A stretch of 64,000 nt of DNA, taken from positions 124,001 through 188,000 of the IMG/VR virus record IMGVR_UViG_3300037087_000760; one strand, given 5' to 3'. Both the position numbers and the translations under genes were made by a program. Of this stretch, positions 1 to 64,000 are shown in pieces. Within the stretch, counting starts at the first letter, position 1. Every line of letters starts with the position of its first letter. Below the pieces are notes generated by a model, which had not been told where the DNA came from, ran no database searches, and was given only the letters and a program-made list of their open reading frames with translations.

Positions 1-888
1 GAATATAAGGATATCATCAACGAAAACACCGTTATTATAAGAAAATTAAAAGTGGACATTGATGAATTGGAGAAAGTTATTGCTGAAAAGAATCTCATTA
101 AAAAGGGATTAGAAAAAAGGAAAGATTATATAATTAAAATGAATAAACTTTCTCAAGATAACAATACTCTGGAAAAGGCCATACAAAAGAACGAAACTTT
201 ATTAATAGACTACAACAAAAATCTTAAAAAAATTGAAGAAAACAAAGAAACGAATAGTAAAATTGAGCAATCAAGAGTCATTCTTAAACAAATGAACGAT
301 AAGAAGAAAGATCTGATAGATAAGAAGATTGTTATTACTAATATGATCACTTTACATCGTAAAACCATAGAAGATATGAGAGAAAGATTGAAGAAATATC
401 AGGAACAGGTATTAAGGGAAGAAATTCATAATGTTTATATCAGTATAATGAGCCGTACAGGATTACCCACTTATTTATTAAAGAAAAATATAGACTTACT
501 AAATGGGGAACTCTCAACTTTATTATCTAATACCAATTTTGATATGTTCTTTGACGATGAATTAAATTATAAATTAGAACATAATGGATTACCGGGTATT
601 CAGAACGCTATTGAATCATCTGGTATGGAAAGGACATTCGCTGCCCTTGTTTTGAAAGTCGTTCTAAGGACAATTAACTTCAGATCTAAACCAGCATTCA
701 TTTTCTTAGATGAAGTGATAAATAGATTATATGGAGAATCTGTTGATAAGTTCGTTGAACTATTAAATGTTATTAAGGAAAAAATTGATAAGATCGTAAT
801 CATTGAACACAATAATGAAATCATGGCTGATATGATTATTGATGTGAAAAAGGATAAAAACGGAATTTCAAGTTTTGAAATAATTTAA
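1..888 (+). CDS. SbcC/Rad50/T4 gp46-like recombination nuclease ATPase subunit, C-terminal part (5'-truncated by window)
   Basis: Frame open from base 1; coiled coil, then ABC signature SSGME and Walker B FLDE. Confidence 0.85.
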   Translation, partial: EYKDIINENTVIIRKLKVDIDELEKVIAEKNLIKKGLEKRKDYIIKMNKLSQDNNTLEKAIQKNETLLIDYNKNLKKIEENKETNSKIEQSRVILKQMNDKKKDLIDKKIVITNMITLHRKTIEDMRERLKKYQEQVLREEIHNVYISIMSRTGLPTYLLKKNIDLLNGELSTLLSNTNFDMFFDDELNYKLEHNGLPGIQNAIESSGMERTFAALVLKVVLRTINFRSKPAFIFLDEVINRLYGESVDKFVELLNVIKEKIDKIVIIEHNNEIMADMIIDVKKDKNGISSFEII

Positions 889-918
889 TATATACAATAG
901 AAAACAATAAATTATTTT

Positions 919-1668
919 ATGAAAAATTTTTGGTACAGACTCAGATTTTTATGGTTCGCTTATTTGACGAATTATTTTTATCAAGATCATTATCTATTAG
1001 GAACGACTAATCCAACACTTCTTGATGAAAAATTTCCTGATAATAAATATACTTACACTTGGGATAGACCGAGTTGGTCAACTTGGAATAATATAATTTT
1101 TAAAAATTCTCAGGTTAAACTCATTAATAATGAAGTTATCATGACAACAGATCATAATAATGTCCCAAATGAGCCAGCCATTATGAGTGGGGAAATAACC
1201 TCTGCTAATTTCTTAAATAGAACATATGGATATTATGAAGTAAATATGAAGCCTTGTGGATCATGGGATGCTACATGGCTTTTTCAGAGTGCTAATATTC
1301 CAGTAGGTATGGAACATTTTGAGATTGATTTCTCAGAATTCGAATGTGATACAGATAGTGCTTTTACTTGTACGATTTGGACTTATGGTATAGACGGAAA
1401 AGGAATAAATGGTAAAACCTCAGAAATAATAGCATCAAAGCGTTTTCAAGCAAAAAAGAATCTAACAAATAACTATCATATCTTTGGTTGTGATTGGCAA
1501 TCGGGATATGTCGCTATTTATTTGGATAATAAATTACTTTGGAAATATACTGGAAAAAAGATACCTAATACAAATATGTTTTTATGGGCTAATAACTCAT
1601 ATAAAGGTGGATCATTACCATCCTCTAATAGTACAAGAGCATTAAGAGTTAGTGAAAATAAATATTAA
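919..1668 (+). CDS. Glycoside hydrolase family 16 protein
   Basis: YGYYEV strand and catalytic EIDFSE (ExDxxE) motif. Confidence 0.75.
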   Translation: MKNFWYRLRFLWFAYLTNYFYQDHYLLGTTNPTLLDEKFPDNKYTYTWDRPSWSTWNNIIFKNSQVKLINNEVIMTTDHNNVPNEPAIMSGEITSANFLNRTYGYYEVNMKPCGSWDATWLFQSANIPVGMEHFEIDFSEFECDTDSAFTCTIWTYGIDGKGINGKTSEIIASKRFQAKKNLTNNYHIFGCDWQSGYVAIYLDNKLLWKYTGKKIPNTNMFLWANNSYKGGSLPSSNSTRALRVSENKY

Positions 1669-1864
1669 AATGAAAGATTTACTTACTAAAATTAATGAAG
1701 CTGCCAACTATATAGCTAAACATGAAAGGACAACAGGAGCCAATTATGTTGTGGTAAGTCCTAAGGTAGCTGATGCTTTTGAAGAAATCAAAATCATTCA
1801 AGATGCAAAAAATATCAATCAGGAAAGGTTCGAAAAATTAAAGAAAATATTAGATGAAGATTGA
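1652..1864 (+). CDS. Small protein resembling a major capsid protein fragment
   Basis: KINEAANYIAKHERTTGANYVVVSPKVA recalls a T4 gp23-type segment; ends RFEKLKKIL. Confidence 0.4.
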   Translation: MKINIKMKDLLTKINEAANYIAKHERTTGANYVVVSPKVADAFEEIKIIQDAKNINQERFEKLKKILDED

Positions 1865-2150
1865 TATAACATACAATCCATATGAAACTGGAAGTACATT
1901 AGTTAAAGTAGCACCTGATTTTCAAATCATTTCTACATTACAGAGAACGAATATCCAAGATCTATTGAAAGTTTATGATATGGATATTGTGAAAGAACTT
2001 GGAAGTATATTATCAGATGAACTTTCTAAAACAATTGATAAACAAATTATCAAAAATATGTTCGAAGAAACTTTAGAGGAAAGAAAGAAAAATATATGGA
2101 GAAAAATAGTATTGGGAAGAATTTTGGATGAACCCCCAAACATTCCATAA
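1854..2150 (+). CDS. Small protein resembling a major capsid protein fragment
   Basis: QDLLKVYDMDIVKELGSILSDELSKTIDKQII recalls the gp23 QDL..HG.D...EL..IL..EI...I segment. Confidence 0.45.
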   Translation: MKIDITYNPYETGSTLVKVAPDFQIISTLQRTNIQDLLKVYDMDIVKELGSILSDELSKTIDKQIIKNMFEETLEERKKNIWRKIVLGRILDEPPNIP

Positions 2151-2213
2151 ATGGAAAAATCAAACATTTGGTTTTTTTATATATAGAATACATAGTAAAA
2201 AAGGCCGATATTC

Positions 2214-2690
2214 ATGAAGTTGATTCATAAAGATATTATAAATGAGAGAGAAATTAATCATTATGATGAAGATTATTCATTTTCAAACAATGAATTAAGA
2301 GAATCTGAAAAAAATTTTTTTCAAATTTTCGAATTTAATCCATCTCCCATGTCTATTAATGACATAGATACTAATTTAATTATAGATGTCAATCGAGCCT
2401 TTGTAAAAATCATGGAAGTGGATTCTAAAAATGATTTGATAGGTAAAAATACAACAGAAAAGGAAGGATTAAATTTTCTTAAAGAAAAAGATAAATCATT
2501 TTTCTTCTCAGAATTAAAAAAGAATGGTATATTTGAAAATTATATTTTTTCTTTTAAAACAAAATCTGGAAAAAAACTAAAAGGCGTAGTTTCAGGGACT
2601 ATTATTGAATTAAATAAAAAAAATTATTTATTAACTGTTTGTCAAATAATTAGTTCAAGATGTCTTATGAGATTTTTTAATTTATTATGA
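2214..2690 (+). CDS. Stand-alone PAS domain protein
   Basis: FEFNPSPMSINDIDTNLIIDVNRAF...NDLIGK is a typical PAS N-terminal pattern. Confidence 0.7.
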   Translation: MKLIHKDIINEREINHYDEDYSFSNNELRESEKNFFQIFEFNPSPMSINDIDTNLIIDVNRAFVKIMEVDSKNDLIGKNTTEKEGLNFLKEKDKSFFFSELKKNGIFENYIFSFKTKSGKKLKGVVSGTIIELNKKNYLLTVCQIISSRCLMRFFNLL

Positions 2691-3255
2691 TGGAAAGTAT
2701 TCACGATTCAAGAAAATATAACAATGTAAATATTACTCCAAAGAAAAGTATAGAGCCGAGGAAGAATATTGATCAGCAAATTAGATTGAAAACAAGAACA
2801 GGGGAAGAACCACAAGTTCACCTGAGTATTCATGATTCAAGAAAAAAAGGTGTTGAAACTTGGCCTTTTTCTAAAAGATTAATTTTGTTTTATCAAAATA
2901 ATAGAAAAATCATCAAATGGTCATTTAGAGTTTGTGTTATTTTGATCATTGTATTGTTTCCTGTATGGTCAGGAACATTGATCGGTAATTGGATAAAGGA
3001 TTTTATCGGATCAATTATACATATTGTTAAAACGATTTAAAATGATGAAAATTACTATGTCTACTACCAATAAGGGAGAAAGAAATAGACTTACCCAAAT
3101 AAAATTTAAAAGAAGATTAAAAAGACTGAGAATTTTGGATAAGAGTGGTCAACCACAAGAAAATCAATATTGCTATAAAAGTCAAGGAAAACCATGTAGC
3201 TGCCGATTATGTTCCCCAGAGAAATATAAAAGAAATATTAAACATAAAGTAAGAT

Positions 3256-3558
3256 ATGACCGAGAAGAAGAAAAATGAATTAAATAGGGATTTCTATGTT
3301 AGTGAAATCGGTGTTTTAGATTGGTTATATGATGAAAATAAATTCCAGAAAATACGATTAGATCGTGCTGGTTGTTATCATTATAAATATAATAATCAAT
3401 TACATAGAGTACAGGGACCAGCCATCGAATATTTTAATGGTACTGGCAACCAATTTTACTTATTTGGTAAAAAGGTATCTTGGGAAGAACACACGAATAA
3501 AAAAAGAGATACTAATATAGATATATGTTTAATTCCACCACCTACTCCAATTATTTAG
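3256..3558 (+). CDS. H-R/N-x-x-GPA repeat family phage protein
   Basis: QLHRVQGPAIEY...QFYLFG, shared with the array at 5559-7301. Confidence 0.6.
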   Translation: MTEKKKNELNRDFYVSEIGVLDWLYDENKFQKIRLDRAGCYHYKYNNQLHRVQGPAIEYFNGTGNQFYLFGKKVSWEEHTNKKRDTNIDICLIPPPTPII

Positions 3559-4987
3559 TTTTCTTTTCTTTCTCTTTGTGCCTTTCGTTATTAACCATCT
3601 TTTGAATAAATTGAGCTTTATTCCTGAAAACTCTCACAATAAATTTATGTCTATCCTGATTTTTAGGGACCATAGTATCAACTAAGTGAATCAGATAGTT
3701 GGTAATTTCATCATCATTTGAATGTGATTTCATCGAATCGGTTTCAGATACTACTTCCCATATTTCTTTATCATTTTCTTTGGTACTATTTGGGAACACC
3801 CCCGTATTTTTCTGTTTACAATGATAAGTATAACCAGAGTAGTAGACCATATCATCTATTTCATATTCCCATTCTTCAATCCATTCTGAACACATGGATT
3901 TAAGGAACTTAACGATATTTTCAATATGTATTTTCTCTAAAGTTTCAAGAGGAATAGCTTTCAAATTATTCATAAGTTCAGTTGTACGAGCCCTATTGAA
4001 TGTAATAACATCCTCTTTTACTTCATCCCATCTTTCATAAATATCTTTTATACTGACCTGAACAGTATCATTACAGTATCTTACAAATTCTTGAAGTGAA
4101 GATCCTACACATCCAGTTCCAACTGTTTGAAAATTGATAGAAGAAACAACAGTAGCTAAATCTGGATTCTTTCCAAAGACAGTTAAGACATAATCAGAAA
4201 GATGTGTCCAACTACGAGCGGTAGCATATTGAAGAGTACCATCGGCGGGTGGTTTATAAATTTCGTCAGGATGACTAACGATATAATCCACTAACACATC
4301 CCAACAATGTTCTCTTGCGTATTCTCTTGCCCATTCATCAGCTGTTAATTCGTGTTCGAGGATAATAAGACGATTTGAAAGAGCTAAATCCATTTCTTCG
4401 ACTTCTGTTTTATCCATTTCACCGTAATTACCACTAGCCATCCAAAAAACATTCTTATTGAATTGAAAATTACTTCCAATTCTTTTTTCATTTAACAACT
4501 GGAGAGCTGCGTTACGAACCCTGATATCACAACGGTTTAATTCTTCGACATGAATAATAGATGGTGTAGTATTTGCTTTTATTGCCCAATCTGGGACAGC
4601 GAAACTTAAACTATCAATGTCATCTGAATTCAATACGATCAGATATTTCTTTTTTACTTTTTCAAATTCATCTGGAGTAATTAGTCCAGCCTGAACTAAT
4701 TGACTAAATCTGAGAATCTGTTCAAGTACATTTTTTAAAACTGGATAACTTCCTAAATCAGTTTCATCCTTATCAGATAATCGAAGATCAATATATTGAA
4801 TTCCTAAATGTCTTTCTTTTTGAGGATCTTCATCATCCCACCATATAATTTTTCGACATATTGCTTCTCCCATGGCTGATTTAGCTGATCCGGGAATACC
4901 CTGAAGGTATAATACTAATCCAGATCGCATTATATCGAAATACATTAATTGTAAAGGGGATAAATTAGATAGATCAAATTTTATCAT
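3551..4987 (-). CDS. MoxR-like AAA+ ATPase (partner of DUF2201/VWA protein)
   Basis: Walker A variant GIPGSAKS, IDLRLS, Walker B variant HVEELNR, ASGN sensor, ALSNR, ATARSW. Confidence 0.8.
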   Translation of the reverse strand: MIKFDLSNLSPLQLMYFDIMRSGLVLYLQGIPGSAKSAMGEAICRKIIWWDDEDPQKERHLGIQYIDLRLSDKDETDLGSYPVLKNVLEQILRFSQLVQAGLITPDEFEKVKKKYLIVLNSDDIDSLSFAVPDWAIKANTTPSIIHVEELNRCDIRVRNAALQLLNEKRIGSNFQFNKNVFWMASGNYGEMDKTEVEEMDLALSNRLIILEHELTADEWAREYAREHCWDVLVDYIVSHPDEIYKPPADGTLQYATARSWTHLSDYVLTVFGKNPDLATVVSSINFQTVGTGCVGSSLQEFVRYCNDTVQVSIKDIYERWDEVKEDVITFNRARTTELMNNLKAIPLETLEKIHIENIVKFLKSMCSEWIEEWEYEIDDMVYYSGYTYHCKQKNTGVFPNSTKENDKEIWEVVSETDSMKSHSNDDEITNYLIHLVDTMVPKNQDRHKFIVRVFRNKAQFIQKMVNNERHKEKEKKTK

Positions 4988-5050
4988 AGTATATTTAGAT
5001 ATTAAGTTTATTGTGTTGTTAATATAATAAAAGGAATTGTAAATAAAAAA

Positions 5051-5575
5051 TTATTCGGAGATTAATTGATCAAGAAGTTTCCACATATCTTCATATTCCC
5101 CAGCAACATAAAGCATTTCTTTGAAATGTTGATGTTCCTTTCTATACATATTTATAATTGTTTTCCTGTTAAGAATTCCTTGATTTACATTGGCTATTCT
5201 ATCACACAATTTTATAAAGGTGGCATATTTGGTATTTCTTATCTTTCTGTAATATTCATCACTCATTCTTTCTTTACGAGTGCCCTCTCCAGTTGTTACA
5301 GCTTTTACAATCATAGCCACCCTTAGATTTGTTATTTTAACAAGATCTGCAAAACTACAAATATCTTTACAATCTTCGAGAGTATCGTGCTCCCAAGCTA
5401 CAGCAAAAATATCATCCCTATCATCCTCTGGAATATGATGTTGAAAAGTGAGTGCCATATCTTTTACCAGTTGAAGATGATATTCATAATCTTTATCATT
5501 ATCATATTTATGATTTATCTTCTGGTGACATTCTATAGCATGTTTCTTAGCTATTTCTTCAATCGTCTGTTTCAT
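5051..5575 (-). CDS. HD-domain (p)ppGpp hydrolase-like protein (Mesh1/SpoT-HD family)
   Basis: H...Y...Y..HL, HDTLED, IKLCDRIAN motifs. Confidence 0.8.
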   Translation of the reverse strand: MKQTIEEIAKKHAIECHQKINHKYDNDKDYEYHLQLVKDMALTFQHHIPEDDRDDIFAVAWEHDTLEDCKDICSFADLVKITNLRVAMIVKAVTTGEGTRKERMSDEYYRKIRNTKYATFIKLCDRIANVNQGILNRKTIINMYRKEHQHFKEMLYVAGEYEDMWKLLDQLISE

Positions 5576-7301
5576 CGTCTAAAATACTTTTTAAAATTCT
5601 TTTTCTTAATTCATTTATATATTCTTCTTCTGTTTTATACTTATCACCATCCAAATATAAAGCACCTTCCCCATTGAGATATATAATAGCCGGTCCATGT
5701 TCATTGTGCATTTTATATTTTTTTGTATAGATAATAAAATGACCGCCCTTTTTAACTTTCATTGATAATTTGAAATCTGGTTTTTTTAAAAATTCAAAAT
5801 TTTCTTTTATAAATTTTTTCCATTCACCATGTTCATCATCATTTATTTCAATAACGACATATTCAATATCATTCTCTATTTCAATACTGTAAGGTTTCAT
5901 CCAATCTTATCTTTCTTAGCTCATTTTTAAATTCTTCTTCTTCACTATATTGTTCACCATTTAGATAGAAACTATTAAGAGTTTGCTCCCAAGTAAGAAT
6001 ATGACTTCTATTTCCAGTATTACTGGTATGATGAATTTTAATTTTCATGAGGGCTCTACCATATTCATTATGAATCTTTCCATCTTTGAATACCATTTCC
6101 TTAATGAGTTTATCATTCTCGAATTTCCTAATAATCGTATATTGATGCGATTTTGTATACTCAATTAATGATGAACCTTTAATTTCTTGATCATAAACTT
6201 CAATTACATGGTATTCTATATCATTATATATTTCTTTGTATTCTTTCATTATGATAAAATATCTTTTAATTTTTTATCCCTATCGTAATTAGTAAATTCT
6301 TCTTCACTTAAAGCATTTCCTTCGATATGATATAATCCACCTTTTATTCCTTCATATTCACCATGAATAGATTGTCCATATTCATTATGGTATTTTCCAT
6401 CCTTACCATAAGCAACAAAGTTATTTTTATTTTGTTTAAAAAATACATTCTTTCCAATCAATTTAACATACTTGTGTTTTTTAATAAATTCATCAAAAAA
6501 AGTTGGATTATCATCGAGATCTGTTTGTTCAAACTCGACTACATTATATTCGATTCCATTTTCTATTTCAATATATTCTTTCATATTAATATTTCATCAA
6601 GTCTGATTTTTCTTATTTCGTTTTTATATTCTTCTGTTTTTAGTTCCCTGTTATGATCCTTAAAAATTCCAAAGTAATAATATCTTTCACCATTCAACCA
6701 CCAAGCTTTATAGAAATATTCTATAACAGCTGGCCCACATTCATTATGTCTTTTCCCGTCCTTAAAAATTTCTATTCGGTGAAGTTTATCATCTTTATCA
6801 AGTTTTCTGACGATACAATTCATAAATCTCCTATGATGTAATAAGGGTTTTACTACCTTTTCAACAAAATCATAAATATACAATTCATTCTTCCTAAGTT
6901 CAAAGACACTATATTCAATTCCATTATATGTCTCTTTGTATTCTTTCATTTAATGTCTCTTTCAATATTTTACTTCTCTTGTAATTTATTACATATTCCG
7001 TCCAGTTATTACCAGTATATTTTATTTTCTTACCATCTAAATAGTATTCTCTGATCACATCAGATACGAGAATTCTTTCAATCGCTGGTTCGAATTCGTT
7101 ATGAAATTTACCATCTTTGAAATACATGGTTTCATTAATCTTAGCTCCATCTGTCCTTGTAAATGTTGTCTTTACTTTTGAATATTCCTTATCTTTTACA
7201 AAAATTCTCCATTCTCTTTTCATTTGAGTATGAGAGAGTTTTTTATTATCCAAAATTAAAACTTCATATCTAATATCATTATATATTTCCTTAGATTTCA
7301 T
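5559..7301 (-). repeat. Tandem array of five paralogous small ORFs (5559-5900, 5881-6249, 6249-6584, 6581-6949, 6924-7301)
   Basis: All share MKxYxEIxNxIxYxV, KDGKxHNExGxA, YLxG and a C-terminal RKxxLxxxL helix. Confidence 0.85.
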
Positions 7302-8626
7302 ATATCTTCTTCAGCTGGTAAATCATCTTGAATAACAATCTGTTTAGGTGAACCTGCTATAATACCACATTCCTTTCCTATGGAAAGAATTAATGTTTTC
7401 TTTAATTTAGACACATCCAAATTATCAGTAAAACCATCAGTAAGAATTACGGTATTCAATTGATTGATTTGACTACATCCTACTATAAAATCAATAGCTG
7501 GTTGGAGTGTTGTTCCACCACCACCTACTAATTGTATCTTCTTAAATTCCCTTTTATTGTTAATAACGGTATAATCTCTTTTCCCCTGTCTTTTTACCTC
7601 TACATCACATTGAATCAGATTAATTTTAATTTTATTTTGAAAAATATAAGACAATACTCTTTGAAAATAACCACCCATTGAACCAGACACATCAAGTATA
7701 ACATTTAATCCAAATCCGATTTTGAATCTACCTTTGATTCCTTCTATTGATCGTCTGTTTCTTTTCGAAATACTTTTTTCTTTATTATATCCTCTTATAG
7801 ATGATATAGCTGTTTTAATATCTCTCAGGTAATCTTTTCTTGATTTCTGTAATTTTTCCAAGGTTATTTTTATGTTAGCCTTTTCCAAACCACGACTTCT
7901 GAGATATCTTTGAACTCTACCAACTACTTCTTTTTTAAAATCATCAGATAGATCACAAGGTAAATGATTATCTAACCAATTTTTAATACCATCATCCATT
8001 CCATCAAAGACCTTCTTCAAATAATCACTTACTGGACAATCCCCAGATTTTCCTTCCTTCCCACTACCTTGTCCTTGACAACTTCCACCTTTTTTCCATT
8101 CATTATATTTTCTCTTTTCCTGTTTTAACCATTCATAAAGATCCTCGAATACATGCTGACCCTTATATTCCTTTGGCATCATAAGAACCCAAACATCATC
8201 AATTGTTTTATCTAAATAGCTAACCTTTTCCGTAGGAAGTTCGAGAAAATCTTTTGATGGTTTTGTAGTATCAATTAAATCGGAATAAATGGCTTGATTT
8301 ATACACATATCCTGAGCTATATTACTCATTTCATGATTGTATCCACCTCTACGGGTTCTTTTTGGATGATCAAACAATAAATGGAAAATTTCGTGAATGA
8401 CAATGAAATTAATGTGCTTCTGAGGGGTAGAGTTGACGAATTCTCTATTCCAATAACACACCATTCCATGAGTGTTCACAGTAACACCAATTCTTTCAAC
8501 ATGCTTTGATTCCTCGAAATTTATAAATTGACAAAATTCACCATAGTAATAGAGCAATAATACCATATCACTCATCATTTCGTCAATACACTTAACTATT
8601 TTCGGATGTAGATTACTTCTATTCAT
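7298..8626 (-). CDS. DUF2201-type metallopeptidase + VWA domain protein
   Basis: HEIFH (HExxH), NIAQDMCIN, MIDAS DVSGSMG, GGGGT, VILTDG. Confidence 0.85.
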   Translation of the reverse strand: MNRSNLHPKIVKCIDEMMSDMVLLLYYYGEFCQFINFEESKHVERIGVTVNTHGMVCYWNREFVNSTPQKHINFIVIHEIFHLLFDHPKRTRRGGYNHEMSNIAQDMCINQAIYSDLIDTTKPSKDFLELPTEKVSYLDKTIDDVWVLMMPKEYKGQHVFEDLYEWLKQEKRKYNEWKKGGSCQGQGSGKEGKSGDCPVSDYLKKVFDGMDDGIKNWLDNHLPCDLSDDFKKEVVGRVQRYLRSRGLEKANIKITLEKLQKSRKDYLRDIKTAISSIRGYNKEKSISKRNRRSIEGIKGRFKIGFGLNVILDVSGSMGGYFQRVLSYIFQNKIKINLIQCDVEVKRQGKRDYTVINNKREFKKIQLVGGGGTTLQPAIDFIVGCSQINQLNTVILTDGFTDNLDVSKLKKTLILSIGKECGIIAGSPKQIVIQDDLPAEEDI

Positions 8627-9253
8627 ATAAACTAATATAAGTAAAAATAATCAAACTAAAAAATTATTCTGGAAGAAATTTTATTATAAATATCCAATGA
8701 TATACCTTTATCAATGTGTACTTTTATTTTCATTTCTTCTCTCATGGATTTCTTAGGAGATTTAAAGGTTTTATCAAAATCTTCTGGATTTCTTTTCCCT
8801 ATTTTTTTATTTAAATCTTTAAGTCTTTCGATTTCAAATTTATTAATAGTTCTTATCCTATTAGAGTATAAAGTTTTCAATGAATCTAATGCTTCTTCTT
8901 TATTACCAAATATCCATTGAAGAACATCCAAATTCTTTACCTCGACATCTGTTGATTTAACCTTGTAAAGAATTAATACACCTGTTCTGTTTATTGAATA
9001 TTTCCTTCCTCTTATAGTAAAATTAATAAAATCCCCATTCTTGGTAATATCCTTAACTTGATTTTCACCAATCATTTGTTTTATATAATCAATAAGGTTT
9101 GGTAAGGATTGATCTTTGGAAAAAACAATTCCGAGTTGTTGGTTAACAACCGAGTCGTAATAATGTTCTAAAATAGGAAAGCTATAATCATAGAAGTCCA
9201 ACAAGAATTCCATTCCATTTGATATATTTTTAGGTATATATTAAAAATAAAAA

Positions 9254-9487
9254 AACAAAAACTGTTATCTCATAGCCGCGATTCTGTTTCTACTCTTACA
9301 TTTGTCTAATGCCTTTCGACATTCCCCGAAGGGTGCCCCAACCCGACCTCATAGGAAAACCGACATCCTCAGTCTGTTTGGGTTGCTACTTCCGCGGTTC
9401 AAACGACCTTACGGTCTCCCTCGTTAGGTTTTGTAGTCGCGAACTTCCTCTGGTTTCCCAGCGTAAGATCGAACAACAGTTTTTGTT
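9254..9487 (-). ncRNA. rnpB: RNase P RNA, minimal type with reduced specificity domain
   Basis: 13-bp P1 (9254-9266/9475-9487); GAGGAAGUUCGCGAC and ACAGAAUCGCGGCU form P4; P2 UCUUAC/GUAAGA; P5 CUAC/GUAG; P15; P18 with GAAA loop. Confidence 0.9.
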
Positions 9488-9565
9488 CTAAGTTACAAAG
9501 TTACAAAAGTACAAATTATAATCTTACCAAAAAAATCAATTGTCTTTTTAATATATATTAGTACT

Positions 9566-10923
9566 ATGATTACCAGTTTTAAAATATTCGAAAGTTCATT
9601 CAAACAATTATCTATTCCAGTAGTTAATAGATATGTTTATCATTCTTCTAATCCAATATTTAGGAAATCAATATTAGAAAAAGGTTTGATACCAAAAAAA
9701 GGGGACAAAGAATTGGAGAAGATCATTATGGTAAAGCTATATTTGTCACTAATTCAGATAAGAAAAAAGATTGGTTTGATTCGACCTATGATGACGATGT
9801 TTATAAGATTGATACAACAAAGACAAATAATTTATGGTATAAGGATCTAAATATGTATTCAAAAAGCATAGGATCTGATATTTATATTTTAACATTTGAA
9901 CCTATTCCTCCAGAATCCATAGAATTAATTTATAAGGGGAGTGGAAATGATAAACTAAAAAGAAATTGGAGAAAAAATAGAATTGTTGAAGAATTAGATT
10001 TAAAATCAAATCCATTAATATTTTGGCACGGAACAGCTAGTCAAGATTTAAGAGGAGGACTTAGTGGTTTACACTTAGGTACTTATGAAGCAGCCAAGAT
10101 AGCATTAGAAGCAACAATAGGGATTCCAGTAAAAGGAGAATGGGATGGGAAAAGAGAATATGGGAAAACAAAACTATCTGGTAAAAAAAGATTAAGAACA
10201 GGAGAAAAAGGTAAATATCGTATTTCTGGATATAATTGTGACATACCAGATGATGATTTTTTTCCAGTAGATAATCCATATAAAGCAAAATATTCAAATG
10301 GAGAAGAAATTTCTTTGAAATGTAAACCAATTATTTTTCCTTGTAAAATTGTTGGACCAATGACAAACACGATTCACAATCCACATTCTGATGATATGGC
10401 CAATTCAATGATGAAAGGACAATTAAAAAAAGGGAATGCTAAAAAAGGTTATTATTATATAAATGATGTGGAAGATTCAGGATCGATTTCAGTAGTAGTT
10501 CCAAATTATAAACATATAGAAATTATGAAAAATGTATCGGAAAATGTTACACCAAAAACGAGGATTGAAGATGAAATAGATCGTCTGATGGATAAGGGGT
10601 ATAAAAATCTTACTCCAGATGAACAGGATTTTTTAAAAAATCCATATAAATCAACTGAAGAACCAAAAGAAGAACCAAAAAAAGAAATTTTGAAATATTA
10701 TAGTATAGCTGAAGATTTCTTTCGTAGAGTCTTATCAACAGATGTCAGGAACTATGAATTAAATGATAATCTTGATATTTTTGATATTGTAAAAGATGAT
10801 AATGAAGCTTTTGATGTTGCCAATACAATCTATTATAAATATGGTATTCAAATAGATCCTGAAAACAACGATGAATTTAAATTAGTTAATATATTCAAGA
10901 AAATTAATAGTAAAATCAAATAA
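9566..10923 (+). CDS. Multi-domain ART-fold protein split by a -1 frameshift at A7 (9694-9700)
   Basis: YHSS...SILEKGLIP in frame 0 continues in the -1 frame (open 9700-9853) into TFEPIPPE; second WHGT domain; C-terminal ACP-like helices. Confidence 0.55.
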
Positions 10924-10926
10924 AAA

Positions 10927-11039
10927 ACTCCAACAGGGTTGCACCCTGATTCTGGGAATGTTACTGGATTTCTCCACCCAGCATCACATCTTGCTGACTT
11001 TTCAGACCTTTGTAGTTTACCTGCAATTGGATTGGAGTA
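10927..11039. ncRNA. Candidate structured RNA
   Basis: Intergenic, GC-elevated; closing stem ACTCCAA/TTGGAGT with nested hairpins. Confidence 0.35.
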
Positions 11040-11395
11040 TAATTTTTAACACAATCCCAATTTACCAGCATTTAGAATTTCAGTCTCAACCAATCTCAAC
11101 CATTCTTTAAAATCATTAATCTCTTGAACAGTTAATTTTTCATTGAGAGTATTACATACTATATTGGTCAGTTTCGAATTGTTTGAAACATGAACCATCT
11201 TTGATAATAAATTTCTATCCATTGTCTTTATATTTTTTATAAAGGTAAAAACTTTAATTGAATAAAAAAAATTCGTCTTATACCATTATATATTTTTTTA
11301 TCTCAGGGGATTGTTGTAATTTTGTACAGTAAACATAAAAATTTCATTTTTTTATTCGAAAAATGTTTCATATATTTGTAAAAAATAACTAAAAG

Positions 11396-12616
11396 ATGGA
11401 TAAGTATAGTTTCCTTGACCAAGACCAATACAAGTTTACGATGATGCAGGCCGTCATTCGACTTTTTCCAAATTTAATAGTCAGATACAAATTCATTAAT
11501 CGTGGAAAGACAGTTTGGCCAGAGGGAATGGCTCAAAAACTCAGAGAACGATTGAAACGATTTTCCGAGGAAGCAATTCTTACAAAAGAAGAATTGGAAT
11601 ATCTTTCTGGAATCCGTTTTTTCCTTCCATTCTTCCTTTGGGTTCTTTCAAAATATCGTTTCGATGTAAGTGAAGTTCATGTTACCGATAATATTGACGA
11701 TACCTATGTTGAGGGATACTGGTGGAGAACAATCCTTTGGGAATGTATATTTTTATCAATGTTATCTGAGTTATATCACGAGATGACAGGTCATAAACTT
11801 CCCGAAAGAAGTATCCTTACCAAACTTAATATGAGTAAAGGGTGGGATTTTTATAAAAACGACATCAATTTCGTTGAAGCTGGTTTCCGCCGTAGGTTTT
11901 CTTTCGATAACCAAGATTATGTTATCAATGATTTGATTAAATCCTCAAAAAGTTGTCTTATCGGTACAAGTAATGTATATTTCGCTAAAAAATACAATCT
12001 GATACCAATCGGGACTGTCGCTCACGAATGGTACATGGCTCATTCAGCTATGTTCGGATATCATGAAGCAAACCGTAAATCATTAGAAGATTGGATCAGG
12101 GTTTACAATGGAGATTTGGGTACGGTATTACCCGACACTTTCACATCAAAGGCATTTTTCAACATTTTCGATACACACTTCGCTAAATTGTTTGATGGGT
12201 TCAGACAAGATAGTGGTGATCCCTTTATCATCGGTCATTTGGGTCTTGATAATTATTACAGGACAATTCATGATAAACATATAATTCAGTCAAAGTCAGT
12301 TATTTTTAGTAACGCCTTGGATAATCTCAAATCAATCCTTGAAATCAGTGATGAATTCAAAAAAGAACTTATTACCCGTTTCATGATTGGAACTTGGTTA
12401 ACTTGTGATATTCCTATCATTTCGGATGAATCGAAGTCTGTTGATTTTTCTACTATGGAAAAAATAAAACCATTAAACATTGTCATGAAATTATCTCATG
12501 TGTTTATTGATGGTGTATGGATTCCTGTTGTTAAATTGGGAGATGGTAGTGGGGAGAAATATACAGGTGATCCCAATCAGATTGATTTAGCAAAAAGAAT
12601 TTTAAATATTAAGTAA
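11396..12616 (+). CDS. pncB: Nicotinate phosphoribosyltransferase
   Basis: LDQDQYKFTMMQAV, EAGFRRRFS, GTSNV, GTVAHEW, PDTF, RQDSGDP, VKLGD. Confidence 0.93.
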   Translation: MDKYSFLDQDQYKFTMMQAVIRLFPNLIVRYKFINRGKTVWPEGMAQKLRERLKRFSEEAILTKEELEYLSGIRFFLPFFLWVLSKYRFDVSEVHVTDNIDDTYVEGYWWRTILWECIFLSMLSELYHEMTGHKLPERSILTKLNMSKGWDFYKNDINFVEAGFRRRFSFDNQDYVINDLIKSSKSCLIGTSNVYFAKKYNLIPIGTVAHEWYMAHSAMFGYHEANRKSLEDWIRVYNGDLGTVLPDTFTSKAFFNIFDTHFAKLFDGFRQDSGDPFIIGHLGLDNYYRTIHDKHIIQSKSVIFSNALDNLKSILEISDEFKKELITRFMIGTWLTCDIPIISDESKSVDFSTMEKIKPLNIVMKLSHVFIDGVWIPVVKLGDGSGEKYTGDPNQIDLAKRILNIK

Positions 12617-14964
12617 GATGGAAAACTATTTAAGTCCAAAAACAGAAAAAATAATAGAAGTATTCGCTATTATTTTAACTTGTGTGTTCATGTTTGGTGT
12701 GATTCTTACACCAGTAATGATATCCTATTATTATTTTCATTTTGATACCTATTATATTGGTTTTTTAGTATCAGCTATAATTACAACAGAGATCAGTGTT
12801 GGTATCAAAATTTATGGAAAGAAAATAGAAAAAAAAGGAAAAATACCATTTAGAGAATATCTAAATCAATTAAAACCAAACATCATCACTGATATTTTTG
12901 TGATTCTCTCATCTTCCATACTACTTATGATTATATGTGCAGTAATCACTTTTATTTTAGCTCTCTTTGATATCAATCATTTTACAAATGGTTTTCTAAA
13001 TGGAATCATTTTGGCACTTGTGTTGATAGGAATTAATAAATTGTATAAAAAAGAAATTAAAGGAAAATCTTTGTTGGTATGATAATTACAAAACGAACAC
13101 CATTTGGAGTTAATACAATGGACATTCCTATTACGGATAGTCAATTGGATGAAATAGTGAATTCTGATAAACACATTCAATATATTTGTCCTGAATTACC
13201 TGCTTGTGAAAGGGAATTTCTTATTTCAGGAACTACACCTAAGGAATGGGAGAAAATGTTCGGTGGTTGTAGTAATCATTGTCAACCATGTAAATATAAT
13301 GTAATTCAAATCAATGAACCATGAAAAAAATATTAGAAAGAAAAGATTTTATCAAATTTACGCATCTGAAAAGTTATATAGAATCTGAGGTGATCGGATT
13401 AAATTTGGGTGATTACCCAAATACAGAATTCGATCAAACTAAATGGGGGGATTTGATTTTTAATCTAAAACTTATGTTTCATTGGTTGAACCATATGAAT
13501 TCACATTCTTATACAGGAATGTATCATGGATCAACAGGATTCTTACATATCAATAAAATTAAAACTGTACCTAATTCAGAATTGAAAATTGTTATCAATG
13601 AGAACAACGACATTGAATTTCTTGTAGTAAAACGAAATACTTATAAATTAAACTTATATAAATCTTAAACAAATGAAAAAATCAAATGTTAAAAGGCTTG
13701 TTGTCTATTTAAACAACATTGGAAAAAACAAAGATTTTCATACAACTTACACATACAAAGATGTTGTTGATGAATCTGAAGCAATACGTGTTGTTTGGGC
13801 TATGCATTTAGGGCCAACAGATAACACAAGTGATGTGTTGTTAAAAATAAAAAAGGTCATCTTCAACAATAAACCACTTACTTCTTTTGAGAAAAAGATA
13901 TAAATGAGAACATATGGAAATACTTGGGGGGTTTTTGATAAGGATGATGTGAATGTTCAATCCCAATTAGTTCTTGCTAATTTAAGAAAAGGCGATAAAC
14001 TGAAAATTGGTTCTATTGAATATGAAGTAACTGTCCAAACCAAGAAAACCCTAAGATTAAAATCCGATAAAAAATGTTATTCATTTAAAATTTGGATGTT
14101 GGAAGAATTTGGAAAGTGGTGTTGTAATGCGGGTAAAGGGTATGATCCAGCTGATAAAATATTGAGTGATATACAGGGTGATTTAATTCTGGATAGTATA
14201 AACTCTAATAACCCACTTCATGAATTGACCGATTCTGGGAAAATTTTATTGAGAGATCCGATTTATGAATTCTCAATAGGAATGAATACTTGGAAGAAAG
14301 CGATGGACAGAATACTTTCAGTAATAAAATGGCACAGCTTAGAAAATGATTTTAAAGATATTGTTATTGATAGTAAATTTATAACAGAAGCTAAACATAT
14401 TTTTTCACTTCCCTTTGTAAAAGAAGAAATTATAAGATATACCAAAGGATTCAAAGGTGAAGCAAAAGAATCAAAAGAGGCCTTTCTTATACTTGGTAAG
14501 TATATGAAAGGAGAAGATATAACGGAAGAAGAAAAGAACTTTTTTAAAGACCAGATGATTGACATTCTTAAAGGTATCGGGGTCATTCTTCCAATTCAAT
14601 TAATACCATTACCTTTTGTGAGTACAATTCTACTTATTGTTATGGATTATACACTAAAAAGTATGGGTATAAAAATTTTACCGAGTTCATTTTATGAGGA
14701 GGAAAAGAAAGATGAAAAATTATAAAGTATCTGATTTTAATCAGGGAGATAAAGTAAAGATTATTGGAAACATTGGATTTGCTCTATCTTCTGGTGGAAC
14801 TTATCCCCCAAAAGATTCGAAAGAATATCCAATGGTCGGAATTATCGAGAAAAAATCACCATGTTTATTATCCTTGATCCCAATTGGTTATTCTATCACG
14901 GTAAATGGATATGGGTTTCGTTTGGATACTCTTATTAAGAATGATTTAATTGAAAAAATAGAAA

Positions 14965-15192
14965 ATGAATCCTGATGAATGTATCGCTTGTGGAAAATGT
15001 TGTAATAAACATTGGTTGGTAAAATTAACGAATGACAGAGAAAAAAAGATGTTTAAAGGAAGTTTGGTTTCTGGTGAATTTATATGGACGAATGAATGTA
15101 AGTTTCTTTTAAAGAATGGTAAATGTAAAATTCACGGAGAAAAACAACCTTATAAATGTAAAGAATACTTTTGTGAGGGAAGAAAAATTTAA
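14965..15192 (+). CDS. YkgJ-like Cys-cluster (Zn/Fe-S) protein
   Basis: CIACGKCC...C.FL...KCKIH..QP..CK.YFC. Confidence 0.7.
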   Translation: MNPDECIACGKCCNKHWLVKLTNDREKKMFKGSLVSGEFIWTNECKFLLKNGKCKIHGEKQPYKCKEYFCEGRKI

Positions 15193-15195
15193 GTT

Positions 15196-15711
15196 ATGAA
15201 TTATCTAAGAATAATATTAAGTTGTTTCGTAATTTATTTGTTTATTGTAGTAGCAATTAGATTATTCGGGAAAAAGGAATTGTCCCAATTATCGGTTGTT
15301 GACTTGGTATTCATTCTTCTTATAAGTAATGCGGTTCAAAACGCGATGGTAGGGTCTGATTCATCTCTTTTAGGTGGATTGATCGCCGCTAGTACCTTAT
15401 TCATAGTAAATTATTTCTTTAAAATTTTCCTATTTAAATATCCCAGATTTAATAAACTGGTTCAGGGGAAACCTATACCACTTATCATACGGGGAGTTGT
15501 AAATGATGAAAATTTATTAAAGGCCAGAATGACTTTTGCTGAATTAAGAGAAACGATCCGTGAACATGGTATAGACCCGAATAATATAAAGAAAATTGAT
15601 TTGGTGTTACTGGAGGTGGATGGTAATATAAGTGTCCTGACTAATAATTTTGAATCCAAATCAAAGAAAAGAAGATCACCACATAAAATGTTAAAAAAAG
15701 ACGCAAATTGA
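15196..15711 (+). CDS. DUF421/YetF-family membrane protein
   Basis: RLFGKKELSQLSVVDLVFILLISNAVQNAM; LEVDGNISV. Confidence 0.85.
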   Translation: MNYLRIILSCFVIYLFIVVAIRLFGKKELSQLSVVDLVFILLISNAVQNAMVGSDSSLLGGLIAASTLFIVNYFFKIFLFKYPRFNKLVQGKPIPLIIRGVVNDENLLKARMTFAELRETIREHGIDPNNIKKIDLVLLEVDGNISVLTNNFESKSKKRRSPHKMLKKDAN

Positions 15712-15888
15712 AAAATATATTTTATTGGATTAACGAACATATTTGGTACAAACACTTTTTTCAAGATGGTAAACAGATTTATCATATTGTTGAAATGAAA
15801 GGTATCAGAACATTTTTGGTTGATGGACAAGGGGGACAAAGATCAACAATTACACCAATGATTAAAATAGGAAGAAATATATTATAAC

Positions 15889-16707
15889 ATGGAAACTTAT
15901 AAACCAGCTTTACTTATTTGGATGGAAAAAATGTTTAAACATGCACGAGAAAGACAATGGTTTGAAACATACCATTGTTTTGATGTACATGGTGTTATTT
16001 CTAATCCAGATTATAGAAAAACCGAAAAGGTCGGAAAGGAATTTAAGATTAATTATTATCCTTGGGCCAAGGAAACCCTTCAATATCTTACAAAGAATCG
16101 TCCAGATATGATTCTATTTATTTATACATCATCGTATAAAAAAGAAATAGAAAGATACATGGAACAATTCAAAAAAGATGGTATCCATTTTAAATATGTA
16201 AATGAAAATCCTGAAATTTCTGATGCCAAGGGAAGTTTTGGTTGTTACGATAAGAAACCTTACTGGAATTCTATATGGGAAGATAAAGCTGGTTTCGATC
16301 CAGAGATAGATTGGAAATCATTTTATGACTATTTCACAACTTCAGATTATAAACCAGATCCGAGTTGGAGTTTTAAATCAGATGAATCTTATCATGAAAA
16401 AATAAAACCAATAAGTTATAAAGATTTGACTGATGAACAATTGATAGAATTTGCTAAACTAAGAATTGATAATTCTCCTGAGTGGAAAAGTTATGGAAGA
16501 TTATACTATGAAAAGCATGTGAATAAAAAAATTACTATCAAAAAAATCACCATCGAGGACAAGCATAATTATGATTATTTTTGTGTGTCTTTTATTGTTA
16601 AAACAAAAGAATTTGCTGACGAAAGATTACCAATTCAATTTGATAGGTTTTATCCCAATGAAATATCATATCTTATTAAGTGTGGAATTAACTTTGAAAT
16701 GTTATGA
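15889..16707 (+). CDS. HAD-like phage protein
   Basis: CFDVHGVI, IYTSS, NENP. Confidence 0.5.
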   Translation: METYKPALLIWMEKMFKHARERQWFETYHCFDVHGVISNPDYRKTEKVGKEFKINYYPWAKETLQYLTKNRPDMILFIYTSSYKKEIERYMEQFKKDGIHFKYVNENPEISDAKGSFGCYDKKPYWNSIWEDKAGFDPEIDWKSFYDYFTTSDYKPDPSWSFKSDESYHEKIKPISYKDLTDEQLIEFAKLRIDNSPEWKSYGRLYYEKHVNKKITIKKITIEDKHNYDYFCVSFIVKTKEFADERLPIQFDRFYPNEISYLIKCGINFEML

Positions 16708-17994
16708 AAAATATTATATTATTTGTCCTTTTGTTTGTAGGAACACAAACGATGGCTCAAAAAATCGAATCAATCAGAGTAGATAGTTTACAATATAATT
16801 TTTACATACAGGGAATTCCGGGTGTAAAATATGAATGGATATTTACTACCCCTCCCGACTATAATGATCAGTATATAATCACTAAGAAGGACACTACATA
16901 TTTTCATTTTAGGTCGGTTGGGTCAGTCGCTGTTATGGTGAGATATAAAGACAAAGAGGGTAAATGGTCGGACAATTTATTTACAAATATTAAAGTAAAA
17001 TAATAATGAATAAAAAAGACATTTTAAAAGGAAAATTTGATAAGAAGTCAGTTGATTCTTTATCAACAAAAGAAAAATCAGATATGATTTATTCACTTCA
17101 TTCTCCATGTACTAAAGAAGTAAGTGCAAGACTTAAACCTCATCCATTGGAGGGAATCGGTGAATTTGGAATTGAAAATATTACCAAATTTTTAAAACTC
17201 TGTATGAAAACCAATCAGGATAATGTCGAATGGTTTTTACTTCATATTACTGATTTTATTAGATGTGATCATGATATGAAGAAATCTAAAAAGATTATTT
17301 CCGAATTTCAAAAAGTTAAAACTTTTAATATTCTTAGTAAATATTTAGCTAAAGATAAAGGAACGACACCTTGGAAATCTACTGAAATAGATAAATATAA
17401 TGTATGGTTCAGTGGTAATTCTCTTTTTCCTCTGGAAGATGAAATTAAGAGGATCGAAGAAAAGAAGAAATCTGATACGAAGAAAGAAGAAGAGAAAACG
17501 AAAAAACGAGTTGTATCAGAAATGATTCAAAAAAAGGTTAGGAAAAATATCAAAAAATTTGAAGTTGATACTATCCTTTACCTTGATGAATTATTCAGTA
17601 AAGGACAAATCACAAAAGAATATTATAATACATTCGTTAAGAAGGTTCACATGATTGGTTATAAAACTACGAGTGTGGTTTTTAGTAATTTTGAAACATG
17701 GATGATATGAATGAAAATCTAATTATTGGTAATATTGTTTATTTCGCCAAAACAGAAGAATTTTGGGATAAACCCTTTGTAATGAAACGACACCATGTTT
17801 ATGATACCAGAACCGTAATATTAAAAGGTAAAGTGACTGAGATAAAAGGGGATGAATTTAAAGCCAAACTTATTGATAATAACGGATTCGAAAAAGATGG
17901 TGAAGAATTTGTATTTCATAAGAATTCCCTTTTAGTCAATCAAGATTTTAAAAATTTTAATTTACTTGGGAAGTGGAAAATAAATGACATATAA

Positions 17995-19065
17995 ATGAAA
18001 ATACTAATTGGAATAACAGGTGGTATAGCGGCTTATAAGACATTGGATGTCATATCCATTCTTCAAAAGAAAGGACACGAAGTTCATGTTATTATGAGTG
18101 AAAACGCAAAACATTTCGTTACAGAAGAAGTGGTAAATGTTATCAGTAAAGAAAATCTGAAAACAGAAACATTCGGAGAAACAATTCATATCAAGGAATC
18201 AAAATGGTGTGATGCTTTTGTTCTTTGTCCAGCAACAGCCAATTCCATCGCTAAAATAAATTATGGGATATCAGATAGTTTTCTGTTGTCTACTGTTTTG
18301 GCACTTCCTGATAAAATTCGAATTTGTTGTCCGGCCATGAATACCAATATGTGGGAGAATCCCATCACCCAGCAAAATATTGATTCATTAAAGAAACATG
18401 GTTGGAAAATAATTTTTCCAGTTGAAGGTATGTTGGCTTGTAATGATTTCGGTATGGGTAAATTACCATCACCGAAAGTAATTGTTGAGAAAATCACTGA
18501 TATTATCAATCCACTTCCAATGTGGTGTTCACCATTCAAAAATAATTTGAATTATAAAGGAACGACCATAGATTCATTTTCTTTCCTTGATTATGAATGG
18601 AGAAAAGAATTCGAAATCAATATGTTTCCTCATGTGGGGTCTTTTGGAGTACGCCGTAGACACGATGTTCATAAGGGTATAGATTTATATGCCGAAGTTG
18701 GAACTGAGGTCTATTCAGTAGAATTTGGTGAAATAGTAGACATTTGTTGGTTTACTGGTGAACCTCTGGGGATGCCTTGGTGGGAAGATACTAAGGCTGT
18801 TTATGTAAAGGGAAAATCTGGAATTGTGGTATATGGTGAAATCGAACCAAATCCCTCCTTAGAGATTGGTCAAACTTGGTGTTCTGAAATGTTGATCGGT
18901 ACAGTGAAAAGAGTTCTCAAAAAGGATAATCACAGACCATTATCCATGTTACATTTGGAATTACATCATCCAGATCACATTCACACTCCACAGTGGGAAA
19001 TCGGTCAACCGAAACCAGTTGGCGTTCTTGATCCGACCCCTTATTTGTTAAATATTTACAAATAA
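17995..19065 (+). CDS. coaC: Phosphopantothenoylcysteine decarboxylase (CoaC) fused to an M23 peptidase-like domain
   Basis: GITGGIAAYK, PATANSIAK, PAMNTNMW, LACNDFGMG; C-terminal HKGIDLYA (HxxxD) and MLHLELH. Confidence 0.85.
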   Translation: MKILIGITGGIAAYKTLDVISILQKKGHEVHVIMSENAKHFVTEEVVNVISKENLKTETFGETIHIKESKWCDAFVLCPATANSIAKINYGISDSFLLSTVLALPDKIRICCPAMNTNMWENPITQQNIDSLKKHGWKIIFPVEGMLACNDFGMGKLPSPKVIVEKITDIINPLPMWCSPFKNNLNYKGTTIDSFSFLDYEWRKEFEINMFPHVGSFGVRRRHDVHKGIDLYAEVGTEVYSVEFGEIVDICWFTGEPLGMPWWEDTKAVYVKGKSGIVVYGEIEPNPSLEIGQTWCSEMLIGTVKRVLKKDNHRPLSMLHLELHHPDHIHTPQWEIGQPKPVGVLDPTPYLLNIYK

Positions 19066-19072
19066 AAATATC

Positions 19073-19786
19073 ATGAAAAAGATTTTAATTACTTCAGGTG
19101 GTACAAGAGAATATATTGATGAAGTTCGTGTACTCACCAATATATCATCTGGTAAATTGGGTTCATTAATAGCGGATCAATTTTCGATATTTAATGGTCC
19201 TTATTCCGTTTCTCATAAGTGTAATTTATATGAAGTACATTTCGTTTATGTGAAAGGTTCATTGAAACCATTTTTTGAGGGGGATGATGTTATATTACAT
19301 GAAGTAACTGATGTTAAATCCGTTTATGATATAATGGAAAAACTCGTTCCAGAAATGGATGTGGTTATTCATCCGATGGCCGTATCAGACTTTGGATTTA
19401 CCCCAATCAAAACAAAACTAAAAAGTAATGATCCAGAGGGTTTCATTCAAAGTATGAAAGAAAGAATTTATCAAACTCCAAAGATATTATCTCATATAAA
19501 AGAATGGAATCCCAATTGCTTTCTTATTTCTTTTAAATTTGAAAATGAATTAACAAGAGATGAATTACTTTTCTCCGCTGAAGAATCGATGAAGAAGAAT
19601 GGTTCTGATATTGTCATTGCTAATGATAAATCAGAAATGAAAAAATTGGGTGTTCACAAGGCTTATGTTATCAGGAAAGAACCAGTACCAACTTATGGTG
19701 TTTATGGAAGATTGGATTGTGAATTAAATGGAAAAGATGAAATAGCCAGAAAAATTTTTAAAATAGTAAACGAATTGAATGATTGA
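19073..19786 (+). CDS. coaB: Phosphopantothenate--cysteine ligase
   Basis: ITSGGTREYIDEVRVLTNISSGKLG, AVSDF, ISFKFE, IAND. Confidence 0.9.
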   Translation: MKKILITSGGTREYIDEVRVLTNISSGKLGSLIADQFSIFNGPYSVSHKCNLYEVHFVYVKGSLKPFFEGDDVILHEVTDVKSVYDIMEKLVPEMDVVIHPMAVSDFGFTPIKTKLKSNDPEGFIQSMKERIYQTPKILSHIKEWNPNCFLISFKFENELTRDELLFSAEESMKKNGSDIVIANDKSEMKKLGVHKAYVIRKEPVPTYGVYGRLDCELNGKDEIARKIFKIVNELND

Positions 19787-20318
19787 TTTTATAAAAATAT
19801 TAGATCCTGAAACAGAATTAGAAAGAAAAATTTTAATTGACCCTATTTTCATAAAAGGTGTTCAGTACGGTAGATCAAGACCCGGCCATCCCGAAGGACA
19901 AATCATATTTCATATTAGAGATATTTTTAGAAATATTGATAATTGTAAATATGTTAACCCCGAAGAAAGAAGAAAACTCAGACTGATTGCTCTTTTTCAT
20001 GACACTTGTAAATTTCAAGTGAATTACGATTTACCAAGAGTAGGTGATAATCATCATGGTTATTTGGCTCGCAAATTCGCTGAAAAATATATCACTGATG
20101 AAGATATACTCCAGATAATAGACCATCATGATGACGCTTATAACATATGGAAAAGATCCAGTAAGAGAAATGAATGGGATAAAGGTGAAAAAGATTTACT
20201 TAAACTCGTTGATAAAATAAATGATATAAATTTATACTCTTGGTTTTATTTCTGTGATAATAGTACTGGAAACAAAAGTCAAGGTGATTATGAATGGTTT
20301 TTAAATATAACAGCATGA
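19779..20318 (+). CDS. HD-domain phosphohydrolase
   Basis: FHIRD, LFHDTCK, HHGY, HHD. Confidence 0.7.
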   Translation: MIDFIKILDPETELERKILIDPIFIKGVQYGRSRPGHPEGQIIFHIRDIFRNIDNCKYVNPEERRKLRLIALFHDTCKFQVNYDLPRVGDNHHGYLARKFAEKYITDEDILQIIDHHDDAYNIWKRSSKRNEWDKGEKDLLKLVDKINDINLYSWFYFCDNSTGNKSQGDYEWFLNITA

Positions 20319-20437
20319 AAAAATTAGTATTCGTATTTGTATCTTTTCTGGTATCATCATGTGTACATGAAAGATGTGCAGCGTATGGTGGTGAAAAAAG
20401 ACACTATCAGATAGATTCCAGAAGTTTTAAAAAATAG
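20315..20437 (+). CDS. Small lipoprotein (40 aa, not in ORF track)
   Basis: MKKLVFVFVSFLVSSC lipobox then CAAYG; paralog follows. Confidence 0.55.
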   Translation: MKKLVFVFVSFLVSSCVHERCAAYGGEKRHYQIDSRSFKK

Positions 20438-20441
20438 TATC

Positions 20442-20582
20442 ATGAGAAAAATTATTTTTTTTCTACTATTCGTATTTGTATCTTTTTTGGTTTCATCCTG
20501 TGTGGTGGAACAACCGAAATGTTCAGCATATGGAGAAAAGCAAAGATATCAAAAAAATCCCAGTGATTGGGAAAGAAAATAA
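20442..20582 (+). CDS. Small lipoprotein (46 aa, not in ORF track)
   Basis: MRKIIFFLLFVFVSFLVSSC then CSAYG; overlaps the start of the next ORF. Confidence 0.45.
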   Translation: MRKIIFFLLFVFVSFLVSSCVVEQPKCSAYGEKQRYQKNPSDWERK

Positions 20583-21145
20583 TGGAATTATTGATTTTGA
20601 GGGTACAATTGTAAAACCAAATAAATCAGGTGTTTACAAATGTCCATTTCATTGTGGTGATCCCCGTTATTCATTGCCAAAATGGAAAACCGAAAAAGGG
20701 TTCAGACAACATATGGAGAAATGTCCAAAAAGACCATTTCATGTCAATTCTATAAAAGAAAAGGAAACTGTCATTAAGGAACTTTTCGATAAGATGAAAG
20801 AAGAACTTATTCCTACCTTACCTTATACAATCGGACAAAAGTTAATCTATGTAAAAGAGATAATTCTGAAACCGACCCATGTTCAAAGAGGGAATAGAAT
20901 GGTTAAAGTCAGATATGAGGCCGTTAAAGATTTTCAAGCAAGAGAAGAAGAATTAAAAACTATTGATGTCCGATGGCTTGGATTTGTACCAAAAAATTTG
21001 GAGGATATGAAACATTATATTCTTCTGAATAACCATATAAGTCCTTCGGAATTATGTAAAACTATGGAAGAAGCTGAGTTGAAAGCACGATCAGATAAAA
21101 AATCATATCAAGAAGATTGTGATTTTGCTTCCATGTGTAGATAAT

Positions 21146-21994
21146 TTATAAAGTGAATTGATATTTATTCTGTAAATATTTTTCGTAAATTTCTAAATTC
21201 TGTTTTATCTTCGGTAGTTTTTTAAGGAAAGATTCTACACTTAAATTGGTATAAGATACTTTGAGTCTTTCATAATAATGTAAATCTTCATCGTCAACAT
21301 CTCCCCTCATATTTTTATACATATTATCAATAGCTTTATTCCAAAGTTCGTCCTCTTCCTTTTGTTCTTCTGGTGTCGGTTCAATATATTGATCACTCAA
21401 TGGATTACGATTCATATTAAATAACTGGTTTATTGGAGATGTACTTTCTTCACCGGGATCTTTTGGATTCTTTGGTTCTTTCATCATATTAAACAAATTA
21501 TTATCTTTTTGGATTTTATTGATATGAGTTACGAATAAAAGTTTTATTTTTCCTTTTTTATATCCTAAATAACTATCTCCCGGTTCAAGTTTGGCTCTGT
21601 ATTGAACCCACATTTCTATACTGGCGGTATATCCTTTTTTCTTTTCAATTTCTTTCTCTTTTTTAAAATGTAAAGCATAATCCTTTTCGTGTTCGTACCC
21701 CGTATTACATTCAAAATTTTTAAATTGTGGAATTTCTTTTATTATCTTATGGTATAACATTTCAGCTATACCGTATGTTCCGCCAAATCTTTTTCTCATT
21801 GCATCAGACATTGACATATTTAAATCGACTGAAGCTGGACCAGAAAATAACTGATGCCTAAATCTCTTATATGGCTCCTTGAATGGAGAATCTGCTTTAG
21901 TCATCCCTTTTATTTCCTCAGGTGAAAATTTACCTACAAGATCAGGTGAATCGGCCTGTTCGAAAAATTTTTTCCAATTTTTAAGATATTTCAT
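21146..21994 (-). CDS. Hypothetical protein with capsid-targeting-like N-terminus
   Basis: MKYLKNWKKFFE; AATATATA box upstream (22016-22023). Confidence 0.5.
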   Translation of the reverse strand: MKYLKNWKKFFEQADSPDLVGKFSPEEIKGMTKADSPFKEPYKRFRHQLFSGPASVDLNMSMSDAMRKRFGGTYGIAEMLYHKIIKEIPQFKNFECNTGYEHEKDYALHFKKEKEIEKKKGYTASIEMWVQYRAKLEPGDSYLGYKKGKIKLLFVTHINKIQKDNNLFNMMKEPKNPKDPGEESTSPINQLFNMNRNPLSDQYIEPTPEEQKEEDELWNKAIDNMYKNMRGDVDDEDLHYYERLKVSYTNLSVESFLKKLPKIKQNLEIYEKYLQNKYQFTL

Positions 21995-22078
21995 TGAAAC
22001 TATCCTCTTTTTGTTTATATATTATTTTTTTATTCCAGAAAAACTTCGTAATTTTGTTTAAAATTAAGTAGTATCCAT

Positions 22079-23851
22079 ATGAATAAGAACATTAAGATAT
22101 CCCTCAACCAGATTAATACCGTAACTGGTGATATCAAAGGAAATTACAGTAAAATATTGGATCTTACCCATAAGGCTATTTCTGATGGAGCGGACATCAT
22201 TGTATTTCCCGAAACATCGGTAACAGGATATTGTGTTGGTTCTCTGTGGGATAATGTAGATTTTATTTTTGAACAGGAAAATTGTATCAAAGATTTGATT
22301 AAAATTATTCCTCATGATAAAGCCCTTATCATTGGTTATATCAGTTATCATGGAGCTAAACCTGATGGTTTCCCATTACTTCGTAATAGTGTCGCTGTTA
22401 TCAATCAAAATAAATTACAGAGGTACGACAAACAACTTCTCGCCAACGCTGATCATCACGAGGATAGAAAATATTTTAAGCCGGGAAAGAAATCCAAAGT
22501 ATTTGAACTTCATTTAAAAGATGGTGAAACCTTAAAGGTAGGTGTTCCTATTTGTGAAGATGCTTGGTATATGAATCATTTCCGTAATATTCCAAAAGAA
22601 ATGATTAATTTGGGGGCCGAAATTTTGATTATTCCCAATCAATCTTATTTCTATTATGGTAAGGATTTACTCCGTGAAAAACTTTTCAGTACCATCGCTA
22701 ATGAGTATCATATTCCAGTTATCACCCTCAATTCTGTTGGAATTGGTGATATTGTAAAGAACATCATCATATATGATGGAAGTTCAATGGTATTCAACGA
22801 AAACGGTGAAAAACTAAGACATTTCAAGAAATTCGGGGAACAATCTGATATTATTGATTTATTTACCAGTAAATCTTCTTTATATCATAATGAATACTTC
22901 GAAAATTATACCACAAAACCAAAATTTGAAGAAATCATTGACGCTATCTGTTTTGAACAGAAAGAAATGTTTCGTCTGTTGGGTATAAAGAAGGCTCAGG
23001 TTCATCTTTCTGGTGGAATTGATAGTATCATAGTCGCGGTTCTTTGTATCCTCTCTATGGGGAAAGAAAACTGTGTTTTTATAACAAATCCGACTTCACT
23101 TAACACTAAAAGTCTGAAACTTGTTCATAAGATGGTTAAAACTCTTGGAGTTGACTTATACACCGATGAATTAGATGAAATTGTTAACGCTCTCAAAAAG
23201 GCTGATACCAAAGCATTCGGAGAAACCACATCCAAAATTCAGGGTGAAATTGAAACAGTGTTTCACGCCGTTGGTAGGACAGTTCAGGGATTAGCGGCCA
23301 CTCATCGTTTCGGTAGTGGTATAGTCGCCACAGGTAATCATACAGAAATCGTTCTTGGTTGGTGTAACTTTCATGACATTGGTTCAATTGGAGTACATTC
23401 AATCATTGGTGATTTAACCAAATTGGAACTCTATCAATTATCTCAGGTATTGAATGATAAATGTCGTGAGATGTACAATGGTGAGAATGTTATTCCTGAG
23501 GAATTGTTTAATGGAAAAGTTCTCCCCGCAGCTGATTTACCAGATAGTAAACTTGACCCATTTGATTATTACATTCAGTCTGGATTATGTGCCGCTTACA
23601 TTCGTGAAAGAAAATCCAGAAATCAGTTGATCGAAGATTTTAAAAATCACAGATTGAATCCTGATTTCTTTCCCTCAAATGTATATGAGAAATATACTAT
23701 GGAACAGTTTATCAAGGAAGTTGAAATCACAATGTCAAGAAGTAGAACTTCCGTATTCAAGGCCGCACAGCATGCACCTATTGTGATATTAAGTCCTCGT
23801 AGTAGGGGGTTCTCAAATCGTGAAACCATTTTGAACAAATATATATCATGA
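22079..23851 (+). CDS. nadE: Glutamine-dependent NAD+ synthetase
   Basis: Nitrilase domain (FPETSVTGY, YDK, ICEDAW) plus synthetase domain (LSGGIDS, TGNHTE, GDLTK). Confidence 0.92.
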   Translation: MNKNIKISLNQINTVTGDIKGNYSKILDLTHKAISDGADIIVFPETSVTGYCVGSLWDNVDFIFEQENCIKDLIKIIPHDKALIIGYISYHGAKPDGFPLLRNSVAVINQNKLQRYDKQLLANADHHEDRKYFKPGKKSKVFELHLKDGETLKVGVPICEDAWYMNHFRNIPKEMINLGAEILIIPNQSYFYYGKDLLREKLFSTIANEYHIPVITLNSVGIGDIVKNIIIYDGSSMVFNENGEKLRHFKKFGEQSDIIDLFTSKSSLYHNEYFENYTTKPKFEEIIDAICFEQKEMFRLLGIKKAQVHLSGGIDSIIVAVLCILSMGKENCVFITNPTSLNTKSLKLVHKMVKTLGVDLYTDELDEIVNALKKADTKAFGETTSKIQGEIETVFHAVGRTVQGLAATHRFGSGIVATGNHTEIVLGWCNFHDIGSIGVHSIIGDLTKLELYQLSQVLNDKCREMYNGENVIPEELFNGKVLPAADLPDSKLDPFDYYIQSGLCAAYIRERKSRNQLIEDFKNHRLNPDFFPSNVYEKYTMEQFIKEVEITMSRSRTSVFKAAQHAPIVILSPRSRGFSNRETILNKYIS

Positions 23852-24120
23852 ATAAAAAAATTGAAATATTCGATGAACTTATTGAATTAACTCAAAATGA
23901 GATTGATAAAATTCAGAAAGATATATACAAAATAGAAGATAAGAATCTTTCAAAAAAATCCAAAAGATATTTTATATCCAATTTAGAAAAGCAAATTAAA
24001 AAATTGGAGAGAAATATAAAGAACATCGAAGAAATAAAAAAGGACTTAAAAGATTATTATAAACTGAAAAAGAAAAACAAAAAGAATATTTAATTATATA
24101 ATCTAAAAAGAAACTCTGAT

Positions 24121-24843
24121 ATGAACTTAGAATTTACAGAAATCGACAATGTGATAATTGTACCCGAATGTACAGCATCAATGAATGTAGATCCACAAAA
24201 AGGATTTACTCCATTATGTCCTGAAGAACTTCCTGTTCCAGAAGGTGACAAAATTGTCAATGAATTGAATGGTCAAAACTCTATCACTAAATATAAACTT
24301 GTGTCTAAGGATGTTCATCCTAAAAACGCAGCTTGGATCGCTACACCAGAGAATCCCCAATTATCAGTTGTCGGACTTCCTGATGTTGATGTTCGTTGGA
24401 ACAGACATTGTGAATCTGGTACTCGTGGAATGGAACTTCTTGATGGATTACCAAAAATGACAGAATACGACTTTTTTGTTGGTAAGGGTTTCGAACCGAA
24501 TCTTCATCCATATTCAGCTTGTTATCATGATGTGGCAAAAACAATATCTACTGGTGTCATTGAATGGTTGAATCAACATAATATTTTAACGGTTATTGTT
24601 GGTGGATTGGCACTTAATGTAGAAGAAACCCCTCTTTGCGTTGGTCATACAGTAATTGATCTCGCTGAGGCTGGTTTTCAGGTCGTTCTTAATTTAGGAG
24701 CTGTTCGTGGACTTGGAACAATTGAAGGTCAGGAAAAATTTATTGAAATGTTGAAAAATAAATATAATGTATTTGTTGTTAATTCTTATAAAGATATTAG
24801 CACCAATCTTACATTTGATTTACCATATACTGGAACAGTTTAA
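24121..24843 (+). CDS. pncA: Nicotinamidase
   Basis: VDPQKGF, ELPVPEGD, KDVH, WNRHC, GKG, YSAC, GGLA...CV. Confidence 0.88.
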   Translation: MNLEFTEIDNVIIVPECTASMNVDPQKGFTPLCPEELPVPEGDKIVNELNGQNSITKYKLVSKDVHPKNAAWIATPENPQLSVVGLPDVDVRWNRHCESGTRGMELLDGLPKMTEYDFFVGKGFEPNLHPYSACYHDVAKTISTGVIEWLNQHNILTVIVGGLALNVEETPLCVGHTVIDLAEAGFQVVLNLGAVRGLGTIEGQEKFIEMLKNKYNVFVVNSYKDISTNLTFDLPYTGTV

Positions 24844-26186
24844 TATTCTGTATTATGAACTCAACTGAAAAAATAGAACAGTTACAATCTGAAATCGAGA
24901 AAGAACAACAAAAGATTAAGAATTGTAAACACACATGGGGTAAAGTGAAATATGATCCATATACAATAAAAGAACCAACTTTTTCACATTTCATTCCACA
25001 TGGTTCAGACCCAGAACCAGTTTATAACTGGTCAAATAAAACTGTTTCAAGATGGAGTAGGACTTGTACTGAATGTGGACATACTGAATATACAGAAAAA
25101 ACGGGTCCTGTTGAACCTCTAAAAAATGAACCAAAATTTTAATGTTTGATATAAATAATTTCTTAGAAGGATATGACTTTCTTCTCAATAAAATGTTTCA
25201 AATCTTCGAATTAAAAAAGAAATACTCAACAAAAGTATTACTTAATTTGGATTTGAAAGACGCCTATCTTACTTTTGATAAACATCCCAACGGTAAAATT
25301 GAAATTAATCTAAGGAATAAGCAATTCGGGGGAGCCCCTGTTTGTGGTGTATTCAATGATGAAATAGATCAGCCATTGGAGATTTTTGAAAAGAATTTAA
25401 AAGAATTTCAAGAGGATTTTCTAAAAAAGAAAAAAGAAGAAGAAGCTGATATTACCAAAAAGGGATTTACTGAATTACAGTCAATTACAATCGGATTAAA
25501 AACTTATCCACAAATTAAGATTATAAAGAGTACTGGTATAATTGATTTTAGAACCAGTAAAATGATAAAATGTTCTTGGGAAAGACCAATTGAGAAATCA
25601 ACGGCTGATAAATTATTGAAACTAAAAAAAAGAGATCTGGTTTTAACCGATGGTGATGTGAATTTTATTTGTCATAAGATAAGTAAAATCGAATTAATAA
25701 CAAATAAAACATCAGCAGGAACGAATGTTTGTTTCGGTATGACCATTGAATTTAAAAATGGAGAAAGGAAATGATGTATGGACAACAGGAGAGAAATATT
25801 AGAACAGAGGATTGAAGAACTTAAAAAGAAAAGAGGGGTTGATTGGGTAAGTCCTTATGATCCTGAACTTGGATTTGTAACAGAAGCTGATGAAATTAGA
25901 AAAATTGTTTTAAATGCTCATAAAACAGGTGATACTTCCGAATTGAATAAAATTCATCCAGATAGAGATTTTGTGGGATTATATCCTGAGGAAATGAAAA
26001 CTTATGATAAGGATGGTAAAATAATTGATTTAAAAGATCTTCTCAAAAAAGATCCTTTCTTAGCTATACTTCTTAAAGATAGAAAAAGACTTAAAGAAAA
26101 ATTAATAGAGGATGAACAACAAATAGAAAAATTACAAAAAGAACTGAACGATCTCAAAGAACAGTTAAAAAAACAATAAACGAAAT

Positions 26187-26858
26187 ATGGACGAATTCAC
26201 AAAATATGCTACCCGACATATGGGTATTAACAGTTTAACACTGGATAAATATAAATCAATAGCCTCAAATTACATTTCACCAACTATTATTGAAGAAAGA
26301 CAACTCAATGTTGTTACGATGGATGTGTTTTCACGATTGATGATGGATAGAATTATTTTTTTGGGTGTTCCCATTGATGATTATGTTGCTAATATCATTC
26401 AAGCACAATTATTATTCTTAGAATCGGTTGATAGTGGTAAAGATATTCAAATTTATCTTAACAGTCCGGGTGGATCTGTTTACGCTGGACTTGGTATCTA
26501 CGATACAATGCAATATATCAACTCAGAGGTTGCTACTATTTGTACAGGTATGGCCGCCTCAATGGCCGCCATTCTTTTATGTGCCGGAACAAATGGTAAG
26601 AGAACTGCTTTACAACATTCTCGTATTTTGATCCATCAACCTATGGGAATGGCTGAAGGTCAAGCATCAGATATGGAGATCACAGTTAAAGAAATTAATA
26701 AACTCAAAAAAGAGTTATACGAAATCATAGCTTTACATTCTGGTCAGACTTTTAAAAAAGTGGAGAAAGATTCGGATCGTGATTATTGGATGACTTCAAT
26801 CGAAGCTAAGAATTATGGTATTATTGATGAAATCCTTGAGAAGAAAATAGTCGGATAA
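26187..26858 (+). CDS. clpP: ATP-dependent Clp protease proteolytic subunit
   Basis: DVFSRLMMDRIIFLG, NSPGG, AASM, IHQP, DRDYW; Bacteroidota-like N-terminus ISPTIIEERQLNV. Confidence 0.97.
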   Translation: MDEFTKYATRHMGINSLTLDKYKSIASNYISPTIIEERQLNVVTMDVFSRLMMDRIIFLGVPIDDYVANIIQAQLLFLESVDSGKDIQIYLNSPGGSVYAGLGIYDTMQYINSEVATICTGMAASMAAILLCAGTNGKRTALQHSRILIHQPMGMAEGQASDMEITVKEINKLKKELYEIIALHSGQTFKKVEKDSDRDYWMTSIEAKNYGIIDEILEKKIVG

Positions 26859-27844
26859 TTTTTTTATTCAATAATATTTCTTATATTTGAGGAAATAAGA
26901 AAATTATGAAGATAAGAATTCAAGTGATTGAAAATAGTAATGAGTCACTATCAATATCCTATACTTTACAGAAACTAACCTTAGTTGGTTGGGTTAATTT
27001 ACAATTATCTGATGTCTGGAAAGAAAAACTTCCCTATTTAGATGGAATTTCACCCATCCGATTCTTCGGAAAGGCCGGGAGTAGTTGTACTGATTCAGAA
27101 AAAGCTAAAACAGTCAAGACTTTTTTGAATAAATCCAAATATCTTGATGATTCTATGTACGAACTAATTTTTGGTTATAAACCTATACATAAGAAAGTTA
27201 GTTATCTCTATTAAGATGAAAAAAGAACCAATTCTTATTACAGAAGATGGTGTACCATACTATGATGAAAATAAGTTGGTCTGGGATACACATGATTTTT
27301 CCTCTGGTGATCCTGCTATAATAGTTAATCCTACATTTTTAGATCAAACACCTGTAAAATATGCTAAAAATATTGATCGAATGTTTTTTCATAGTAAGAA
27401 AAAAGCATTGGAATATATGAAAGATAACATAAGATTTTTAGCTTTGACTGACATTGATAAACTATCAAATGGTATTAATGAAGGAAATATAATTATCAAT
27501 AGAAAAGATTTAATAAAATTACTCAGAAAAAGAATAAACGATGAAAACTGTTAGTATACCAGCTAATGTTCATTTACCCAAGGTCGAAGTCGAAATCGAT
27601 CCACTTGATGTCTTAAAAGAATTAGAGGAAGAATTTTTAGATAAATATGGATGGATTGAAAAAAAAGGAAAGAAATATTTTTTAATGTATCCAGAACTCA
27701 GCTTTGATGAAAAGAGTTATCAAGTACGTCAAGTATCTACGAATGAAGTGAAATTTATTGATGCTATTCATACGATGCAAACTTTTTTACAAGAAAAAAA
27801 TAAGAAATCAAAATCAAAACCAAAATCTTAACAAAAAACTCACA

Positions 27845-29890
27845 ATGAAAAAACTCGCAATTATTTTTATGTCATTACTATTTGTAGTAATGGTTGGTTA
27901 TTCTCAGAAATTCAATCCTGATTCGGGATACAGATTAACAAAGGATACCTTACAATTAAATGAGGTTACTATCAGTTCCTTTCTTCCATACCAAGCAACA
28001 ACCTTGATGCCAATCACTTTTAAGAATTTATATAAAGCTGATTTGGGATTGAAAAATTATGGTCAAGAACCAAGTAGGATTTTAAATACCACTCCATCTA
28101 TAACCACTTATTCGGAATCAGGTGGTGATTGGGGTTATTCTTATATAAGATTAAGAGGTATTGATCAAACCAGAATAAACACCACTCTTAATGGTGTTCC
28201 AATGAATGAACCAGAGGATCAAGGATGTTATTTCTCAAATTATCCTGATTTTCTTCAGTCTGTTGATATGTTACAAATACAGAGAGGAACAGGAATGACT
28301 AAAAATGGGTCAGCCAGTTATGTTGGAAGTATGAATTTCGAATCATATAAACCATCTACATCAAGTGTAGGGGCCTTTTTCGGAGCTGGATCATTCGGAT
28401 CAACCAAAATTTCAATGAATACTGAACAAAATTGGAAAAAAGGTGGGTTATATGCTTCATTTTCTGACCTTGAAACAAAAGGTTATAAATATCATTCTGG
28501 TAATCATTCCAGAAGTGCTTTTCTTGTGGGAAATTATACAACTGGAAGAAATCAATTTAAATTTGTTGGTTTTGCTGGTGAACAAATGAACCAATTAGCT
28601 TGGTTGGGTGTTCCAATAGATAGTATCAATTTAGACCGTAGATATAACACTTGTACCACTCGTGAAAATGATCATTTTAATCAATATCATTTGCAATTTC
28701 ATCACACCTATATTATAGATAATAAATCCAGATTTAATTATTGTGTCTATTATAATTATTTGAATGGTTTCTATACTTATGATGGAATTCATAATGGAAC
28801 ATGGGATACTATATCATCTGGTAAATATAATTTATATGCATATCATCTTTATTCTAACTTCTTAGGTACTAATGTAAACTATTATATTAAACTTGGACCA
28901 TTGGATTTTTATACAGGGGTTAATGGTTCTAAGTATGATAGGGAACATCATGGAACAACAAATGATATCTATACTTACAAAAATACAGGATTCAGAGATG
29001 ATTTAAGTGGATTTGTTAAAGGTATTTTAAACGCTGGAAGTTTCAATTTTTATGGTGATGTTCAATATCGTTATACTACTTTTGTTTATAATGGTGATGT
29101 TTATCTACAACATTTTATTTGGAATTTTCTGAATTATAGTGTTGGTGTTGAATATAAAGCCAAACACAACATCCTTTATTATTCCATTGGTAAAACACAT
29201 CGAGAACCTATTCGTAATGATATGTTTGGTGGTTATGATAATCTATCGTCTGATCCTCTTGGAAAAGCTGTTTTTTATGATTTAAAACCAGAATCAGTAT
29301 TGGATCAGGAATTTGGCTATCGTTATATCATAGGAAATTTAAATTTGAACATCAATCTATATTATATGTTATTCAAAGATGAATTAGTATTAACGGGAGC
29401 TTACGGGCCAACAGGATTACCACTTCATGAAAATGTAGATAACAGTTTCAGGTCAGGATTTGAATTCGATTTTAAATACAGATGGAAATTTGGATTAACA
29501 TTACTTCAAAATGTATCCTATAATTATAGTAAAATAACATGGACAAATAAACAAACAACTCCTGTCTTAACACCAGAATGGCTATCAAATACTGAAGTAA
29601 ATTATAATTACAAATGGTTTATAATCGGTTTGAGTGGTAGGTATCAAAGTTGGTCTTATATTGATCAAAGAAACAACTTCACCATTCCAAGTTTTTATAC
29701 ACTGAATGCTATGATTGGATTAAAATGGTCATGGGGAGAATGGGATATTTATTTGAATAACATAACTGATCAAAAAACTTTATCGAGTGGTATGGTTTCT
29801 GGTGATGGGACTCCTTATAATCAATTTATTCCTCTGTATTATGTGAATGCACCATTTAATTTCTTTACTGGACTTAAATTTAAAATGTAA
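27845..29890 (+). CDS. TonB-dependent outer-membrane receptor (vitamin-uptake type)
   Basis: Signal peptide ending SQ; plug IRLRGIDQTRINTTLNGVPMNEPE, LQIQRG; aromatic beta-barrel ending GLKFKM. Confidence 0.9.
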   Translation: MKKLAIIFMSLLFVVMVGYSQKFNPDSGYRLTKDTLQLNEVTISSFLPYQATTLMPITFKNLYKADLGLKNYGQEPSRILNTTPSITTYSESGGDWGYSYIRLRGIDQTRINTTLNGVPMNEPEDQGCYFSNYPDFLQSVDMLQIQRGTGMTKNGSASYVGSMNFESYKPSTSSVGAFFGAGSFGSTKISMNTEQNWKKGGLYASFSDLETKGYKYHSGNHSRSAFLVGNYTTGRNQFKFVGFAGEQMNQLAWLGVPIDSINLDRRYNTCTTRENDHFNQYHLQFHHTYIIDNKSRFNYCVYYNYLNGFYTYDGIHNGTWDTISSGKYNLYAYHLYSNFLGTNVNYYIKLGPLDFYTGVNGSKYDREHHGTTNDIYTYKNTGFRDDLSGFVKGILNAGSFNFYGDVQYRYTTFVYNGDVYLQHFIWNFLNYSVGVEYKAKHNILYYSIGKTHREPIRNDMFGGYDNLSSDPLGKAVFYDLKPESVLDQEFGYRYIIGNLNLNINLYYMLFKDELVLTGAYGPTGLPLHENVDNSFRSGFEFDFKYRWKFGLTLLQNVSYNYSKITWTNKQTTPVLTPEWLSNTEVNYNYKWFIIGLSGRYQSWSYIDQRNNFTIPSFYTLNAMIGLKWSWGEWDIYLNNITDQKTLSSGMVSGDGTPYNQFIPLYYVNAPFNFFTGLKFKM

Positions 29891-30408
29891 TGAAAACGGA
29901 AGAAGCCATTAAAATTATAAAGTTAAATGAAAGAAAACCGAGATTCACCAAGAAAGGTGGTTTTATGGTTTCTTTTGAGAAAAAAGAGGGTCATATTTTA
30001 GCATCTCATCATTTTCCTGATAAACATACTGGTGAACCATTGATTCGAACTGAGGAAGAAGCTTGGAATTTAGCTAAAAGATTTGCCACATCTACTGATG
30101 ATTCATATGTAAATATATATGTAACCGATAGTGAATGGCGTCCAGTAAAAGGATATTACGAAAAAACAATCAGGAGATATTAATGATGGAGAAAACATGG
30201 AAAGATCTCAACGAAGATCAAAAAATAAAATACAAAGAATATTGTGATAACAAATATGGTAAAACCGTTGTATTTTGTGAAACAGGTGAGCCTTTGTATT
30301 TTGATGAAAATATAAATTTAAGAATGTCATGGGTCGTTATCGAATTACTCTTTGGTAATTTAGAACCATTATTTTAATTGAAACTTCGTTCTAAAAATAT
30401 ATATAATT

Positions 30409-30492
30409 GGCTGGGTGGCGGAACTGGTAGACGCGCGGGACTTAAAATCCCGTTCCTGTATGGGAGTGTGGGTTCAATTCCCATCCCGGCTA
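30409..30492 (+). tRNA. tRNA-Leu(TAA), long variable arm
   Basis: Full cloverleaf, loop CT-TAA-AA. Confidence 0.93.
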
Positions 30493-30493
30493 C

Positions 30494-30604
30494 AATCTCT
30501 GACATGGCACCCACTCTAAGGGACCAATACGAAAAGTTTGGGAGCTATCTGGAACAAGGCCGGAAGGCAGAAGGGATGGTAGTGGGGAGCCTAAATCAGA
30601 GATT
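30494..30604 (+). ncRNA. Structured ~111-nt RNA with SRP helix-8-like GCC-GGAA-GGC hairpin
   Basis: 9-bp terminal stem AATCTCTGA/TCAGAGATT; CCCACT/AGTGGG; GCTATC/GATGGT; CAAG-GCC-GGAA-GGC-AGAA. Confidence 0.4.
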
Positions 30605-30669
30605 TTTTAAATATTTTTATCAAATAATTTTTTTTATTCAGAAATTTGACATAATTTTGTAGTCCCTTG

Positions 30670-31072
30670 TTTGATAAAGAGTGTGAGTCAAAGGAAACAA
30701 TAAAGATTTTTAAGTCTTGAGTTCCGGCTGTAAAGGTAGCATACTCTTGTTCTTTGATTTAATGATGAAAAAGTTAGTTCTCGAAGATTAACGGCACCAG
30801 AAAGGTGTACGACACTCGTTGAGAGTGTACGATACTAAGAGGTGTATCAGAATCTTTGAAACGGGTATAAACCCGTTTGGGGAGGCGAGCAGCCGAACCA
30901 AATACAAACTCATATAACTCCGGCCCGCAAGTCGGATGAAAATTGAGTATTCAGTTTTGCGGAACTGTTGGGATAGCTAACATAAATTTATTTGTTGTGG
31001 TGATAAGTCCAAATCGATATGATTTAGTTCAGGAAGTATCGGACTAATTTGGTGAAAAACAAACACAACAAC
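30670..31072 (+). ncRNA. Candidate large ornate ncRNA
   Basis: No ORF of 60 aa or more, GC-elevated, dense hairpins (AAACGGGT/ACCCGTTT, ACACTC/GAGTGT, TGTTGTG/CACAACA), crossing helices at the 5' end. Confidence 0.5.
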
Positions 31073-31074
31073 AC

Positions 31075-31136
31075 GGACAGGTAGCTTAAGAGAGAGCCGT
31101 ATCAACGAGACGGTGGTTTAAACCCACCTCTGTCCA
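31075..31136 (+). ncRNA. 62-nt tRNA-like element lacking a normal anticodon arm
   Basis: Acceptor GGACAGG/TCTGTCC+A, D stem GCT/AGC, T arm GGTGG-TTTAAAC-CCACC; only 14 nt between D and T arms. Confidence 0.6.
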
Positions 31137-31309
31137 CAATATAAAGGGTGCAAAACTTGTTTTAACAATGTTTTTCGGGACGGTTTAGTTAAATCGGTTA
31201 TTCTTAACCAGCCCTTCTTAGAAAATTAGAAGAATCTGATACCCGATGGTGTATAGGATACCCGAAGTACAAGGGATGATCGGTGGCAACACAATCAACT
31301 TCTTTTAAC

Positions 31310-31441
31310 GAGTGTATTAGTGTAACGAAAGCACAGGCTGTTTGATGTTAGAGTAAGTTTTAGACGGCGGTCTTGGTCATTAGATTGACAAAACTGAAAT
31401 ATCGTAGGTCGGATGAGGGTTCAAATCCCTCATACATTCCA
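31310..31441 (+). ncRNA. ~130-nt tRNA-like element with expanded anticodon and variable regions
   Basis: GAGTGTAT/ATACATTC acceptor, D stem GTG/CAC, T arm GAGGG-TTCAAAT-CCCTC, GCTGTTT/AGACGGC stem closing an oversized loop. Confidence 0.55.
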
Positions 31442-31713
31442 AAAGGTGATGTGATGGAATAGTTTTTTCCATCCTGTTTTAAGGAGAGAACATTTGAGGA
31501 TAAAGCGAGCCTACATCACAAACAGGATCACCAAATAAGGTGAGGGAAACAAAGTAGAGTACCTTTTCTTCGGATTGAGGCCTTCGGGCCGAGGGAAATG
31601 ACCTGTTCTCCCTCAACTTTTTTAAAAAACGAAATTAAATTAAACTTTTTGAAAAAAAAGTTCTAAAATAGAAAAAAGAGACTTTATAAGTTAAATATAT
31701 AATAAAAAAACAT

Positions 31714-31784
31714 ATCCAGTAGGAACGTAAGTTCCGTTTTGGGACGCTCAGCGACCCAGAGGGGAAAACTCCCCGCAACTGGAT
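31714..31784 (+). promoter_or_regulatory. Four-way-junction RNA at the 5' end of the rplL-tRNA transcript
   Basis: ATCCAGT/ACTGGAT enclosing GGAAC-GTAA-GTTCC, TGGG..CCCA and GGGG..CCCC hairpins. Confidence 0.5.
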
Positions 31785-31888
31785 AAACTTTTTGAAATGA
31801 TTATGACACAGAACATCCAAAATATGATTATTAATCAGATACCCGGTAAAAATACCGATTGGATGAACTTTGTCTATAACGAATATAG

Positions 31889-31921
31889 AAAAAACCCAAT
31901 CGGAAACGATTGGGTTTTTTT
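31889..31921 (+). terminator. Intrinsic terminator of the attenuator
   Basis: ACCCAATCG-GAAA-CGATTGGGT followed by a T-run. Confidence 0.9.
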
Positions 31922-31952
31922 GTTTTATATGTCCACCATAGTTTTTAACTGG

Positions 31953-31965
31953 TGTTCTTTGAAAT
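31953..31965 (+). promoter_or_regulatory. boxA-like antitermination site
   Basis: TGTTCTTTGAAAT; copies at 32414-32426 (+) and 45905-45917 (-). Confidence 0.6.
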
Positions 31966-32044
31966 AATGATAAATCATATTCGGATTATAAGTTCAAAAC
32001 TGATAATCTGAACATAAAATGTAAATAAAAATAAATTAGAAACT

Positions 32045-32422
32045 ATGGAAGATTTAAAAAAATTAGCGGATGATCTGAGTAATCTCACCGTATTAGAGTG
32101 TTACCAGTTAGCTAAGATAATGAAAGAAGAATACGGAATAGAATCAAATACAAAAATTGTTGGTGTGAATGTATCACCAGTTCCAACTAAGGTAGTTGAA
32201 ATTGAAAAAACAAGTTTTGATGTGATTCTAAAATCAGCAGGAACAACCAACAAACTTGGTGTTATCAAATCCATCAAAGAAATGACAGGACAAAGTTTAT
32301 TGGAAATTAAGAATCTCGTTGATAATGCACCAGCGAAACTAAAAGAAAATGTAAGTAAAGATGAAGCTATGTCTTTACTGAATATTCTGAAAGAATTAGG
32401 TGCAGAAATTGAAGTTCTTTGA
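32045..32422 (+). CDS. rplL: Ribosomal protein bL12 (L7/L12)
   Basis: LSNLTVLE, EKTSFDVILK, KLGVIKSIKEMTG, LVDNAP, LKELGAEIEV. Confidence 0.93.
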   Translation: MEDLKKLADDLSNLTVLECYQLAKIMKEEYGIESNTKIVGVNVSPVPTKVVEIEKTSFDVILKSAGTTNKLGVIKSIKEMTGQSLLEIKNLVDNAPAKLKENVSKDEAMSLLNILKELGAEIEVL

Positions 32423-32449
32423 AAATAATAAAAAATGTAGTAGCGAGTT

Positions 32450-32546
32450 TGAGTGTTACTTCGTAGCTCAACAGTCGAGCATCAATCAGTTAAATTGAAA
32501 GTTGTGGGTGCGATTCCCACCGAACCCGAAAGGGTAATATCACTCA
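32450..32546 (+). ncRNA. tRNA-Asn(GTT)-like RNA with a hairpin inserted in the acceptor stem
   Basis: D arm GCTC/GAGC, loop CA-GTT-AA, T arm GTGGG/CCCAC; acceptor TTCG/CGAA interrupted by CCC-GAAA-GGG then TGAGTG/CACTCA. Confidence 0.65.
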
Positions 32547-32571
32547 ATGATTATCTCTACATTTTTTTAAT

Positions 32572-32649
32572 GGGTGTGTAGCTCAGTAGCGTTAGAGCGC
32601 GACACTGATAATGTCGAGGTCGTAGGTTCAAGTCCTACCATACCCACCA
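32572..32649 (+). tRNA. tRNA-Ile(GAT)
   Basis: Canonical cloverleaf with encoded CCA. Confidence 0.96.
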
Positions 32650-32659
32650 AAAATAACAC

Positions 32660-32741
32660 TGTGTCGTACGCAGCCGATCCTGATAAGATCGAGAACTTGT
32701 AACTGGTGTTGAAAATGTGGGTTCGAATCCCACCGGCACAA
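32660..32741 (+). tRNA. D-armless tRNA-Ile(GAT) with 25-nt variable region
   Basis: TGTGTCG/CGGCACA+A; CGATC-CTGATAA-GATCG; canonical T arm; only 8 nt between acceptor and anticodon stems. Confidence 0.65.
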
Positions 32742-32750
32742 CAAAAATTT

Positions 32751-32822
32751 GGGTTGGTAGTACTAATGAAAAACGGCGGCCTGTTAAGCCGCGAGATGTG
32801 GGTTCAAGTCCCACCCGGCCCT
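32751..32822 (+). tRNA. tRNA-Asn(GTT), weak D arm, U73
   Basis: GCGGC-CTGTTAA-GCCGC; T arm GTGGG-TTCAAGT-CCCAC. Confidence 0.8.
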
Positions 32823-32831
32823 CAATATTAT

Positions 32832-32905
32832 TCCTCAGTAGCTCAGCTGGTTAGAGCATTTGACTGTTAATCAAAGGGTCACAGGTCCAAATCCTGTCTG
32901 GGGAG
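32832..32905 (+). tRNA. tRNA-Asn(GTT)
   Basis: Canonical TCCTCAG/CTGGGGA+G; T loop variant TCCAAAT. Confidence 0.93.
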
Positions 32906-32910
32906 CAAAA

Positions 32911-32987
32911 TTCGGAATGTTTGTCTGTGATTGGGTGCACCACACAGATAATAAAGGAAAAATGTGGTTCAATTCCACCATTCCGAG
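32911..32987 (+). ncRNA. tRNA-like element with acceptor and T arm but a single long hairpin replacing D and anticodon arms
   Basis: TCGGAATG/CATTCCGA; TTGTCTGTG/CACAGATAA; GTGG-TTCAATT-CCAC. Confidence 0.55.
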
Positions 32988-32995
32988 CAAAAATA

Positions 32996-33087
32996 GGGAG
33001 TGTAGCTGATTTGGTTTAGCGGCAGACCGTTAATCTGTGACTGAAAATATTGAAATAAAGTTGGTTCGACCCCATCCTCTCCCGCCA
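32996..33087 (+). tRNA. tRNA-Asn(GTT) with 21-nt AT-rich variable region
   Basis: GCAGA-CCGTTAA-TCTGT; G73 plus CCA encoded; C33. Confidence 0.7.
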
Positions 33088-33095
33088 GTACATAT

Positions 33096-33175
33096 TGTGG
33101 TGTATCCCCCATGTCTTATAAACATGCATTAAAAGGGTAATAGCGTGTATGTGGGTTCGAGTCCCACCACCACAA
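33096..33175 (+). tRNA. D-armless tRNA-Ile(TAT) with 24-nt variable region
   Basis: TGTGGTG/CACCACA+A; CATGT-CTTATAA-ACATG; canonical T arm. Confidence 0.65.
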
Positions 33176-33180
33176 CAAAT

Positions 33181-33252
33181 GGTCGGGTAAGCTAACGGTT
33201 AAACTGGATGTCTTATACACATCTTTTAAGAGTTCGAATCTCTTCCTGACTA
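33181..33252 (+). tRNA. tRNA-Ile(TAT)
   Basis: GATGT-CTTATAC-ACATC; full cloverleaf. Confidence 0.85.
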
Positions 33253-33257
33253 CAAAT

Positions 33258-33333
33258 GGCGAGATAGCTCAGACGGTTTTAGAGCGTCGGATTCATAACC
33301 CGGAGGTCGAGGGTTCAACTCCCTCTCTCGCTA
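33258..33333 (+). tRNA. tRNA-Met(CAT), elongator type
   Basis: Canonical cloverleaf, loop TT-CAT-AA. Confidence 0.93.
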
Positions 33334-33341
33334 CCCAAAAT

Positions 33342-33413
33342 AGTCCTATGGCGTAACGCGAAGCGTGACTCCCCTTGAAGGAGATGGTACTGGTTCGAAT
33401 CCAGTTAGGACTG
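33342..33413 (+). tRNA. tRNA-Gln(TTG), C33 variant
   Basis: AGTCCTA/TAGGACT+G; loop CC-TTG-AA. Confidence 0.8.
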
Positions 33414-33418
33414 CAAAT

Positions 33419-33504
33419 ATCAATGTGAACGGAATGGTTATCGTAGAGGTCTCATAAGCCTTTCAACTCGTTGAGTTGTGGTGGTTCGAATCCACTCATT
33501 GATA
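33419..33504 (+). tRNA. tRNA(CAT), Met or Ile2, with long variable arm
   Basis: GAGGT-CTCATAA-GCCTT; variable hairpin TCAAC/GTTGA. Confidence 0.75.
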
Positions 33505-33510
33505 CAAAAT

Positions 33511-33581
33511 AGTCCTGTGGTGTAACGGTAGCATGCGAGCCTTTGAAGCTTTGGGTACAGATTCGAATTCTGTCAGGACTG
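33511..33581 (+). tRNA. tRNA-Gln(TTG)
   Basis: AGTCCTG/CAGGACT+G; loop CT-TTG-AA. Confidence 0.88.
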
Positions 33582-33587
33582 CAAAAT

Positions 33588-33660
33588 TGTTCTGTCGTAT
33601 AATTGGCAGTACAGCACCCTCTGAAGGTGTATGGTGTAGGTTCGAGTCCTACTGGAACAG
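33588..33660 (+). tRNA. tRNA-Gln(CTG)
   Basis: GCACC-CTCTGAA-GGTGT; G73. Confidence 0.88.
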
Positions 33661-33665
33661 CAAAT

Positions 33666-33737
33666 GGTTCTGTGGTGTAATGCGTAGCACGAGTGATTCT
33701 GAATCACTTGGTTAAGGTTCGAATCCTTACAGAACTA
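33666..33737 (+). tRNA. tRNA-Gln(CTG), A73
   Basis: AGTGA-TTCTGAA-TCACT; full cloverleaf. Confidence 0.85.
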
Positions 33738-33738
33738 C

Positions 33739-34053
33739 ATGAAAAAGGACATAAGAAAGACATTTCGTAAAGAGGTATTCACCAGAGATAAGTATACTTG
33801 TAAAGGATGTGATCAAAAACTTGATGAATCTGAATTGGATGCACATCACATCACTGACCGCAATGAAATGCCAAATGGTGGATATGTGAAAGAGAACGGT
33901 ATAACTCTTTGTAAGAAAGATTGTCATATAAAAGCTGAAAAATTTCATATAACAGATGGAAAAGAATGGGTAGAGGGATTTCATCCAGATGACTTATACG
34001 AGAAGATTGATTCATCTAAGGGGAAGGCTGTTTTAATGTCTCAAATTATTTAG
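33739..34053 (+). CDS. HNH endonuclease
   Basis: RDKYTCKGC, LDAHHI, ENGITLC...CHIKAE. Confidence 0.85.
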   Translation: MKKDIRKTFRKEVFTRDKYTCKGCDQKLDESELDAHHITDRNEMPNGGYVKENGITLCKKDCHIKAEKFHITDGKEWVEGFHPDDLYEKIDSSKGKAVLMSQII

Positions 34054-34419
34054 AATAATGAGAAATAATTTTTTTATTGATTTAATTTTTGTATCTTTGT
34101 ATTGTATAAATTTAAATTATATGAAACAGTTTATTAAACCATCAACATTCAAAGAAAGAAAAAAAAGACCAGATAAAACGAAAGTTGATGAATTTATCGA
34201 AAAGTTCAACAAACTTATAAAAAAGGGAGAATTAGAGGCTAATGATGTACTCAATAAACTCCCATACTTAAATGAATCTGAGTTTAATCTGGCTGTTGCT
34301 ATTGCTCGTGAAAATGGTTGGCAATTAACTCAATTTGAAGATAATTACAACACGACATCTTACCAACTTACAGAAATAAAACTTTCTGTTTAAAAAACAA
34401 TATATAATCATTGTTGTAT

Positions 34420-34490
34420 TGTCCTATGGTGTAATGGCAACACGTGGGTTTTTGGAGCCTTAGTTCTAAGTTCGAATCTTAGTAGGACAA
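34420..34490 (+). tRNA. tRNA-Gln(TTG), solitary
   Basis: TGTCCTA/TAGGACA; loop TT-TTG-GA; weak anticodon stem; AATATATA box at 34399. Confidence 0.75.
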
Positions 34491-34585
34491 CTCTATCACA
34501 ATATACAAGAAGTCAACTACGATGGGAATCGAGGCCAACACGACAAGGATCAAACTTCGTTATAAAGATATTGTGGATTTTTTCT

Positions 34586-34611
34586 CCCAACCCGAAAGGG
34601 TTGGGTTTTTT
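34586..34611 (+). terminator. Intrinsic terminator
   Basis: CCCAACCC-GAAA-GGGTTGGG plus T6. Confidence 0.9.
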
Positions 34612-34837
34612 ATTAAATTAATTATGATTAACATGAGTACAATTTTAGAACAGAGAATCAAGATGGATAACGATGTCTTAAAACGAATAAGACGCGAGAT
34701 CTTAAAGAGTGCCAAGAAAGGTAATTTATATTACTATTGGGAAGTTACTGGATTGAATGAATCCACTATCAGATATATTGTTGATATATTGGAATCTGAG
34801 GGAAAAATGTTTAAGAATAAAGGAAGTTGTAAGATTA

Positions 34838-35830
34838 TCAGGTGGTAATTGGTTGTTTATTACTATATTCATTTTTTAAAATATTCATCATATCTATATG
34901 ATTATGAACAGTTTTTATCTGATAAATATGGTCTAATCCGTATTCCTTTATTATATTATCTATTCTTTCCTTTTCCATTCCATGCGAACTATAATCACTT
35001 ACTCTTCTTCCACCTTCTTCTTTAAAATATAAAATACTTCCCTTTGGGATCTTGAATGATTTATCATTAACAGCCCATTCTCCCTCAGTTTCGAATGTTA
35101 CACTATTTATTTCAAAGGCTTTTGAAAAAAGTTTCCTCAGTTCAGGAAATTCTAATTTGTCTTTTATGTAATCTTCAATTGGTTTCCAATTTTTCCAAGG
35201 ATAATCCTTTGTCATTGGATAATCAACAACATATTCTTTTAGCATTTCCAAAATTATCTTGACAAAATCATCAAGATTATTTATATGTAATTGACCTAAA
35301 TGATAAAGATCATCTATTTTTTCCGACAAAGTATAATGAATATCCTGAATATAATTAATTATACCGTTTTTATCATGATAAGTATCAAATTTAAGTCCAC
35401 CATCTCTTTTTTTCTTAATATTTCTATAAGCTAAATTTTGAAACAATTTATCTAATGCCCCAGTGAAGGTTATATCTCTTTTACGGCCATTTTTATATTC
35501 GATAAATTGTGGATCATTCATTACTAATCTTCTCCAGTACTTAAAATTTTGTTTACAAAAGAAATCTGGATTGAAGTATTCTATGGGTTCTAAGTTTTTA
35601 TTCAATTTCAAGACTTCAGAACCATTCATTATGACAAGCAACTCTCTGATGTCAAACCAGTGTTTTGCTATCCCATAATGGTCTGAAATTCCCTTTAAAT
35701 TCAAAAATTCCATCCTCATTAAAGAATCCCACACTTTATCATCTCCAACTCTTAAAACTAAATAGAACCAATTAGGTTCATTCTTGGGAATCCATTTCTT
35801 TTCGAATATTTGAAAATCAGTAATCATCAA
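34838..35830 (-). CDS. Hypothetical protein with capsid-targeting-like N-terminus
   Basis: MMITDFQIFE; AATATATA box at 35833-35840. Confidence 0.5.
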   Translation of the reverse strand: MMITDFQIFEKKWIPKNEPNWFYLVLRVGDDKVWDSLMRMEFLNLKGISDHYGIAKHWFDIRELLVIMNGSEVLKLNKNLEPIEYFNPDFFCKQNFKYWRRLVMNDPQFIEYKNGRKRDITFTGALDKLFQNLAYRNIKKKRDGGLKFDTYHDKNGIINYIQDIHYTLSEKIDDLYHLGQLHINNLDDFVKIILEMLKEYVVDYPMTKDYPWKNWKPIEDYIKDKLEFPELRKLFSKAFEINSVTFETEGEWAVNDKSFKIPKGSILYFKEEGGRRVSDYSSHGMEKERIDNIIKEYGLDHIYQIKTVHNHIDMMNILKNEYSNKQPITT

Positions 35831-35859
35831 TGTATATATTATTTTTTATGGGCACAAAA

Positions 35860-35879
35860 AAACCGTGAATTCACGGTTT
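35860..35879 (-). terminator. Intrinsic terminator
   Basis: AAACCGTG-AATT-CACGGTTT with U-run on the minus strand. Confidence 0.65.
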
Positions 35880-37236
35880 AATGTTATATTATATTAGAAG
35901 TTAAAAGTTAATACCAGTATAATCAATAAGATCTTTCATATGTTCATTCTTATGTCCTTCGGCGTGTTCCATAGCTTCAAAGATATCTGTCTTACTTCTT
36001 TCAGTTTTGAATCCATTTGTAATTATATCAACATATTTAGGATCTGTCCAACTTTTAAATCCAGTTCCATTGATTGCATATGGGTTGAATCCCCAATGAG
36101 CTTTACACTCAACACCATCTTCAATTGTTGGTTGAAAAAAATCCAAAGATCCATAATTTCCAACAAAAAATCTTTTCTTTGTTAGTTTATCTTCAAACAT
36201 CAATCTATATACATTCTTTAAGTCTATCCAATAATATCCGTAGCAAATTCTATATCCGTATTTTTGGGTTTCGCTGAATTTATTTGGATTGAATGAAACA
36301 TTTATCTTTTTTGGATTTTTTGCTTCTATTACTTTATAGTAATTGTCGAATGTAATTCCAATCTCATGAAATTGACCATCTATTAATCCTGCATAAGATC
36401 TCCAACCCAGACCAAAAGCACAATCATACCAATCCCATTCACGGGCAGGGATATTCTCTTTATAAAGTGGTTGAACGACTAACTTTCCTTTACGGATAGT
36501 CAGTCTTTCAATCGGATTTATTGTTTTCATTTTCTGACGGCTAAAAGAATGATACCGAAAATAATTATAATTACTGCAAAAGGAATCCACAATGGAGAAG
36601 TAACCCACCACCATGACCATGTTATAGCACCTGTTAATTTAAGAATTAGGAATACGATGAACAATACTGTTCCGAAACTCATTCCACCACTTGCTGTTGA
36701 ATTTTTTGACATAATATTAATTTTTAATTGTTATTACTTAATAATTGTTGATAATAATTATATTTGTATTTATCATAGTTATCTTTTGTCATAAAAAGTA
36801 GATATATTGTTCCTTTATTAATATTTTTGATTAACCAACGATATACAAATGTATTTCCTTTTGGTTCTTTCCATATATTATTTTTCTTGTCAAAATTATC
36901 AGCATCCGTAGAATTAATAAAGGCTCTTAGATATTTATTGTCGTAATCTTCAATATAAAGTTTGAAAAGGTCAGTATTATACTCCATCATAATTATATAG
37001 AAGTAACAAAAATCACTCTTAGTAAAATAATATAAATTTGTACTCGATTGAAATTTAATCACTATGGAATAATAACCACTATCTATTTTTTCGGGTTTAC
37101 TAATAGAAATAGAAATTGGTTTCAATTGTTTCAGAATGTTTTTTTTGGTTTCACCTATAAATGATTGTGAAAATACGAAATTGAACATTACAATACCAAC
37201 GAGTGTTAAAAATAGTTTTTTCATTATCATTTGATT

Positions 37237-38103
37237 TTAGATTCCTAATAAATGTTTTGCTAGTGAAACCTCTGGGATATGTTGAAAATAGTACATTACT
37301 CCGAATAAAGATAGAGCCAATGAAAAGAAGAAAAACAAAGCCCATCCAATTTGTTTGTGGGTCATACTTTGATAATTATGTAATTTTTTCCATTCGAACC
37401 AAATTTCGATAACTCCCAGAATCATAAGTAAAGCAAATAATCCTATTTTTAACCAGAAAAACAGAACAGTTGAAGCTAATAGTCCAAATGATAAAATTCC
37501 CAATCCCAACCAAGATTTTAATGAGAAACCAATTGATTTAAATATTCTTCCACCATCCAATGGACTTATTGGTAAAAGGTTGAATAAATTTACAAAGGCC
37601 ATCCATCCGGCTATCGCCGCGAATAATGGATTCAGAGTAATAAAATATACTATTCCAGTAATAATAGTTAGGGCAAATCCCCAAACTGGTCCCATTATAG
37701 CAACAACGAATTCCGTATTTCTTGATTTGAAATCATTCTCAATAACAGCGGCACCACCAATGAATGGTATAAAATAAATGCCCTTAACTTTTAATCCATG
37801 TCTTTTGGCAGCCCATATATGACCAGATTCATGAACAAATAAACAAACCATGATAGCTATGGCGAATGTCCAAGTAGTGAGAAATGCATAACTCACAACA
37901 CTTCCAACGGCCAAACCTATTTTTACCACCTTTGCCCCTTTTAATAATTTTGTTACAACTGGAATGGCTTTAGATCCAATTTTTCCAAGAGCCACAAAAA
38001 ATCCTACAAAGATATTTTTCTTCTTCGGTTTTTCTTCAATCTTTGGTTGATAATTATAAGATGCTTTTACAAAAATTTTTTCTGGTTTTTCTCCAATCAT
38101 CAT
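37237..38103 (-). CDS. Site-2 (M50) intramembrane metalloprotease
   Basis: HESGH, FIPFIGG, MGP, NLLPISPLDGGR. Confidence 0.92.
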   Translation of the reverse strand: MMIGEKPEKIFVKASYNYQPKIEEKPKKKNIFVGFFVALGKIGSKAIPVVTKLLKGAKVVKIGLAVGSVVSYAFLTTWTFAIAIMVCLFVHESGHIWAAKRHGLKVKGIYFIPFIGGAAVIENDFKSRNTEFVVAIMGPVWGFALTIITGIVYFITLNPLFAAIAGWMAFVNLFNLLPISPLDGGRIFKSIGFSLKSWLGLGILSFGLLASTVLFFWLKIGLFALLMILGVIEIWFEWKKLHNYQSMTHKQIGWALFFFFSLALSLFGVMYYFQHIPEVSLAKHLLGI

Positions 38104-38714
38104 AATGTAACTTTTTTGAGGTTATAAATTTTTATCCAGTTTATAAATCCATAAATTGCCGTTCCTGTAAAAATCAATGATTCTATAGCGACAAGGTATA
38201 TTCCACTAAATCCAAACAAAAAAACACAAACTATATCACTTATTATCCAGACTAACCAAGATTCAATGTATTTAAAGGATAGTAGGTTGACACCAAGGAT
38301 ACTGAGAACTGTTACTGTGATGTCTAAGAATAGGTTTGCTGACTGTTTTTCTACTGGAAGTATCTGTCGAACTATGAAATCAATAACAAAAATGGAAATT
38401 ATAGTAATTATACTCCAAATTAGACGCTGTTTATTCGTCAACCATCTTAATCCCTTACCTTCGTTTTTATCTGTTTTTCTCCAATAAAATATGGCAACAA
38501 TACAGATGTAAGTAAAGTAAATTTGTAGAATGGCATTAGCGTAAAGTGAATTATTCCAGAAAAGAAAGAAGAAACACACTTGACCGATAATACTACAAAT
38601 CCAATTCCACCAATTAGCTTTTGTGGCAAATATAACGGAAACAAAATTGAAAATCGATCCGATCAATTCCAAGTAAGTTAAATGATAACCATATATTGTT
38701 AAGGCTGTTTCCAT
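38100..38714 (-). CDS. pnuC: Nicotinamide riboside transporter PnuC
   Basis: Multi-pass membrane protein; LYANAILQ, KYIESWLVWIISD, YGFINW. Confidence 0.88.
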   Translation of the reverse strand: METALTIYGYHLTYLELIGSIFNFVSVIFATKANWWNWICSIIGQVCFFFLFWNNSLYANAILQIYFTYICIVAIFYWRKTDKNEGKGLRWLTNKQRLIWSIITIISIFVIDFIVRQILPVEKQSANLFLDITVTVLSILGVNLLSFKYIESWLVWIISDIVCVFLFGFSGIYLVAIESLIFTGTAIYGFINWIKIYNLKKVTL

Positions 38715-39203
38715 TATATTAAGTTAAATTCATAAATTTTTCTCGTAAAGATTCTTCCATATTTTGTAGAAAAATTTGTTTGTTTTGTAAAACCCATTCA
38801 ACAGCTTCCTGTGATGATGTGAAATAATCCTTTTCGAGTACAAGATCTTTAATATCCATTATCATATATCGTTTAGGTAATGAATATAAAGCTCCATTTC
38901 TATCATAACAATTAGATCCCTGAATATTATAATCTGCCACTAAAATGTGTCTCCACACACCATCATCTGATGGTTTCCCAAAAATTGTATTACTCCATGC
39001 TGGTAAACCAATATTATAAATCTCTAATTCACAAAAATTATTCATTTTTGAATTTTCAGAAAATATAAAATATTGACATAACCCACAAACAATGCCACAA
39101 TAGAAATACTGAAAACAACCAAAAAGGATGAAAGAAATCACCATCTAAATATGATTTTTCACCCGGTATAATCATAAATCCACCAAAGATTGGTATCCAA
39201 AAT

Positions 39204-40001
39204 TTAATTTTTTCCATTTTCTTTTATAAATTCATCAATATGTTTAAGTCCACATTGGGTTTGTAATATATCATTGATATCCATGTTGAAATTGGCATAA
39301 TCCCTATGACTATGATCTTCATTTAATAATTTAGTAATTAATTCAATACAATAATTACCCCATACCCTTTTAATCTCCTTTACTCTCCAACTATCATTGA
39401 GGGCTTTATTATATTCAAATTCTCGTTTTTCTATCAATGAATTGAATTTCTCTGATAAATCATTTTCATCGAACTTGACTTTTTTTGACTGTTCGATTTC
39501 CCAGAGATAATAATATACAGTATCTAAGTGTGATTTTATTATATCAGAAGAAGAAACCCAATTCCATTTCTCTTTTTTCCATTCATGTTGACAATCATTA
39601 CATTTGTTAACTTCATTCGTATCCATTTCTCCGTGCATACTACCACTCATACTACCAGAAAATAAGAAAAAATCTCCTTCCACATGACCATCTACCTGAC
39701 CTTGAACTCTCTTTATTCTATCGTTTACTTTCGAACTACCACATTTGGGACATTTATTATTGTGTCTGTTAGCATAACCTTTGTCCTTTTCCTCTTTCTC
39801 TGAAGCTTCATTTTTACAAATTTCATCGAATGATTGATATTGATTCTTTAAAACAGCCAATCTTTTTTCCTTAATAACAGGATCGACAGATTCGAGTTCT
39901 ATTTTCTGAAAAGATCTTTTAATTGAATGCCAAACACCATACCAATTAGTAGTGAATATAATGAATAATACTACTACAGCAACAATAAAAATATATTCCA
40001 T
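39204..40001 (-). CDS. Membrane-anchored zinc-ribbon protein
   Basis: N-terminal TM helix; CPKCGS and CNDCQHEW. Confidence 0.55.
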   Translation of the reverse strand: MEYIFIVAVVVLFIIFTTNWYGVWHSIKRSFQKIELESVDPVIKEKRLAVLKNQYQSFDEICKNEASEKEEKDKGYANRHNNKCPKCGSSKVNDRIKRVQGQVDGHVEGDFFLFSGSMSGSMHGEMDTNEVNKCNDCQHEWKKEKWNWVSSSDIIKSHLDTVYYYLWEIEQSKKVKFDENDLSEKFNSLIEKREFEYNKALNDSWRVKEIKRVWGNYCIELITKLLNEDHSHRDYANFNMDINDILQTQCGLKHIDEFIKENGKN

Positions 40002-41414
40002 AATTATTTAGTTTATCAATTTTACTAAATGTATGAAAAATAAGTGGAATAAAAAAATTAAATTTGGATAAATTTACCAGTAATCATCCCTTTGCGAATC
40101 CATCTCATTAGGGTAATAGATTTGAATGTTGGAGTAAAATATATATCTTTGTTCTCTTTCTCGTCAAGAGTATCAATTTGTAATTCATAATAAGTATCGT
40201 CTACCTTTATATGATAGTAAACCCATCCATTACAAATATGAGATAATTTAGCTGTTGTTCCGTTTACTATTTCAGTTAGTGTGTGTTTATAGTCCATTAC
40301 TTTTTTGCTAATTTTTTGGTATATTTAATGATATTTTTTGTGTTGTTATTTAATCTTTTAATTTCGTCTGGAGACATTTTAATCAACATCTGTTCTGGTG
40401 TCCATTCGGTAATTCTCCTTATAACCTCGACATCTTCTACTATATAATTATATTTGGGTATTTCCTGTTTTAACATTTCTATTTGATGTTGAATATCTCG
40501 TTCCTTTTTAGCGTCATCACAATCACATTCCCAATATTCATCATAATCATCCCATTTTTTCTTTTCTTCTTCACCACAATATAAGCAAATATGACTTATA
40601 TAACCTATTTCATCGATGAATTTTCTTTCATTTTTTCTTAGCTTTCTCATAAATCTATGTTGTATTTCTCTTTGATTTCTTCTTTGGTATATAGGTGATA
40701 ATTACAATCCTCATATTCTCCCCATTCCAATATACAATGATAAAGTTGAGGTTCGCTCCATCCAGATTTAATAATCTTCAAACCAACTATATTTTGAGTA
40801 TCAATATAAGATCTAACAAGTTGTTCAGAACTTTTTTCAAAATTGAGTTTTATTACATCTAATCCGTCATTCAATCCTGACATACTTCATCCTCCTCTTC
40901 TCCATTATTAAATCCTTTGCCATAAAATGGGCCACTGGTTTCATCGGTTTCGATTTTTTCATCATCTTCTAAACCGTTATTAAAACCTTTACCATAAAAA
41001 GGACCAGATTGTTCATCTACTGGTTTCTTTTTCTTTTTAGGTTCATCTTCTTCGTATTTTCCATACCACATACTATTTATATATGATTTTTCAAGGAAAG
41101 TTTTTTTATTTCACTATTTTTTCGTACTTTTGTAGTCTAATAAATTCTCTTATGAAAATAGATAAGGTAATACATGGATTTACTTTCAGGTACAATGTAT
41201 CTCTTATTCCGAATACGATGAAATGTAAGGTCTATTTCTTATCAAAGGATGAAGAAGTAATCGGAGAAATAAGCCCTGATTTCAAATATATTATCCTACC
41301 CGATACTTACACCAGCCCATATATAACTGATTATGGTAATGTGAAAGTCGGAAAATTAAAGATGAATAAGTTTCAACAGGCAGATGCTCGTGATTACAAT
41401 TCCATAAATACAAA

Positions 41415-41810
41415 ATGAAAATAAGTGATTTTTTAAAAGGACAAGGTGTTTTCAGTAATGAAATTAAAGCCAGATTCCAAAACGGACAAATCAAAATAAA
41501 TGGGGAGTCCGTTAAGGAAGATATTGATTTGAATGTGAAAAAACAAATTCCAGATCCAAAAGTTGATGATATTCCATTTGAAGCTGGAGATTGGATTTTT
41601 CACAATTTAATAACTTCGTTATCAGAGGATAAAAAGAAAAAACTATTTCTCATTACTACCTTATTTGATATTGAAACTCTGTTCTCAGGTGGATGTCAGA
41701 TTAACGACAAACCAGTTGAAGATATTTTACCAGAATTGAATATTATGAAAGGTCATATATTTTTAAAAACTTCCAAAAAACAATGTTTCATCCTAAAACT
41801 TAACAAATAA
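41415..41810 (+). CDS. S4-like RNA-binding protein resembling the TyrRS C-terminal domain
   Basis: SNEIKARFQNGQIKINGE and terminal LKTSKKQCFIL. Confidence 0.45.
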   Translation: MKISDFLKGQGVFSNEIKARFQNGQIKINGESVKEDIDLNVKKQIPDPKVDDIPFEAGDWIFHNLITSLSEDKKKKLFLITTLFDIETLFSGGCQINDKPVEDILPELNIMKGHIFLKTSKKQCFILKLNK

Positions 41811-41818
41811 AAACTAAT

Positions 41819-42808
41819 ATGACTAACAAAAAAGATAAAAAAATAGGACTTGTATTTGGAAAGTTCATGCCCCTTCATAATGGACACATGGCCTTGATTC
41901 GATTTGCACAATCTCAGTGTGATAAACTATATGTATTGTTATGTGAGGCTAATGATGAACCAATATGTGGAAAAATTCGATTAGGATGGTTATTGGACAC
42001 ATTCAAAGATGATTTGAACATAGAAGTGAGAATTACTGATGTTCAATTACCATTAGTTCCCTATTCATCTAAATTAATAGCTAAAATGTGGGCCAAATTT
42101 TTCAAGGAAGAATTTCCTGATGTGAATATTCTATTTACTTCGGAAAGATATGGTGATTTCACAGCAGAATTCATGGGTATAAAACATATACTTTTTGATA
42201 ATGACAGAGAAGAAGTTTTTGTATCAGCCACCAAGATTCGTAATCATCCACTCATTTATTGGGATTATATTCCCGACATTGTAAAACCGTACTTTGTTAA
42301 GAAAATTTGTATTTGTGGAACAGAATCAACGGGAAAAAGTATATTAACCGAAAAACTTGCTAAGAGATTTCATACTAACTTTGTTCCAGAATGGGGTAGA
42401 ACTTTATGTCCGTCTACAACTGAATGTACCATAGATATAATTAAACAAATCGGTAAATCCCACGCTACTGACATTCACAATAAAATACAATTCTCACATA
42501 AATTTTTATTTTCAGATACCGACCTGAATACAACAAAAATGTATTCCTATTTCTTATTCAATGAAATACCGAAATTTGATGATTGGATTGAACAAGAAAA
42601 TAAGTTCGATTTGTACATTTTTCTTGAAAACGATGCCCCTTTTATTCAGGATGGAACACGACTGACAAAAGAAAGAAGGGATGAACTACGAGATTACCAT
42701 TACGACTACCTTATATCTCAAGGATGTAAAGTTGAAATTGTAACTGGTAGTGATTGGGAAATCAGGTATGAAAAAGCTGTCAGAATAATTGAGGAAAATT
42801 TCGGATAA
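41819..42808 (+). CDS. nadR: NadR-type NMN adenylyltransferase / ribosylnicotinamide kinase
   Basis: GKFMPLHNGH, FTSERYG, VSATKIR, GTESTGKS, EWGR, DTD, QDGTR. Confidence 0.92.
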   Translation: MTNKKDKKIGLVFGKFMPLHNGHMALIRFAQSQCDKLYVLLCEANDEPICGKIRLGWLLDTFKDDLNIEVRITDVQLPLVPYSSKLIAKMWAKFFKEEFPDVNILFTSERYGDFTAEFMGIKHILFDNDREEVFVSATKIRNHPLIYWDYIPDIVKPYFVKKICICGTESTGKSILTEKLAKRFHTNFVPEWGRTLCPSTTECTIDIIKQIGKSHATDIHNKIQFSHKFLFSDTDLNTTKMYSYFLFNEIPKFDDWIEQENKFDLYIFLENDAPFIQDGTRLTKERRDELRDYHYDYLISQGCKVEIVTGSDWEIRYEKAVRIIEENFG

Positions 42809-42813
42809 GAATC

Positions 42814-43104
42814 ATGAGAAATTACAAATTAGAAAAATTACAAGCCGGAGAAAGTTTCGTTACCAGTGAAAAAGGTAATTCCATGTCACCAATTATTAAG
42901 TCGGGACAAAAACATAAACTTGTTCCCGCCACTTGGAGAGATGTAGATGTAGATGATATAGTCTATTGTAAAGTCAAAGGAAACTTCTACACTCACCTTG
43001 TAAAAGCAAAAAATGAAGATAAGGGTTGCTTAATAGGTAACAACAAAGGTGGAGTTAACGGATGGACTAAACAAGTCTATGGTAAGGTTGTAAAAATCCT
43101 TTAA
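42814..43104 (+). CDS. S24/S26 peptidase-like small protein
   Basis: KGNSMSPII.SG. Confidence 0.5.
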   Translation: MRNYKLEKLQAGESFVTSEKGNSMSPIIKSGQKHKLVPATWRDVDVDDIVYCKVKGNFYTHLVKAKNEDKGCLIGNNKGGVNGWTKQVYGKVVKIL

Positions 43105-44360
43105 ATATAAATATTCAGAATTTCATTCAGTTTAATTTTGGTTTCCTCATTCAGTGATTTCCCCTTATTTTCATTATACAGAATCATAAAGGAACTTACC
43201 ACTTTATTGAATTTGAAACTATCCGTATAACCAAATACAGTTTCCTTAAACTTTTCAATATCAACAGTTTCCTTACCAGTTCTTGACATCCATTCATCCC
43301 ATTTTTTGAAGAATCTGATGATACCATTGATGTTCTGGTCTGACCATTGACCACCATCGAAATAATGTCCGATGAACATCAGATAAAACCTCAGAACCTT
43401 TGGATCATAGTTATCTGGATTAACAATATTTCCTTTACTTTTGGCCATCTTGATTCCATTATTCAGAATCATTCCCTGATGCACCACTTTTTTAAAAGGT
43501 TCTTCCTCACTGATCATCCCAATATCATACAGGAACATATTAATAAAACGAGCATATATCAGGTGCATGCAAGCGTGTTCACTTCCCCCGATGTACAGAT
43601 CAACTTGTTTATATTTATCTTTACTACACAGTTCATTTTCGTTGTACGAATCACAATAACGGATAAAATAGAAACTACTATCTACGAAAGTATCCAGAGT
43701 ATCAGTCTCACCTTCAATTGGAATAGGACATCCCCAACTTCTTTGTCTACTGACACACCAATCATGTTGATTCTCCAGCCAATCTCTTTGAGAATTGATT
43801 GTTTTCTTTGGGTAATCAATCCAATCCAGATTTTTTATCAGTCGGTCTTTATATTCGGTGATTTTAAAATACCATTGTTCCATTTGACGAATTTCAATGG
43901 TCGTATTACATCTATCACATTTACCATCTTTGACCTGTTCACGAGCCAGAACAGTTCCACAACTTGGACACCAATTTACTTCACCCCAAGCTTTGTAAGC
44001 CAGTCCATGTTCTTTCAGTTTGATAAATATCCATTGTGTCCACTTCTGGTAAGATGGATCTGAAGTAATTACTTTTTCTTCAAAAGAAGTGTCCATTCTT
44101 TCCATCTGTTTACGGAAATTCTCAATGTTTTCATAGGTAACTTCTCTGGGATCTCTATTGACTGATTTGGCGTAATTTTCAGCTGGAAGTCCAAAGGAAT
44201 CATACCCAAACGGTTGAAAAACTTTAACTCCTTTATATCTTTGGTATCGACAATAACTGTCTACGATAGCGTAATTATAATAATGTCCGATGTGCAGTCC
44301 GTTTCCGCTCGGATAAGGAAACATGACAACCACCATTTTTTCATTTTTTATGTCGTTCAT
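43101..44360 (-). CDS. leuS: Minimal leucyl-tRNA synthetase (no CP1 editing domain, no C-terminal domain)
   Basis: MFPYPSG, HIGH, DSFGLPAEN, CPSC/CDRC, DWCVSRQRSWG, ETDTLDTF, GGSEHA, KMAKSKGN. Confidence 0.92.
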   Translation of the reverse strand: MNDIKNEKMVVVMFPYPSGNGLHIGHYYNYAIVDSYCRYQRYKGVKVFQPFGYDSFGLPAENYAKSVNRDPREVTYENIENFRKQMERMDTSFEEKVITSDPSYQKWTQWIFIKLKEHGLAYKAWGEVNWCPSCGTVLAREQVKDGKCDRCNTTIEIRQMEQWYFKITEYKDRLIKNLDWIDYPKKTINSQRDWLENQHDWCVSRQRSWGCPIPIEGETDTLDTFVDSSFYFIRYCDSYNENELCSKDKYKQVDLYIGGSEHACMHLIYARFINMFLYDIGMISEEEPFKKVVHQGMILNNGIKMAKSKGNIVNPDNYDPKVLRFYLMFIGHYFDGGQWSDQNINGIIRFFKKWDEWMSRTGKETVDIEKFKETVFGYTDSFKFNKVVSSFMILYNENKGKSLNEETKIKLNEILNIYI

Positions 44361-45120
44361 TGTCTTTTAATTTGTTTGAGAAATGTTCAATTGAGATATT
44401 ATGTTTTTTGATTGTTTTATAAATAAGACTTCTATTACTTTCGTTATATTCCATATTTAAATTTTTCATAATATCTCTATAAGATTTTGATTTAGAAATA
44501 ATCCCTTTAAAAAGATTAATATCATAATCGAAATAATCATAATTTCTTTTATTTGTGAAATCTTTCCAATCATCTTTTTCAATTATTTCCTTATCTTCGT
44601 ATCTAAAATAACACCCACCAGCCGTCCCTTTCAATTGACAACTAAATTTAATTTGTTGTCTAAAAATACCTGTTTCTCTTTCAGCTCCTCGAAGGCTAAT
44701 GAATTTTTTTAAAGGAGTAAAATTTTTATCATACATTATAATTGATTTCTTATTTGGATTGGATATTTTCATTAGTTTTTTACTTTTATCAGAATGTTTT
44801 TTTCCTGTCCAATCTACACCATCTCCACCATCTGTACTATTCTTCAATCTAAATCCCCAGCATTTAAATTGAGAAATCCAATATCTTTCTAATGAATCAA
44901 TATTATTTTTATCACCGATATCAAGTATTTCTATTATTGGTGAAAGATTTTTATTTTTGAGATATTTTAACCATTTATTTTTTCTTGTCCAAGGTTCTTG
45001 ACGGATACTCCAATTTGACATATGTCCCCTCAATCTTTTTTCTAAATTTTTGGTCTTACCTACATATTTTATAATTTTATCTTCTGGGTCTGTTAATGTA
45101 TAAATATAAAATTCCATCAT
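44341..45120 (-). mobile_element. Free-standing GIY-YIG homing endonuclease with NUMOD-type DNA-binding motifs
   Basis: YIYTL...YVGKT...R...H, LERYWI, NSTDGGDG, GKKHSDKSK, FISLRGAERETG. Confidence 0.88.
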
Positions 45121-45169
45121 AGATTTTTATTTCTATATATAAAAATTTATGTGTAATGTTTCATAGTTG

Positions 45170-45243
45170 TAACCCCACCCGGACTTGAACCGAGATATTT
45201 AGTTTCTAAAACTAACGCCGCTAACCAATTAGGCCATGGGGTC
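45170..45243 (-). tRNA. tRNA-Leu(TAG) with short variable loop
   Basis: TTAGT-TTTAGAA-ACTAA; 4-nt variable loop; A73. Confidence 0.8.
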
Positions 45244-45253
45244 ATTATTTTAG

Positions 45254-45327
45254 TAGTTCTGTTCGGACTTGAACCGAAATATTTGGTTTTTGAAACCAAC
45301 GCCGCTAACCAATTAGGCCACAGAACC
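45254..45327 (-). tRNA. tRNA-Leu(CAA) with short variable loop
   Basis: TTGGT-TTCAAAA-ACCAA; near-copy of the neighbouring D arm; A73. Confidence 0.8.
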
Positions 45328-45332
45328 TTTTG

Positions 45333-45417
45333 TATCGATGGTGGGACTCGAACCCACACCCTCGTAATGAGGAACGGCTTCTGAGGCCGTCGCGTCTACC
45401 AATTCCGCCACACCGAC
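45333..45417 (-). tRNA. tRNA-Leu(CAG), long arm
   Basis: Canonical Leu D arm GCG-GAATTGGTAGA-CGC; CT-CAG-AA. Confidence 0.94.
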
Positions 45418-45469
45418 AAATTTCAAATATTTACCAGTTTTTTGAAAAACTGTTCAAAATTTGATTTTG

Positions 45470-45543
45470 TAGCACCTGTCGGATTCGAACCGACAAACTT
45501 GGATTTTAAGACCAATATGGTTGCTCTATTACATCAAGGTGCC
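45470..45543 (-). tRNA. tRNA-Leu(TAA) with short variable loop
   Basis: TTGGT-CTTAAAA-TCCAA; A73. Confidence 0.75.
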
Positions 45544-45548
45544 ATTTG

Positions 45549-45632
45549 TAGCCTCTGTGGGAATCGAACCCACACGGTCTTTCGACCACTGGATTTTGAG
45601 TCCAGAGCGTCTACCAATTCCGCCAAGAGGCC
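45549..45632 (-). tRNA. tRNA-Leu(CAA), long arm
   Basis: Canonical cloverleaf, CT-CAA-AA. Confidence 0.95.
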
Positions 45633-45637
45633 ATTTG

Positions 45638-45722
45638 TGGGAGTTGATGGAGTTGCACCACCCGAGCCCTGAGGACAACAGATTTACAGTCTGCCCCGCT
45701 ACTACTTACGGAATAAACTCCC
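45638..45722 (-). tRNA. tRNA-Tyr(GTA), long arm
   Basis: GCAGA-CTGTAAA-TCTGT; atypical T loop TGCAACT. Confidence 0.88.
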
Positions 45723-45726
45723 AAAG

Positions 45727-45811
45727 TGACCAAGGTGGGATTCGAACCCACACGGGCGTAAAGCCCAACGGATTTTAAGTCCGTCGCGTCTACCAGTTCC
45801 GCCACAAGGCC
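45727..45811 (-). tRNA. tRNA-Leu(TAA), long arm
   Basis: CT-TAA-AA; two T-T mismatches in acceptor stem. Confidence 0.88.
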
Positions 45812-45819
45812 AATTTCAG

Positions 45820-45901
45820 TGTCCATAGGGGGACTCGAACCCCCACGCCTTTCGACAATAGTTTCTTAGGCTATCGCGTCTACCAGTTCCGCCATACGGA
45901 C
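45820..45901 (-). tRNA. tRNA-Leu(AAG), long arm
   Basis: ATAGC-CTAAGAA-ACTAT; canonical Leu D arm. Confidence 0.88.
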
Positions 45902-45918
45902 AATTTCAAAGAACTCAG

Positions 45919-45990
45919 TGGGAATAGAAGGATTCGAACCTACAAATCACGATTTTACAGACCGCTGAGCGACCACTGCTCAATATTCCC
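45919..45990 (-). tRNA. tRNA-Tyr(GTA) with short variable loop
   Basis: GGGAATA/TATTCCC+A; CT-GTA-AA; 5-nt variable loop. Confidence 0.85.
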
Positions 45991-45995
45991 GTTTG

Positions 45996-46068
45996 TGGAA
46001 GTACAAGGATTCGAACCTCGAATACACGGTGTTACAAGCCGCTGAGCGACCATCCGCTCACTACTTCC
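45996..46068 (-). tRNA. tRNA-Tyr(GTA) with short variable loop
   Basis: GGAAGTA/TACTTCC+A; TT-GTA-AC. Confidence 0.85.
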
Positions 46069-46069
46069 T

Positions 46070-46225
46070 TGGTGGGGGTGGATGGAATTTCACACATCGG
46101 ATGATAAGTTTACAGCTTACGAAGTAACTGTTTTACATCACTACAATTGATTGGCCTTCGATAAAGGAAACAGTCCAATTCAGAATCCTTATCAATCGAG
46201 ATACTTTGGTACAGTAATCACCCCC
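46070..46225 (-). ncRNA. tRNA-Tyr(GTA)-like RNA with ~80-nt structured insertion in the D loop
   Basis: GGGGGTG/CACCCCC+ACCA; ACTGT/ACAGT D stem; GTAAG-CTGTAAA-CTTAT; degenerate T arm. Confidence 0.65.
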
Positions 46226-46257
46226 TTTTATTTTCAATATGTTTAAGAACATGCAAC

Positions 46258-46289
46258 AAAAAACCCATCACTTTTTCAAGGACGGGTCT
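46258..46289 (-). terminator. Intrinsic terminator of the Leu/Tyr attenuator
   Basis: GACCCGTC-CTTGAAAAAGT-GATGGGTT followed by a T-run. Confidence 0.8.
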
Positions 46290-46316
46290 TTCTGATTCTA
46301 TGATAATATTTAAAGT

Positions 46317-46403
46317 TTATCTTTCAGCAATACTAACCCATCCTCGATTTTGATAGAGGTATAAATACAAATAATATAGGTTAATATTTACTCTGTTTTT
46401 CAT
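46317..46403 (-). promoter_or_regulatory. Attenuator leader peptide MKNRVNINLYYLYLYLYQNRGWVSIAER
   Basis: Codons CTA TAT TAT TTG TAT TTA TAC CTC TAT; 13-bp 1:2 stem, 10-bp 2:3 antiterminator, stop codon before segment 3. Confidence 0.85.
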
Positions 46404-46467
46404 AACTTTTATTCTTTCTGAAAATTATATATTAAATAATTTTAGTCTGTTTTTTCTATTTATACGA

Positions 46468-46475
46468 CAAAGGTA
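46468..46475 (-). promoter_or_regulatory. Bacteroidota sigma70-type -7 box (TAnnTTTG)
   Basis: TACCTTTG upstream of the leader; similar boxes just upstream of pncB, rnpB, the 26906 ORF and the 34121 and 41152 starts. Confidence 0.6.
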
Positions 46476-46499
46476 TGTAAAAGTTTTAAAATAAAAAAA

Positions 46500-47111
46500 T
46501 TATTTTGAAGTTTTCTTGAAATAGTCTATCACTTCTTTGAATTTAACATCAGATTTTATTTCATTAAAATCTAAATCATAGATGTCATATACATATTCTT
46601 TTGTGTTGTTTTGGTCTACATATATATAAACTATAAACTTGGGATTAACAAGTCTAACATCGAATATGACCTGTGATTCTTTATCTTGATCGTTATAGGA
46701 TTTTATTGCCTCTGGTGAAGTGAATACTAATCCATATCTACCATAAGAACCCAGATTCTTAGTGTATCTACTGTCCATTTTCTTAGTAGTACAATCCCAA
46801 GCCACACTGAAATTACCTGATTGTACTTCTTTCATTCCTGTTTTGGTTTTAGTCAGGGATGAATACCAAGAACCGATACCTCTGAATCCTGTTTTAAGGA
46901 TTCCCTCGATATTTTCTTTTTTGGTAAAGTGTATAATGGGTGAATCGGATGGTAATTTTTTAGAACCTATCCAAGAAAATCCTCTTTGTGGTCTTTTATT
47001 CTCAAAAGAAAGGATACAATTATGAAAATCATCGATTGTTTCGATTCTTTGGATGACTTCCTTATTCTTTCTGGTAAACTCAGTGAAATTATCCATATAC
47101 TGAAGGTTCAT
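46500..47111 (-). CDS. ART-fold-like protein with capsid-targeting-like N-terminus
   Basis: MDNFTEF; IIHFTKKENIEGILKTGF; QVIF. Confidence 0.4.
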   Translation of the reverse strand: MNLQYMDNFTEFTRKNKEVIQRIETIDDFHNCILSFENKRPQRGFSWIGSKKLPSDSPIIHFTKKENIEGILKTGFRGIGSWYSSLTKTKTGMKEVQSGNFSVAWDCTTKKMDSRYTKNLGSYGRYGLVFTSPEAIKSYNDQDKESQVIFDVRLVNPKFIVYIYVDQNNTKEYVYDIYDLDFNEIKSDVKFKEVIDYFKKTSK

Positions 47112-47547
47112 TTTCAGTATATATTAAATCAAATTGAATGGTTTATTTTCAATTTCCTTATACCATTCGAGTATTATTTCAGCGTTTCTTTTATTAGAAT
47201 ATCCTTCAAAACTATCAGCTATCTTCCATGAATAACCAGCAGCACCGCCCGAAAGAATAGTTCGCCATCTCCATCTTATTTTTATCTGAGGATAAAACAT
47301 ACCACCTTTCTCACGGATTCTACTTTTTCTCATAATTAATTTTTTGAGGCCTGATCATTCTCCATATTTTTTTTAAGACTTGGAATGAGAACATCTTTGG
47401 TGAATTCTCGTACCTTATCGGCCAATAACCCGGCTTGTCCAGAAAGAATTGAACCACCCAAAGAATGAATAACGATCAAAAAATTAGGATCATTATATTT
47501 TTTCTCCAGTTCTTCCAAGTCTTGAATAATAAATTTTTCCTGATCTG

Positions 47548-48033
47548 TCATGATTTCCAATTTTTGAATGGGATTTTAGCTAAATTACAATTATAATATT
47601 TACTATCCCCTGTAACTTCTTCTTTAATCCAATCTGGTTTTTCAAATGATTCATTTTCAGAATCCAGTTCAATCTCAGCTACTATTAATCCACCGTTATG
47701 TCCAAAAAACACATCAACTTCCCAAGTATGTCCTTTGTATGGAATGATGTATCTCGATTTGACAATGAAATTTTTCTCACAATAGTCTACGATAAGATCA
47801 ACGGCATCCCCAAAAGGAATTTCATATTCATATTCTTTTCGTGATATAAGTCCAGATCCTTTGACAGTCATGAATCCTTTCTTTCCAAAAGTTCTAATTC
47901 GAACTAATTTTTCATTATCTTCGAACATGAAACCTTGACGAACCTCCACAGATTTATATTTATCTTTAATCTGTAAAAACTTTTCTTCGTCAACAAGAAA
48001 TTTTCTTTCGATTTCTAAATTTTTATTTTTCAT
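47548..48033 (-). CDS. CYTH-domain protein
   Basis: EIERKFLV, VRIR, TVKG, EYEYEI, KSRY, WEVDVF, AEIEL, YYNCNL. Confidence 0.92.
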   Translation of the reverse strand: MKNKNLEIERKFLVDEEKFLQIKDKYKSVEVRQGFMFEDNEKLVRIRTFGKKGFMTVKGSGLISRKEYEYEIPFGDAVDLIVDYCEKNFIVKSRYIIPYKGHTWEVDVFFGHNGGLIVAEIELDSENESFEKPDWIKEEVTGDSKYYNCNLAKIPFKNWKS

Positions 48034-50157
48034 AATCTGTCGAGCTCATCTTCTAAGAAAGAGATTGATCCATATAATACTCCGAGTAAAGTGGAATTTA
48101 AAATAAAGGCCCTTTGTTCTGATTTACTTCCGTGTTTAACTGGTGTAATTTTTCTACGAATTAATTCCTTTTTTTCATCGATATAATCAGAATATGAATA
48201 AATATCATATTTTTTAAATTTATTCAGAATATATGATGACGATGATTGATCTCTTATAGTGGATGATAGGAAGAAATCAAGAATTTCTAAATCAATTGAT
48301 TTTTCGATTCCATGTTCCAAACGGCTTCTAATAATCTTTAAACCTTCAACAGTAAGATTAGGATTTTCATCTTTTCCAAGATGTCTATCGGTATCTTCGT
48401 GTTTTTTCGAAGAAAAACATTTTAAAATTGACATAGTATTAATCAATAAAAGCGTTGATAGTATTATTTGAATTGTTTTCAGTAGAGAGATGAATTTCGT
48501 GCCATCCGATAAGTTCGATTGTATGATGATCAGGATGTTTTACTTTACCACGACCAAGAACCCTTGCTCCACTAACTCTTTGGGTGTATCCTATACGATC
48601 AAATGGTTTAAGTTTGTTGTATTGGAGTACGGAAATAATCGAATCCCCTTTAACATAGACTGTTTCACCACCAGAACGAACAACTTCAGCTACATAGTGA
48701 GGTTTTCCACCAGTAGGTCTTGAAATAGGTTCATTTTTATGAATGATAGTGTTTTTATCGGGTTCGAAATGTACAGGAACGAAAAACCATTCACCCTGAC
48801 GGACAAATCCTTTGTTTTTACGTTTTCTCCATTCTTTGGTTTTAACACCTTTCTGTTGCATTGCCACGGTTACGGCTTTTGGACGAAGTAAGGAGAAAGC
48901 TTCACGAATATTTTTAGCCACGGTAACACCTGCGACAAACCAGTGCATTTCATCACGACCAACCAGAAGTCTTTCGGTTGTCGTATCACCATGTTTGAAA
49001 TCTTTTACTCTTTCAGTGATCATATGACCACCAGACCATCTTTGATTCATTCTTGGTGAACGAACAAGAAGTAACATTTGTCTTAATTTCGGATCGTAAT
49101 CGAGAACATTGATATTAATTTCGGAATCATCAATATCGGGATGAATAGTGAGAGTAAAATGTTCACCTTGTTTATCGGTGGCAACATTTAATCTCAGAAT
49201 ACCACCTCTTGGTGAAGTACCTTTGCGGATGGTGATTCTTGCTCCCATCTTCTCGAATTGTTTTTCTAACCAATTTCTTTCCATGACACTATATATTGTA
49301 ACAAATTTATCTTAAATTTCCATTTTCATTTAAAAATATTTCTTTTCCATGAGTTACAAAGATAAGAAATACTTTCAAATAAAAAAATTATAAATCAACT
49401 TTTTCGAACAACTTCTTATTAAGTTCCAAAAACTTAGTTTCAAAAAGAGCCTTCACATATACTCCATCATTTTTAAGGAACACTTCGTTTTCGAAACAAA
49501 TTAATGTCGTGCCGGGTTTAGCGGTGATGTGATTTGAATCATCAACTGGTATATTAAAAAATTGAGTTGTCTTATATACCTTAATGTCTCTTTCTGTTTT
49601 TGAAACTTTCTGTGCTTCAATTGGTCTCCTACTTTCGTTTATAAATTCCATAGGTGATTTAATATTTTTATAATCCATTCCATATTATTATTTTTTTGTA
49701 AGAAAGTCTACGATATCACTCACTGAGTTCTTAGCTGTTTTGTAAGCACTTTCTGAATCAAAACCTAATGACTGTATATATTCATAATAATTGTACCTCT
49801 TTTTATTGAAGATGTACCAAAAACAAATATTAATCTTTTTCATCTATTCTATCGTTTAAAAATTTAGCTAATTTTTTAGCTTCCTCAGATTCCAAAACAA
49901 TTTGATCATCATATATTCTACCAGTAAAAAGATGATAAAAAGCGTATCTGATACGACCAAAAATCAAACTCCTTATAGTCTGTTGACCATTAGTATATAT
50001 GGCAATGTAAAACAATTTATCTTCTTCATCGTACTGAATTTGGATCAAATGAGTTCCACAACTACACTCTGATACATGCTTCGTTTTCATGTTGAATAAA
50101 TTTTTATGGTTTTATATTATATCCTTGAATATAGTGAAATGTTTCGAAATAAAAAAT

Positions 50158-51120
50158 TTATTTGATTTCTATTTTTATGTTTGGTATGAAAATATTTACT
50201 TTATCAAGATCATCTATTAAATCTTTCTTGTATAATTTAGGATACCAATTTGAATCATATTCGATACCAATTATATATTTATTAATACCTTTTATACAAT
50301 CAAAATTATTTGATGGATCATATTTCAAATTAAGTTCAGTATGAGAATTACATTCTACTCTTTCTTCAGCTTCGTGTTTAAAATATGGATCTTTATGATA
50401 TAAATGAGATCTAATTTTAAAATGATGGCTCATTCTATCACCATCGAATGTTATTTTAACTGGATGGTTATTATAATTTAGATTTTTATTTCTCGAAAAA
50501 GATATAAAATGAAATAAGGAAATCATTCTATCATCTTTTAAAATATTCTTCAAATTATCCAAAGTTGTCCAATGATATAAGAATCCAACCTGTTTTGACT
50601 CTTTTAATTCACAACCCCAATTATAATTTCTCTCCCTTTGATATTGTTTTATTATTTCAACTAAACTTGACCAAAAGACAACAGCTGTAGTTCCTACCCC
50701 TTCTTTAAATTTTATTGAATCGTATCCTTTCTTTTTAAGTTTGGGAACTATATGATATTCCCTATCCAATATTTCTAAAACTTTATATGGTGAAAAATAA
50801 TCATAACCATAGAATCTTTGTTTCCTCATAAGATCATTTAATTCTGTTTCGGGTATAGGTAACGATCTCAATAATTTTTCATAATTATCAATTCCTTGCT
50901 CTCCATAAGGTGTTAAATCCAATGTTTTTTCCAAGTGAAGTTTAACTACATAGATATATTTTCCATATCTTTTCGATTCCTTTTCCGTATCGGAGAAATA
51001 TATTCCCATTCTACTTTTTGTAGTATCTCGTCTGGTTTTAAATGATGTAATATCATCATTATAACTTCCATGATACCAAATTTCATTATCATTATTGAAT
51101 TTTTCAAAAGTGGTTAACAT
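50158..51120 (-). CDS. Tandem ART-fold (ART-PolyVal-like) protein
   Basis: MLTTFEKF; WYHGS...GIYFSD...YDSI; second domain LYHWT...ISFSR...EAEE. Confidence 0.55.
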   Translation of the reverse strand: MLTTFEKFNNDNEIWYHGSYNDDITSFKTRRDTTKSRMGIYFSDTEKESKRYGKYIYVVKLHLEKTLDLTPYGEQGIDNYEKLLRSLPIPETELNDLMRKQRFYGYDYFSPYKVLEILDREYHIVPKLKKKGYDSIKFKEGVGTTAVVFWSSLVEIIKQYQRERNYNWGCELKESKQVGFLYHWTTLDNLKNILKDDRMISLFHFISFSRNKNLNYNNHPVKITFDGDRMSHHFKIRSHLYHKDPYFKHEAEERVECNSHTELNLKYDPSNNFDCIKGINKYIIGIEYDSNWYPKLYKKDLIDDLDKVNIFIPNIKIEIK

Positions 51121-51129
51121 ATGATGTAT

Positions 51130-51765
51130 TTATCTTTTCTTTCTATCTGGTTGATCATATGGAATGACATATCCAATCTTATTCTTATCATCATATACAC
51201 CGAATACGAATCCGAATTGCTTTATCATATCTAAATATGGAATATGCTGATTCTTTTCATCATTTACCCAAGAATGTCCACAACTAAAAAATCTACAATT
51301 TTGGATAGCCTTATCATATTCTTCTTTACTATGAACGACTGTAACCTGTGGATGCTTTTTTAAATGTTCCTCGGCTATTTTATAACCATAAATATCACTT
51401 TCAACTCTTAATTCTGGATGTTCGTTTGTTCCGATTTCAGGAAATTCGAGTAATCCCGGCATTGGTTTTTGACCCAACATTAAATCTTCATTTGTTTCAT
51501 CCTCTAAATCAAAAACAACATCATATAATAATTCTCTGACATATTCTATTTCTTTTGGATATAAATAAGTTCTGTATTTAAAAAGAACTTGTCTTACAAT
51601 CTTTTTGAATTTATTATAATCATCATCATTCATTATCATAGCCCCAATATATGGCTGAATTTGTGGATCTTGTTTAATTCTTTCAAACCATTTTTTGGCT
51701 CTTTCGTAGGTGAAAACAGGTTCATCTTCAAATCTTTCATTAACAAATTCTTGAAACTTTTTCAT
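51130..51765 (-). CDS. Hypothetical protein with capsid-targeting-like N-terminus
   Basis: MKKFQEFVNE; TATATATA box at 51784-51791. Confidence 0.55.
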   Translation of the reverse strand: MKKFQEFVNERFEDEPVFTYERAKKWFERIKQDPQIQPYIGAMIMNDDDYNKFKKIVRQVLFKYRTYLYPKEIEYVRELLYDVVFDLEDETNEDLMLGQKPMPGLLEFPEIGTNEHPELRVESDIYGYKIAEEHLKKHPQVTVVHSKEEYDKAIQNCRFFSCGHSWVNDEKNQHIPYLDMIKQFGFVFGVYDDKNKIGYVIPYDQPDRKKR

Positions 51766-51818
51766 GATGTTGTTTTTTATTGATATATATAAAATAAAAA
51801 AACCGGATGTTATCCGGC

Positions 51819-52103
51819 TCAAATGTAAAGATCATATATTAATAACATATGATCTCTAAAATTTTCTCGATCCACACTATCACCAGCAAATTCGTGTTTC
51901 TTGATATATTTATTATACCATCCATTAAATAAATCATTAACCATTTTTCGAGTTAATTGATTTCGGAAAATATCACTATGAACTTTCCCTTTACAATAAA
52001 ACTCACATACATAATCAATAAACTCTTTTTTCATTTCTGGTGAAAGATCTGAATTTTCATTTAAAGACTGAGAGAAAGATTCAAAAGTTTTTAAGTTTTT
52101 CAT
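51819..52103 (-). CDS. Hypothetical protein with capsid-targeting-like N-terminus
   Basis: MKNLKTFESF...LNE. Confidence 0.55.
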   Translation of the reverse strand: MKNLKTFESFSQSLNENSDLSPEMKKEFIDYVCEFYCKGKVHSDIFRNQLTRKMVNDLFNGWYNKYIKKHEFAGDSVDRENFRDHMLLIYDLYI

Positions 52104-52105
52104 TC

Positions 52106-53191
52106 TTATTTTTTCTTCTTTTTTTCTTCTGGTATTGATGGTGGAAAATATTCCAATAACCAAGAATCTAAATTATCAGCAGATGGTTTATAATTATGTT
52201 TTGAATATAAATGACGAACCTTATCGAATTCATCATCAGTTACTTTTGTTCCACAATCTGTACATTCAACTGTCTTGGCTGGTTTTGGAACTGAATTTTC
52301 AACAAGTTCATCTTCAATATTGATATCAATATCATCAATATTTATATCTTCTTCGATAGTATCTGGTTTTATATGAAGTCTATTCATTATAAAATCTGAA
52401 AATTTTTCTATCTTAATTTCTTTTTTTTCACCAATATCATCACTATCATGATTTCTTCCGAGATATTCTTCTTCTGGTTCACCATTTATCATCAAAATAA
52501 CATCCTCACCAGCAGCTCTTCCGTGTCCTGATTTAGATTGTTCCACATATTCTTGATATGTTTTTCTTGCCTCTTCTTCTGTATCACAAGGAATATTACC
52601 GATGTTTCCTACATTTACAATGAATTCATCTGGAACAATCACTTTTTCTTCGATAGGTTTTTCAACTGATTCTAAGATTTCATCTTCTTCAACTTCCTTA
52701 ATAGCCTTAACGGTATTAGCCGCGAAATTTTCCCATTTCTTTTCCCAAAGTTGTTTTTCCTCAGACTTTTTTTCATTCAGGTTTAATATTTTACTTAAAA
52801 GATCTTTATCGGTTTCATTTAATTCTGGTTGTTTTACTTCCTCTACATTAATAGTAGATTCATAAGTTTTTTCTGCATCCTTCTTTTCTTTCTTATAAGC
52901 TTTATGAAACTCTTTTAAAAATTCGGGTAATGAATATTCTTTGATTTCTTTACTCAATCTATCTTCTACATAAACGATACTATCTTTTACACTTTTGATT
53001 ATACCATCTATCTTATCGGTTGTAATTTGGCGACCTCTAATACCTAAATTATCAAGAGGATCTAAATCACCCCTATTGATGGTCTGTCTTGGAGATGGTT
53101 TGATAAATAAATCAGTATCACCACCAACACCCTTACCTTTATTTTCGGTACTTTCTTTCATGAAATCTTCAAATTTTTTAATATTCTTCAT
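52106..53191 (-). CDS. Acidic protein with capsid-targeting-like N-terminus and C-terminal Zn finger
   Basis: MKNIKKFEDFMKE; CTDC...HLYSKH. Confidence 0.55.
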   Translation of the reverse strand: MKNIKKFEDFMKESTENKGKGVGGDTDLFIKPSPRQTINRGDLDPLDNLGIRGRQITTDKIDGIIKSVKDSIVYVEDRLSKEIKEYSLPEFLKEFHKAYKKEKKDAEKTYESTINVEEVKQPELNETDKDLLSKILNLNEKKSEEKQLWEKKWENFAANTVKAIKEVEEDEILESVEKPIEEKVIVPDEFIVNVGNIGNIPCDTEEEARKTYQEYVEQSKSGHGRAAGEDVILMINGEPEEEYLGRNHDSDDIGEKKEIKIEKFSDFIMNRLHIKPDTIEEDINIDDIDINIEDELVENSVPKPAKTVECTDCGTKVTDDEFDKVRHLYSKHNYKPSADNLDSWLLEYFPPSIPEEKKKKK

Positions 53192-54024
53192 TTTGTTATT
53201 CTTTCTTTTTAGACTATATATTGAAATAATTAGTCCTCATCTTCCCACTTATATCCCCTTTTTCGTGTAATTTTTAATATCATCTATCCAAGTTTGGATT
53301 TTCCCCTCATCTTCGGTTGCATCTGCTGCCTCTTGAAGCCTTCTCAATAAAATATCAACCTCTGATTTATGAAAATTGAAAACATATCTATGACCATTTT
53401 TAAAAAAATTTGATTTTACAAAACCTTCTAAATGAGAATCAATTCCTTTATTAATCATATCTTTAAACAACTTAAAATCATCAGATCCGATGGGAGTTGT
53501 TATTTCCATGAACTCACTTTCGTTCTCTTTTTCTTCTTTTATAAAATCTTTAAATCTTTTCATTATTTATAATGACTTATTTTACCAGTTAAAGCATTTC
53601 TTCCACCAGATGATTTCATAGATTTATTTTTTCCTGATTTCTTTCCCAACTTTTTAATTTTCTTTACTGTCGAACTTCTTGGTAAAGCTGGTGAATTTGG
53701 TGATCCCGTGCCGATGCAGCTACATCTCCACTTCCACCTCCACCACCTCCGGCACATTCTTGAACACCCTCTTCTTCTCTTTCAATAATTAATCGAAATG
53801 GGACACCCATGTATTTAAAAGTGATTTCCGCTGTTTCCATATCCAGAGTATTATCTTCTACCTGAGAAGTACTAAATGTATCTCCACCATTATTCATGAT
53901 AGTGTCGTAAATCAATTCTATCATTTTTAATTTACTGATAGGATCATCATTACGATAATCATTATCTGTCAATTTCTCAACTAATTCTTCGAATGTTTTC
54001 AAATATTTCAGCTTCGTATTCATA

Positions 54025-54561
54025 TTATTTTAATCTTTTATGTTGTTCAGGATCACCTAATAAACCAAGTGATCTTAAATGTTTACAGGAACGAACTCCA
54101 TTTCTTGCATTTCTCCATCCCGGACAATCACAACCCCACTCACCAGTTTTTTTATTCTGTGCAACTGTGTAAACTCTATCACTGGTTTCTGATTCGATTT
54201 CAAATCTATTTGTCCATAGAGCATTATCATCTAATTTATGTTTACCTCTTAAAGATGCTGGTACTGGATAGTTATGTTCATGTTCTTCATCGTGCTCTTT
54301 CACGATGTCTAAACCAACCTCAGTACGCTTTGTTTTCTTTTGATCTTCGGGTTCCCATTCCTTTTCAAAATTTTCGAAATCCAAGAGATTATTTAATTTT
54401 TTGTCAATGCCACCTTTTAAATCAGAAACTGCGATTCCCGGTTCATTTTCTTCCTTAACAATGTCTAAACCAACTTCAGTTCTTTTGGTTTTCTTTTGTT
54501 CTTCGGGTTTCCAATCTTTTGAAAATTCATCGAAGTTTAATAAATTGTTGAGCTTTTCCAT
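54025..54561 (-). CDS. Repeat-containing SWIM zinc-finger protein
   Basis: Two KLNNLLxFxxFxKxWxPExQKKTKRTEVGLDIVKE repeats; WGCDCPGW...CKHL. Confidence 0.7.
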   Translation of the reverse strand: MEKLNNLLNFDEFSKDWKPEEQKKTKRTEVGLDIVKEENEPGIAVSDLKGGIDKKLNNLLDFENFEKEWEPEDQKKTKRTEVGLDIVKEHDEEHEHNYPVPASLRGKHKLDDNALWTNRFEIESETSDRVYTVAQNKKTGEWGCDCPGWRNARNGVRSCKHLRSLGLLGDPEQHKRLK

Positions 54562-56220
54562 TTTTTATTTTTTATTTTTTAACAACTTCTAAACCACTCG
54601 TATTGGTATCAGTTGATTTAGGCATTTTCTTTGGGTCTTTTTCTGGGATATCAGTTGGTACTGGTTTTTTATCATCATCCACAGTATAACCTAAACTCTT
54701 TCGAGCATCATTTTTAACAAAATCTTCATAAGAACAAATATATCTATCAATTGGATTATCCCACCAGAATAAATTATTTTGTTGATGTTTTTTTAAATCA
54801 GAAATTACCCTATCACCAATATCAGAATGCATCGTTTTGGTTTCTGGACCAATTTTTACTTCTTGATTCCCCATGATTTCTGCACGAATTCTTTTCAACT
54901 GATCAACAGTTGATTGTCTTGGTAAACTTTCATACAATTTATCTCTAAATATGCTAAATTTTGCAATCATATGGGTATATATTAATTTTTTAAATCAAAT
55001 ATTCGTAATCTATTCTATCAGTAGTATCTATATCAAATCCAGTAACAACACTAATCCAAAATAAGATATCACCAATTTGAACATCTCCATCATTCACTCT
55101 TGCTTGAGATGGATCTCCATTAGCTGACACTGAAGTGAAATAAGTTCCTATTTTTCCCCAAGGTCCATCTGGAATACCAGCATATACTTGACCTCCAGAA
55201 TTAACGATAATCTTAACTCTCGATTTTGGTTTTTGTAAAACTGGAGCATTTCCGTACAAAGCAGGTGTTCCACCACTAACAAACATAGGTGTAATACCTG
55301 ATGTTGATTGACAAATCATTTGAATGTTCAATGTATTAAATGTAGGTCTTTCTCCTTCCACCATTTCACCAGTTTGAACAAGTAATGTTTTTCTTATAGA
55401 TTCTAATTTATCCAATGCAAGTTGGGCCGTTTCACGAGAATCGAAACTCAACATAATATCATTTCGATTAGTAATTTTGATAACCACACAATTATTCTTA
55501 ACAAACCAATGAGATAAATCCAGAATAATACTATATCTGAAATTCCCATCCTTATCCACTATAATTATTCTGGTTGTATCTCCATTTGGAATTGAAACAA
55601 AATTCTCTAATTTGTAATTGTATGTCATTCTTTTTTATTTTTTAATTTTTTATTTCATCATCGGAATAATTTCACTATCTTCCCCTACTGTTGATACTAT
55701 TTGCCATCCCATCTTTAACCAAGATTTTAACTCCGCTTCCAATTCTTCCACTTCTTTTAATACATCTTTTAATTCATATTCACCAACTGGTAATCTTAAA
55801 TAAGTGGAATTAAATCTCAAACCTTCATTAATAGATTTGGACTCTTTTATAATGTCTTTAAATCTTTTTACTTTATAACTCTCTTTATGTATATCTGAAT
55901 CACTACTTCTATGATTCTGATGTGGTTTAAATCCCATTTCGAAATCCAAAATTCTGGCATATTTATTAAATAACATTTTTTCATCACCCTCTAAATATTT
56001 CCAAAGTTCATCGTCATAAGCGTCCATTCCACCAATAGAACCTTCGTGCCCACTTCCATGTAAATCATCATTCAATAACTTTAGAGCTTTTCTTCTAAGT
56101 TCTCTATATTTTATTCTGAGTTCGTCTTTATCGAAACTTTTGAGTTTAAGATATTCATCATAATACTCTTTATCCCTTTTGAAAAATTCATCATCTATCA
56201 TATTCATTTAATTATTTTTA

Positions 56221-57414
56221 TTAAACACTAATATAAACCGTTACCCATGTTGTACTGTTTGCCCAATAACCAGTTATCCATTGTCCACCAACATATGTGG
56301 CTATAACTATATATTTTTGTTCTGTCCTGAAATTATTTGCTAAATCGTTTATTTCAAAATACACATCATAAATTCCAATATCTGTCATTCCAGTTATTGG
56401 AACTAAATCATTATACCCATATATCGTGATAACAGAATCATATTTACTAATTATTCCATCTACATTATCTGTTATTCCAGAAATAAATATATCTTGAAGA
56501 TTAATTGAATTATATGTTGTTCCACTTGTAAGAATAAAAGCGGTTGTTGAACCACTGGTGATTCCAGTTGTTACCCCAGAAAGAACAGGATTCCATGTAA
56601 AAACAGGTGGAGTAGTATCAATTGGAGGATTATTAATAGTTAAGTTTCTATATCTTTCAGATCTCAATACCCAATTTATTCTACTATTTGCTTGGTCTGT
56701 ATTAAATTCACTTAGGAATTGCAATTTCACTTTTTCTTCTGTATCTAAACCAATCAATAATGTCAAAGCATCAATTTTTTCAATGGTTCTGATATTAGCA
56801 TATGGTATATAAATTAATGAATTACCATCTATATCAATAACTTTTAATTCGGTAGAACCAGTTGAGGTTGGGATTGTATAATTAACATAATCAGATATAA
56901 TTGAATTGTAATAAAGTCCACTGAAGAAACTTGTTCTTTTGAATTGATCAGGATTTGATAGTGAACTTTGTCCAAGGTTTGCCATAAGTATTTCCAAAAC
57001 CACTTTGTTCTTCGTTGATTTATTATTGAAATAAATTTGTGGAATTCTTTTAGCACTATTACCAGTTAAAACTAACATTTGACCCATTGTTCTTATTTGA
57101 GTTGGATCATCAGCGTAATAATATTCTATGTATTGTTCGGTTTCTTGAACCCACATCGGATCTATTGGAGTATATTTTGCTCTAACCATTAAAAAAGTTA
57201 TATTATTACCCAAGAATCCATATAAAAGTGGTTGATCAGAAGATTCAGGATTTAATATCATTTGAGCCAGATTAAAATTTTCATAATGAAACTCTAATCC
57301 CTCTAAATTTAATTTACCTTTTAAGTTAGGTCCTTCTACCACAATCATTGCACATTCATAAGGTCTAATAATCTTATCAGCGGCGTAGAACATATTTGGT
57401 TGTATATATGGCAT
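56221..57414 (-). CDS. Probable virion structural protein with Ig-like C-terminal domain
   Basis: T/G-rich, DTTPPVFTW, GITDNVDG, NDLANN. Confidence 0.45.
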   Translation of the reverse strand: MPYIQPNMFYAADKIIRPYECAMIVVEGPNLKGKLNLEGLEFHYENFNLAQMILNPESSDQPLLYGFLGNNITFLMVRAKYTPIDPMWVQETEQYIEYYYADDPTQIRTMGQMLVLTGNSAKRIPQIYFNNKSTKNKVVLEILMANLGQSSLSNPDQFKRTSFFSGLYYNSIISDYVNYTIPTSTGSTELKVIDIDGNSLIYIPYANIRTIEKIDALTLLIGLDTEEKVKLQFLSEFNTDQANSRINWVLRSERYRNLTINNPPIDTTPPVFTWNPVLSGVTTGITSGSTTAFILTSGTTYNSINLQDIFISGITDNVDGIISKYDSVITIYGYNDLVPITGMTDIGIYDVYFEINDLANNFRTEQKYIVIATYVGGQWITGYWANSTTWVTVYISV

Positions 57415-57425
57415 TTTATTTTAAT

Positions 57426-57815
57426 TTATTTTTTATTTGGATTTTTTTGGGCCCATTCAACTCCAGCTTTAAAAGTATCTACTATCATATGTTCTAAATA
57501 AGTTGGATGCATTTCTTTCATATCCGGTCCCGTCTCTTTTCTCACATGATTAATTTGAACATTATCAACTAATAAATCTTTACAATAATTCCAAGCAGCT
57601 CCCTGTGAATTTCCAGCTGATAGAGTTTCTGGTGTTAATTCTTCTTTAATTACATCAAGACCAGTTTCAGTCCTCTTAGTCTTTTTTTGTTCTTCTGGAT
57701 TCCATGTTTTTTCGAAATCTTCAAAATCCATAAGATTGTTCAATTTTTTATCAGAACCAGCTTTCATTTGAGAAACTTCGATTCCCGGTTCATTACACTC
57801 ATTCTTTATTTTCAT
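57426..57815 (-). CDS. Protein carrying a third copy of the KLNNL...KKTKRTE module
   Basis: NEPGIEVS...KKLNNLMDFEDFEKTWNPEEQKKTKRTETGLDVIKEE. Confidence 0.6.
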   Translation of the reverse strand: MKIKNECNEPGIEVSQMKAGSDKKLNNLMDFEDFEKTWNPEEQKKTKRTETGLDVIKEELTPETLSAGNSQGAAWNYCKDLLVDNVQINHVRKETGPDMKEMHPTYLEHMIVDTFKAGVEWAQKNPNKK

Positions 57816-58486
57816 TTTTATTTTAATTTATTTTTGATCACCGAATAAAACATTATCTATAAGTGGATTATACGGATGAAAGTTTACATCAATAATTGTT
57901 TCTCCTTTATATATATTTCCAATTAAATACTTTAATTTAGCCTTTTCAAATTGTCCCTTTGTATTCAATAGTATTCTGATACTTCCAAATCTGATATCAA
58001 ATGGTTTATCGGGATGATTTGTCGAAAATTCTTTCTTAGTTCTGTCTGTAACTATTAAGCAAACCCATTTCTTTCCTATCTTTCTTCGTATCTTTTGATA
58101 CTCTTTTGCATATGCAGTCATCTTAGGCTTTTTCGGTTTCTTCAATTTCTTTTTTTCTAATAAGAATTCATCAAATCTTAATATTATCATATTCGTATAA
58201 TTTTATTTTCCCCAATCTTTTCCCTCAGGTGAAATTTTTACCAGTTCTTTAATTCTTGTTATTGCTTTATCAAAACAATCAAAGAGCTCATCGTCACCTA
58301 CTAAATTATAGAGTTCACCCTTTAAAGATTCTATTGTTTTAATATAAGACTTAGCCACTTTTTGTTCTTCTGGATTTTTGGGTAATGCCCATGTTCCTTC
58401 ATTAACAAACTCATTAAATTTCTTCATTTTCATGGATTTTGATTTCTTTTCTTTAATATATATTAAAAAACTAAAATACTTTTTCA

Positions 58487-60955
58487 ATGAATTATCTTCT
58501 TAGTAAAAAATATGATGGAACATTCACTATTAACTTTATCGGAACTGAAATGTTAAGCCAAACAGGTAATACTTTGAAATTGGTTACTACAGCTCCAATT
58601 AGTGGAATAAAGGATATATATCTAACAGGGGCAACGATTGATGGGTCTAATAGTTATCAATATTTGAAGATATTCTTTAAATATAAAAATATACCAGATA
58701 TAAATGATCTAAAATGTGGAGATTGTTGGAGTGATTTAATACCGATTGAACAAATAACAGGTATAACTTTCAGTGAAAGTGTTCCTTTTAACATCGAATT
58801 ATACATATATCGAATTGATGATGGTCCTTTTGATAGTTTTCATCCGAGATCGTCCATTTACATTTCAAACATAACTTTATATGGTGATTACGATTTGAAT
58901 TATACTGATGGGGCATTTACCATAAGTGGAACAACAGAATCAATCATTCTAAAACCAAAAGATATCTATAAAGTATTTTCAGTATCAGATTTTCAAGTTA
59001 TCGGAAATTTAAATATTTCAAACCTTGATATTAAATGGCGTGTTACACAAACTGATGGAAGAACATTCTCACAATGGGAGCCATTAACAAAAGAAAATAT
59101 ATCTTCATATAAATTCAATGAATTGAGATTTGCACAGGTTCAATATCTTATAACTCCACTAACCAATGATCCTGAACCAGCAAATATTTACGATATTATA
59201 TTAATCGGTGATTTTCAGAATGTATCGGCCAATTATTTAAAAACTAATAAATATGGATTAAGAGAAGATTGTTTAACAACATATTTACAAGCAACTGGAA
59301 CAACACAAATTTGTGGCTTGAATGTACAATCAACTGATCCGAATGATCCTTCAAATTGGAATACAGTAAAACCAGCCAATGCACCTCTTAGTGATCGTGA
59401 ATTAAACTTGAATGCTTATACACAAGGATTGAGTTGTTATAGTAATCCAGACGCTAATGTGGAGGGTGCTTTAACGGCTGAAAATACAGCCAACTCTTCT
59501 ACTTTTTGGCAACCGTATAATATAGATGCAATAACGGCCTATTATAATTCATTAGCCAATCAAGTAAGTCAATTATTTGGATGGAATGTTGACTACCACT
59601 TGACAGATCCAGATAGAAATGGTATAGATTATATCTTACACGAATACCAGTTGAAGAATATTATTGATGTAAAAACTATAAGAGTAATTGTTCCAGAAAA
59701 TAAATTTCCAGAAAATCAACCAAGAGCAAATACGGTTTATTTAGATTTATTTGACAAATTCGAAATTCATATATTAAAAGATGAATTCAAAAGTAAATTC
59801 GGTGTTCATCGCCGTCCAAGTGAAGATGATATTATCTTTTTCTGTCCTTTAAATAGGTTATATTATGTTTCAAGTTCAAATGTATACAGAGATGTTATGA
59901 ACGCTGGAATATATTATAAAGTCATGTTAGAAAAATACGAACAGAAAGCCAATATTCTTAATCTTTCCGCTGAAAGTAAAGCCAAATTGGGAGATCTTAC
60001 AAGAAGTACAACAATGGAAGAATTATTTGGTCAGGAAATTAAAGAAGATTCCGACAAAATAGCAAATAAAGATCAATTCAAACCATTTACCTTCGATGTA
60101 ATGAGATATATTGTGAATAATAAGGTAATTCGTGTAAAGCAAGACATTTGGAATGGGAATATAAACTATGCGGTGAATTATTATAACTTTAAAGATGCCA
60201 TCAGTAAACAATGTGTTTTATACAAAAAAACAGATAACTCAGTTAAGGTATCAGATAACAGAAGTTTCACTTTATGGTTTAATTTTAATAATGGTTGGGA
60301 TGCTTTGAATCCAGCCAGAAATGCTTGGAAACAATATGACATAGACCAGACTACTAATTTCCAATTGTTGAATAATTTTGATGAAACAAATAAATTGGGA
60401 TATAGAATTTGGTATTTCAAAAAAGATATCAATTTCCAAATCAACAATTCATTTTATAAATTACAAAATCTGTCATTACTAACAAATATTTGGTATGGAT
60501 TAGTTGTCATGTTAGATAACAGACAAAGAGTAGTTGAATTGAAATTATACCAGAGAGATAATGATTATGATATTACTTTCATTGAACCTAACAGTTATCA
60601 GGTCGAAACTATTTCTTGGATGGATACAACTGGTTATACTTCATTAATAAGTAGTGGGTTTAAACCAGTTAATAATACAGAACTTCATTCAGTAAATACA
60701 ACATTCAAGACGATAAACGAAACATTTTATGATGGATTTGATCCATTTAGTTTTGATCATGATGTTGATATTCAAATTTTGGGAAGTAATATAAAATATA
60801 CGAATCTCAGAATATTTAACGATGTTATTCCTACTGATGAAATTAATAATACATTGAATGAAAATATTATCAGGAATGCCGATAAGTTGATATTGGCAGA
60901 TAATGCGGATAAGAATATTTACGCTGAAAACTTTGTAAATCTTAATTGGGTGTAA
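58487..60955 (+). CDS. Virion structural protein with T4 gp14-like neck domain
   Basis: LFDKFEIHILKDEFKSKFG..RPSEDDIIFF...NRLYYV...YYKVML.KYE; beta-rich flanks. Confidence 0.55.
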   Translation: MNYLLSKKYDGTFTINFIGTEMLSQTGNTLKLVTTAPISGIKDIYLTGATIDGSNSYQYLKIFFKYKNIPDINDLKCGDCWSDLIPIEQITGITFSESVPFNIELYIYRIDDGPFDSFHPRSSIYISNITLYGDYDLNYTDGAFTISGTTESIILKPKDIYKVFSVSDFQVIGNLNISNLDIKWRVTQTDGRTFSQWEPLTKENISSYKFNELRFAQVQYLITPLTNDPEPANIYDIILIGDFQNVSANYLKTNKYGLREDCLTTYLQATGTTQICGLNVQSTDPNDPSNWNTVKPANAPLSDRELNLNAYTQGLSCYSNPDANVEGALTAENTANSSTFWQPYNIDAITAYYNSLANQVSQLFGWNVDYHLTDPDRNGIDYILHEYQLKNIIDVKTIRVIVPENKFPENQPRANTVYLDLFDKFEIHILKDEFKSKFGVHRRPSEDDIIFFCPLNRLYYVSSSNVYRDVMNAGIYYKVMLEKYEQKANILNLSAESKAKLGDLTRSTTMEELFGQEIKEDSDKIANKDQFKPFTFDVMRYIVNNKVIRVKQDIWNGNINYAVNYYNFKDAISKQCVLYKKTDNSVKVSDNRSFTLWFNFNNGWDALNPARNAWKQYDIDQTTNFQLLNNFDETNKLGYRIWYFKKDINFQINNSFYKLQNLSLLTNIWYGLVVMLDNRQRVVELKLYQRDNDYDITFIEPNSYQVETISWMDTTGYTSLISSGFKPVNNTELHSVNTTFKTINETFYDGFDPFSFDHDVDIQILGSNIKYTNLRIFNDVIPTDEINNTLNENIIRNADKLILADNADKNIYAENFVNLNWV

Positions 60956-60986
60956 ACATTTTTCTTATTTTTTGATATAATATATT

Positions 60987-61793
60987 ATGATAAAGAAATT
61001 TAATGCCTATAAATCATTGACATTGAAATACATGATATTTGATTGGGATAACAACATTCTACATATGCCCACTCCAATTCATATCGAAGTCTTAAAAAAA
61101 GGCAAATGGATTCCAAAAGATATACTACCAGAAGAATTTGCCAAAATAAGAACAAATGAAAATTGGAGAAACAGGAATAATGATTTTGTATTGACATTTC
61201 AAGAATTTAGAGATACAGGGCCAAGGGGTAATAAATCTTTTCTCGAAGATGCTAAGAAATCTGTTTTGAGGGGTAATTTTGGTCCCTGTTTTCAAGATTT
61301 TATCAAAACATTAATCAATGGTAATATTTTTCTTATTATTACCGCTCGTGGTCATGAACCAGAAACAATAAAACATTTTGTTAAATGGCTGATTTGTAAT
61401 TATTTGACTCCAGAACAAAGAATAAAAATGAAAAAAAATCTGGAGAAATTTCAAAAACTTTTTAATTCAAAAGATTCCACCATTCATTCTTATTTGGATA
61501 CTTGTGAGTTTATTGGTATTATGTCTCAATATTTTAGAAATAGATTTGGATTGGACTTTGAGAATACCCAAAATGTTGAAGAGGGTAAGGAATTGGCCAT
61601 TGATTCATTCTTGATTAGATTACAAAATTTTGCCACTAAAATCGGAGCTAAATTAAAAGTAGGTTTCTCCGATGATGATGAAAATACTGTAAGACATATG
61701 ACAGATTTCTTTAAAGAGAAAGATCTTGATGTCGCTGTTGATTATTATATTTTCAATACTTCAAATAAGGGGAAAGAAAAAGTTAAGATATAA
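60987..61793 (+). CDS. HAD-superfamily phage protein
   Basis: IFDWDNNI, ITARGH, GFSDDD. Confidence 0.65.
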   Translation: MIKKFNAYKSLTLKYMIFDWDNNILHMPTPIHIEVLKKGKWIPKDILPEEFAKIRTNENWRNRNNDFVLTFQEFRDTGPRGNKSFLEDAKKSVLRGNFGPCFQDFIKTLINGNIFLIITARGHEPETIKHFVKWLICNYLTPEQRIKMKKNLEKFQKLFNSKDSTIHSYLDTCEFIGIMSQYFRNRFGLDFENTQNVEEGKELAIDSFLIRLQNFATKIGAKLKVGFSDDDENTVRHMTDFFKEKDLDVAVDYYIFNTSNKGKEKVKI

Positions 61794-62316
61794 CCTCTAT
61801 TTTCAATATATCTGAATAAAAAGTATCAAACACTAATATTTCTTTTTCTGAATTATATTCAGACCATCCAGAGATTTGTGATCTGGTTATTGGATTTGTT
61901 ATTAATTTTTTTTGTCTTTCAGTTATTTTATCCATAACCAAATCCAAAGATACTGGATATTTAACATCTTTTAAGTCTAAGGTATATAAGTAAGAAAACA
62001 TATCTTCCGAATCTGGTTCAATAAAACCCATGGCAATTTCCTTTTCGTATGACCAAGATATACCAGCGTTGTTCTTAGGTGAAAATCTAATTGGTTTCGT
62101 TATTTCATAATCTCTTGATTCTCCCCTATAAACTAAAGTATTTTTTGTCATTTCTTTAACTAAGTTATAACTTTCCTGAAACAAATTTGAAGGTATTTTG
62201 TTTACATCTTCAATAAACTTTATAGTTTGTTGTGCAAAGAAATCCATAAACCAGATGGCTAATTCATCTGGTATTGATTCTTTCATTCCCTCAAATACTT
62301 TAAAATTTACAATCAT
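61783..62316 (-). CDS. ART-fold-like protein with capsid-targeting-like N-terminus
   Basis: MIVNFKVFE; LVYRGE, GISWS, SEKEI (R-S-E-type pattern). Confidence 0.5.
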   Translation of the reverse strand: MIVNFKVFEGMKESIPDELAIWFMDFFAQQTIKFIEDVNKIPSNLFQESYNLVKEMTKNTLVYRGESRDYEITKPIRFSPKNNAGISWSYEKEIAMGFIEPDSEDMFSYLYTLDLKDVKYPVSLDLVMDKITERQKKLITNPITRSQISGWSEYNSEKEILVFDTFYSDILKIEVIS

Positions 62317-62489
62317 AGATTTATATATTAAAATCCACAATTATTTTCTTATCGTCTGGACTGAATTCGATATTCACTGAATGAATATGATTTTTTAATT
62401 CCTCTGTTAATTCCAAAACTCTTTTCATTATTTTTGATTTAATCTGATCGTTGTTCATTTTATCTTTTTATTTTTATATATAGAAAGTG

Positions 62490-64000
62490 ATGAAGTTAGA
62501 CAAAGAAACATATGAGAAAATCATTCATTCCAAAGAGTTTAAGGATTGGTTTGGTGATTGGGAACATCCGAATAAAAAGACCAGTAAAATAGTGGATAAA
62601 AATGGTAAACCATTGGTAGTTTATCATGGAAGCCCTTATAAATTCACAGAATTCAAATATGGTATGAATGATACTTCTGGTCAGATGGGTGCTGAATATG
62701 CTTTTTGGTTTTCAAACCTGAATGTTGCAACACATTATTCACAATGTTATCCAAGATCGTATTACAATGAAAGGAATGAGGTTAACGAGAAATATAACGA
62801 GAAAATAGAAAAAGACAAGATTGAATTTTTAAAGACGGTAGATATGTCGGTATGGGATGGAATGTTATCTTTCATAGAAAAGGAGTATGGTAAGTCTACT
62901 GGTTATTATAATTTAAGTAGTTGGGTGAAATCAGATAATTGGAAAGAAGTATCAAAGACATTGATGGATTTATTGTTTTGGATAGGTAAGAAGAACATAG
63001 ATGAAATCAGTCCAAAACTAAGTGAATTTGTACACTTGGATAAAAAATACGATATTGAATTGAATAAGGAATTGGAAGAAATTCAAAGTAAATACGACAA
63101 TCAAGAGGGTTACATATATCCATGCTTTATAAAAGCGACAATTATTGAGGAAGAAGATGGGGAGAATGTAGGTGTGGGTTTAAATCGAGTTCCAGATAGT
63201 AGTATTCATTGTAAAATAATCAGGAATGCGGACACTGGAGCACAGTTCGCTGATGAATATGTGGTAACAAATCCTAAACGAATAAAAATAGCAACTGGTG
63301 AAAACACAACTTTCAATGGAAAGAGTAAAAATATTTATGAAAATCATCATAGAATGATAATCAATTTTGGAGAATTTGAATTTGTATTATTAGAGAAGAA
63401 TAATGAATCGATAGATGGTCAGACTATGTATAACAAGTTAATAAAAAGGTTTCCTGAAATTAACATTGACAGACCAGAAGGTATAAGTGGTGAATCCATA
63501 ACGATATGGGGTATTTATAAAGGTCATGATAAATATGAAGATATTTACAAGTGGTATGAAGATTTAGATGATAAAGAGTTTATTGACAAGTTATTGAAAT
63601 ACATAAACAAATTTGGTTGGTATTCAAGGGCATCAATGACAAGGATTAAGAACACACATACATTAAGTATTTCTCCGAAGTGGAGTAAGGGGTATGTATT
63701 AATTCCAGATACATTATATCATGCTTGTCCAATGTCCAGATTAAATGATATTTTGAAACATGGTTTAAAATCCAAGTCGGAAGATATTCGACACAAGTAC
63801 CCACCGAGAATCTATATGTCTACGAACAAAGAGGTTTTATATTCATTAATAAAGGAATTAAAAGTATGGAAGCAGATAGATAAAACAGATAAAGAACCAT
63901 ATGCGATTGTGGGTATAAATACAGATGATTTGAATTTAGGTATATTATATAAAGACCAAATGAGTTTATTTACAGGTAATTGTTACATACAAGGAAAGAG
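62490..64000 (+). CDS. Polyvalent protein with ART-PolyVal domain(s), 3'-truncated by window (not in ORF track)
   Basis: Open to window end; FKDWFGDWE...SKIVDKNGKPLVVYHGS; later LYHAC...ILKHGLK..RIYMS. Confidence 0.7.
   Translation, partial: MKLDKETYEKIIHSKEFKDWFGDWEHPNKKTSKIVDKNGKPLVVYHGSPYKFTEFKYGMNDTSGQMGAEYAFWFSNLNVATHYSQCYPRSYYNERNEVNEKYNEKIEKDKIEFLKTVDMSVWDGMLSFIEKEYGKSTGYYNLSSWVKSDNWKEVSKTLMDLLFWIGKKNIDEISPKLSEFVHLDKKYDIELNKELEEIQSKYDNQEGYIYPCFIKATIIEEEDGENVGVGLNRVPDSSIHCKIIRNADTGAQFADEYVVTNPKRIKIATGENTTFNGKSKNIYENHHRMIINFGEFEFVLLEKNNESIDGQTMYNKLIKRFPEINIDRPEGISGESITIWGIYKGHDKYEDIYKWYEDLDDKEFIDKLLKYINKFGWYSRASMTRIKNTHTLSISPKWSKGYVLIPDTLYHACPMSRLNDILKHGLKSKSEDIRHKYPPRIYMSTNKEVLYSLIKELKVWKQIDKTDKEPYAIVGINTDDLNLGILYKDQMSLFTGNCYIQGK

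What the first reader, a model, noticed from the sequence alone, without database searches (positions are those of the whole stretch)
31694..46475. Amino-acid-sorted phage tRNA operons, each gated by a matching leader-peptide attenuator
Seen: every tRNA with a recognisable anticodon in the + cluster (32450-33737) is Asn, Ile, Met/CAT or Gln, and every one in the - cluster (45170-46225) is Leu or Tyr. The leader ORF before each cluster is built from those same amino acids, uses many of their synonymous codons, and overlaps 1:2, 2:3 and 3:4 hairpins. Established: trp/his/leu-type attenuation reads charged-tRNA levels through ribosome stalling on leader codons. Inference: the phage senses shortage of specific charged tRNAs (starvation or host anticodon nucleases) and induces only the matching tRNA set. 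I know this logic for biosynthetic operons but not for tRNA operons in phage.
Basis: partly seen in the sequence, partly recalled or inferred. Interest (0 to 1): 0.96.

Follow-up and report, generated by a model that had tools for sequence, protein, structure and literature searches.

The report
Leader-peptide attenuators gating phage tRNA operons
This large phage sorts its tRNA genes into operons, and each is preceded by a tiny gene written in the codons those tRNAs read, followed by a switchable terminator. The phage therefore seems to make a tRNA set only when ribosomes run short of it, a control not previously described for tRNA genes.

Summary

**In the window**
- The + array holds only Ile, Asn, Met and Gln tRNAs. 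The - array holds only Tyr and Leu tRNAs.
- The richest {I,N,M,Q} run and the only {L,Y} run in all six frames of the 64 kb lie just upstream of the matching arrays.
- Each run sits in a short ATG ORF.
- Each ORF is followed by mutually exclusive antiterminator (2:3) and terminator (3:4 plus U-tract) hairpins.
- Each unit is preceded by a shared promoter-like motif found nowhere else in the window.

**In relatives**
- I collected 28 non-redundant units of promoter motif, leader, terminator and tRNA array. They come from related large phages, including the 735-kb GenBank phage LR756501.
- Leader composition tracks array content: 0 of 200,000 permutations reach the observed match, and the odds ratio is 27.
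- Homologous scaffolds carry different control codons that fit different arrays.

**Verdict**
- This is most likely ribosome-mediated transcription attenuation used as negative feedback on tRNA supply.
- In the window the Leu/Tyr unit may also control a mini-LeuRS gene.
- No description was found in five full-text literature searches and a term search of the main huge-phage paper.
- All evidence is computational.
- The window's + leader carries a 1-nt frameshift, so its ORF runs through the terminator.
- The physiological trigger is inferred.

The parts
31671..31701 (+). Promoter-like motif GAAAAAANNGAC-N(7-13)-ATATATA of the + unit
   Evidence: There are only two matches in the 64-kb window, both directly upstream of the two leaders, with 0 expected by chance. 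The same motif precedes all three leaders in LR756501.
31713..31785 (+). Cloverleaf-shaped insertion in the 5' UTR of the + leader, with inverted ends ATCCAGT/ACTGGAT
   Evidence: It is absent from the orthologous sites in L002 and L036 (alignment A1). It folds at -35.8 kcal/mol with z -6.5. Its function is unknown.
31797..31967 (+). Leader ORF of the + unit. Control codons lie at 31797-31841 (Ile, Asn, Met and Gln codons). The ORF is extended by a 1-nt insertion at 31842-31844 (CCC where L002 has CC)
   Evidence: In L002 and LR756501 the homologous ORF stops at the TGA inside GATTGGATGA, which is window 31863-31865.
31814..31820 (+). Region 1 (CATCCAA), which pairs with region 2
   Evidence: Minimum-free-energy fold; coordinates.
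31855..31865 (+). Region 2, the 5' arm of the antiterminator (CCGATTGGATG)
   Evidence: It pairs with region 3 at -14.1 kcal/mol; 0 of 200 shuffles reach this.
31889..31925 (+). Regions 3 and 4: intrinsic terminator hairpin plus U-tract
   Evidence: -20.4 to -20.6 kcal/mol, 15-bp stem, T7 tract.
32045..32422 (+). Ribosomal protein L7/L12 gene, lying between the attenuator and the tRNA array
   Evidence: Pfam PF00542 and PF16320; TIGR00855 at 93.9 bits, above its cutoff.
32460..33738 (+). tRNA array: degenerate tRNA, Ile-GAT, Asn-GTT x3, Ile-TAT, Met-CAT x2, Gln-TTG x2, Gln-CTG x2
46426..46456 (-). Promoter-like motif of the - unit. A Bacteroidota-type TAnnTTTG element lies just upstream at 46475-46468
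46317..46403 (-). Leader ORF of the - unit (28 aa). Control codons lie at 46379-46353 (LYYLYLYLY); stop codon TAA at 46319-46317
   Evidence: The control run is 100% conserved in L002 while its flanks vary (A2).
46376..46388 (-). Region 1, which pairs with region 2 in the untranslated transcript
46335..46347 (-). Region 2, the 5' arm of the antiterminator, inside the 3' end of the leader ORF
   Evidence: 13-bp 2:3 helix at -21.5 kcal/mol; 0 of 200 shuffles reach this. It shows compensatory changes against L002.
46254..46289 (-). Regions 3 and 4: terminator hairpin plus U-tract
46070..46225 (-). Unassigned 156-nt element with a 7-bp acceptor-like stem and an ACCA end
   Evidence: Read directly from the sequence. 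Neither Rfam nor ARAGORN calls it a tRNA, even with introns allowed.
45169..46067 (-). tRNA array: Tyr-GTA-like, Tyr-GTA, then Leu-AAG, TAA, CAA, TAA, CAG, CAA, TAG
44341..45120 (-). GIY-YIG endonuclease gene between the Leu array and the LeuRS gene
   Evidence: Pfam PF01541.
43101..44360 (-). Mini leucyl-tRNA synthetase: catalytic core only. It lies on the same strand with no terminator-like site in between, so it is probably co-transcribed
   Evidence: leuS_bact at 381 bits, below the full-length cutoff. PDB LeuRS matches are split around the CP1 editing domain. No terminator is listed on the - strand between 45169 and 43101.

Best explanation
Each tRNA array is the regulated body of an operon controlled by classical ribosome-mediated transcription attenuation.

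Proposed sequence of events:
1. Transcription starts at a conserved promoter-like motif and enters a short leader ORF. The central codons of that ORF are the codons read by the tRNAs encoded downstream.
2. If any of those charged tRNAs is scarce, the ribosome stalls in the control run. Region 2 stays free and pairs with region 3 (the antiterminator), so RNA polymerase runs on into the tRNA genes. In the window it may also run on into the L7/L12 gene (+ unit) and the mini-LeuRS gene (- unit).
3. If decoding is fast, the ribosome reaches the leader stop codon, which lies at or just after region 2. The ribosome masks region 2, regions 3 and 4 form the terminator, and transcription ends.

The result is negative feedback. 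The operon's own products, once charged, shut it off. Because several amino acids and isoacceptors are sampled in one leader, the switch works as an OR gate.

Shown here: the anatomy, its statistical link to array content, and its conservation and co-variation in relatives. Inferred: the response to tRNA charging and the natural trigger.
For: Window:
- The compositional maxima are unique and correctly placed.
- The 1:2, 2:3 and 3:4 structures are present.
- The promoter-like motif occurs only at the two leaders, with 0 expected.

Relatives:
- L002 conserves both leaders. Its control codons are invariant while regions 2, 3 and 4 change in a compensating way.
- Further units have other amino-acid sets: Leu/Ser, Cys/Val/Leu, Ser/Arg, Ala/Glu/Leu/Val/Trp/Asp/Met, Trp/His/Phe/Ser/Lys, Pro/Gln/His, Pro/Ala/Thr/Gly/Val, and more.
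- Leaders were also found without using composition. One rule took a terminator within 900 nt upstream of an array. The other took the first ORF of at least 15 aa after the promoter motif.
- Permutation tests gave 0 of 20,000, 0 of 200,000 and 0 of 200,000.
- Codon level: 88 of 132 informative leader codons are readable by anticodons in the array, against 68.9 expected (z 3.6). For example, the Arg codons CGA and AGG sit with Arg-ACG and Arg-CCT tRNAs in L129, which is from the same contig as the window.
- A unit's own region 3 pairs with its own leader better than region 3 arms from other units do (0 of 100,000 permutations). The partner segment ends 0-31 nt before, or 2 nt past, the leader stop codon in 26 of 28 units. 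The exceptions are the window + leader and L036_CIDNY, where the automated region 3 call failed.
- In many units the first tRNA starts 20-40 nt after the U-tract, which leaves no room for a separate promoter.
- The blind prediction was largely met.
Against: - There are no expression data. Termination, read-through and leader translation are all untested.
- The window's + leader ORF runs through the terminator because of a 1-nt insertion. That unit may behave differently, be damaged, or contain an assembly error.
- The + attenuator lies 655 nt and one protein gene upstream of its array. The - attenuator lies about 190 nt upstream of its first tRNA.
- Eight of 22 tRNA groups in related loci have no terminator or leader within 900 nt, for example the Met/His/Trp/Phe and Lys groups. 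The control is therefore common but not universal.
- The promoter-like motif is neither sigma-70 nor the Bacteroidota consensus. Which polymerase transcribes these units is unknown, and so is whether it obeys hairpin-plus-U terminators and is coupled to ribosomes.
- If the shortage were caused by amino-acid starvation, making more tRNA would not relieve it.
Confidence: 0.8

Rival explanations
1. The units are translation-dependent switches, but they report general translational capacity or infection stage rather than shortage of the specific tRNAs. On this view the codon match is a by-product, for example because the leader must itself be decoded by phage tRNAs.
For: The same promoter-like motif also precedes an ordinary protein gene in L052, so timing could be set at the promoter. 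The window + leader reads through its terminator, which fits a coupling-type mechanism such as pyrBI rather than a stall-type one.
Against: A general sensor has no need to track array content amino acid by amino acid or at codon level. The stop codon sits next to region 2 in nearly all units, which is the geometry of a stall-sensing attenuator.
Confidence: 0.08
2. The hairpin plus U-tract is a constitutive terminator or insulator for upstream transcription. The tRNA arrays have their own promoters, and the short ORFs are untranslated or irrelevant.
For: In the window there is room for another promoter after each terminator (190 nt and 655 nt). A GTTCTTTGAAA-like motif follows some terminators.
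Against: The composition match cannot be explained this way. The antiterminator pairing is specific to each unit. In many relatives the first tRNA begins 20-40 nt after the U-tract.
Confidence: 0.05
3. The leader peptides are functional small proteins, or the runs are relics of repeats or duplications near tRNA genes, and they have no regulatory role.
For: Runs such as LYYLYLYLY and LSLSLS... look like low-complexity sequence.
Against: The runs use mixed synonymous codons, so they are not DNA repeats. Within leader families the residue order is shuffled while the composition is kept, which is typical of attenuator leaders and not of folded peptides. No protein family was expected or found for peptides this short.
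Confidence: 0.03
4. For the window's + unit only: the attenuator is disabled or rewired. A frameshift extends the ORF across the terminator, and a 73-nt structured insertion sits in the 5' UTR.
For: Alignment A1 shows both changes relative to L002 and LR756501. In the region 2-to-stop geometry, the + unit is the one genuine outlier among 28 units.
Against: The control codons, regions 1-4 and the U-tract are intact. The extra base lies in a C run and could be an assembly error. Stalling in the control run would still free region 2.
Confidence: 0.3

Closest known systems
Leader-peptide attenuators of amino-acid biosynthetic operons (trp, his, leu, thr, ilvGMEDA, ilvBN, pheA)
   Same: Both have a short ORF rich in control codons, 1:2, 2:3 and 3:4 alternative hairpins, an intrinsic terminator, and a stop codon placed so that a terminating ribosome masks region 2. 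Multi-amino-acid leaders are also known (ilv, thr).
   Different: Here the regulated genes are the tRNAs themselves, so the sensed molecule and the product are the same species. The leaders sample up to seven amino acids and several isoacceptors. The units lie in phage genomes behind a phage-lineage promoter motif. There is no sequence membership of the Rfam leader families (Thr_leader 24.3 bits against a cutoff of 55).
E. coli pheST operon attenuator (pheM leader); from established knowledge
   Same: It applies leader-peptide attenuation to a translation-apparatus gene (an aminoacyl-tRNA synthetase). The Leu/Tyr leader that may control the mini-LeuRS in the window is the direct analogue.
   Different: pheM controls only the synthetase genes and no tRNA genes. 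It senses one amino acid.
T-box riboswitches
   Same: They link the charging state of a specific tRNA to read-through of a terminator ahead of translation-related genes.
   Different: A T-box binds uncharged tRNA directly by RNA-RNA contacts and needs no ribosome or ORF. No T-box match was found. Here the sensing goes through decoding.
pyrBI-type attenuation (the leader ORF runs through the terminator, and a coupled ribosome blocks the hairpin)
   Same: The window's + leader, as sequenced, overlaps its terminator.
   Different: Relatives stop before the terminator. An antiterminator is present, and the control codons point to tRNA sensing rather than nucleotide sensing.
tRNA gene arrays of large phages (T4/T5-type, huge phages of Al-Shayeb et al. 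2020, PMC7162821)
   Same: They are arrays of many phage tRNAs alongside synthetases and ribosomal proteins such as L7/L12.
   Different: That paper contains no occurrence of 'attenuat' or 'leader'. Neither sorting by amino acid nor gating by matched leaders turned up in the library I could search.

Membership tests
Ribosome-mediated (leader-peptide) transcription attenuator | Short ORF with a start codon upstream of the regulated genes, enriched in codons tied to the operon's product | tested here: met
   these are the unique compositional maxima in the window, and 28 units elsewhere show the same with 0 of 200,000 permutations.
Ribosome-mediated (leader-peptide) transcription attenuator | Intrinsic terminator (GC-rich hairpin plus U-tract) between the leader and the regulated genes | tested here: met
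Ribosome-mediated (leader-peptide) transcription attenuator | Antiterminator (2:3) mutually exclusive with the terminator (3:4) | tested here: met
   shuffles; arm-swap test, 0 of 100,000; compensatory changes between the window and L002.
Ribosome-mediated (leader-peptide) transcription attenuator | 1:2 hairpin overlapping the control codons | tested here: met
   Present in the minimum-free-energy folds of both window leaders. Not examined systematically in relatives.
Ribosome-mediated (leader-peptide) transcription attenuator | Leader stop codon placed so that a terminating ribosome covers region 2 | tested here: inconclusive
   Met for the - unit and for 26 of 28 units overall. Not met for the window + unit, which has a frameshift. 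L036_CIDNY could not be scored there because the automated region 3 call failed, but its stop codon lies inside region 2.
Ribosome-mediated (leader-peptide) transcription attenuator | Read-through rises when the cognate charged tRNA is limiting and needs leader translation | not testable with these tools
   Needs reporter, in vitro or Term-seq experiments.
Curated Rfam leader families (Thr_leader, Leu_leader, His_leader, Trp_leader and others) | Score at or above the family's gathering threshold | tested here: not met
   The best is Thr_leader at 24.3 bits against 55. There is nothing at gathering level. This is not a member of any curated family.
T-box riboswitch | Match to the T-box covariance model (specifier loop plus T-box sequence) | tested here: not met
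   No T-box hit.
Bacterial leucyl-tRNA synthetase (for the 419-aa product at 43101-44360) | Full-length match with CP1 editing and C-terminal tRNA-binding domains | tested here: not met
   leuS_bact scores 381 bits against a cutoff of 548. PDB alignments cover chain residues about 34-227 plus a second stretch. It is a LeuRS-type catalytic core only.

The most novel reading that the evidence does not exclude
A lineage of large, probably Bacteroidota-infecting phages runs a codon-resolved supply system for tRNAs. Each amino-acid-sorted operon is an OR-gate sensor that is de-repressed when any isoacceptor it encodes becomes limiting for ribosomes. This would let the phage replace, on demand, host tRNAs that are lost to host shut-off or cut by anticodon-nuclease defence systems. 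It would also imply that transcription and translation stay coupled in cells infected by these phages.
Probability: 0.35. Interest if true: 0.95.

Novelty: new variant of a known kind. Interest (0 to 1): 0.9.

Why it matters
- How phages control their often very large tRNA sets is essentially unknown, and tRNA genes in general are thought to be controlled at the promoter. A leader-peptide attenuator in front of tRNA genes closes a direct feedback loop from decoding to tRNA synthesis.
- It explains why these phages sort tRNAs by amino acid.
- It gives a readable code: the leader predicts the array, which is useful for annotation.
- It turns the question of why phages carry tRNAs into an experiment. 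One can ask which shortage opens each switch.
- The units are compact, modular, amino-acid-specific sensors that could be reused as reporters of charged-tRNA levels.

Tried and rejected
1. Megablast of 30000-47000 against GenBank phages found only tRNA-sized matches, so relatives had to be found through proteins and motifs.
2. Candidate leaders without a terminator were set aside as chance or uncertain: L006 at 2743, and the Lys-rich ORFs in L007 and L009.
3. No leader was found for the Met/His/Trp/Phe clusters of L007, L009 and L030, for the Lys, Glu and Met/Ile clusters of LR756501, or anywhere in LR756511.
4. I tested whether leaders use more synonymous codons than expected. Overall they do not (77 against 70). 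Only the all-Leu leader of LR756501 stands out, using all six Leu codons (P 0.0013).
5. The Bacteroidota -7 motif TAnnTTTG lies upstream of only 6 of 15 leaders, so it is not the common element.
6. The post-terminator motif GTTCTTTGAAA occurs in only a subset of units (4 of 26) and remains unexplained.
7. A scan of 185,579 bacterial and archaeal genomes for the region 2 to terminator scaffold gave one hit, in a Bacteroidota MAG, with no tRNA nearby. No cellular counterpart was found with this exact pattern.
8. A MAFFT alignment of one leader family (A3) did not place region 2 in common columns. I therefore did not run formal pair counting and used an alignment-free arm-swap test instead.
9. 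Five full-text literature searches and a term search of Al-Shayeb et al. 2020 found no prior description.

Full report
**1. What is in the window**

ARAGORN and Rfam agree on two arrays of tRNA genes sorted by amino acid.

- The + array (32460-33738) holds one degenerate tRNA, then Ile-GAT, three Asn-GTT, Ile-TAT, two Met-CAT, two Gln-TTG and two Gln-CTG. A further Gln-TTG lies at 34420.
- The - array (46067-45169) holds a weak Tyr-GTA-like tRNA (25.6 bits; called by relaxed ARAGORN), Tyr-GTA, and seven Leu tRNAs with anticodons AAG, TAA, CAA, TAA, CAG, CAA and TAG.
- The window is positions 124001-188000 of IMG/VR contig 3300037087_000760, which is 211 kb long.

**2. The leaders**

- The + leader is a short ATG ORF at 31797. 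It opens with 14 of 15 residues drawn from Ile, Asn, Met and Gln, and it uses ATT/ATC/ATA, CAA/CAG and AAT/AAC.
- The - leader is a 28-codon ORF at 46403-46317. It holds LYYLYLYLY, with Leu codons CTA, TTG, TTA and CTC.
- In the six-frame translation of all 64 kb, the first is the single best {I,N,M,Q} 15-mer. The second is the only {L,Y} 9-mer with at least 8 of 9.
- Each run lies upstream of the matching array and on the correct strand.

**3. The switch**

- Both leader transcripts fold into 1:2 plus 3:4, where 3:4 is a hairpin followed by a U-tract (z -6.3 and -3.5).
- I then masked the control codons, as a stalled ribosome would, and withheld region 4. Region 2 then pairs with region 3 at -14.1 and -21.5 kcal/mol. 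No shuffle of the intervening sequence reaches these values (0 of 200).
- In the - unit, region 2 (46347-46335) lies inside the 3' end of the ORF, and the stop codon is at 46319-46317. A ribosome that finishes the leader therefore masks region 2 and the terminator forms. This is the classical geometry.

**4. A shared upstream motif**

GAAAAAANNGAC-N(7-13)-ATATATA occurs exactly twice in the window, at 31671-31701 (+) and 46456-46426 (-). Each copy sits just before a leader, and 0 matches are expected by chance. It is neither a sigma-70 consensus nor the Bacteroidota consensus, and I read it as a promoter specific to this phage lineage.

**5.

I reached relatives by four routes: the LeuRS-like and L7/L12 proteins, GenBank huge phages, the terminator scaffold, and the promoter-like motif.

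- **L002**, the closest relative, keeps both leaders. Its control codons are identical while flanking codons differ. Regions 2, 3 and 4 change together so that both helices are kept.
- **More distant phages** show the same layout with other amino-acid sets.

| Control run | tRNAs in the array that follows |
|---|---|
| LSLSLSLSLSLS, written with seven different codons | Leu, Ser |
| Leu/Val/Cys-rich leader | Cys, Val, Leu |
| SSSRS | Ser, Arg, Ser |
| MEAMLWSVAEAVEVDDL | Ala, Glu, Leu, Val, Trp, Asp, Met |
| KHSKHSSFSSKWF | Trp, His, Phe, Ser, Lys |
| QPQPQHQHQ | Pro, Pro, Gln, His |
| Families rich in Thr, Ala, Pro, Val, Gly | Pro, Ala, Thr, Gly, Val arrays |
| A further unit on the window's own contig | Glu, Arg, Pro, Thr, Ala, Val |

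- **LR756501**, the 735-kb GenBank phage, is assigned to the Mahaphage clade with a predicted Bacteroidetes host (PMC7162821). Three units there share the window's motif and terminator scaffold.
  - One is an all-Leu leader that uses all six Leu codons.
  - One is a Met/Gln leader.
  - One lies before the L7/L12 gene and is homologous to the window's + leader. Its control run is YNDYCIND, and the array after L7/L12 is Ile, Cys, Asp, Asn, Tyr.
  - The scaffold is therefore conserved while the control codons change with the array.

**6. Statistics**

- **Crude matrix** of upstream 8-mers against 31 cluster sets: 0 of 20,000 permutations reach the observed sum.
- **Twelve curated leaders:** the unit's own set ranks first in 11 of 12, and 0 of 200,000 permutations reach the observed value.
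- **Rules that ignore composition**, used to avoid circularity:
  - The nearest terminator within 900 nt upstream of a tRNA group finds a terminator for 14 of 22 groups. The matching leader is present in 12 of those 14.
  - The first ATG ORF of at least 15 codons after the promoter motif, pooled with the earlier units, gives 28 non-redundant units.
- **Results for the 28 units**:
  - The summed z is 106.5, against 1.9 +/- 10.5 when arrays are permuted (0 of 200,000).
  - The unit's own set ranks first in 17 of 28 and in the top three in 23 of 28.
  - For amino acids present at least twice in leader residues 2-25 against tRNA present in the array, the 2x2 table is 95/73/18/374. The odds ratio is 27 and P is 3e-42.
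- **Codon level:** 88 of 132 informative codons are readable by an anticodon of the array, against 68.9 expected (z 3.6).
- **Arm swap:** each unit's own terminator 5' arm pairs with its own leader far better than arms from other units do (0 of 100,000). The partner segment ends 0-31 nt before, or 2 nt past, the leader stop codon in 26 of 28 units. The exceptions are the window + leader and L036_CIDNY, where the automated region 3 call failed.

**7. A blind prediction**

- A leader at the edge of loci L048 and L054 has the control run NFNIYEEIEN. It predicted tRNAs for Asn, Phe, Ile, Tyr and Glu.
- I then fetched the downstream DNA (L063). It holds Glu-CTC, Glu-TTC, an Ile-TAT-like tRNA (the leader's Ile codons are ATA), three ORFs, a weak Tyr-GTA-like tRNA, Ile-GAT, Asp and Asn.
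- Four of the five predicted amino acids were found. Phe was missing and Asp was extra.

**8. Mechanism**

- The best reading is ribosome-mediated attenuation acting as negative feedback on tRNA supply. Stalling at any control codon frees region 2, the antiterminator forms, and the array is transcribed. Fast decoding carries the ribosome to the stop codon at region 2, and the terminator forms.
- In many relatives the first tRNA begins 20-40 nt after the U-tract, so the arrays can only be reached through the terminator.
- In the window the - unit probably also includes a GIY-YIG gene and a LeuRS catalytic core, because no terminator-like site intervenes. This resembles the pheM-pheST arrangement in E. 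coli.
- In L006, L022 and L026 the LeuRS-like gene also directly follows a Leu-containing array that has a Leu-containing leader.

**9. Caveats**

- Everything here is computational.
- The window's + leader has one extra C (31842-31844) relative to L002. The TGA at 31863-31865 is therefore out of frame and the ORF runs through the terminator. This may be an assembly error in a homopolymer or a real change.
- The + unit also carries a 73-nt cloverleaf-like insertion in its 5' UTR.
- Eight of 22 tRNA groups in relatives have no terminator or leader within 900 nt upstream.
- The polymerase that uses the motif is unknown.
- The natural cause of a tRNA shortage cannot be decided from sequence. Candidates are host tRNA decay, anticodon nucleases, codon-usage mismatch and starvation.

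**10. Comparison with known systems, and novelty**

- By anatomy this is a leader-peptide attenuator, and every structural feature I could test is met. It does not belong to any curated Rfam leader family (best 24.3 bits against a cutoff of 55), and it is not a T-box.
- Three things are new. The regulated genes are tRNAs. The leaders sample many amino acids and isoacceptors. The units form a modular, evolving cassette in large phages.
- Five full-text searches, plus a term search of the main huge-phage paper, found no description. A scan of 185,579 cellular genomes for the scaffold found one unrelated hit.
- I rate it a new variant of a known kind, with high interest.

Noticed in passing
window 43101-44360 (-): A 419-aa LeuRS-type catalytic core that lacks the CP1 editing domain and the C-terminal tRNA-binding domain. 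It is conserved at 62-75% identity in 32 other large-phage contigs.
   Followed up: partly
window 45169-45243, 45253-45327, 45469-45543, 45918-45990 (-): Three of the seven tRNA-Leu genes and the tRNA-Tyr gene are only 73-75 nt long. They therefore lack the long variable arm that bacterial Leu and Tyr tRNAs normally have. This may be linked to the mini-LeuRS next door.
   Followed up: no
window 31713-31785 (+): A 73-nt insertion with inverted ends that folds into a four-way, cloverleaf-like structure (-35.8 kcal/mol, z -6.5). It sits between the promoter motif and the + leader. It is absent from the same site in L002 and LR756501 and has no match in GenBank phages.
   Followed up: partly
window 30494-31700 (+): A 1.2-kb stretch with no convincing ORF and raised G+C. 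It contains a tRNA-like gene at 31311-31440 with an insert of about 37 nt. Rfam tRNA scores 30.5 bits, a tmRNA-model fragment gives E 9e-5, and relaxed ARAGORN reads the anticodon as TTA, which would be an ochre suppressor. The call is weak.
   Followed up: partly
window 46070-46225 (-): A 156-nt element between the - terminator and the first tRNA. It has a 7-bp acceptor-like stem and an ACCA end. No tool recognises it as a tRNA.
   Followed up: partly
window 33739-34053 (+) and 44341-45120 (-): An HNH endonuclease gene directly after the + array and a GIY-YIG endonuclease gene directly after the - array. These look like homing-type nucleases flanking the tRNA arrays.
   Followed up: no
window 11396-12616, 22079-23851, 38100-38714, 41819-42808: A set of NAD-related genes: NAPRTase, glutamine-dependent NAD synthase, a PnuC-type NMN transporter, and a NadR-like cytidylyltransferase plus AAA_28 protein. 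This may be an NAD-replenishing module of the phage.
   Followed up: no
window 27758-29890 (+): A TonB-dependent receptor (plug plus beta-barrel) with a signal-peptide-like N-terminus, encoded in a phage contig. This fits a Bacteroidota host.
   Followed up: no
window 30378-30493 (+): A lone tRNA-Leu(TAA) directly behind an 11-of-12 sigma-70-type promoter match (TTGAAA, 18 nt, TATAAT). It has no leader, unlike the arrays.
   Followed up: no
window 31954-31966 (+), 46250-46229 (-); L002, L036, L046, L048: A GTTCTTTGAAA-like motif 25-35 nt after the U-tract of several attenuators. It is present in only a subset of units (4 of 26 in the motif-scan set). Its function is unknown.
   Followed up: partly
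L049 7560-7800 (-) compared with L042 2880-3110 (+): A natural variant of the Ala/Glu/Leu/Val/Trp/Asp/Met leader in which a 32-nt deletion removes most of the control run and breaks the frame. The terminator is left intact.
   Followed up: partly
L129 (same contig as the window, outside it): A third unit in this phage, with promoter motif, leader and terminator. Its control run is rich in Pro, Arg, Glu, Thr, Val and Ala, and it precedes Glu x4, Arg-ACG, Pro, Arg-CCT, Thr, Ala and Val tRNAs.
   Followed up: yes

Follow-up and report, generated by a model that had tools for sequence, protein, structure and literature searches.

Leader-peptide attenuators are generally described from the amino-acid biosynthesis operons of Enterobacteria (trpL, hisL, leuL, pheL, thrL and ilvL), in which a short leader ORF rich in regulatory codons, mutually exclusive 1:2, 2:3 and 3:4 hairpins, and an intrinsic terminator precede the structural genes. 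A component of the decoding machinery appears to be controlled similarly in E. coli, where the pheM leader regulates pheST, encoding phenylalanyl-tRNA synthetase, in response to the cognate charged tRNA. In the pyrBI (pyrL) attenuator of E. coli, the leader ORF extends through the terminator such that a closely coupled ribosome prevents formation of the terminator hairpin (PMC5021804), while T-box riboswitches are understood to sense tRNA status by direct binding of uncharged tRNA, without translation. The locus analyzed here lies within a 64-kb window of megaphage DNA (positions 124,001 to 188,000 of IMG/VR record IMGVR_UViG_3300037087_000760; "the window" below refers to this whole stretch), and places a short ORF rich in Met, Ile, Asn and Gln codons, followed by an intrinsic terminator, in front of Met, Ile, Asn and Gln tRNA genes. 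Leader-peptide control of tRNA gene arrays, or of such arrays in a virus, was not found to have been described previously in full-text searches that did not reach many subscription papers.

The features of the locus are as follows.

31666..31702 (+), a conserved A-rich 5' leader motif (AAATAGAAAAAAGAGACT ... AATATATAA) that precedes the leader ORFs of this family
31713..31785 (+), a lineage-specific inserted structured RNA (predicted 8-bp closing stem plus three hairpins, cloverleaf-like) between the 5' motif and the leader
31797..31967 (+), the leader ORF as it stands in this phage (56 codons), running through the terminator to TAA 31965-31967
31803..31841 (+), the family-conserved start codon (31803) and the 12 sensor codons T-Q-N-I-Q-N-M-I-I-N-Q-I
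31814..31820 (+), the region 1 core (CATCCAA), inside the sensor codons, which pairs with region 2
31842..31844 (+), CCC holding a one-base insertion that shifts the frame relative to all relatives, which have CC
31855..31866 (+), region 2 (CCGATTGGATG), with the ancestral stop TGA at 31864-31866, out of frame in this phage
31888..31921 (+), the intrinsic terminator (regions 3 and 4), in which region 3, the partner of region 2, is 31896-31903
32045..32422 (+), the ribosomal protein L7/L12 gene, the first gene after the attenuator
32460..34491 (+), the tRNA array proposed to be regulated: one tRNA-like gene, then Ile(GAT), Asn(GTT) x3, Ile(TAT), Met(CAT) x2, Gln(TTG) x3 and Gln(CTG) x2, with an HNH endonuclease gene and a small ORF interspersed
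34586..34605 (+), the next strong plus-strand terminator and likely end of the operon

Direct reading of the sequence confirmed in every detail what a sequence-only reading of this region had observed. Specifically, the ORF starts M-I-M-T-Q-N-I-Q-N-M-I-I-N-Q-I, and its first 15 codons are ATG x3, ATT x3, ATC, ATA, AAC, AAT x2, CAG x2, CAA and one ACA. The terminator hairpin comprises 15 pairs followed by a T run, and the gene that follows the attenuator was identified as L7/L12 by matches to PF00542, PF16320 and TIGR00855 (93.9 bits). Across all six frames of the window this is the only 15-codon stretch with 14 codons in {M,I,N,Q}. In contrast, the argument from the sequence-only reading that all three Ile, both Asn and both Gln codons are present carries no statistical weight, as this is expected from the codon usage of the phage (P = 0.36-0.64). 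When extended to Tyr, such completeness was likewise not significant (P = 0.36-0.75 over Ile, Asn, Gln and Tyr), and reached significance only for five Leu-type leaders (six Leu codons covered, P = 0.003-0.011), which are not independent. Whole-leader binomial tests, taken one by one, were modest (P = 1e-2 to 1e-5), and it is the comparisons across leader types described below that carry the weight.

Predicted folding of the full-length leader yields a 5' hairpin in which CATCCAA (31814-31820) pairs with TTGGATG (31859-31865), followed by the terminator (-39.4 kcal/mol, z = -6.1). When region 4 is omitted, the minimum-energy fold instead pairs CCGATTGG (31855-31862) with CCAATCGG (31896-31903), forming the 2:3 antiterminator. 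Computed separately, the energies are -19.9 for the terminator, -18.5 for the 1:2 domain and about -14 kcal/mol for 2:3.

A second instance is found on the minus strand of the same window, upstream of the only other tRNA array.

46317..46403 (-), the second leader ORF (28 codons, starting at 46403), with sensor L-Y-Y-L-Y-L-Y-L-Y at 46379-46353 and region 2 at 46347-46335
46258..46292 (-), the terminator of the second attenuator, with the antiterminator partner of region 2 at 46288-46276
45169..46066 (-), the Tyr/Leu tRNA array: Tyr(GTA) and Leu(AAG, TAA, CAA, TAA, CAG, CAA, TAG), the Tyr plus seven Leu tRNAs lying at 45990-45169, plus Tyr-like genes that ARAGORN misses
43101..45120 (-), a GIY-YIG endonuclease gene and a truncated LeuRS-like gene following the array

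The sensor of this leader is the only 9/9 {L,Y} stretch in the window, and 1:2, 2:3 and 3:4 folds are again predicted, the antiterminator being 13 bp long. Its stop codon lies before the terminator, and the leader is conserved in L002, a relative, with compensatory changes in regions 2, 3 and 4. The LeuRS-like gene (419 aa) matches TIGR00396 leuS with E = 9e-114 but below the model's cutoff, and a terminator scan detected no terminator between the array and these two genes.

Relatives were identified both through the L7/L12 gene and through a pattern describing the leader scaffold. The L7/L12 protein occurs, 100% identical, on contigs of up to 736,551 bp, and its phage relatives (60-86% identical) form a group distinct from Bacteroidota L7/L12, which is at most 56% identical. 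Among these relatives is the published 735-kb phage LR756503, which according to its authors belongs to a clade predicted to infect Bacteroidetes; the paper, published in 2020, contains no word beginning 'attenuat' or 'leader' (PMC7162821), and the elements are unannotated in that genome. A blastn search of GenBank phages with the leader returned only LR756501/LR756503 and a terminator look-alike in LR745206, which follows a small basic protein gene with no tRNAs and so is not an attenuator. The exact 5' motif occurs only twice in the window, before each of the two leaders, and precedes leaders in relatives. Searching IMG/VR for AAATAGAAAAAANAGACT, however, gave 67 loci, of which almost all were chance hits and only the window's contig and one relative were true; as the motif also precedes ordinary genes in two unrelated phage contigs, it is not specific to attenuators.

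Comparison with these relatives corrects the sequence-only reading in two further respects. Firstly, that reading had presented a leader that runs through its own terminator, unlike classic leaders. Read-through of the terminator by the ORF is real in this phage, as the sequence is identical in 10 independent assemblies from different samples, and the possibility that the extra C represents an assembly error was rejected on this basis. Nevertheless, 12 related Met/Ile/Asn/Gln leaders (those of the relatives L002, L070 and L079, and of nine metagenome contigs) keep the sensor M-T-Q-N-I-Q-N-M-I-I-N-Q-I and all stop at a TGA inside region 2 (GATTGGATGA), the classic position. The read-through is therefore a derived, lineage-specific consequence of one inserted base and not a design feature of the family, and the ORF tail is not conserved in frame in any relative. 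An alternative genetic code was also rejected, as the L7/L12 gene itself ends at TGA with a normal C terminus and long ORFs are intact under code 11. Secondly, the conserved start codon is the second ATG (31803), while ATG 31797 belongs to a lineage-specific insertion. The same lineage has gained the 73-nt structured insert in the 5' leader (fold -36.3 kcal/mol, z = -5.96), which is absent at the same site from L002 and L070, has a similar counterpart in L079, and has no Rfam match at E <= 5. It also has A instead of G at 31909, which turns a G-U pair of the terminator into A-U.

Support for attenuation comes from the finding that relatives carry the same scaffold, consisting of the conserved 5' motif, an ATG, region 2 (GATTGGRTGA) and the terminator ACCCAATC...GATTGGGT, with different sensor peptides in front of different tRNA arrays. 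A leader with K-Y-N-D-Y-C-I-N-D-K is followed by an L7/L12 gene and then Ile, Cys, Asp, Asn, Tyr, Lys(CTT) and Val tRNAs; Leu-rich leaders, although only about one-third Leu, are followed by four or five Leu tRNAs; and a leader with Q-Q-Q-Q is followed by Gln(TTG) and Gln(CTG). All 21 hits of the scaffold pattern in the metagenome collection encode a leader of one of these types, and a matching tRNA array follows wherever the available downstream sequence is long enough. Scanning 220 kb of LR756503 added two more types with different terminator sequences. The first, with I-I-N-M-I-Q-E-Q-M-Q-Q-I-Q-N, a sensor rich in I, M, Q and E with some N, precedes an operon bounded by terminators that holds exactly Met, Gln, Ile(TAT) and Glu tRNAs, while the second, with S-K-H-S-K-H-F-S-S-S-S-K-W-F, precedes Trp, His, Phe, Lys and Ser tRNAs. 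In that stretch 4 of 5 tRNA clusters have a matched leader, the exception being a small cluster of two odd tRNAs and Pro. Over the resulting seven types, the true leader-array pairing gives the highest enrichment of all 5040 permutations, and residues present at least twice in a leader are strongly associated with tRNAs present in its array (odds ratio 23, Fisher P = 3e-9). Because the types share ancestry, these figures describe a pattern rather than independent events, and the tRNA calls rest mostly on ARAGORN, which misses some odd tRNAs. The rearrangements are telling: where Tyr tRNAs sit with the Leu array, as in the window and L002, the leader is Leu/Tyr, and where they sit behind L7/L12, Tyr codons are found in that leader instead. 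The scaffold is not, however, exclusive to tRNA arrays, as two relatives (L075 and L078) have a homologous leader and terminator before L7/L12 with no obvious codon bias and no tRNA genes within about 10 kb upstream or 4-10 kb downstream, although a wobble-paired antiterminator is still possible in them.

Consistent with the proposed mechanism, both competing helices show compensatory changes in an alignment of 32 sequences. The antiterminator helix is paired in 95.6% of cells and has compensatory changes at 4 of 8 pairs; no shuffle of 500 reaches this value, and slid controls reach at most 58%. Most of the covariation is contributed by its two outer pairs (columns 85-156 and 86-155), whose 3' partners in several family members appear to lie in the terminator loop rather than its stem, where only the 2:3 pairing would constrain them. 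The terminator is paired in 93.4% of cells, with 6 of 11 pairs compensatory. The minimum-energy folds of all 32 members show a 5' hairpin that sequesters region 2, although covariation of this helix was considered only anecdotally, in L102. A conserved ATG and an in-frame stop are present in 30+ related leaders, and stop codons lie in or next to region 2 in all types except this phage's copy. Of the four variable sites in the Met/Ile/Asn/Gln sensor three are synonymous, whereas the linker after it varies freely (the extra C is at column 72 of the alignment).

Taken together, these data strongly support, with a high degree of confidence although without expression, ribosome-profiling or 3'-end data, the interpretation of the element as a ribosome-mediated transcription attenuator gating a megaphage operon that encodes L7/L12 and an array of Ile, Asn, Met and Gln tRNAs. 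In the inferred mechanism, transcription starts upstream of 31797 and a ribosome translates the leader. When the matching aminoacyl-tRNAs are plentiful the ribosome clears the sensor, region 2 is masked or re-pairs with region 1, the 3:4 terminator forms, and transcription stops at about 31921. When any of these tRNAs is scarce, the ribosome stalls on the sensor and holds region 1, region 2 pairs with region 3, and the tRNA genes are transcribed. As the products are the tRNAs the sensor reads, the circuit would constitute a negative-feedback, supply-on-demand loop. This account assumes transcription-translation coupling in an uncultured host, and a motif recurring just after the terminators and between genes (GTTCTTTGAAAT) could mark a secondary promoter or a processing site that bypasses the attenuator. 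In the window's own copy, which may be a weakened or altered attenuator, loss of the stop codon in region 2 probably weakens termination whenever a ribosome follows the polymerase closely. Should the ribosome lag, termination would leave it on a stop-less RNA, a consequence drawn by the sequence-only reading that follows logically from the sequence; no SmpB gene was found in the window. A +1 slip at CCC-G would restore the ancestral frame and stop, though this is only a possibility.

A broader hypothesis, which appears about as likely as not, is that megaphages of this clade run a modular tRNA homeostat, in which each major tRNA array is autoregulated by a leader peptide decoded by the array's own products, such that the phage tops up exactly those tRNA families that the infected cell lacks. 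Shortage could arise from codon-usage mismatch, phage-induced turnover, or host defence nucleases that cut tRNAs, and rearrangements of the arrays would be followed by re-writing of the sensor peptides. Why phages carry tRNA genes, and when they need them, is a long-standing question, and a sensor of this kind would show that tRNA supply really limits infection and that the phage measures it family by family. The leaders would be natural reporters of tRNA sufficiency, and the re-programming of one RNA scaffold simply by swapping a dozen codons is also attractive for synthetic biology.

Of the alternatives considered, the one that survives best, while remaining less likely than not, is that in this phage the attenuator is a decayed or re-purposed copy, in which ribosomes translating through the terminator suppress termination whenever the leader is translated, either as coupling-dependent control or simply as constitutive read-through, so that sensing of Met, Ile, Asn and Gln would matter little. 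In its favor, the one-base insertion is unique among 13 Met/Ile/Asn/Gln leaders and fixed in 10 assemblies, the lineage also gained the structured insert and a new upstream ATG, and reporter measurements on a terminator placed close to a translated gene indicate that terminators within or just after a translated ORF are strongly repressed (PMC4824070), as also occurs at pyrBI (PMC5021804). Conversely, the sensor codons, regions 1-4 and the terminator are fully intact, the terminator being even slightly stronger, which argues for continued selection, and the second attenuator in the same genome keeps a stop codon before its terminator.

It is unlikely that the leaders sense amino-acid starvation of the host rather than tRNA supply, with the tRNA arrays merely sharing a general starvation response. 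A stalled ribosome reports aminoacyl-tRNA, and sequence alone cannot separate the two, while the presence of a LeuRS-like gene after the Leu/Tyr array could be taken to favor such a role. Nevertheless, making more tRNA does not relieve amino-acid shortage, so the regulatory logic would be poor, and across the seven types the residues enriched in each leader match the tRNA content of the array and not any amino-acid biosynthetic pathway grouping. Less likely still is a general translation-capacity sensor that mainly regulates L7/L12, as suggested by L075 and L078, since the Leu, Leu/Tyr, Gln, Met/Gln/Ile/Glu and Lys/His/Ser/Phe/Trp leaders have no L7/L12 gene behind them and all match their arrays. 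Finally, although AT-rich genomes produce many Ile- and Asn-rich ORFs and the window contains two other stretches with 12-13 of 15 codons in the set, a chance ORF beside an ordinary terminator or a real 56-residue protein gene is contradicted by the unique 14/15 stretch sitting exactly before the matching array, by the seven co-varying types and helix covariation, and by the ORF tail being out of frame in every relative.

Compared with the amino-acid operon leaders, the phage element shares a short leader ORF rich in regulatory codons, the alternative 1:2, 2:3 and 3:4 hairpins, an intrinsic terminator before the controlled genes and, in the relatives but not in the window's copy, a stop codon placed so that the terminating ribosome masks region 2. 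It differs in that the genes behind it are tRNA genes, plus L7/L12 or a LeuRS-like gene, rather than biosynthetic enzymes, in its viral setting, in sensors that combine up to five or six amino acids, and in the reuse of one scaffold with swapped sensors for each array. Rfam searches gave nothing beyond tRNAs: no leader family reached its gathering score, Thr_leader scoring 24.3 bits against 55. T-box riboswitches likewise control a terminator/antiterminator choice upstream of genes of the decoding apparatus, yet employ one specifier codon and a conserved T-box sequence, for which no Rfam match was found at gathering or at E <= 5, while here an ORF with an in-frame start and stop is present. 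The pyrBI leader shares with the window's frameshifted copy an ORF spanning the terminator, but senses UTP through polymerase pausing and has no codon sensor, and in the phage family running through the terminator is an exception. Above all, the element would work like pheM-pheST, the closest parallel being the Leu or Leu/Tyr leader followed by Leu tRNAs and a LeuRS-like gene; pheM, however, controls a synthetase rather than tRNA genes and senses one amino acid, whereas the phage system would feed back through the tRNA pool itself.

Immediately preceding the leader ORF, a stable cloverleaf-like RNA, consisting of an 8-bp closing stem and three hairpins (z = -5.96), is inserted in the 5' leader (window 31713-31785, plus strand). 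A similar insert sits at the same site in the relative L079 (136-197), while the element is absent from two other relatives, L002 and L070, and has no Rfam match. Such an insert could represent a tRNA-like processing signal or a small mobile element. Similarly open to more than one reading is the motif GTTCTTTGAAAT, which recurs just downstream of the attenuator terminators and between genes of the operons (window 31954-31965 and 32414-32425, plus strand, and 45914-45903, minus strand), and which is also found after the terminators in L002, L070, L079 and the relatives L074 and L077; this motif could be a processing site or a promoter element. In addition, a homologous leader (ending G-K-I-P-I-G) and terminator lie before L7/L12 in two relatives, L075 (9773-9885) and L078 (9764-9876), with no tRNA genes within about 10 kb upstream or 4-10 kb downstream, and in these cases the sensor shows no evident codon bias.

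The tRNA arrays are larger than the automatic calls suggest: tRNA-like genes missed by ARAGORN are present at the following positions of the window:
31311-31439, plus strand
32460-32524, plus strand
46230-46000, minus strand
45720-45640, minus strand
Of these tRNA-like genes, one is 129 nt with an insertion (Rfam 30.5 bits) and one has extra 3' sequence (39.9 bits), while on the minus strand there is a long tRNA-like gene ending in CCA as well as two Tyr(GTA)-like genes. Additionally, in the phage sequences L096, L101 and L125 (minus strand 18911, 19030, 43668), ARAGORN reports tRNAs with anticodon loops of unusual length (two-base or four-base "anticodons") inside the arrays, and these might be frameshift-suppressor-like tRNAs or, alternatively, mis-folded calls.

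HNH endonuclease genes sit inside the tRNA arrays, both in the window (33739-34053, plus strand) and in L070 (10624-10941 and 12048-12440), suggesting that homing elements shuffle the arrays. IS605 OrfB / Cas12f-like (TnpB) genes are located next to the tRNA regions of the relatives L076 (5887-7104) and L080 (14895-15977). Relatives also encode SmpB, an EF-G-like GTPase and an RNA ligase close to the tRNA arrays (L072 7-444; L080 2681-3130; L072, L074, L076 and L077 around 11000-15300), although no SmpB was found in the window. A phage-encoded TonB-dependent receptor-like protein with Plug and beta-barrel domains (window 27758-29890, plus strand; also L070 and L113-L119) is conserved next to the tRNA region in relatives, and the phage genome additionally carries a NadR-like nicotinamide-nucleotide adenylyltransferase gene (window 41819-42808, plus strand).

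On the minus strand of the window, the 43101-45120 locus includes a LeuRS-like gene of only 419 residues, corresponding to the catalytic core and about half the normal length, preceded by a GIY-YIG homing-endonuclease gene; by comparison, the versions present in the relatives L074 and L077 are 504-519 residues in length. Finally, just upstream of the 5' motif of the Leu/Tyr leader, the sequence TACCTTTG (window 46475-46468, minus strand) matches TAnnTTTG, which is likely the -7 promoter consensus of the Bacteroidota, a finding that fits a Bacteroidota host.

What the first reader, a model, noticed from the sequence alone, without database searches (positions are those of the whole stretch)
32655..33175. 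Two D-armless tRNA-Ile genes sharing a re-wired fold
Ile(GAT) 32660-32741 and Ile(TAT) 33096-33175 have perfect acceptor, anticodon and T arms but only 7-8 nt where the D arm belongs, plus a 24-25 nt variable region. Although their sequences differ, both allow the same two extra pairings. Nucleotides 8-12 pair with the variable region (TACG:TGTA; TATCC:GGGTA), and the 5' leader pairs with the variable region (AACAC:GTGTT; TACAT:GTGTA). This suggests a conserved permuted topology rather than decay. Each has a canonical sibling with the same anticodon.
Basis: partly seen in the sequence, partly recalled or inferred. Interest (0 to 1): 0.8.

Follow-up and report, generated by a model that had tools for sequence, protein, structure and literature searches.

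The report
Phage tRNAs with a relocated D-arm
The two odd isoleucine tRNA genes are not decayed copies: they belong to a large, almost entirely unannotated family of phage tRNAs (Ile and Arg) in which half of the D-stem and the D-loop sit after the anticodon arm, which appears to be a tRNA wiring not previously described.

Summary
Both elements are in the sequence as described. Each has a 7-bp acceptor, a 5-bp/7-nt anticodon arm (GAU, UAU) and a canonical T arm. Only 8 and 7 nt stand where the D arm belongs, and 25 and 24 nt precede the T arm.

They belong to a family of at least 86 distinct sequences, from more than 100 IMG/VR phage contigs and about 90 GenBank phages (Streptomyces, Caulobacter, Microbacterium, Maribacter, crAss-like, huge phages). 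Almost none is annotated.

A covariance model built only from other phages scores A at 85.9 bits (E=4.5e-21) and B at 63.7 bits (E=5e-15). The best canonical tRNA scores 38.8 bits.

Covariation establishes a 3-bp helix between the 5' linker and the "variable region" (A 32671-73:32697-99; B 33106-08:33135-37). It is followed by U-A-R-N(1-3)-G-G-N. I read this as the D-stem 5' strand plus D loop moved downstream. An R15:Y48-like pair also covaries.

Only Ile (GAU/UAU/CAU) and Arg anticodons occur. "Position 20" is A in 23/23 Arg members and U in 50/55 Ile members. The discriminator is A in all Ile members. This fits charging by ArgRS and IleRS.

There is no RNA evidence. I found no description in Rfam 15 or the searched literature.

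The parts
32660..32741 (+). Element A: tRNA-Ile(GAU) gene with relocated D-arm, 82 nt including discriminator A
   Evidence: Model R1, built without window sequences: 85.9 bits, E=4.5e-21, all 21 modelled pairs standard. Segment coordinates checked.
32667..32674 (+). A: 8-nt linker replacing the D arm. U8-A9 at 32667-68. X strand CAG at 32671-73, read as the equivalent of positions 23-25. One nucleotide (32674), read as the position-26 equivalent.
   Evidence: T8 and A9 are invariant in 86 family members. The X columns covary with the Y columns.
32675..32691 (+). A: anticodon arm, 5 bp plus loop CUGAUAA; anticodon GAU at 32682-84
32692..32699 (+). A: 5-nt spacer (32692-96) and Y strand UUG (32697-99) pairing with X; read as the equivalent of positions 10-12
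   Evidence: Helix columns 12-14/41-43 of A2 are 91.5% paired, and all three pairs show changes on both sides. RNAalifold predicts the helix unprompted.
32700..32716 (+). A: relocated D-loop-like segment U-A-A-C-U-G-G-U (32700-07), connector (32708-15), and U at 32716 as partner of A32702 (15:48-like pair)
   Evidence: The U-A-R..GG motif is conserved. Column pair 46:63 of A2 is A-U 59, G-C 20, other 7. The nucleotide after GG is U in 50/55 Ile members.
32717..32741 (+). A: T arm (GUGGG / UUCGAAU / CCCAC), acceptor 3' strand, discriminator A
33096..33175 (+). Element B: tRNA-Ile(UAU) gene with relocated D-arm, 80 nt
   Evidence: R1: 63.7 bits, E=5.1e-15, no non-standard pair. Rfam tRNA 35.3 bits with the D arm deleted.
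33103..33109 (+). B: 7-nt linker UAUCCCC; X strand CCC at 33106-08
33110..33126 (+). B: anticodon arm, loop CUUAUAA; anticodon UAU at 33117-19
33127..33150 (+). B: 8-nt spacer (33127-34); Y strand GGG (33135-37); D-loop-like UAAUAGCG (33138-45), where AGCG replaces the UGG of all relatives; connector; U at 33150
   Evidence: The subgroup with the 8-nt spacer was also found in other contigs (L011 type, L077), where it has UGG.
33151..33175 (+). B: T arm, acceptor 3' strand, discriminator A
32572..32649 (+). Canonical tRNA-Ile(GAU), 10 nt upstream of A. Context only, not a family member.
   Evidence: ARAGORN; Rfam 70.8 bits; R1 only 30.1 bits
33181..33253 (+). Canonical tRNA-Ile(UAU), 5 nt downstream of B. 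Context only.
   Evidence: ARAGORN; Rfam 53.3 bits

Best explanation
A and B are genuine phage tRNA genes of a conserved structural class in which the D domain is rewired.

Architecture (5' to 3'):
- Acceptor 5' strand, then U8-A9 and one or two nucleotides.
- A 3-nt strand X, which runs after one further nucleotide straight into the anticodon arm.
- A 3-8-nt spacer after the anticodon arm.
- A 3-nt strand Y that pairs with X.
- U-A-R-N(1-3)-G-G-N, a short connector, and a pyrimidine that pairs with R.
- A normal T arm and the acceptor 3' strand.

Inferred mapping onto the standard tRNA numbering: X = 23-25, Y = 10-12, and the following nucleotides = 13-21. In other words, the segment 10-21 (D-stem 5' strand plus D loop) has been moved from before the anticodon arm to after it.

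Inferred consequences: the X:Y helix still stacks on the anticodon stem. U8:A14, R15:Y48 and the G18G19/T-loop elbow can still form, so the L shape is kept.

Inferred function: the RNAs are cut out of the tRNA array like their neighbours, receive CCA, are charged by IleRS and read AUY (A) and AUA (B). Arg members would be charged by ArgRS through the relocated A20.

What is shown: family membership, the helices, the covarying 15:48-like pair, and identity nucleotides that track the anticodon.
What is inferred: the 3-D equivalence, processing, charging and decoding.
What is unknown: the advantage over a canonical tRNA. My leading guess is insensitivity to a host or competitor factor that reads the D arm, such as a tRNA-directed nuclease.
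For: Family size:
- 86 distinct members were retrieved by two pattern scans of IMG/VR plus a structural scanner.

Structure:
- On a structure-blind MAFFT alignment, 94.9% of cells pair, against 60% when shuffled and about 40% when slid by 1-3 columns.
- The X:Y helix is 91.5% paired. Its middle pair is G-C 36, C-G 24, A-U 20, U-A 5.
- The 15:48-like pair is A-U 59, G-C 20.
- RNAalifold predicts X:Y without being told.
- In an all-against-all mutual-information scan, the top 16 column pairs are all pairs of this structure.

Membership of A and B:
- Model R1, built without window sequences, scores A at 85.9 bits and B at 63.7 bits. The best canonical tRNA in the window scores 38.8 bits.

Identity nucleotides:
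- The nucleotide after GG is A in 23/23 Arg-anticodon members, U in 50/55 Ile members and U in 8/8 CAU members.
- The discriminator is A in 63/63 Ile plus CAU members.
- These match the bacterial identity sets: Arg A20, C35, U/G36; Ile A73, U20 (PMC9976931).
- The anticodon middle base co-varies with position 20 and with the discriminator.
- On a tree built without the anticodon and D-loop columns, the amino-acid label needs only 4 changes (27.9 when shuffled), while the anticodon needs 17.

Genomic setting:
- Members sit inside tRNA arrays (median 10 canonical tRNAs per fetched locus), with tRNA-like spacing.
- EGole and Mildred21 differ at 9 positions. Four of these form two compensatory base-pair swaps in the anticodon stem, and the rest lie in loops.
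- Ile codons make up 9.2% of the window's ORF codons, with AUA at 30 per 1000.
Against: - There is no RNA evidence. The three peat metatranscriptomes of the source study, held only as contigs, do not cover A or B. This is uninformative rather than negative.
- Single-sequence folding does not give the X:Y helix. A scores -16.8 against an MFE of -21.4 kcal/mol, and B -19.6 against -23.5.
- B has AGCG where every relative has UGG (the G18G19 equivalent). It also has a competing fold that destroys its anticodon arm.
- Both A and B are redundant with canonical tRNAs of the same anticodon, in the window and in Streptomyces phage EGole.
- The 3-D mapping rests on textbook tRNA geometry, not on a model or a structure.
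- Charging and decoding are untested.
Confidence: 0.72

Rival explanations
1. tRNA-like decoys or regulators. On this view the RNAs fold as described but do not serve in translation. They would, for example, soak up a tRNA-directed nuclease or toxin, an aaRS or a modification enzyme, while the canonical sibling does the decoding.
For: - A canonical tRNA with the same anticodon is encoded next to A and B and in EGole.
- The carrier phages have RNA-repair genes: RNA ligase, polynucleotide kinase, a Ro-like protein and an RlaP-like nucleotidyltransferase right upstream in Streptomyces phages. This points to conflicts over tRNA.
- Phage tRNAs are known to counter tRNA-cleaving defences (PMC10264068 and PMC11464382, titles and abstracts).
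Against: - Everything needed for charging and for EF-Tu or ribosome use is kept: the 7-bp acceptor, the T arm, U33, A37 and the discriminator. A20/U20 tracks the anticodon.
- 82 of 108 instances have no canonical tRNA of the same anticodon in the fetched locus.
- No dedicated protein partner is conserved next to them. The only widespread neighbour is a homing-endonuclease-like ORF.
Confidence: 0.15
2. Decayed pseudo-tRNAs. On this view A and B are remnants of canonical Ile tRNAs that lost the D arm and gained junk in the variable region.
For: - The same array holds clearly degenerate tRNA-like pieces at 32460-32524, 31075-31136 and 32912-32987.
- B lacks the GG doublet.
- ARAGORN and Rfam with default filters do not call them.
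Against: - Homologs with the same architecture occur in unrelated phages of Actinomycetota, Bacteroidota, Alphaproteobacteria and others, with compensatory changes in every helix.
- A matches the family model better than most seed members do.
- A and B share no stem sequences with their siblings.
Confidence: 0.03
3. One reading: a fold that also needs the 5' leader paired with the variable region, that is, a precursor-specific or leader-retaining topology.
For: AACAC:GUGUU (A) and UACAU:GUGUA (B) are present in the window.
Against: - Leaders differ freely among members.
- In A's register 49.8% of cells pair, and all five pair in 1 of 86 members.
- Best leader complementarity is 3.93 pairs, against 4.09 for shuffled leaders.
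- A and B use different leader positions (-5..-1 against -7..-3).
- The variable-region partner (GUGUU) overlaps the conserved G19/N20 segment.
Confidence: 0.02
4. Gene-level permutation resolved by RNA processing. As with circularly permuted or split tRNA genes, the transcript would be cut and rejoined into a canonical cloverleaf.
For: Carrier phages often encode RNA ligase and polynucleotide kinase.
Against: - Restoring the canonical order would need excision of an internal 12-nt segment and its reinsertion upstream of the anticodon arm. That means three breaks and three joins, not one circularisation.
- No bulge-helix-bulge or intron-like motif is conserved at the junctions.
- The 5' and 3' ends already form a normal acceptor stem.
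Confidence: 0.01

Closest known systems
D-armless mitochondrial tRNAs of animals (mt-tRNA-Ser(AGY) of mammals; D-arm-lacking tRNA-Ser of nematodes)
   Same: - No D hairpin, only a short connector between the acceptor and anticodon stems.
[quoted passage not shown]
- The molecules still work as tRNAs.
   Different: - The phage family keeps a covarying 3-bp D-stem equivalent, a full D-loop motif (A14, R15, G18G19, N20) placed after the anticodon arm, the 15:48 pair and a canonical T loop. The mitochondrial ones have lost these and are flexible.
- Ile and Arg, not Ser.
- Bacterial viruses, not organelles.
- About 77-82 nt, not about 60.
Canonical bacterial and phage tRNA (Rfam RF00005)
   Same: Acceptor, anticodon arm, T arm, U8, A14, R15:Y48, G18G19, discriminator and identity nucleotides.
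   Different: - Strand order of the D domain: there is no D hairpin.
- 19-27 nt (up to 35 in one member) lie between the anticodon and T stems.
- RF00005 misses A and scores B at 35.3 bits, against 48-71 for neighbouring tRNAs.
Class II tRNAs (Leu, Ser, Tyr) with a long variable arm
   Same: A long stretch between the anticodon stem and the T stem.
   Different: - In class II the stretch forms its own hairpin and the D arm is present.
- Here the stretch pairs with the 5' linker and carries the D-loop motif. No internal hairpin is conserved, apart from one member, L127:11715-11803.
Circularly permuted and split tRNA genes (red alga Cyanidioschyzon, Archaea; PMC3218864, listed)
   Same: The order of tRNA segments in the gene departs from the standard order.
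   Different: In those cases processing restores a canonical mature tRNA. Here the mature RNA itself is inferred to have the new connectivity.
allo-tRNAs with 8/4 or 9/3 acceptor/T branches (PMC5389517, listed)
   Same: Non-canonical cloverleaf variants found by mining metagenomes. Its abstract places them in certain bacteria and begins a mention of their phages, which is cut off.
   Different: Those alter helix lengths of the acceptor branch. D-arm connectivity is standard.

Membership tests
Relocated-D-arm phage tRNA family (defined here; model R1) | Match to a covariance model built from members of other phages | tested here: met
   A 85.9 bits, B 63.7 bits. Verified members score 51-85 bits, and canonical tRNAs score at most 38.8 bits.
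Relocated-D-arm phage tRNA family (defined here; model R1) | 3-bp helix between linker nucleotides just 5' of the anticodon arm and the region 3' of it | tested here: met
   A CAG:UUG, B CCC:GGG. Family covariation.
Relocated-D-arm phage tRNA family (defined here; model R1) | U-A-R-N(1-3)-G-G-N after the helix, with R paired to the pyrimidine before the T stem | tested here: inconclusive
   A meets it fully (UAACUGGU ... U). B has U-A-A and the A:U pair but AGCG in place of UGG.
Relocated-D-arm phage tRNA family (defined here; model R1) | Identity nucleotides matching the anticodon (Ile: U after GG, A73) | tested here: met
   A has U at 32707 and A at 32741. B has A at 33175, but its position-20 equivalent is ambiguous.
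Canonical tRNA (Rfam RF00005) | D arm hairpin between positions 10 and 25 | tested here: not met
   Only 8 and 7 nt are present. Rfam aligns B with 15 model positions replaced by 4 nt.
Canonical tRNA (Rfam RF00005) | Score at or above the family's gathering threshold (29 bits) | tested here: inconclusive
   A gets no hit even at E<=10. B gets 35.3 bits, but only with permissive filters.
Canonical tRNA (Rfam RF00005) | Processed, CCA-ended, aminoacylated, used on the ribosome | not testable with these tools
   The metatranscriptome contigs are uninformative.
Animal mitochondrial D-armless tRNA | Loss of the D-loop/T-loop elbow motifs (G18G19, T-Psi-C) and a reduced core | tested here: not met
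   By inspection of the alignment, nearly all 86 members keep a GG doublet; B is the clear exception. Columns of the T loop are invariant.
Class II tRNA | Self-paired variable arm plus a normal D arm | tested here: not met
   The consensus fold has no hairpin in that region and no D arm.
tRNA pseudogene | No selection on structure: no compensatory changes among homologs | tested here: not met
   20 of 21 pairs show changes on both sides. There are two compensatory swaps between two cultured phages.
Y RNA-like (YrlA), tmRNA and viral tRNA-like elements in Rfam | Score at the Rfam gathering threshold | tested here: not met
   Only sub-threshold scraps on the T arm.

The most novel reading that the evidence does not exclude
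The relocated-D-arm tRNAs are a phage-specific tRNA architecture that is fully active in translation with the host's IleRS, ArgRS, EF-Tu and ribosome. On this reading they are kept alongside canonical copies because the rewired core makes them invisible to host or rival factors that grip the D arm or core, such as tRNA-cleaving defence nucleases, toxins or turnover pathways. They would then be a structural counter-defence rather than an anticodon-loop one.
Probability: 0.3. Interest if true: 0.92.

Novelty: new variant of a known kind. Interest (0 to 1): 0.85.

Why it matters
- The cloverleaf connectivity is among the most conserved features in biology. The known natural exceptions are truncations in animal mitochondria or changes of helix length. 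A family that keeps the tertiary-interaction nucleotides but re-threads the chain would show that the L shape can be reached through a different strand order.
- It would define which parts of the D domain IleRS, ArgRS, RNase P, the CCA-adding enzyme, EF-Tu and the ribosome really need.
- Standard tRNA finders miss these genes. tRNA counts and codon-supply analyses of many phages are therefore incomplete, including about 90 GenBank genomes of cultured phages. Some of these regions are currently annotated as hypothetical proteins or as the wrong tRNA.
- Cultured carriers exist, so the question can be tested directly.
- The scaffold could also be useful as a naturally divergent tRNA chassis.

Tried and rejected
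- ARAGORN and Rfam at default settings do not see A or B. This is a limit of the tools, not evidence against the genes.
- Single-sequence RNAfold, with and without leaders, gives unrelated folds with weak z-scores of -0.8 to -2.1. Rejected as a guide, because the family consensus fold differs.
Sliding partners by +/-1 drops pairing to about 42-44%, and members such as UAUCUCC/GAGUA fit only the shifted register.
- BLAST of A against GenBank phages gave only T-arm scraps. Homologs had to be found by structure-aware patterns instead.
- Cellular genomes: 120 pattern hits were almost all tRNA-Ser, tmRNA and other canonical RNAs. Only four were family members, all on MAG contigs, and the two longest fetched stretches carry 14-17 tRNAs in 6-8 kb. 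I therefore reject a cellular origin.
- Expression: the RNA runs of the source study show only cross-matches from other organisms' tRNAs.
- A conserved protein partner was sought by clustering ORFs within 4 kb of members. Only homing-endonuclease-like ORFs recur widely. An aaRS in the window turned out to be LeuRS-like, not IleRS.
- Eight literature searches and reading within three papers found no description of such tRNAs.

Full report
**What is there**

The window is about 30% G+C and phage-like. It carries two tRNA arrays, at 30409-34491 on the + strand and 45169-45990 on the - strand. It also encodes ribosomal protein L7/L12, a LeuRS-like protein, NAD-salvage genes and homing endonucleases.

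It is identical over the array to IMG/VR contig UViG_3300037087_000760 (211 kb; L024). It occurs in peat metagenomes, where one run has the whole stretch in a 116-kb contig. Its nearest GenBank relatives, at only about 72% identity over the tRNA region, are the 630-735-kb uncultured phages LR756501-03 and LR745206.

- a 7-bp acceptor;
- U-A plus a few nucleotides in place of the D arm (8 and 7 nt in all);
- a 5-bp anticodon stem with a 7-nt loop (CUGAUAA, CUUAUAA);
- 25 and 24 nt before a canonical T arm;
- discriminator A.

They sit 10 nt after a canonical tRNA-Ile(GAU) and 5 nt before a canonical tRNA-Ile(UAU) respectively, spaced like ordinary members of the array. ARAGORN calls neither. 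Rfam's tRNA model misses A altogether. It finds B at 35.3 bits only under permissive filters, with the D arm deleted.

**They belong to a large family**

- A scan of IMG/VR for CUGAUAA followed 26-38 nt later by a T arm returned 107 stretches. Most had the same layout: a 7-8-nt linker starting with UA, and 19-27 nt before the T arm.
- A second scan, independent of the anticodon, used the motif GUA-R-NN-GG followed by a T arm.
- After removing duplicates there are 86 distinct sequences.
- GenBank phages carry them too. About 80-90 Streptomyces phages of the Stanwilliamsviridae have one, for example Jay2Jay, Samisti12, EGole, Mildred21 and Coruscant.
- Other carriers are Caulobacter phages CcrColossus and CcrPW, Microbacterium phage Zooman, Maribacter phage Panino, the crAss-like phages cr130_1 and Kehishuvirus 'tikkala', and the huge phages LR756500 and LR756502. 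Model scores for representatives are 65-80 bits.
- Nearly all are unannotated. EGole calls its copy tRNA-Leu(UUA), while Zooman and Panino lay hypothetical CDSs over theirs.

In the collection of one genome per species, 120 pattern hits were almost all tRNA-Ser, tmRNA or other canonical RNAs. Only four were family members, all on MAG contigs. Two of the fetched stretches carry 14-17 tRNAs in 6-8 kb, which is a phage-like feature.

**The structure is under selection**

- On a MAFFT alignment made without structural information (A2), the proposed structure pairs in 94.9% of cells. Shuffling gives 60% and sliding gives about 40%.
- The new helix joins the three linker nucleotides that lie one position before the anticodon stem (X) to three nucleotides 3-8 nt after that stem (Y). 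It is 91.5% paired, with changes on both sides at all three pairs. The middle pair is G-C 36, C-G 24, A-U 20, U-A 5.
- RNAalifold finds this helix on its own.
- In an all-against-all mutual-information scan, the 16 best column pairs are all pairs of this structure. The X:Y middle pair ranks second overall.
- A covariance model built from the 84 members of other contigs, excluding the window and L024, scores A at 85.9 bits (E=4.5e-21) and B at 63.7 bits (E=5.1e-15), with no non-standard pair. The best canonical tRNA in the window scores 38.8 bits.
- Between two cultured phages (EGole and Mildred21) the gene differs at 9 positions. Four make two compensatory swaps in the anticodon stem and the rest lie in loops.

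**What the rewiring is (inference from standard tRNA geometry)**

Directly after Y comes U-A-R-N(1-3)-G-G-N, then 4-12 nt, then a pyrimidine just before the T stem. R and that pyrimidine covary as A:U (59) or G:C (20), exactly as the 15:48 Levitt pair does in ordinary tRNAs. U8 and A9 are invariant.

If Y is read as positions 10-12, the following nucleotides are 13, A14, R15, 16-17, G18, G19 and 20, which is the normal order. X, which runs 5'-to-3' into the anticodon stem after one nucleotide, then corresponds to 23-25 plus 26.

So the block 10-21 has been moved from upstream to downstream of the anticodon arm. Compared with a canonical tRNA:
- the helix on top of the anticodon stem is the same;
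- the break in the canonical coaxial stack between 44 and 10 is sealed by the spacer;
- A9 connects to 23, next to which it lies in canonical tRNA (where it forms a base triple with the 12:23 pair);
- the end of the D loop connects to 48, a neighbouring layer of the core.

This keeps U8:A14, 15:48 and the GG/T-loop elbow available. I could not build or test a 3-D model. Nearest-neighbour energies alone do not favour the helix: A scores -16.8 against an MFE of -21.4 kcal/mol, and B -19.6 against -23.5.

**Evidence that they are chargeable tRNAs**

- Only seven anticodons occur: GAU, UAU and CAU, plus ACG, UCG, UCU and CCU.
- The nucleotide after GG (position 20) is A in 23/23 Arg-anticodon members, U in 50/55 Ile members and U in 8/8 CAU members.
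- The discriminator is A in all 63 Ile and CAU members, and U, A or G in Arg members.
- These are the bacterial identity elements: A20, C35 and U/G36 for ArgRS; A73 and U20 among those for IleRS (PMC9976931).
- Position 35 co-varies with position 20 and with the discriminator.
- On a tree built without the anticodon and D-loop columns, 22 of 23 Arg members form one group. The amino-acid label needs 4 changes (27.9 when shuffled), while anticodons change at least 17 times.
- So anticodons drift within an amino-acid class, but identity is kept. A UAU-to-UCU change plus U20-to-A20 would suffice for the Ile/Arg switch, which may explain why only these two classes are seen.
- Members lie in tRNA arrays (median 10 canonical tRNAs per fetched locus). 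26 of 108 have a canonical tRNA of the same anticodon within the fetched flank.
- The window's ORFs use Ile at 9.2% of codons.

**What is not supported**

- The leader pairing. Leaders are unrelated across members, and pairing is at chance level.
- The proposed register of the linker pairing.
- Recent duplication from the siblings. No stem similarity is visible, and A's nearest relative is a permuted tRNA in contig L077, where a B-like UAU member follows it 7 nt later.

**Caveats**

- There is no RNA evidence.
- B is the most divergent member of its subgroup. It has AGCG instead of UGG at the G18G19 site, and a competing fold. It may be a variant or may be starting to decay.
- Both pattern scans that built the family required a GGGUUCRAWUCCC T arm, and one required GAU, so the family's true breadth and anticodon range are lower bounds.
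- Absence from the literature is based on the searchable library only and on Rfam 15.

**Verdict**

The finding extends well beyond the window, to a widespread and overlooked phage tRNA architecture for Ile and Arg. The functional advantage is unknown. I consider translation-competent tRNAs the most likely reading (about 0.7), with a decoy role as the main rival.

Noticed in passing
window 32912-32987 (+): tRNA-like element with a perfect 7-bp acceptor and a T arm. In place of an anticodon arm it has a 6-bp hairpin with a 13-nt loop (z = -3.9). This is followed by a UAAU..GGA..U stretch that resembles the family's relocated D loop. Model R1 does not hit it.
   Followed up: partly
window 31075-31136 (+): 62-nt mini tRNA-like with acceptor, D-like arm and T arm (loop UUUAAAC) but no anticodon arm. 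Neither ARAGORN nor Rfam calls it.
   Followed up: no
window 31311-31439 (+): 129-nt tRNA-like, Rfam tRNA 30.5 bits, with a roughly 55-nt insertion. It lies in a 1.4-kb ORF-poor stretch (30660-32040) with G+C-rich, structured-looking segments and no Rfam match.
   Followed up: no
window 32460-32524, 32996-33087, 33419-33505, 45996-46068(-): Further non-standard tRNAs:
- a truncated Asn-like copy with A33;
- a tRNA-Asn(GUU) with a normal D arm plus about 20 unpaired nt before the T arm;
- an 87-nt tRNA(CAU);
- an uncalled tRNA-like element next to tRNA-Tyr.
   Followed up: no
window 30409-34491 and 45169-45990: Many tRNAs share an anticodon or amino acid: Gln x5 (UUG x3, CUG x2), Asn(GUU) x3 and Leu x8. 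The genome appears to collect divergent isodecoders rather than fill codon gaps.
   Followed up: no
window 43101-44360 (-) and 44341-45120 (-): A 419-aa LeuRS-like catalytic core (TIGR00396 381 bits, below its cutoff of 548; far shorter than the 843-position bacterial LeuRS model) lies directly beside the Leu tRNA array. A GIY-YIG homing-endonuclease ORF overlaps its start in another frame.
   Followed up: partly
window 32045-32422 (+): Phage-encoded ribosomal protein L7/L12 (both Pfam domains), immediately upstream of the tRNA array.
   Followed up: partly
window 11396-12616, 22079-23851, 38100-38714, 41819-42808, 27758-29890: NAD salvage set: NAPRTase, glutamine-dependent NAD synthetase, PnuC-like NMN transporter and NadR-like NMN adenylyltransferase. 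There is also a TonB-dependent-receptor-like ORF.
   Followed up: partly
L127:11632-11885; L077:5182-5347; L120:3917-5578: Permuted tRNAs occur in clusters:
- GAU, UAU and CAU in tandem in L127, where the UAU copy carries an extra hairpin between the GG and the T stem;
- A-like GAU and B-like UAU 7 nt apart in L077;
- three Arg types (UCU, CCU, UCG) in L120.
   Followed up: partly
L111:1966-2487 (EGole), L355:1-386 (Mildred21): In Streptomyces phages an RlaP-like nucleotidyltransferase gene (annotated as tRNA nucleotidyltransferase in Mildred21) ends 13-14 nt before the permuted tRNA-Ile. The same genomes encode a Ro-like protein, RNA ligase, polynucleotide kinase and a tmRNA.
   Followed up: partly
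L307:1867-1947: A MAG contig carrying a family member also encodes a predicted ochre-suppressor tRNA (anticodon UUA) within a 14-tRNA array.
   Followed up: no
A3 columns 15 and 37: The nucleotide between X and the anticodon stem co-varies with the second spacer nucleotide (C-G 43, G-U 8, G-A 8). This may be a further pair analogous to 26:44/45.
   Followed up: no

What the first reader, a model, noticed from the sequence alone, without database searches (positions are those of the whole stretch)
43101..44360. 419-aa minimal LeuRS with clean domain deletions
HIGH, KMSKS-like and ZN1 motifs are intact. The CP1 editing domain is replaced by about 4 residues (QRDW-LENQ-HDWCVSRQR), CP2 and the leucine-specific insert are collapsed, and the C-terminal tRNA-elbow-binding domain is missing. 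Typical bacterial LeuRS is about twice this size. It lies on the same strand, downstream of the Leu tRNA cluster.
Basis: partly seen in the sequence, partly recalled or inferred. Interest (0 to 1): 0.8.

Follow-up and report, generated by a model that had tools for sequence, protein, structure and literature searches.

The report
Stripped-down leucyl-tRNA synthetase of huge phages
A giant bacteriophage from peat carries a half-size version of the enzyme that loads leucine onto tRNA: it has lost its proofreading domain and its tRNA-elbow grip, yet it is tightly conserved in hundreds of related phages, so it probably shows how little of this enzyme is needed to work.

Summary
Window 43101-44360 (- strand) encodes a 419-aa bacterial-type LeuRS core. 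HIGH, KMAKS, the four ZN1 cysteines and the leucine-pocket motifs are intact. Missing are about 25 N-terminal residues, CP1 (4-residue scar LENQ), the ZN2 insert (about 55 aa), the leucine-specific domain (tetrapeptide NNGI) and the last ~110 aa (end of the anticodon-binding bundle plus the C-terminal elbow-binding domain).

It is neither a fragment nor a pseudogene:
- Over 120 clusters of 404-442 aa at 69-93% identity exist, on phage contigs up to 780 kb.
- dN/dS is at most ~0.1.
- The AF2 model is compact (pLDDT 93.5) and best matches the CP1-less Mycoplasma mobile LeuRS (TM 0.93).

No CP1 or C-terminal piece was found in the window, in 33 related loci, or in the 634-kb and 735-kb relatives.

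A second huge-phage LeuRS family of separate core origin lost CP1 and the C-terminal domain at the same point. Both sit beside tRNA-Leu clusters that include short type-I tRNA-Leu.

Most likely it is an editing-free LeuRS in a phage leucine-decoding module. Activity is unproven, because C-terminal-domain deletion kills E. coli and Thermus LeuRS. I rate it a new variant of a known kind.

The parts
43101..44360 (-). 419-aa minimal bacterial-type leucyl-tRNA synthetase (catalytic Rossmann core + ZN1 + KMSKS/stem-contact fold + four-helix remnant of the anticodon-binding domain)
   Evidence: ORF. PDB phmmer E 1.4e-83 to LeuRS. Pfam tRNA-synt_1 and tRNA-synt_1g. AF2 pLDDT 93.5, pTM 0.91. Foldseek best match 3ziu_A, TMq 0.93.
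44283..44294 (-). HIGH signature (H23-I-G-H26)
   Evidence: H23 and G25 are invariant in alignment A1
43908..43970 (-). ZN1 zinc knuckle, C131/C134/C148/C151
   Evidence: all four Cys are conserved in at least 90% of family members
43767..43778 (-). CP1 scar: the tetrapeptide L195-E-N-Q198 stands where a 190-240 aa editing domain sits in canonical LeuRS
43713..43718 (-). ZN2 scar (I215-E216): about 55 aa of the second zinc-binding insert are absent
   Evidence: The ZN2 HMM hits only the 735-kb phage's LeuRS (L003), E 1.2e-11.
43437..43463 (-). Tetrapeptide NNGI in place of the leucine-specific domain, followed by the KMSKS signature as K304-M-A-K-S308
   Evidence: the M. mobile equivalent is GKDG (PMC3643597)
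43104..43340 (-). Truncated anticodon-binding domain (residues 341-419, four helices). It ends where canonical LeuRS continues with the ..APxAPH..EELW helix and the ~60-aa C-terminal tRNA-elbow domain.
44341..45120 (-). Free-standing GIY-YIG homing-endonuclease-like ORF (259 aa) between the tRNA-Leu cluster and the LeuRS; it overlaps the LeuRS start by 20 nt
   Evidence: Pfam GIY-YIG E 6.6e-9. 67% identical to an ORF in the same slot in the 735-kb phage (L003 4216-4986).
45169..45901 (-). Seven tRNA-Leu genes that cover all six Leu codons. Four are type II (83-86 nt): AAG 45819-45901, UAA 45726-45811, CAA 45548-45632, CAG 45332-45417. Three are type I (75 nt, 4-5 nt variable loop, A73): UAA 45469-45543, CAA 45253-45327, UAG 45169-45243.
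   Evidence: ARAGORN; Rfam tRNA 50-59 bits each
45918..45990 (-). tRNA-Tyr(GUA), 73 nt, type I

Best explanation
The gene encodes a working, editing-free leucyl-tRNA synthetase of a huge phage, probably one that infects Bacteroidota, cut down to the synthetic core.

Shown:
- It is a bacterial-type LeuRS homologue with intact ATP signatures, leucine pocket and ZN1.
- It folds (in prediction) as a compact core like the CP1-less M. mobile LeuRS.
- It is under strong purifying selection across hundreds of phage genomes.
- The missing domains are not supplied from any sequence that could be searched.

Inferred:
- It activates leucine to Leu-AMP and transfers it to the 3' end of tRNA-Leu, gripping mainly the acceptor arm and inner elbow through the catalytic domain, ZN1, the KMSKS/stem-contact fold and the four-helix remnant.
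- It does not use the elbow clamp of the C-terminal domain and has no post-transfer proofreading.
- Together with the adjacent phage tRNA-Leu set (all six codons, type I and type II), it forms a phage-encoded leucine-decoding module. This module would keep Leu-tRNA supplied for the AT-rich, TTA-rich phage genes during infection.
- Some mischarging is tolerated over a short infection.
For: Identity as LeuRS:
- PDB E 1.4e-83 against about 1e-21 for Val/Ile/MetRS.
- leuS_bact 381 bits against 160 for ValRS.
- The substrate-pocket motifs MFPYPSG, G(Y/W)D(S/A)FGLP, DTFVDSSFY and GGxEHAxxHL align one-to-one with T. thermophilus LeuRS. Their key residues are invariant across 48 LeuRS sequences.

Fold: AF2 pLDDT 93.5, pTM 0.91. 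Best PDB match is M. mobile LeuRS 3ziu, TMq 0.93.

Selection:
- More than 120 clusters of 404-442 aa at 69-93% identity, on contigs up to 780 kb.
- 33 IMG/VR loci.
- dN 0.19-0.38 with saturated dS, so dN/dS is at most ~0.1.

Not a split enzyme.

Losses that are known to be tolerated:
- M. mobile LeuRS lacks CP1 and the leucine-specific domain.
- Its linkers support charging when moved into E. coli LeuRS (PMC3643597).

Link to tRNA-Leu:
- tRNA-Leu clusters lie within 6 kb upstream in the window, L007, L011, L023 and L027/28.
- The same holds for the independent family in the 735-kb phage.

Independent repeat of the same architecture: a second phage LeuRS family, with a core of separate origin, lost CP1 and stops at the same helix.

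Other support:
- Ten family-specific conserved Lys/Arg on ZN1, the following helix and the anticodon-binding-domain remnant could make up for lost tRNA contacts.
- TTA is the commonest Leu codon in window ORFs.
Against: - Deleting the C-terminal domain of T. thermophilus and E. coli LeuRS abolished aminoacylation, and the domain is crucial in M. tuberculosis LeuRS (PMC3561953). A LeuRS without it is therefore not expected to charge canonical tRNA-Leu.
- The bridge between the synthetic and editing domains is reported to be crucial for synthetic activity (PMC4138327); here it is reduced to 4 residues.
- No transcript evidence: no listed RNA run holds the gene, and laid contigs matched only conserved tRNA segments from other organisms.
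- tRNA-Leu adjacency holds for only 7 of 33 family loci (6 of the 32 scanned, plus the window's own contig L004) and partly reflects shared ancestry.
- The protein falls below the NCBIfam equivalog cut-off (381 < 548 bits).
- No biochemical data exist for any member, as far as the paper searches show.
Confidence: 0.58

Rival explanations
1. It is a LeuRS-derived enzyme that no longer charges tRNA for translation. It would make leucyl-adenylate, and perhaps bind tRNA-Leu, for another purpose: regulation, leucine sensing, transfer of leucine to another acceptor, or a decoy or immunity copy against a LeuRS-targeting toxin or host shut-off.
For: - C-terminal-domain deletion abolishes aminoacylation in E. 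coli and Thermus LeuRS (PMC3561953).
- Natural LeuRS paralogues exist that bind tRNA and form Leu-AMP but do not aminoacylate, or do so poorly: Sulfolobaceae LeuRS-I and haloarchaeal LeuRS2 (PMC9437257).
- A self-immunity LeuRS (agnB2) appears among the structural matches (5ah5).
- The protein is below the equivalog cut-off.
Against: - ZN1, the KMSKS/stem-contact fold and the SRQRxWG motif are kept and conserved although ZN2, CP1 and the C-terminal domain went.
- The gene repeatedly sits beside tRNA-Leu gene clusters in two independent families.
- The genomes are full of other translation genes.
- No neighbouring gene suggests an alternative acceptor.
Confidence: 0.22
2. It is one subunit of a multi-part LeuRS. 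A tRNA-binding module, an editing module or both would be supplied in trans by another phage or host protein that is too diverged or too unrelated to be recognised as LeuRS C-terminal domain or CP1.
For: - Aquifex LeuRS is naturally split into two subunits (PMC3643597).
- Only 64 kb of this genome and 12-kb flanks of relatives could be read in full.
- Huge phages have many unannotated ORFs.
Against: - CP1, C-terminal-domain and N-terminal-lead HMMs, with strong positive controls, find nothing at E < 0.3 in the window or 35 loci.
- tBLASTn finds no CP1 or C-terminal domain in the 634-kb and 735-kb genomes, apart from a ValRS/IleRS-like CP1 hit.
- No gene is conserved next to the LeuRS across loci.
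Confidence: 0.12
3. It is a decaying remnant, an assembly artefact, or a gene fragment cut by the neighbouring homing endonuclease.
For: - A GIY-YIG endonuclease gene abuts the 5' end.
- One relative (L034) has a broken LeuRS next to a homologous endonuclease.
Against: - The same start, the same end and the same internal junctions recur in more than 120 independent clusters and 33 loci.
- dN/dS is at most ~0.1.
- The fold prediction is confident and compact.
- The N-terminus matches those of the other family members.
Confidence: 0.02

Closest known systems
Mycoplasma mobile LeuRS (PDB 3ZIU; 637 aa), the 'exceptionally small' natural LeuRS
   Same: - Bacterial-type LeuRS.
- CP1 is replaced by a short linker (9 aa there, 4 aa here).
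- The leucine-specific domain is replaced by a tetrapeptide (GKDG there, NNGI here) (PMC3643597).
- It is the best structural match to the model, TMq 0.93.
- The expected consequence is loss of post-transfer editing.
   Different: - M. mobile LeuRS is about 220 aa longer. By length and alignment extent it keeps what is missing here: the N-terminal lead, the ZN2-region insert, the full anticodon-binding domain and the C-terminal tRNA-elbow domain.
- It is the sole LeuRS of a cell. The phage protein is an accessory copy in a virus whose host has its own LeuRS.
aaRS genes of huge phages (Al-Shayeb et al. 2020, PMC7162821)
   Same: - The nearest GenBank relatives are the 634-kb and 735-kb phages of that study.
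- That paper reports up to 15 tRNA synthetases and up to 67 tRNAs per genome, and proposes that phages charge their own tRNA variants.
   Different: The main text says nothing about domain-reduced LeuRS, loss of editing or C-terminal domains, or type-I tRNA-Leu. Its supplements were not read.
Engineered truncations: E. coli / T. thermophilus LeuRS lacking the C-terminal domain, CP1-deleted E. coli LeuRS, LeuAC urzyme
   Same: The same domains are removed as here. CP1 removal leaves charging intact when the M. mobile linker is used (PMC3643597). Urzymes show that the bare class-I core can activate leucine and acylate minihelices (PMC11229368).
   Different: Laboratory deletion of the C-terminal domain abolishes aminoacylation (PMC3561953). 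The natural phage protein has been selected over long times and carries family-specific substitutions. Urzymes are far smaller (about 130 aa) and weak.
[quoted passage not shown]
   Same: Short-variable-loop and long-variable-arm tRNA-Leu coexist in one compartment, with evidence that LeuRS and tRNA-Leu co-evolve.
   Different: There, a full-length LeuRS uses its leucine-specific domain to accept the type-I tRNA. The phage enzyme has neither a leucine-specific domain nor a C-terminal domain.

Membership tests
Bacterial-type leucyl-tRNA synthetase (class Ia; NCBIfam TIGR00396 leuS_bact) | Class I signatures HIGH and KMSKS in a Rossmann-fold catalytic domain | tested here: met
   H23-I-G-H26 and K304-M-A-K-S308; most family members have KMSKS; Rossmann core modelled at pLDDT >90
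Bacterial-type leucyl-tRNA synthetase (class Ia; NCBIfam TIGR00396 leuS_bact) | Closer to LeuRS than to IleRS, ValRS or MetRS, with conserved leucine-pocket motifs | tested here: met
   PDB E 1.4e-83 for LeuRS against about 1e-21 for the others. leuS_bact 381 bits against 160 for ValRS. Pocket motifs align with T. thermophilus LeuRS.
Bacterial-type leucyl-tRNA synthetase (class Ia; NCBIfam TIGR00396 leuS_bact) | Score at or above the curated equivalog cut-off (548.4 bits) | tested here: not met
   381.4 bits; the shortfall comes from the missing domains
Bacterial-type leucyl-tRNA synthetase (class Ia; NCBIfam TIGR00396 leuS_bact) | CP1 editing domain (Pfam PF13603) | tested here: not met
   Replaced by LENQ. 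Rare relatives P0064 and P0122 keep a 125-129 aa mini-CP1.
Bacterial-type leucyl-tRNA synthetase (class Ia; NCBIfam TIGR00396 leuS_bact) | Complete anticodon-binding domain plus the C-terminal tRNA-elbow-binding domain | tested here: not met
   The protein ends about 110 aa early. The C-terminal-domain HMM finds nothing in the window or loci.
Bacterial-type leucyl-tRNA synthetase (class Ia; NCBIfam TIGR00396 leuS_bact) | Leucylation of tRNA-Leu | not testable with these tools
   Needs enzyme assays
Naturally CP1-less LeuRS of the Mycoplasma mobile kind | CP1 replaced by a short peptide and the leucine-specific domain by a tetrapeptide | tested here: met
   4-aa and 4-aa linkers, compared with the nonapeptide and GKDG of M. 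mobile LeuRS (PMC3643597)
Naturally CP1-less LeuRS of the Mycoplasma mobile kind | Otherwise complete LeuRS (about 570-650 aa, with the ZN2 region, full anticodon-binding domain and C-terminal domain) | tested here: not met
   419 aa. The 570-650 aa CP1-less proteins P0125, P0130, P0146 and others keep these parts and branch elsewhere in the tree.
Split (two-subunit) LeuRS of the Aquifex kind | A second gene that encodes the remaining LeuRS parts | tested here: not met
   None in the window, in 35 loci, or in the 634-kb and 735-kb phage genomes. The rest of this phage's own genome could not be read.

The most novel reading that the evidence does not exclude
The minimal LeuRS and the phage's unusual tRNAs form a private, co-evolved leucine-decoding pair. 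Having shed the elbow-binding C-terminal domain (and ZN2 and the leucine-specific domain), the enzyme would recognise tRNA by the acceptor arm alone. That would let it charge the phage's type-I (short variable loop) tRNA-Leu, which the host LeuRS may handle poorly. The phage would then keep translating when host LeuRS or host tRNA-Leu is shut off or attacked by defence nucleases. Two phage LeuRS families of separate core origin show the same architecture, both sit next to type-I tRNA-Leu, and they share a 125-aa mini editing module and a homing endonuclease. Under this reading the locus is an exchangeable 'leucine cassette' among huge phages.
Probability: 0.2. Interest if true: 0.8.

Novelty: new variant of a known kind. 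Interest (0 to 1): 0.62.

Why it matters
LeuRS is a textbook multi-domain synthetase. Laboratory removal of its C-terminal domain kills charging, and removal of CP1 abolishes proofreading. A natural 419-aa form conserved under strong selection in hundreds of huge phages would define the smallest LeuRS architecture that evolution has kept. The same architecture was reached a second time by an unrelated phage LeuRS lineage.

It offers three things:
- A direct test of how much tRNA recognition can rest on the acceptor arm.
- A natural intermediate between full enzymes and designed urzymes.
- A compact, editing-free scaffold that may be orthogonal, if it prefers the phage's type-I tRNA-Leu.

It also bears on how huge phages take over translation and how much mistranslation they tolerate.

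Tried and rejected
1. Split enzyme. tblastn with S. aureus LeuRS against the window found only the known gene. HMMs for CP1, the C-terminal domain, the N-terminal lead and ZN2 against six-frame translations of the window and 35 loci found nothing. The one exception was ZN2 inside the 735-kb phage's own LeuRS. Positive controls were strong. tblastn of CP1 and C-terminal-domain queries, from S. aureus and from the closest relatives P0064 and P0127, against all GenBank phages gave no hit in LR745206 or LR756501. The only exceptions were a weak ValRS/IleRS-like CP1 at LR745206 382677-383000 and short matches inside the phages' own LeuRS genes (LR756501/LR756503 192798-192920, E 0.8; LR745206 405416-405460).

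2. Conserved partner gene. Clustering ORFs from 35 loci shows no gene other than the LeuRS shared by more than 9 loci.

3. Read-through of the stop. No piece resembling the C-terminal domain follows the stop in any frame. A convergent 96-aa ORF occupies that space.

4. Expression. No listed RNA run holds the gene. Metatranscriptome contigs from the same peat study matched only 34-40 nt conserved tRNA segments from other organisms. This is uninformative.

5. Promoter and terminator scan: counts at chance level.

6. Cluster names and accessions: only 'leucyl-tRNA synthetase' from JGI.

7. Single origin of the two phage families. Monophyly was rejected by an AU test (p 1.3e-4), and again by a better-sampled tree. 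The shared mini-CP1 shows that the history is not simply tree-like.

8. Literature. No paper describing a domain-reduced phage LeuRS was found.
Full report
**1. What is there**

Window 43101-44360 (- strand) is an intact 419-aa ORF.
- It carries Pfam tRNA-synt_1 and tRNA-synt_1g.
- It matches solved LeuRS structures far better than any other synthetase: T. thermophilus LeuRS at E 1.4e-83, against about 1e-21 for ValRS, IleRS and MetRS.
- NCBIfam's bacterial leuS model is the top hit by a wide margin (381 bits; next is ValRS at 160). It still lies below the curated equivalog cut-off of 548 bits, because half of the model is unmatched.

**2. Anatomy**

I used the HMMER alignment to T. thermophilus LeuRS, BLASTP to S. 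aureus LeuRS and a 48-sequence alignment, A1.

Retained:
- the first Rossmann half with HIGH (H23-I-G-H26);
- ZN1 with four cysteines (C131, C134, C148, C151);
- the SRQRxWG motif;
- the second Rossmann half with the DTFVDSS and GGxEHAxxHL motifs;
- KMSKS, here as KMAKS at 304-308;
- four helices of the anticodon-binding domain (341-419).

Missing:
- about 25 N-terminal residues of canonical LeuRS;
- the CP1 editing domain: Tth 228-417 is replaced by L195-E-N-Q198;
- a ~55-aa ZN2-bearing insert (Tth 437-486) between PIPI and ETDTLDTF;
- the leucine-specific domain, here the tetrapeptide NNGI;
- the last ~110 residues, which are the closing helices of the anticodon-binding domain plus the C-terminal tRNA-elbow domain.

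A short leucine-specific domain is also normal for S. aureus, B. subtilis and M. mobile LeuRS (PMC3643597), so that point of the finding is not unusual. The other losses are.

The AlphaFold2 model is compact and confident (mean pLDDT 93.5, pTM 0.91). Its best PDB match is the naturally CP1-less M. mobile LeuRS (3ziu, TM 0.93 normalised to the query).

**3. Source and surroundings**

- The window is 100% identical to a 211-kb IMG/VR contig (L004).
- The DNA occurs in many peat metagenomes.
- The closest GenBank relative of the protein is in the 634.8-kb uncultured huge phage LR745206 (76% identity in one piece). A 38% relative is in the 735-kb phage LR756501. Both belong to the huge-phage study PMC7162821.
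- Window context fits a huge phage. It holds two tRNA arrays (21 tRNAs), an NAD salvage and synthesis island, ClpP, a TonB-dependent receptor and an ADP-ribosyltransferase.
- Short contigs carrying the same LeuRS are binned into Bacteroidota and Flavobacterium MAGs. One of them is the same contig as an IMG/VR viral contig. This points to a Bacteroidota host or to mis-binning.

**4. Real and selected**

- The word-indexed search returned more than 120 clusters of 404-442 aa at 69-93% identity, on contigs up to 780 kb.
- 33 IMG/VR loci carry it.
- At 50% clustering the family collapses to one representative, P0121 of 429 aa. It is the shortest complete LeuRS-like protein among the best 150 hits.
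- Starts, ends and internal junctions coincide across members.
- Against the window, dN is 0.19-0.38 with dS saturated, so dN/dS is at most ~0.1.
- It is therefore not a fragment, a pseudogene or an assembly artefact.

**5. Not a split enzyme, as far as can be tested**

- tblastn with a full-length LeuRS found only the known gene in the window.
- HMMs built from the CP1, C-terminal-domain, N-terminal-lead and ZN2 columns of A1 detect their targets in S. aureus LeuRS (E 3e-56, 5e-33 and 5e-19 for CP1, C-terminal domain and ZN2; the short N-terminal-lead HMM returned no control hit).
- The same HMMs find nothing below E 0.3 in six-frame translations of the window and 35 loci. The one exception is ZN2 inside the 735-kb phage's own LeuRS.
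- tblastn of CP1 and C-terminal-domain queries, both distant (S. aureus) and close (P0064, P0127), against all GenBank phages gave no hit in LR745206 or LR756501. The only exceptions were a weak ValRS/IleRS-type CP1 match 22 kb away from the LeuRS in LR745206 and short matches inside the phages' own LeuRS genes (LR756501/LR756503 192798-192920, E 0.8; LR745206 405416-405460).
- No gene is conserved beside the LeuRS across loci.
- The remainder of this phage's own genome could not be searched.

**6. Evolution**

Fam1, the window's family:
- It is a well-supported clade (SH-aLRT 100) among full-length bacterial LeuRS.
- Two members, P0122 (its deepest branch) and P0064 (nested inside it), keep a 125-129 aa 'mini-CP1'. 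It has the T-rich TTKPxT motif and the GTGxVMGVPxDDxRD motif.
- P0064 lies on a phage-like contig, next to a terminase and a SerRS.

Fam2, the family of the 735-kb phage:
- It has about 45 clusters of 508-547 aa, on contigs up to 549 kb.
- It keeps the N-terminal lead and ZN2 but has no ZN1 cysteines.
- CP1 is replaced by about 13 residues.
- It ends at the same anticodon-binding-domain helix as fam1, so it too has no C-terminal domain.

Relationship between the two:
- In the tree, fam2 is sister to Campylobacterota-type full-length LeuRS (SH-aLRT 96), far from fam1.
- An AU test rejects their monophyly (p 1.3e-4; quick trees, composition warnings).
- So loss of CP1 and of the C-terminal domain at the same point seems to have happened in two separately acquired phage LeuRS genes.
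- Yet the mini-CP1 of fam2 member P0322 is 58-61% identical to those of fam1, against 23-31% to canonical CP1. The cores are only about 38% identical.
- This small editing module has therefore been exchanged between the families, or is unusually conserved.
- CP1-less but otherwise complete LeuRS of 570-650 aa are also scattered through the tree.

**7. Link to tRNA-Leu**

- Directly upstream on the same strand lie seven tRNA-Leu genes that cover all six Leu codons, plus a tRNA-Tyr.
- Three of the Leu tRNAs (UAA, CAA, UAG) are 75 nt with a 4-5 nt variable loop. They are type I rather than the long-arm type II of bacteria. They have A73 and score 52-59 bits with the Rfam tRNA model.
- tRNA-Leu clusters also precede the LeuRS in L007, L011, L023 and L027/28, which with the window's own contig (L004) makes 7 of 33 fam1 loci (6 of the 32 scanned). 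The same holds in the fam2 locus L003.
- Type-I tRNA-Leu recur in L003, L007 and L027/28, with compensatory changes in their stems.
- A 259-aa GIY-YIG endonuclease ORF separates the tRNA cluster from the LeuRS. Its 67%-identical homologue occupies the same slot in L003.

**8. Mechanism**

Shown: an intact LeuRS synthetic site in a compact fold, strong selection, no detectable partner, and recurrent placement beside tRNA-Leu genes.

Inferred:
- The protein activates leucine and charges tRNA-Leu without proofreading.
- It relies on the catalytic domain, ZN1, the KMSKS/stem-contact fold and the helix remnant.
- Ten family-specific conserved Lys/Arg (K65, R140, K144, K171, K176, K249, K251, K386, K401, K408) are candidates for compensating tRNA contacts.

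Precedents: M. mobile LeuRS works without CP1 and the leucine-specific domain (PMC3643597), and class-I urzymes acylate minihelices (PMC11229368).

The main objection is experimental. Deleting the C-terminal domain of E. coli or T. thermophilus LeuRS abolishes aminoacylation (PMC3561953). A non-charging, Leu-AMP-forming role therefore remains a serious rival; natural paralogues of that kind are described in PMC9437257. I put about 0.58 on a charging, editing-free LeuRS, about 0.22 on a non-translational derivative, about 0.12 on a hidden trans partner and about 0.02 on decay or artefact.

**9. Novelty**

- aaRS genes in huge phages are known (PMC7162821), and so is a CP1-less LeuRS (M. mobile).
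- Full-text searches found no description of a LeuRS that also lacks ZN2, the end of the anticodon-binding domain and the C-terminal domain. They found none of its conservation in huge phages, of the second convergent family, of the shared mini-CP1, or of the neighbouring type-I tRNA-Leu.
- I rate it a new variant of a known kind, of clear interest to the aaRS and phage-translation fields.

**10. Dead ends**

- RNA evidence.
- Promoter scan.
- Cluster names.

Noticed in passing
window 45169-45243, 45253-45327, 45469-45543 (- strand); also L003 4009-4161, L007 4800-4873, L027 3949-4654: These are type-I tRNA-Leu: 74-75 nt with a 4-5 nt variable loop, A73 in 8 of 9 (the L007 one has U), and anticodons UAG, CAA or UAA. 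They sit beside normal long-arm tRNA-Leu. They recur in distant huge phages next to both reduced LeuRS families and score 52-59 bits with the Rfam tRNA model.
   Followed up: partly
window 45918-45990 (-): tRNA-Tyr(GUA) is 73 nt and type I, although bacterial tRNA-Tyr normally has a long variable arm.
   Followed up: no
window 33419-33505 (+), 32996-33087 (+), 33257-33337 (+); L007 3055-5615: Some tRNAs have unexpected bodies. One tRNA(CAU) is 87 nt with a 5-bp long variable arm and A73 (Rfam 47 bits). One tRNA-Asn(GUU) is 92 nt with a long A-rich variable region (40 bits). One tRNA(CAU) is 81 nt with an 8-bp acceptor stem. L007 has type-II-length Met, Ile, Thr and Asn tRNAs. Bacterial LeuRS ignores the anticodon, so long-arm tRNAs with non-Leu anticodons recall the nematode nev-tRNAs that are charged with leucine (PMC3333845).
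   Followed up: partly
window 44341-45120 (-); L003 4216-4986; L034 7295-8029: A free-standing GIY-YIG endonuclease sits in the same slot (tRNA-Leu cluster | endonuclease | LeuRS) in the window and in the 735-kb phage. The two copies are 67% identical, although the flanking LeuRS genes are only 38% identical. In L034 a 51% homologue sits right after a LeuRS whose ORF appears broken. This suggests a homing element that targets this locus.
   Followed up: partly
P0064 residues 193-317, P0122 199-327, P0322 223-349 (L062 8001-9548 encodes P0064): A miniature CP1 editing module of 125-129 aa keeps the TTKPxT and GTGxVMGVPxDDxRD motifs. It is 58-64% identical between the two phage LeuRS families, whose cores are about 38% identical. 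It is sporadic and nested in otherwise CP1-less clades, so it has been exchanged or repeatedly lost.
   Followed up: partly
window 11396-12616, 22079-23851, 24121-24843, 38100-38714, 41819-42808: This is an NAD+ salvage and synthesis island: NAPRTase, glutamine-dependent NAD synthase, an isochorismatase-family (nicotinamidase-like) protein, the PnuC NMN transporter and a NadR-like NMN adenylyltransferase/kinase. It may serve to restore NAD+ during infection.
   Followed up: no
window 27758-29890 (+), 26187-26858 (+), 50158-51120 (-), 17995-19786 (+): Other cell-like genes are present: a TonB-dependent receptor (plug + barrel), ClpP protease, an ART-PolyVal ADP-ribosyltransferase, and CoaBC split into separate flavoprotein and DFP ORFs.
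   Followed up: no
L064 375-2255 and 4707-6125; L063 413-2122: CP1-less but otherwise complete LeuRS of 569-626 aa occur on other metagenomic contigs. One of these contigs also carries a second 472-aa class-I synthetase-like gene 2.4 kb downstream. Reduced class-Ia synthetases may be more common than is recognised.
   Followed up: no
LR745206.1 382677-383000: A weak ValRS/IleRS-type CP1 match lies 22 kb from the minimal LeuRS in the 634-kb phage. That phage therefore probably encodes another class-Ia synthetase that still has an editing domain.
   Followed up: no
window 42814-43104 (+): A 96-aa ORF convergent with the LeuRS overlaps its stop by 4 nt. It has a GNSMSP motif reminiscent of S24/LexA-type peptidase domains but no Pfam, PHROG or NCBIfam hit.
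   Followed up: partly
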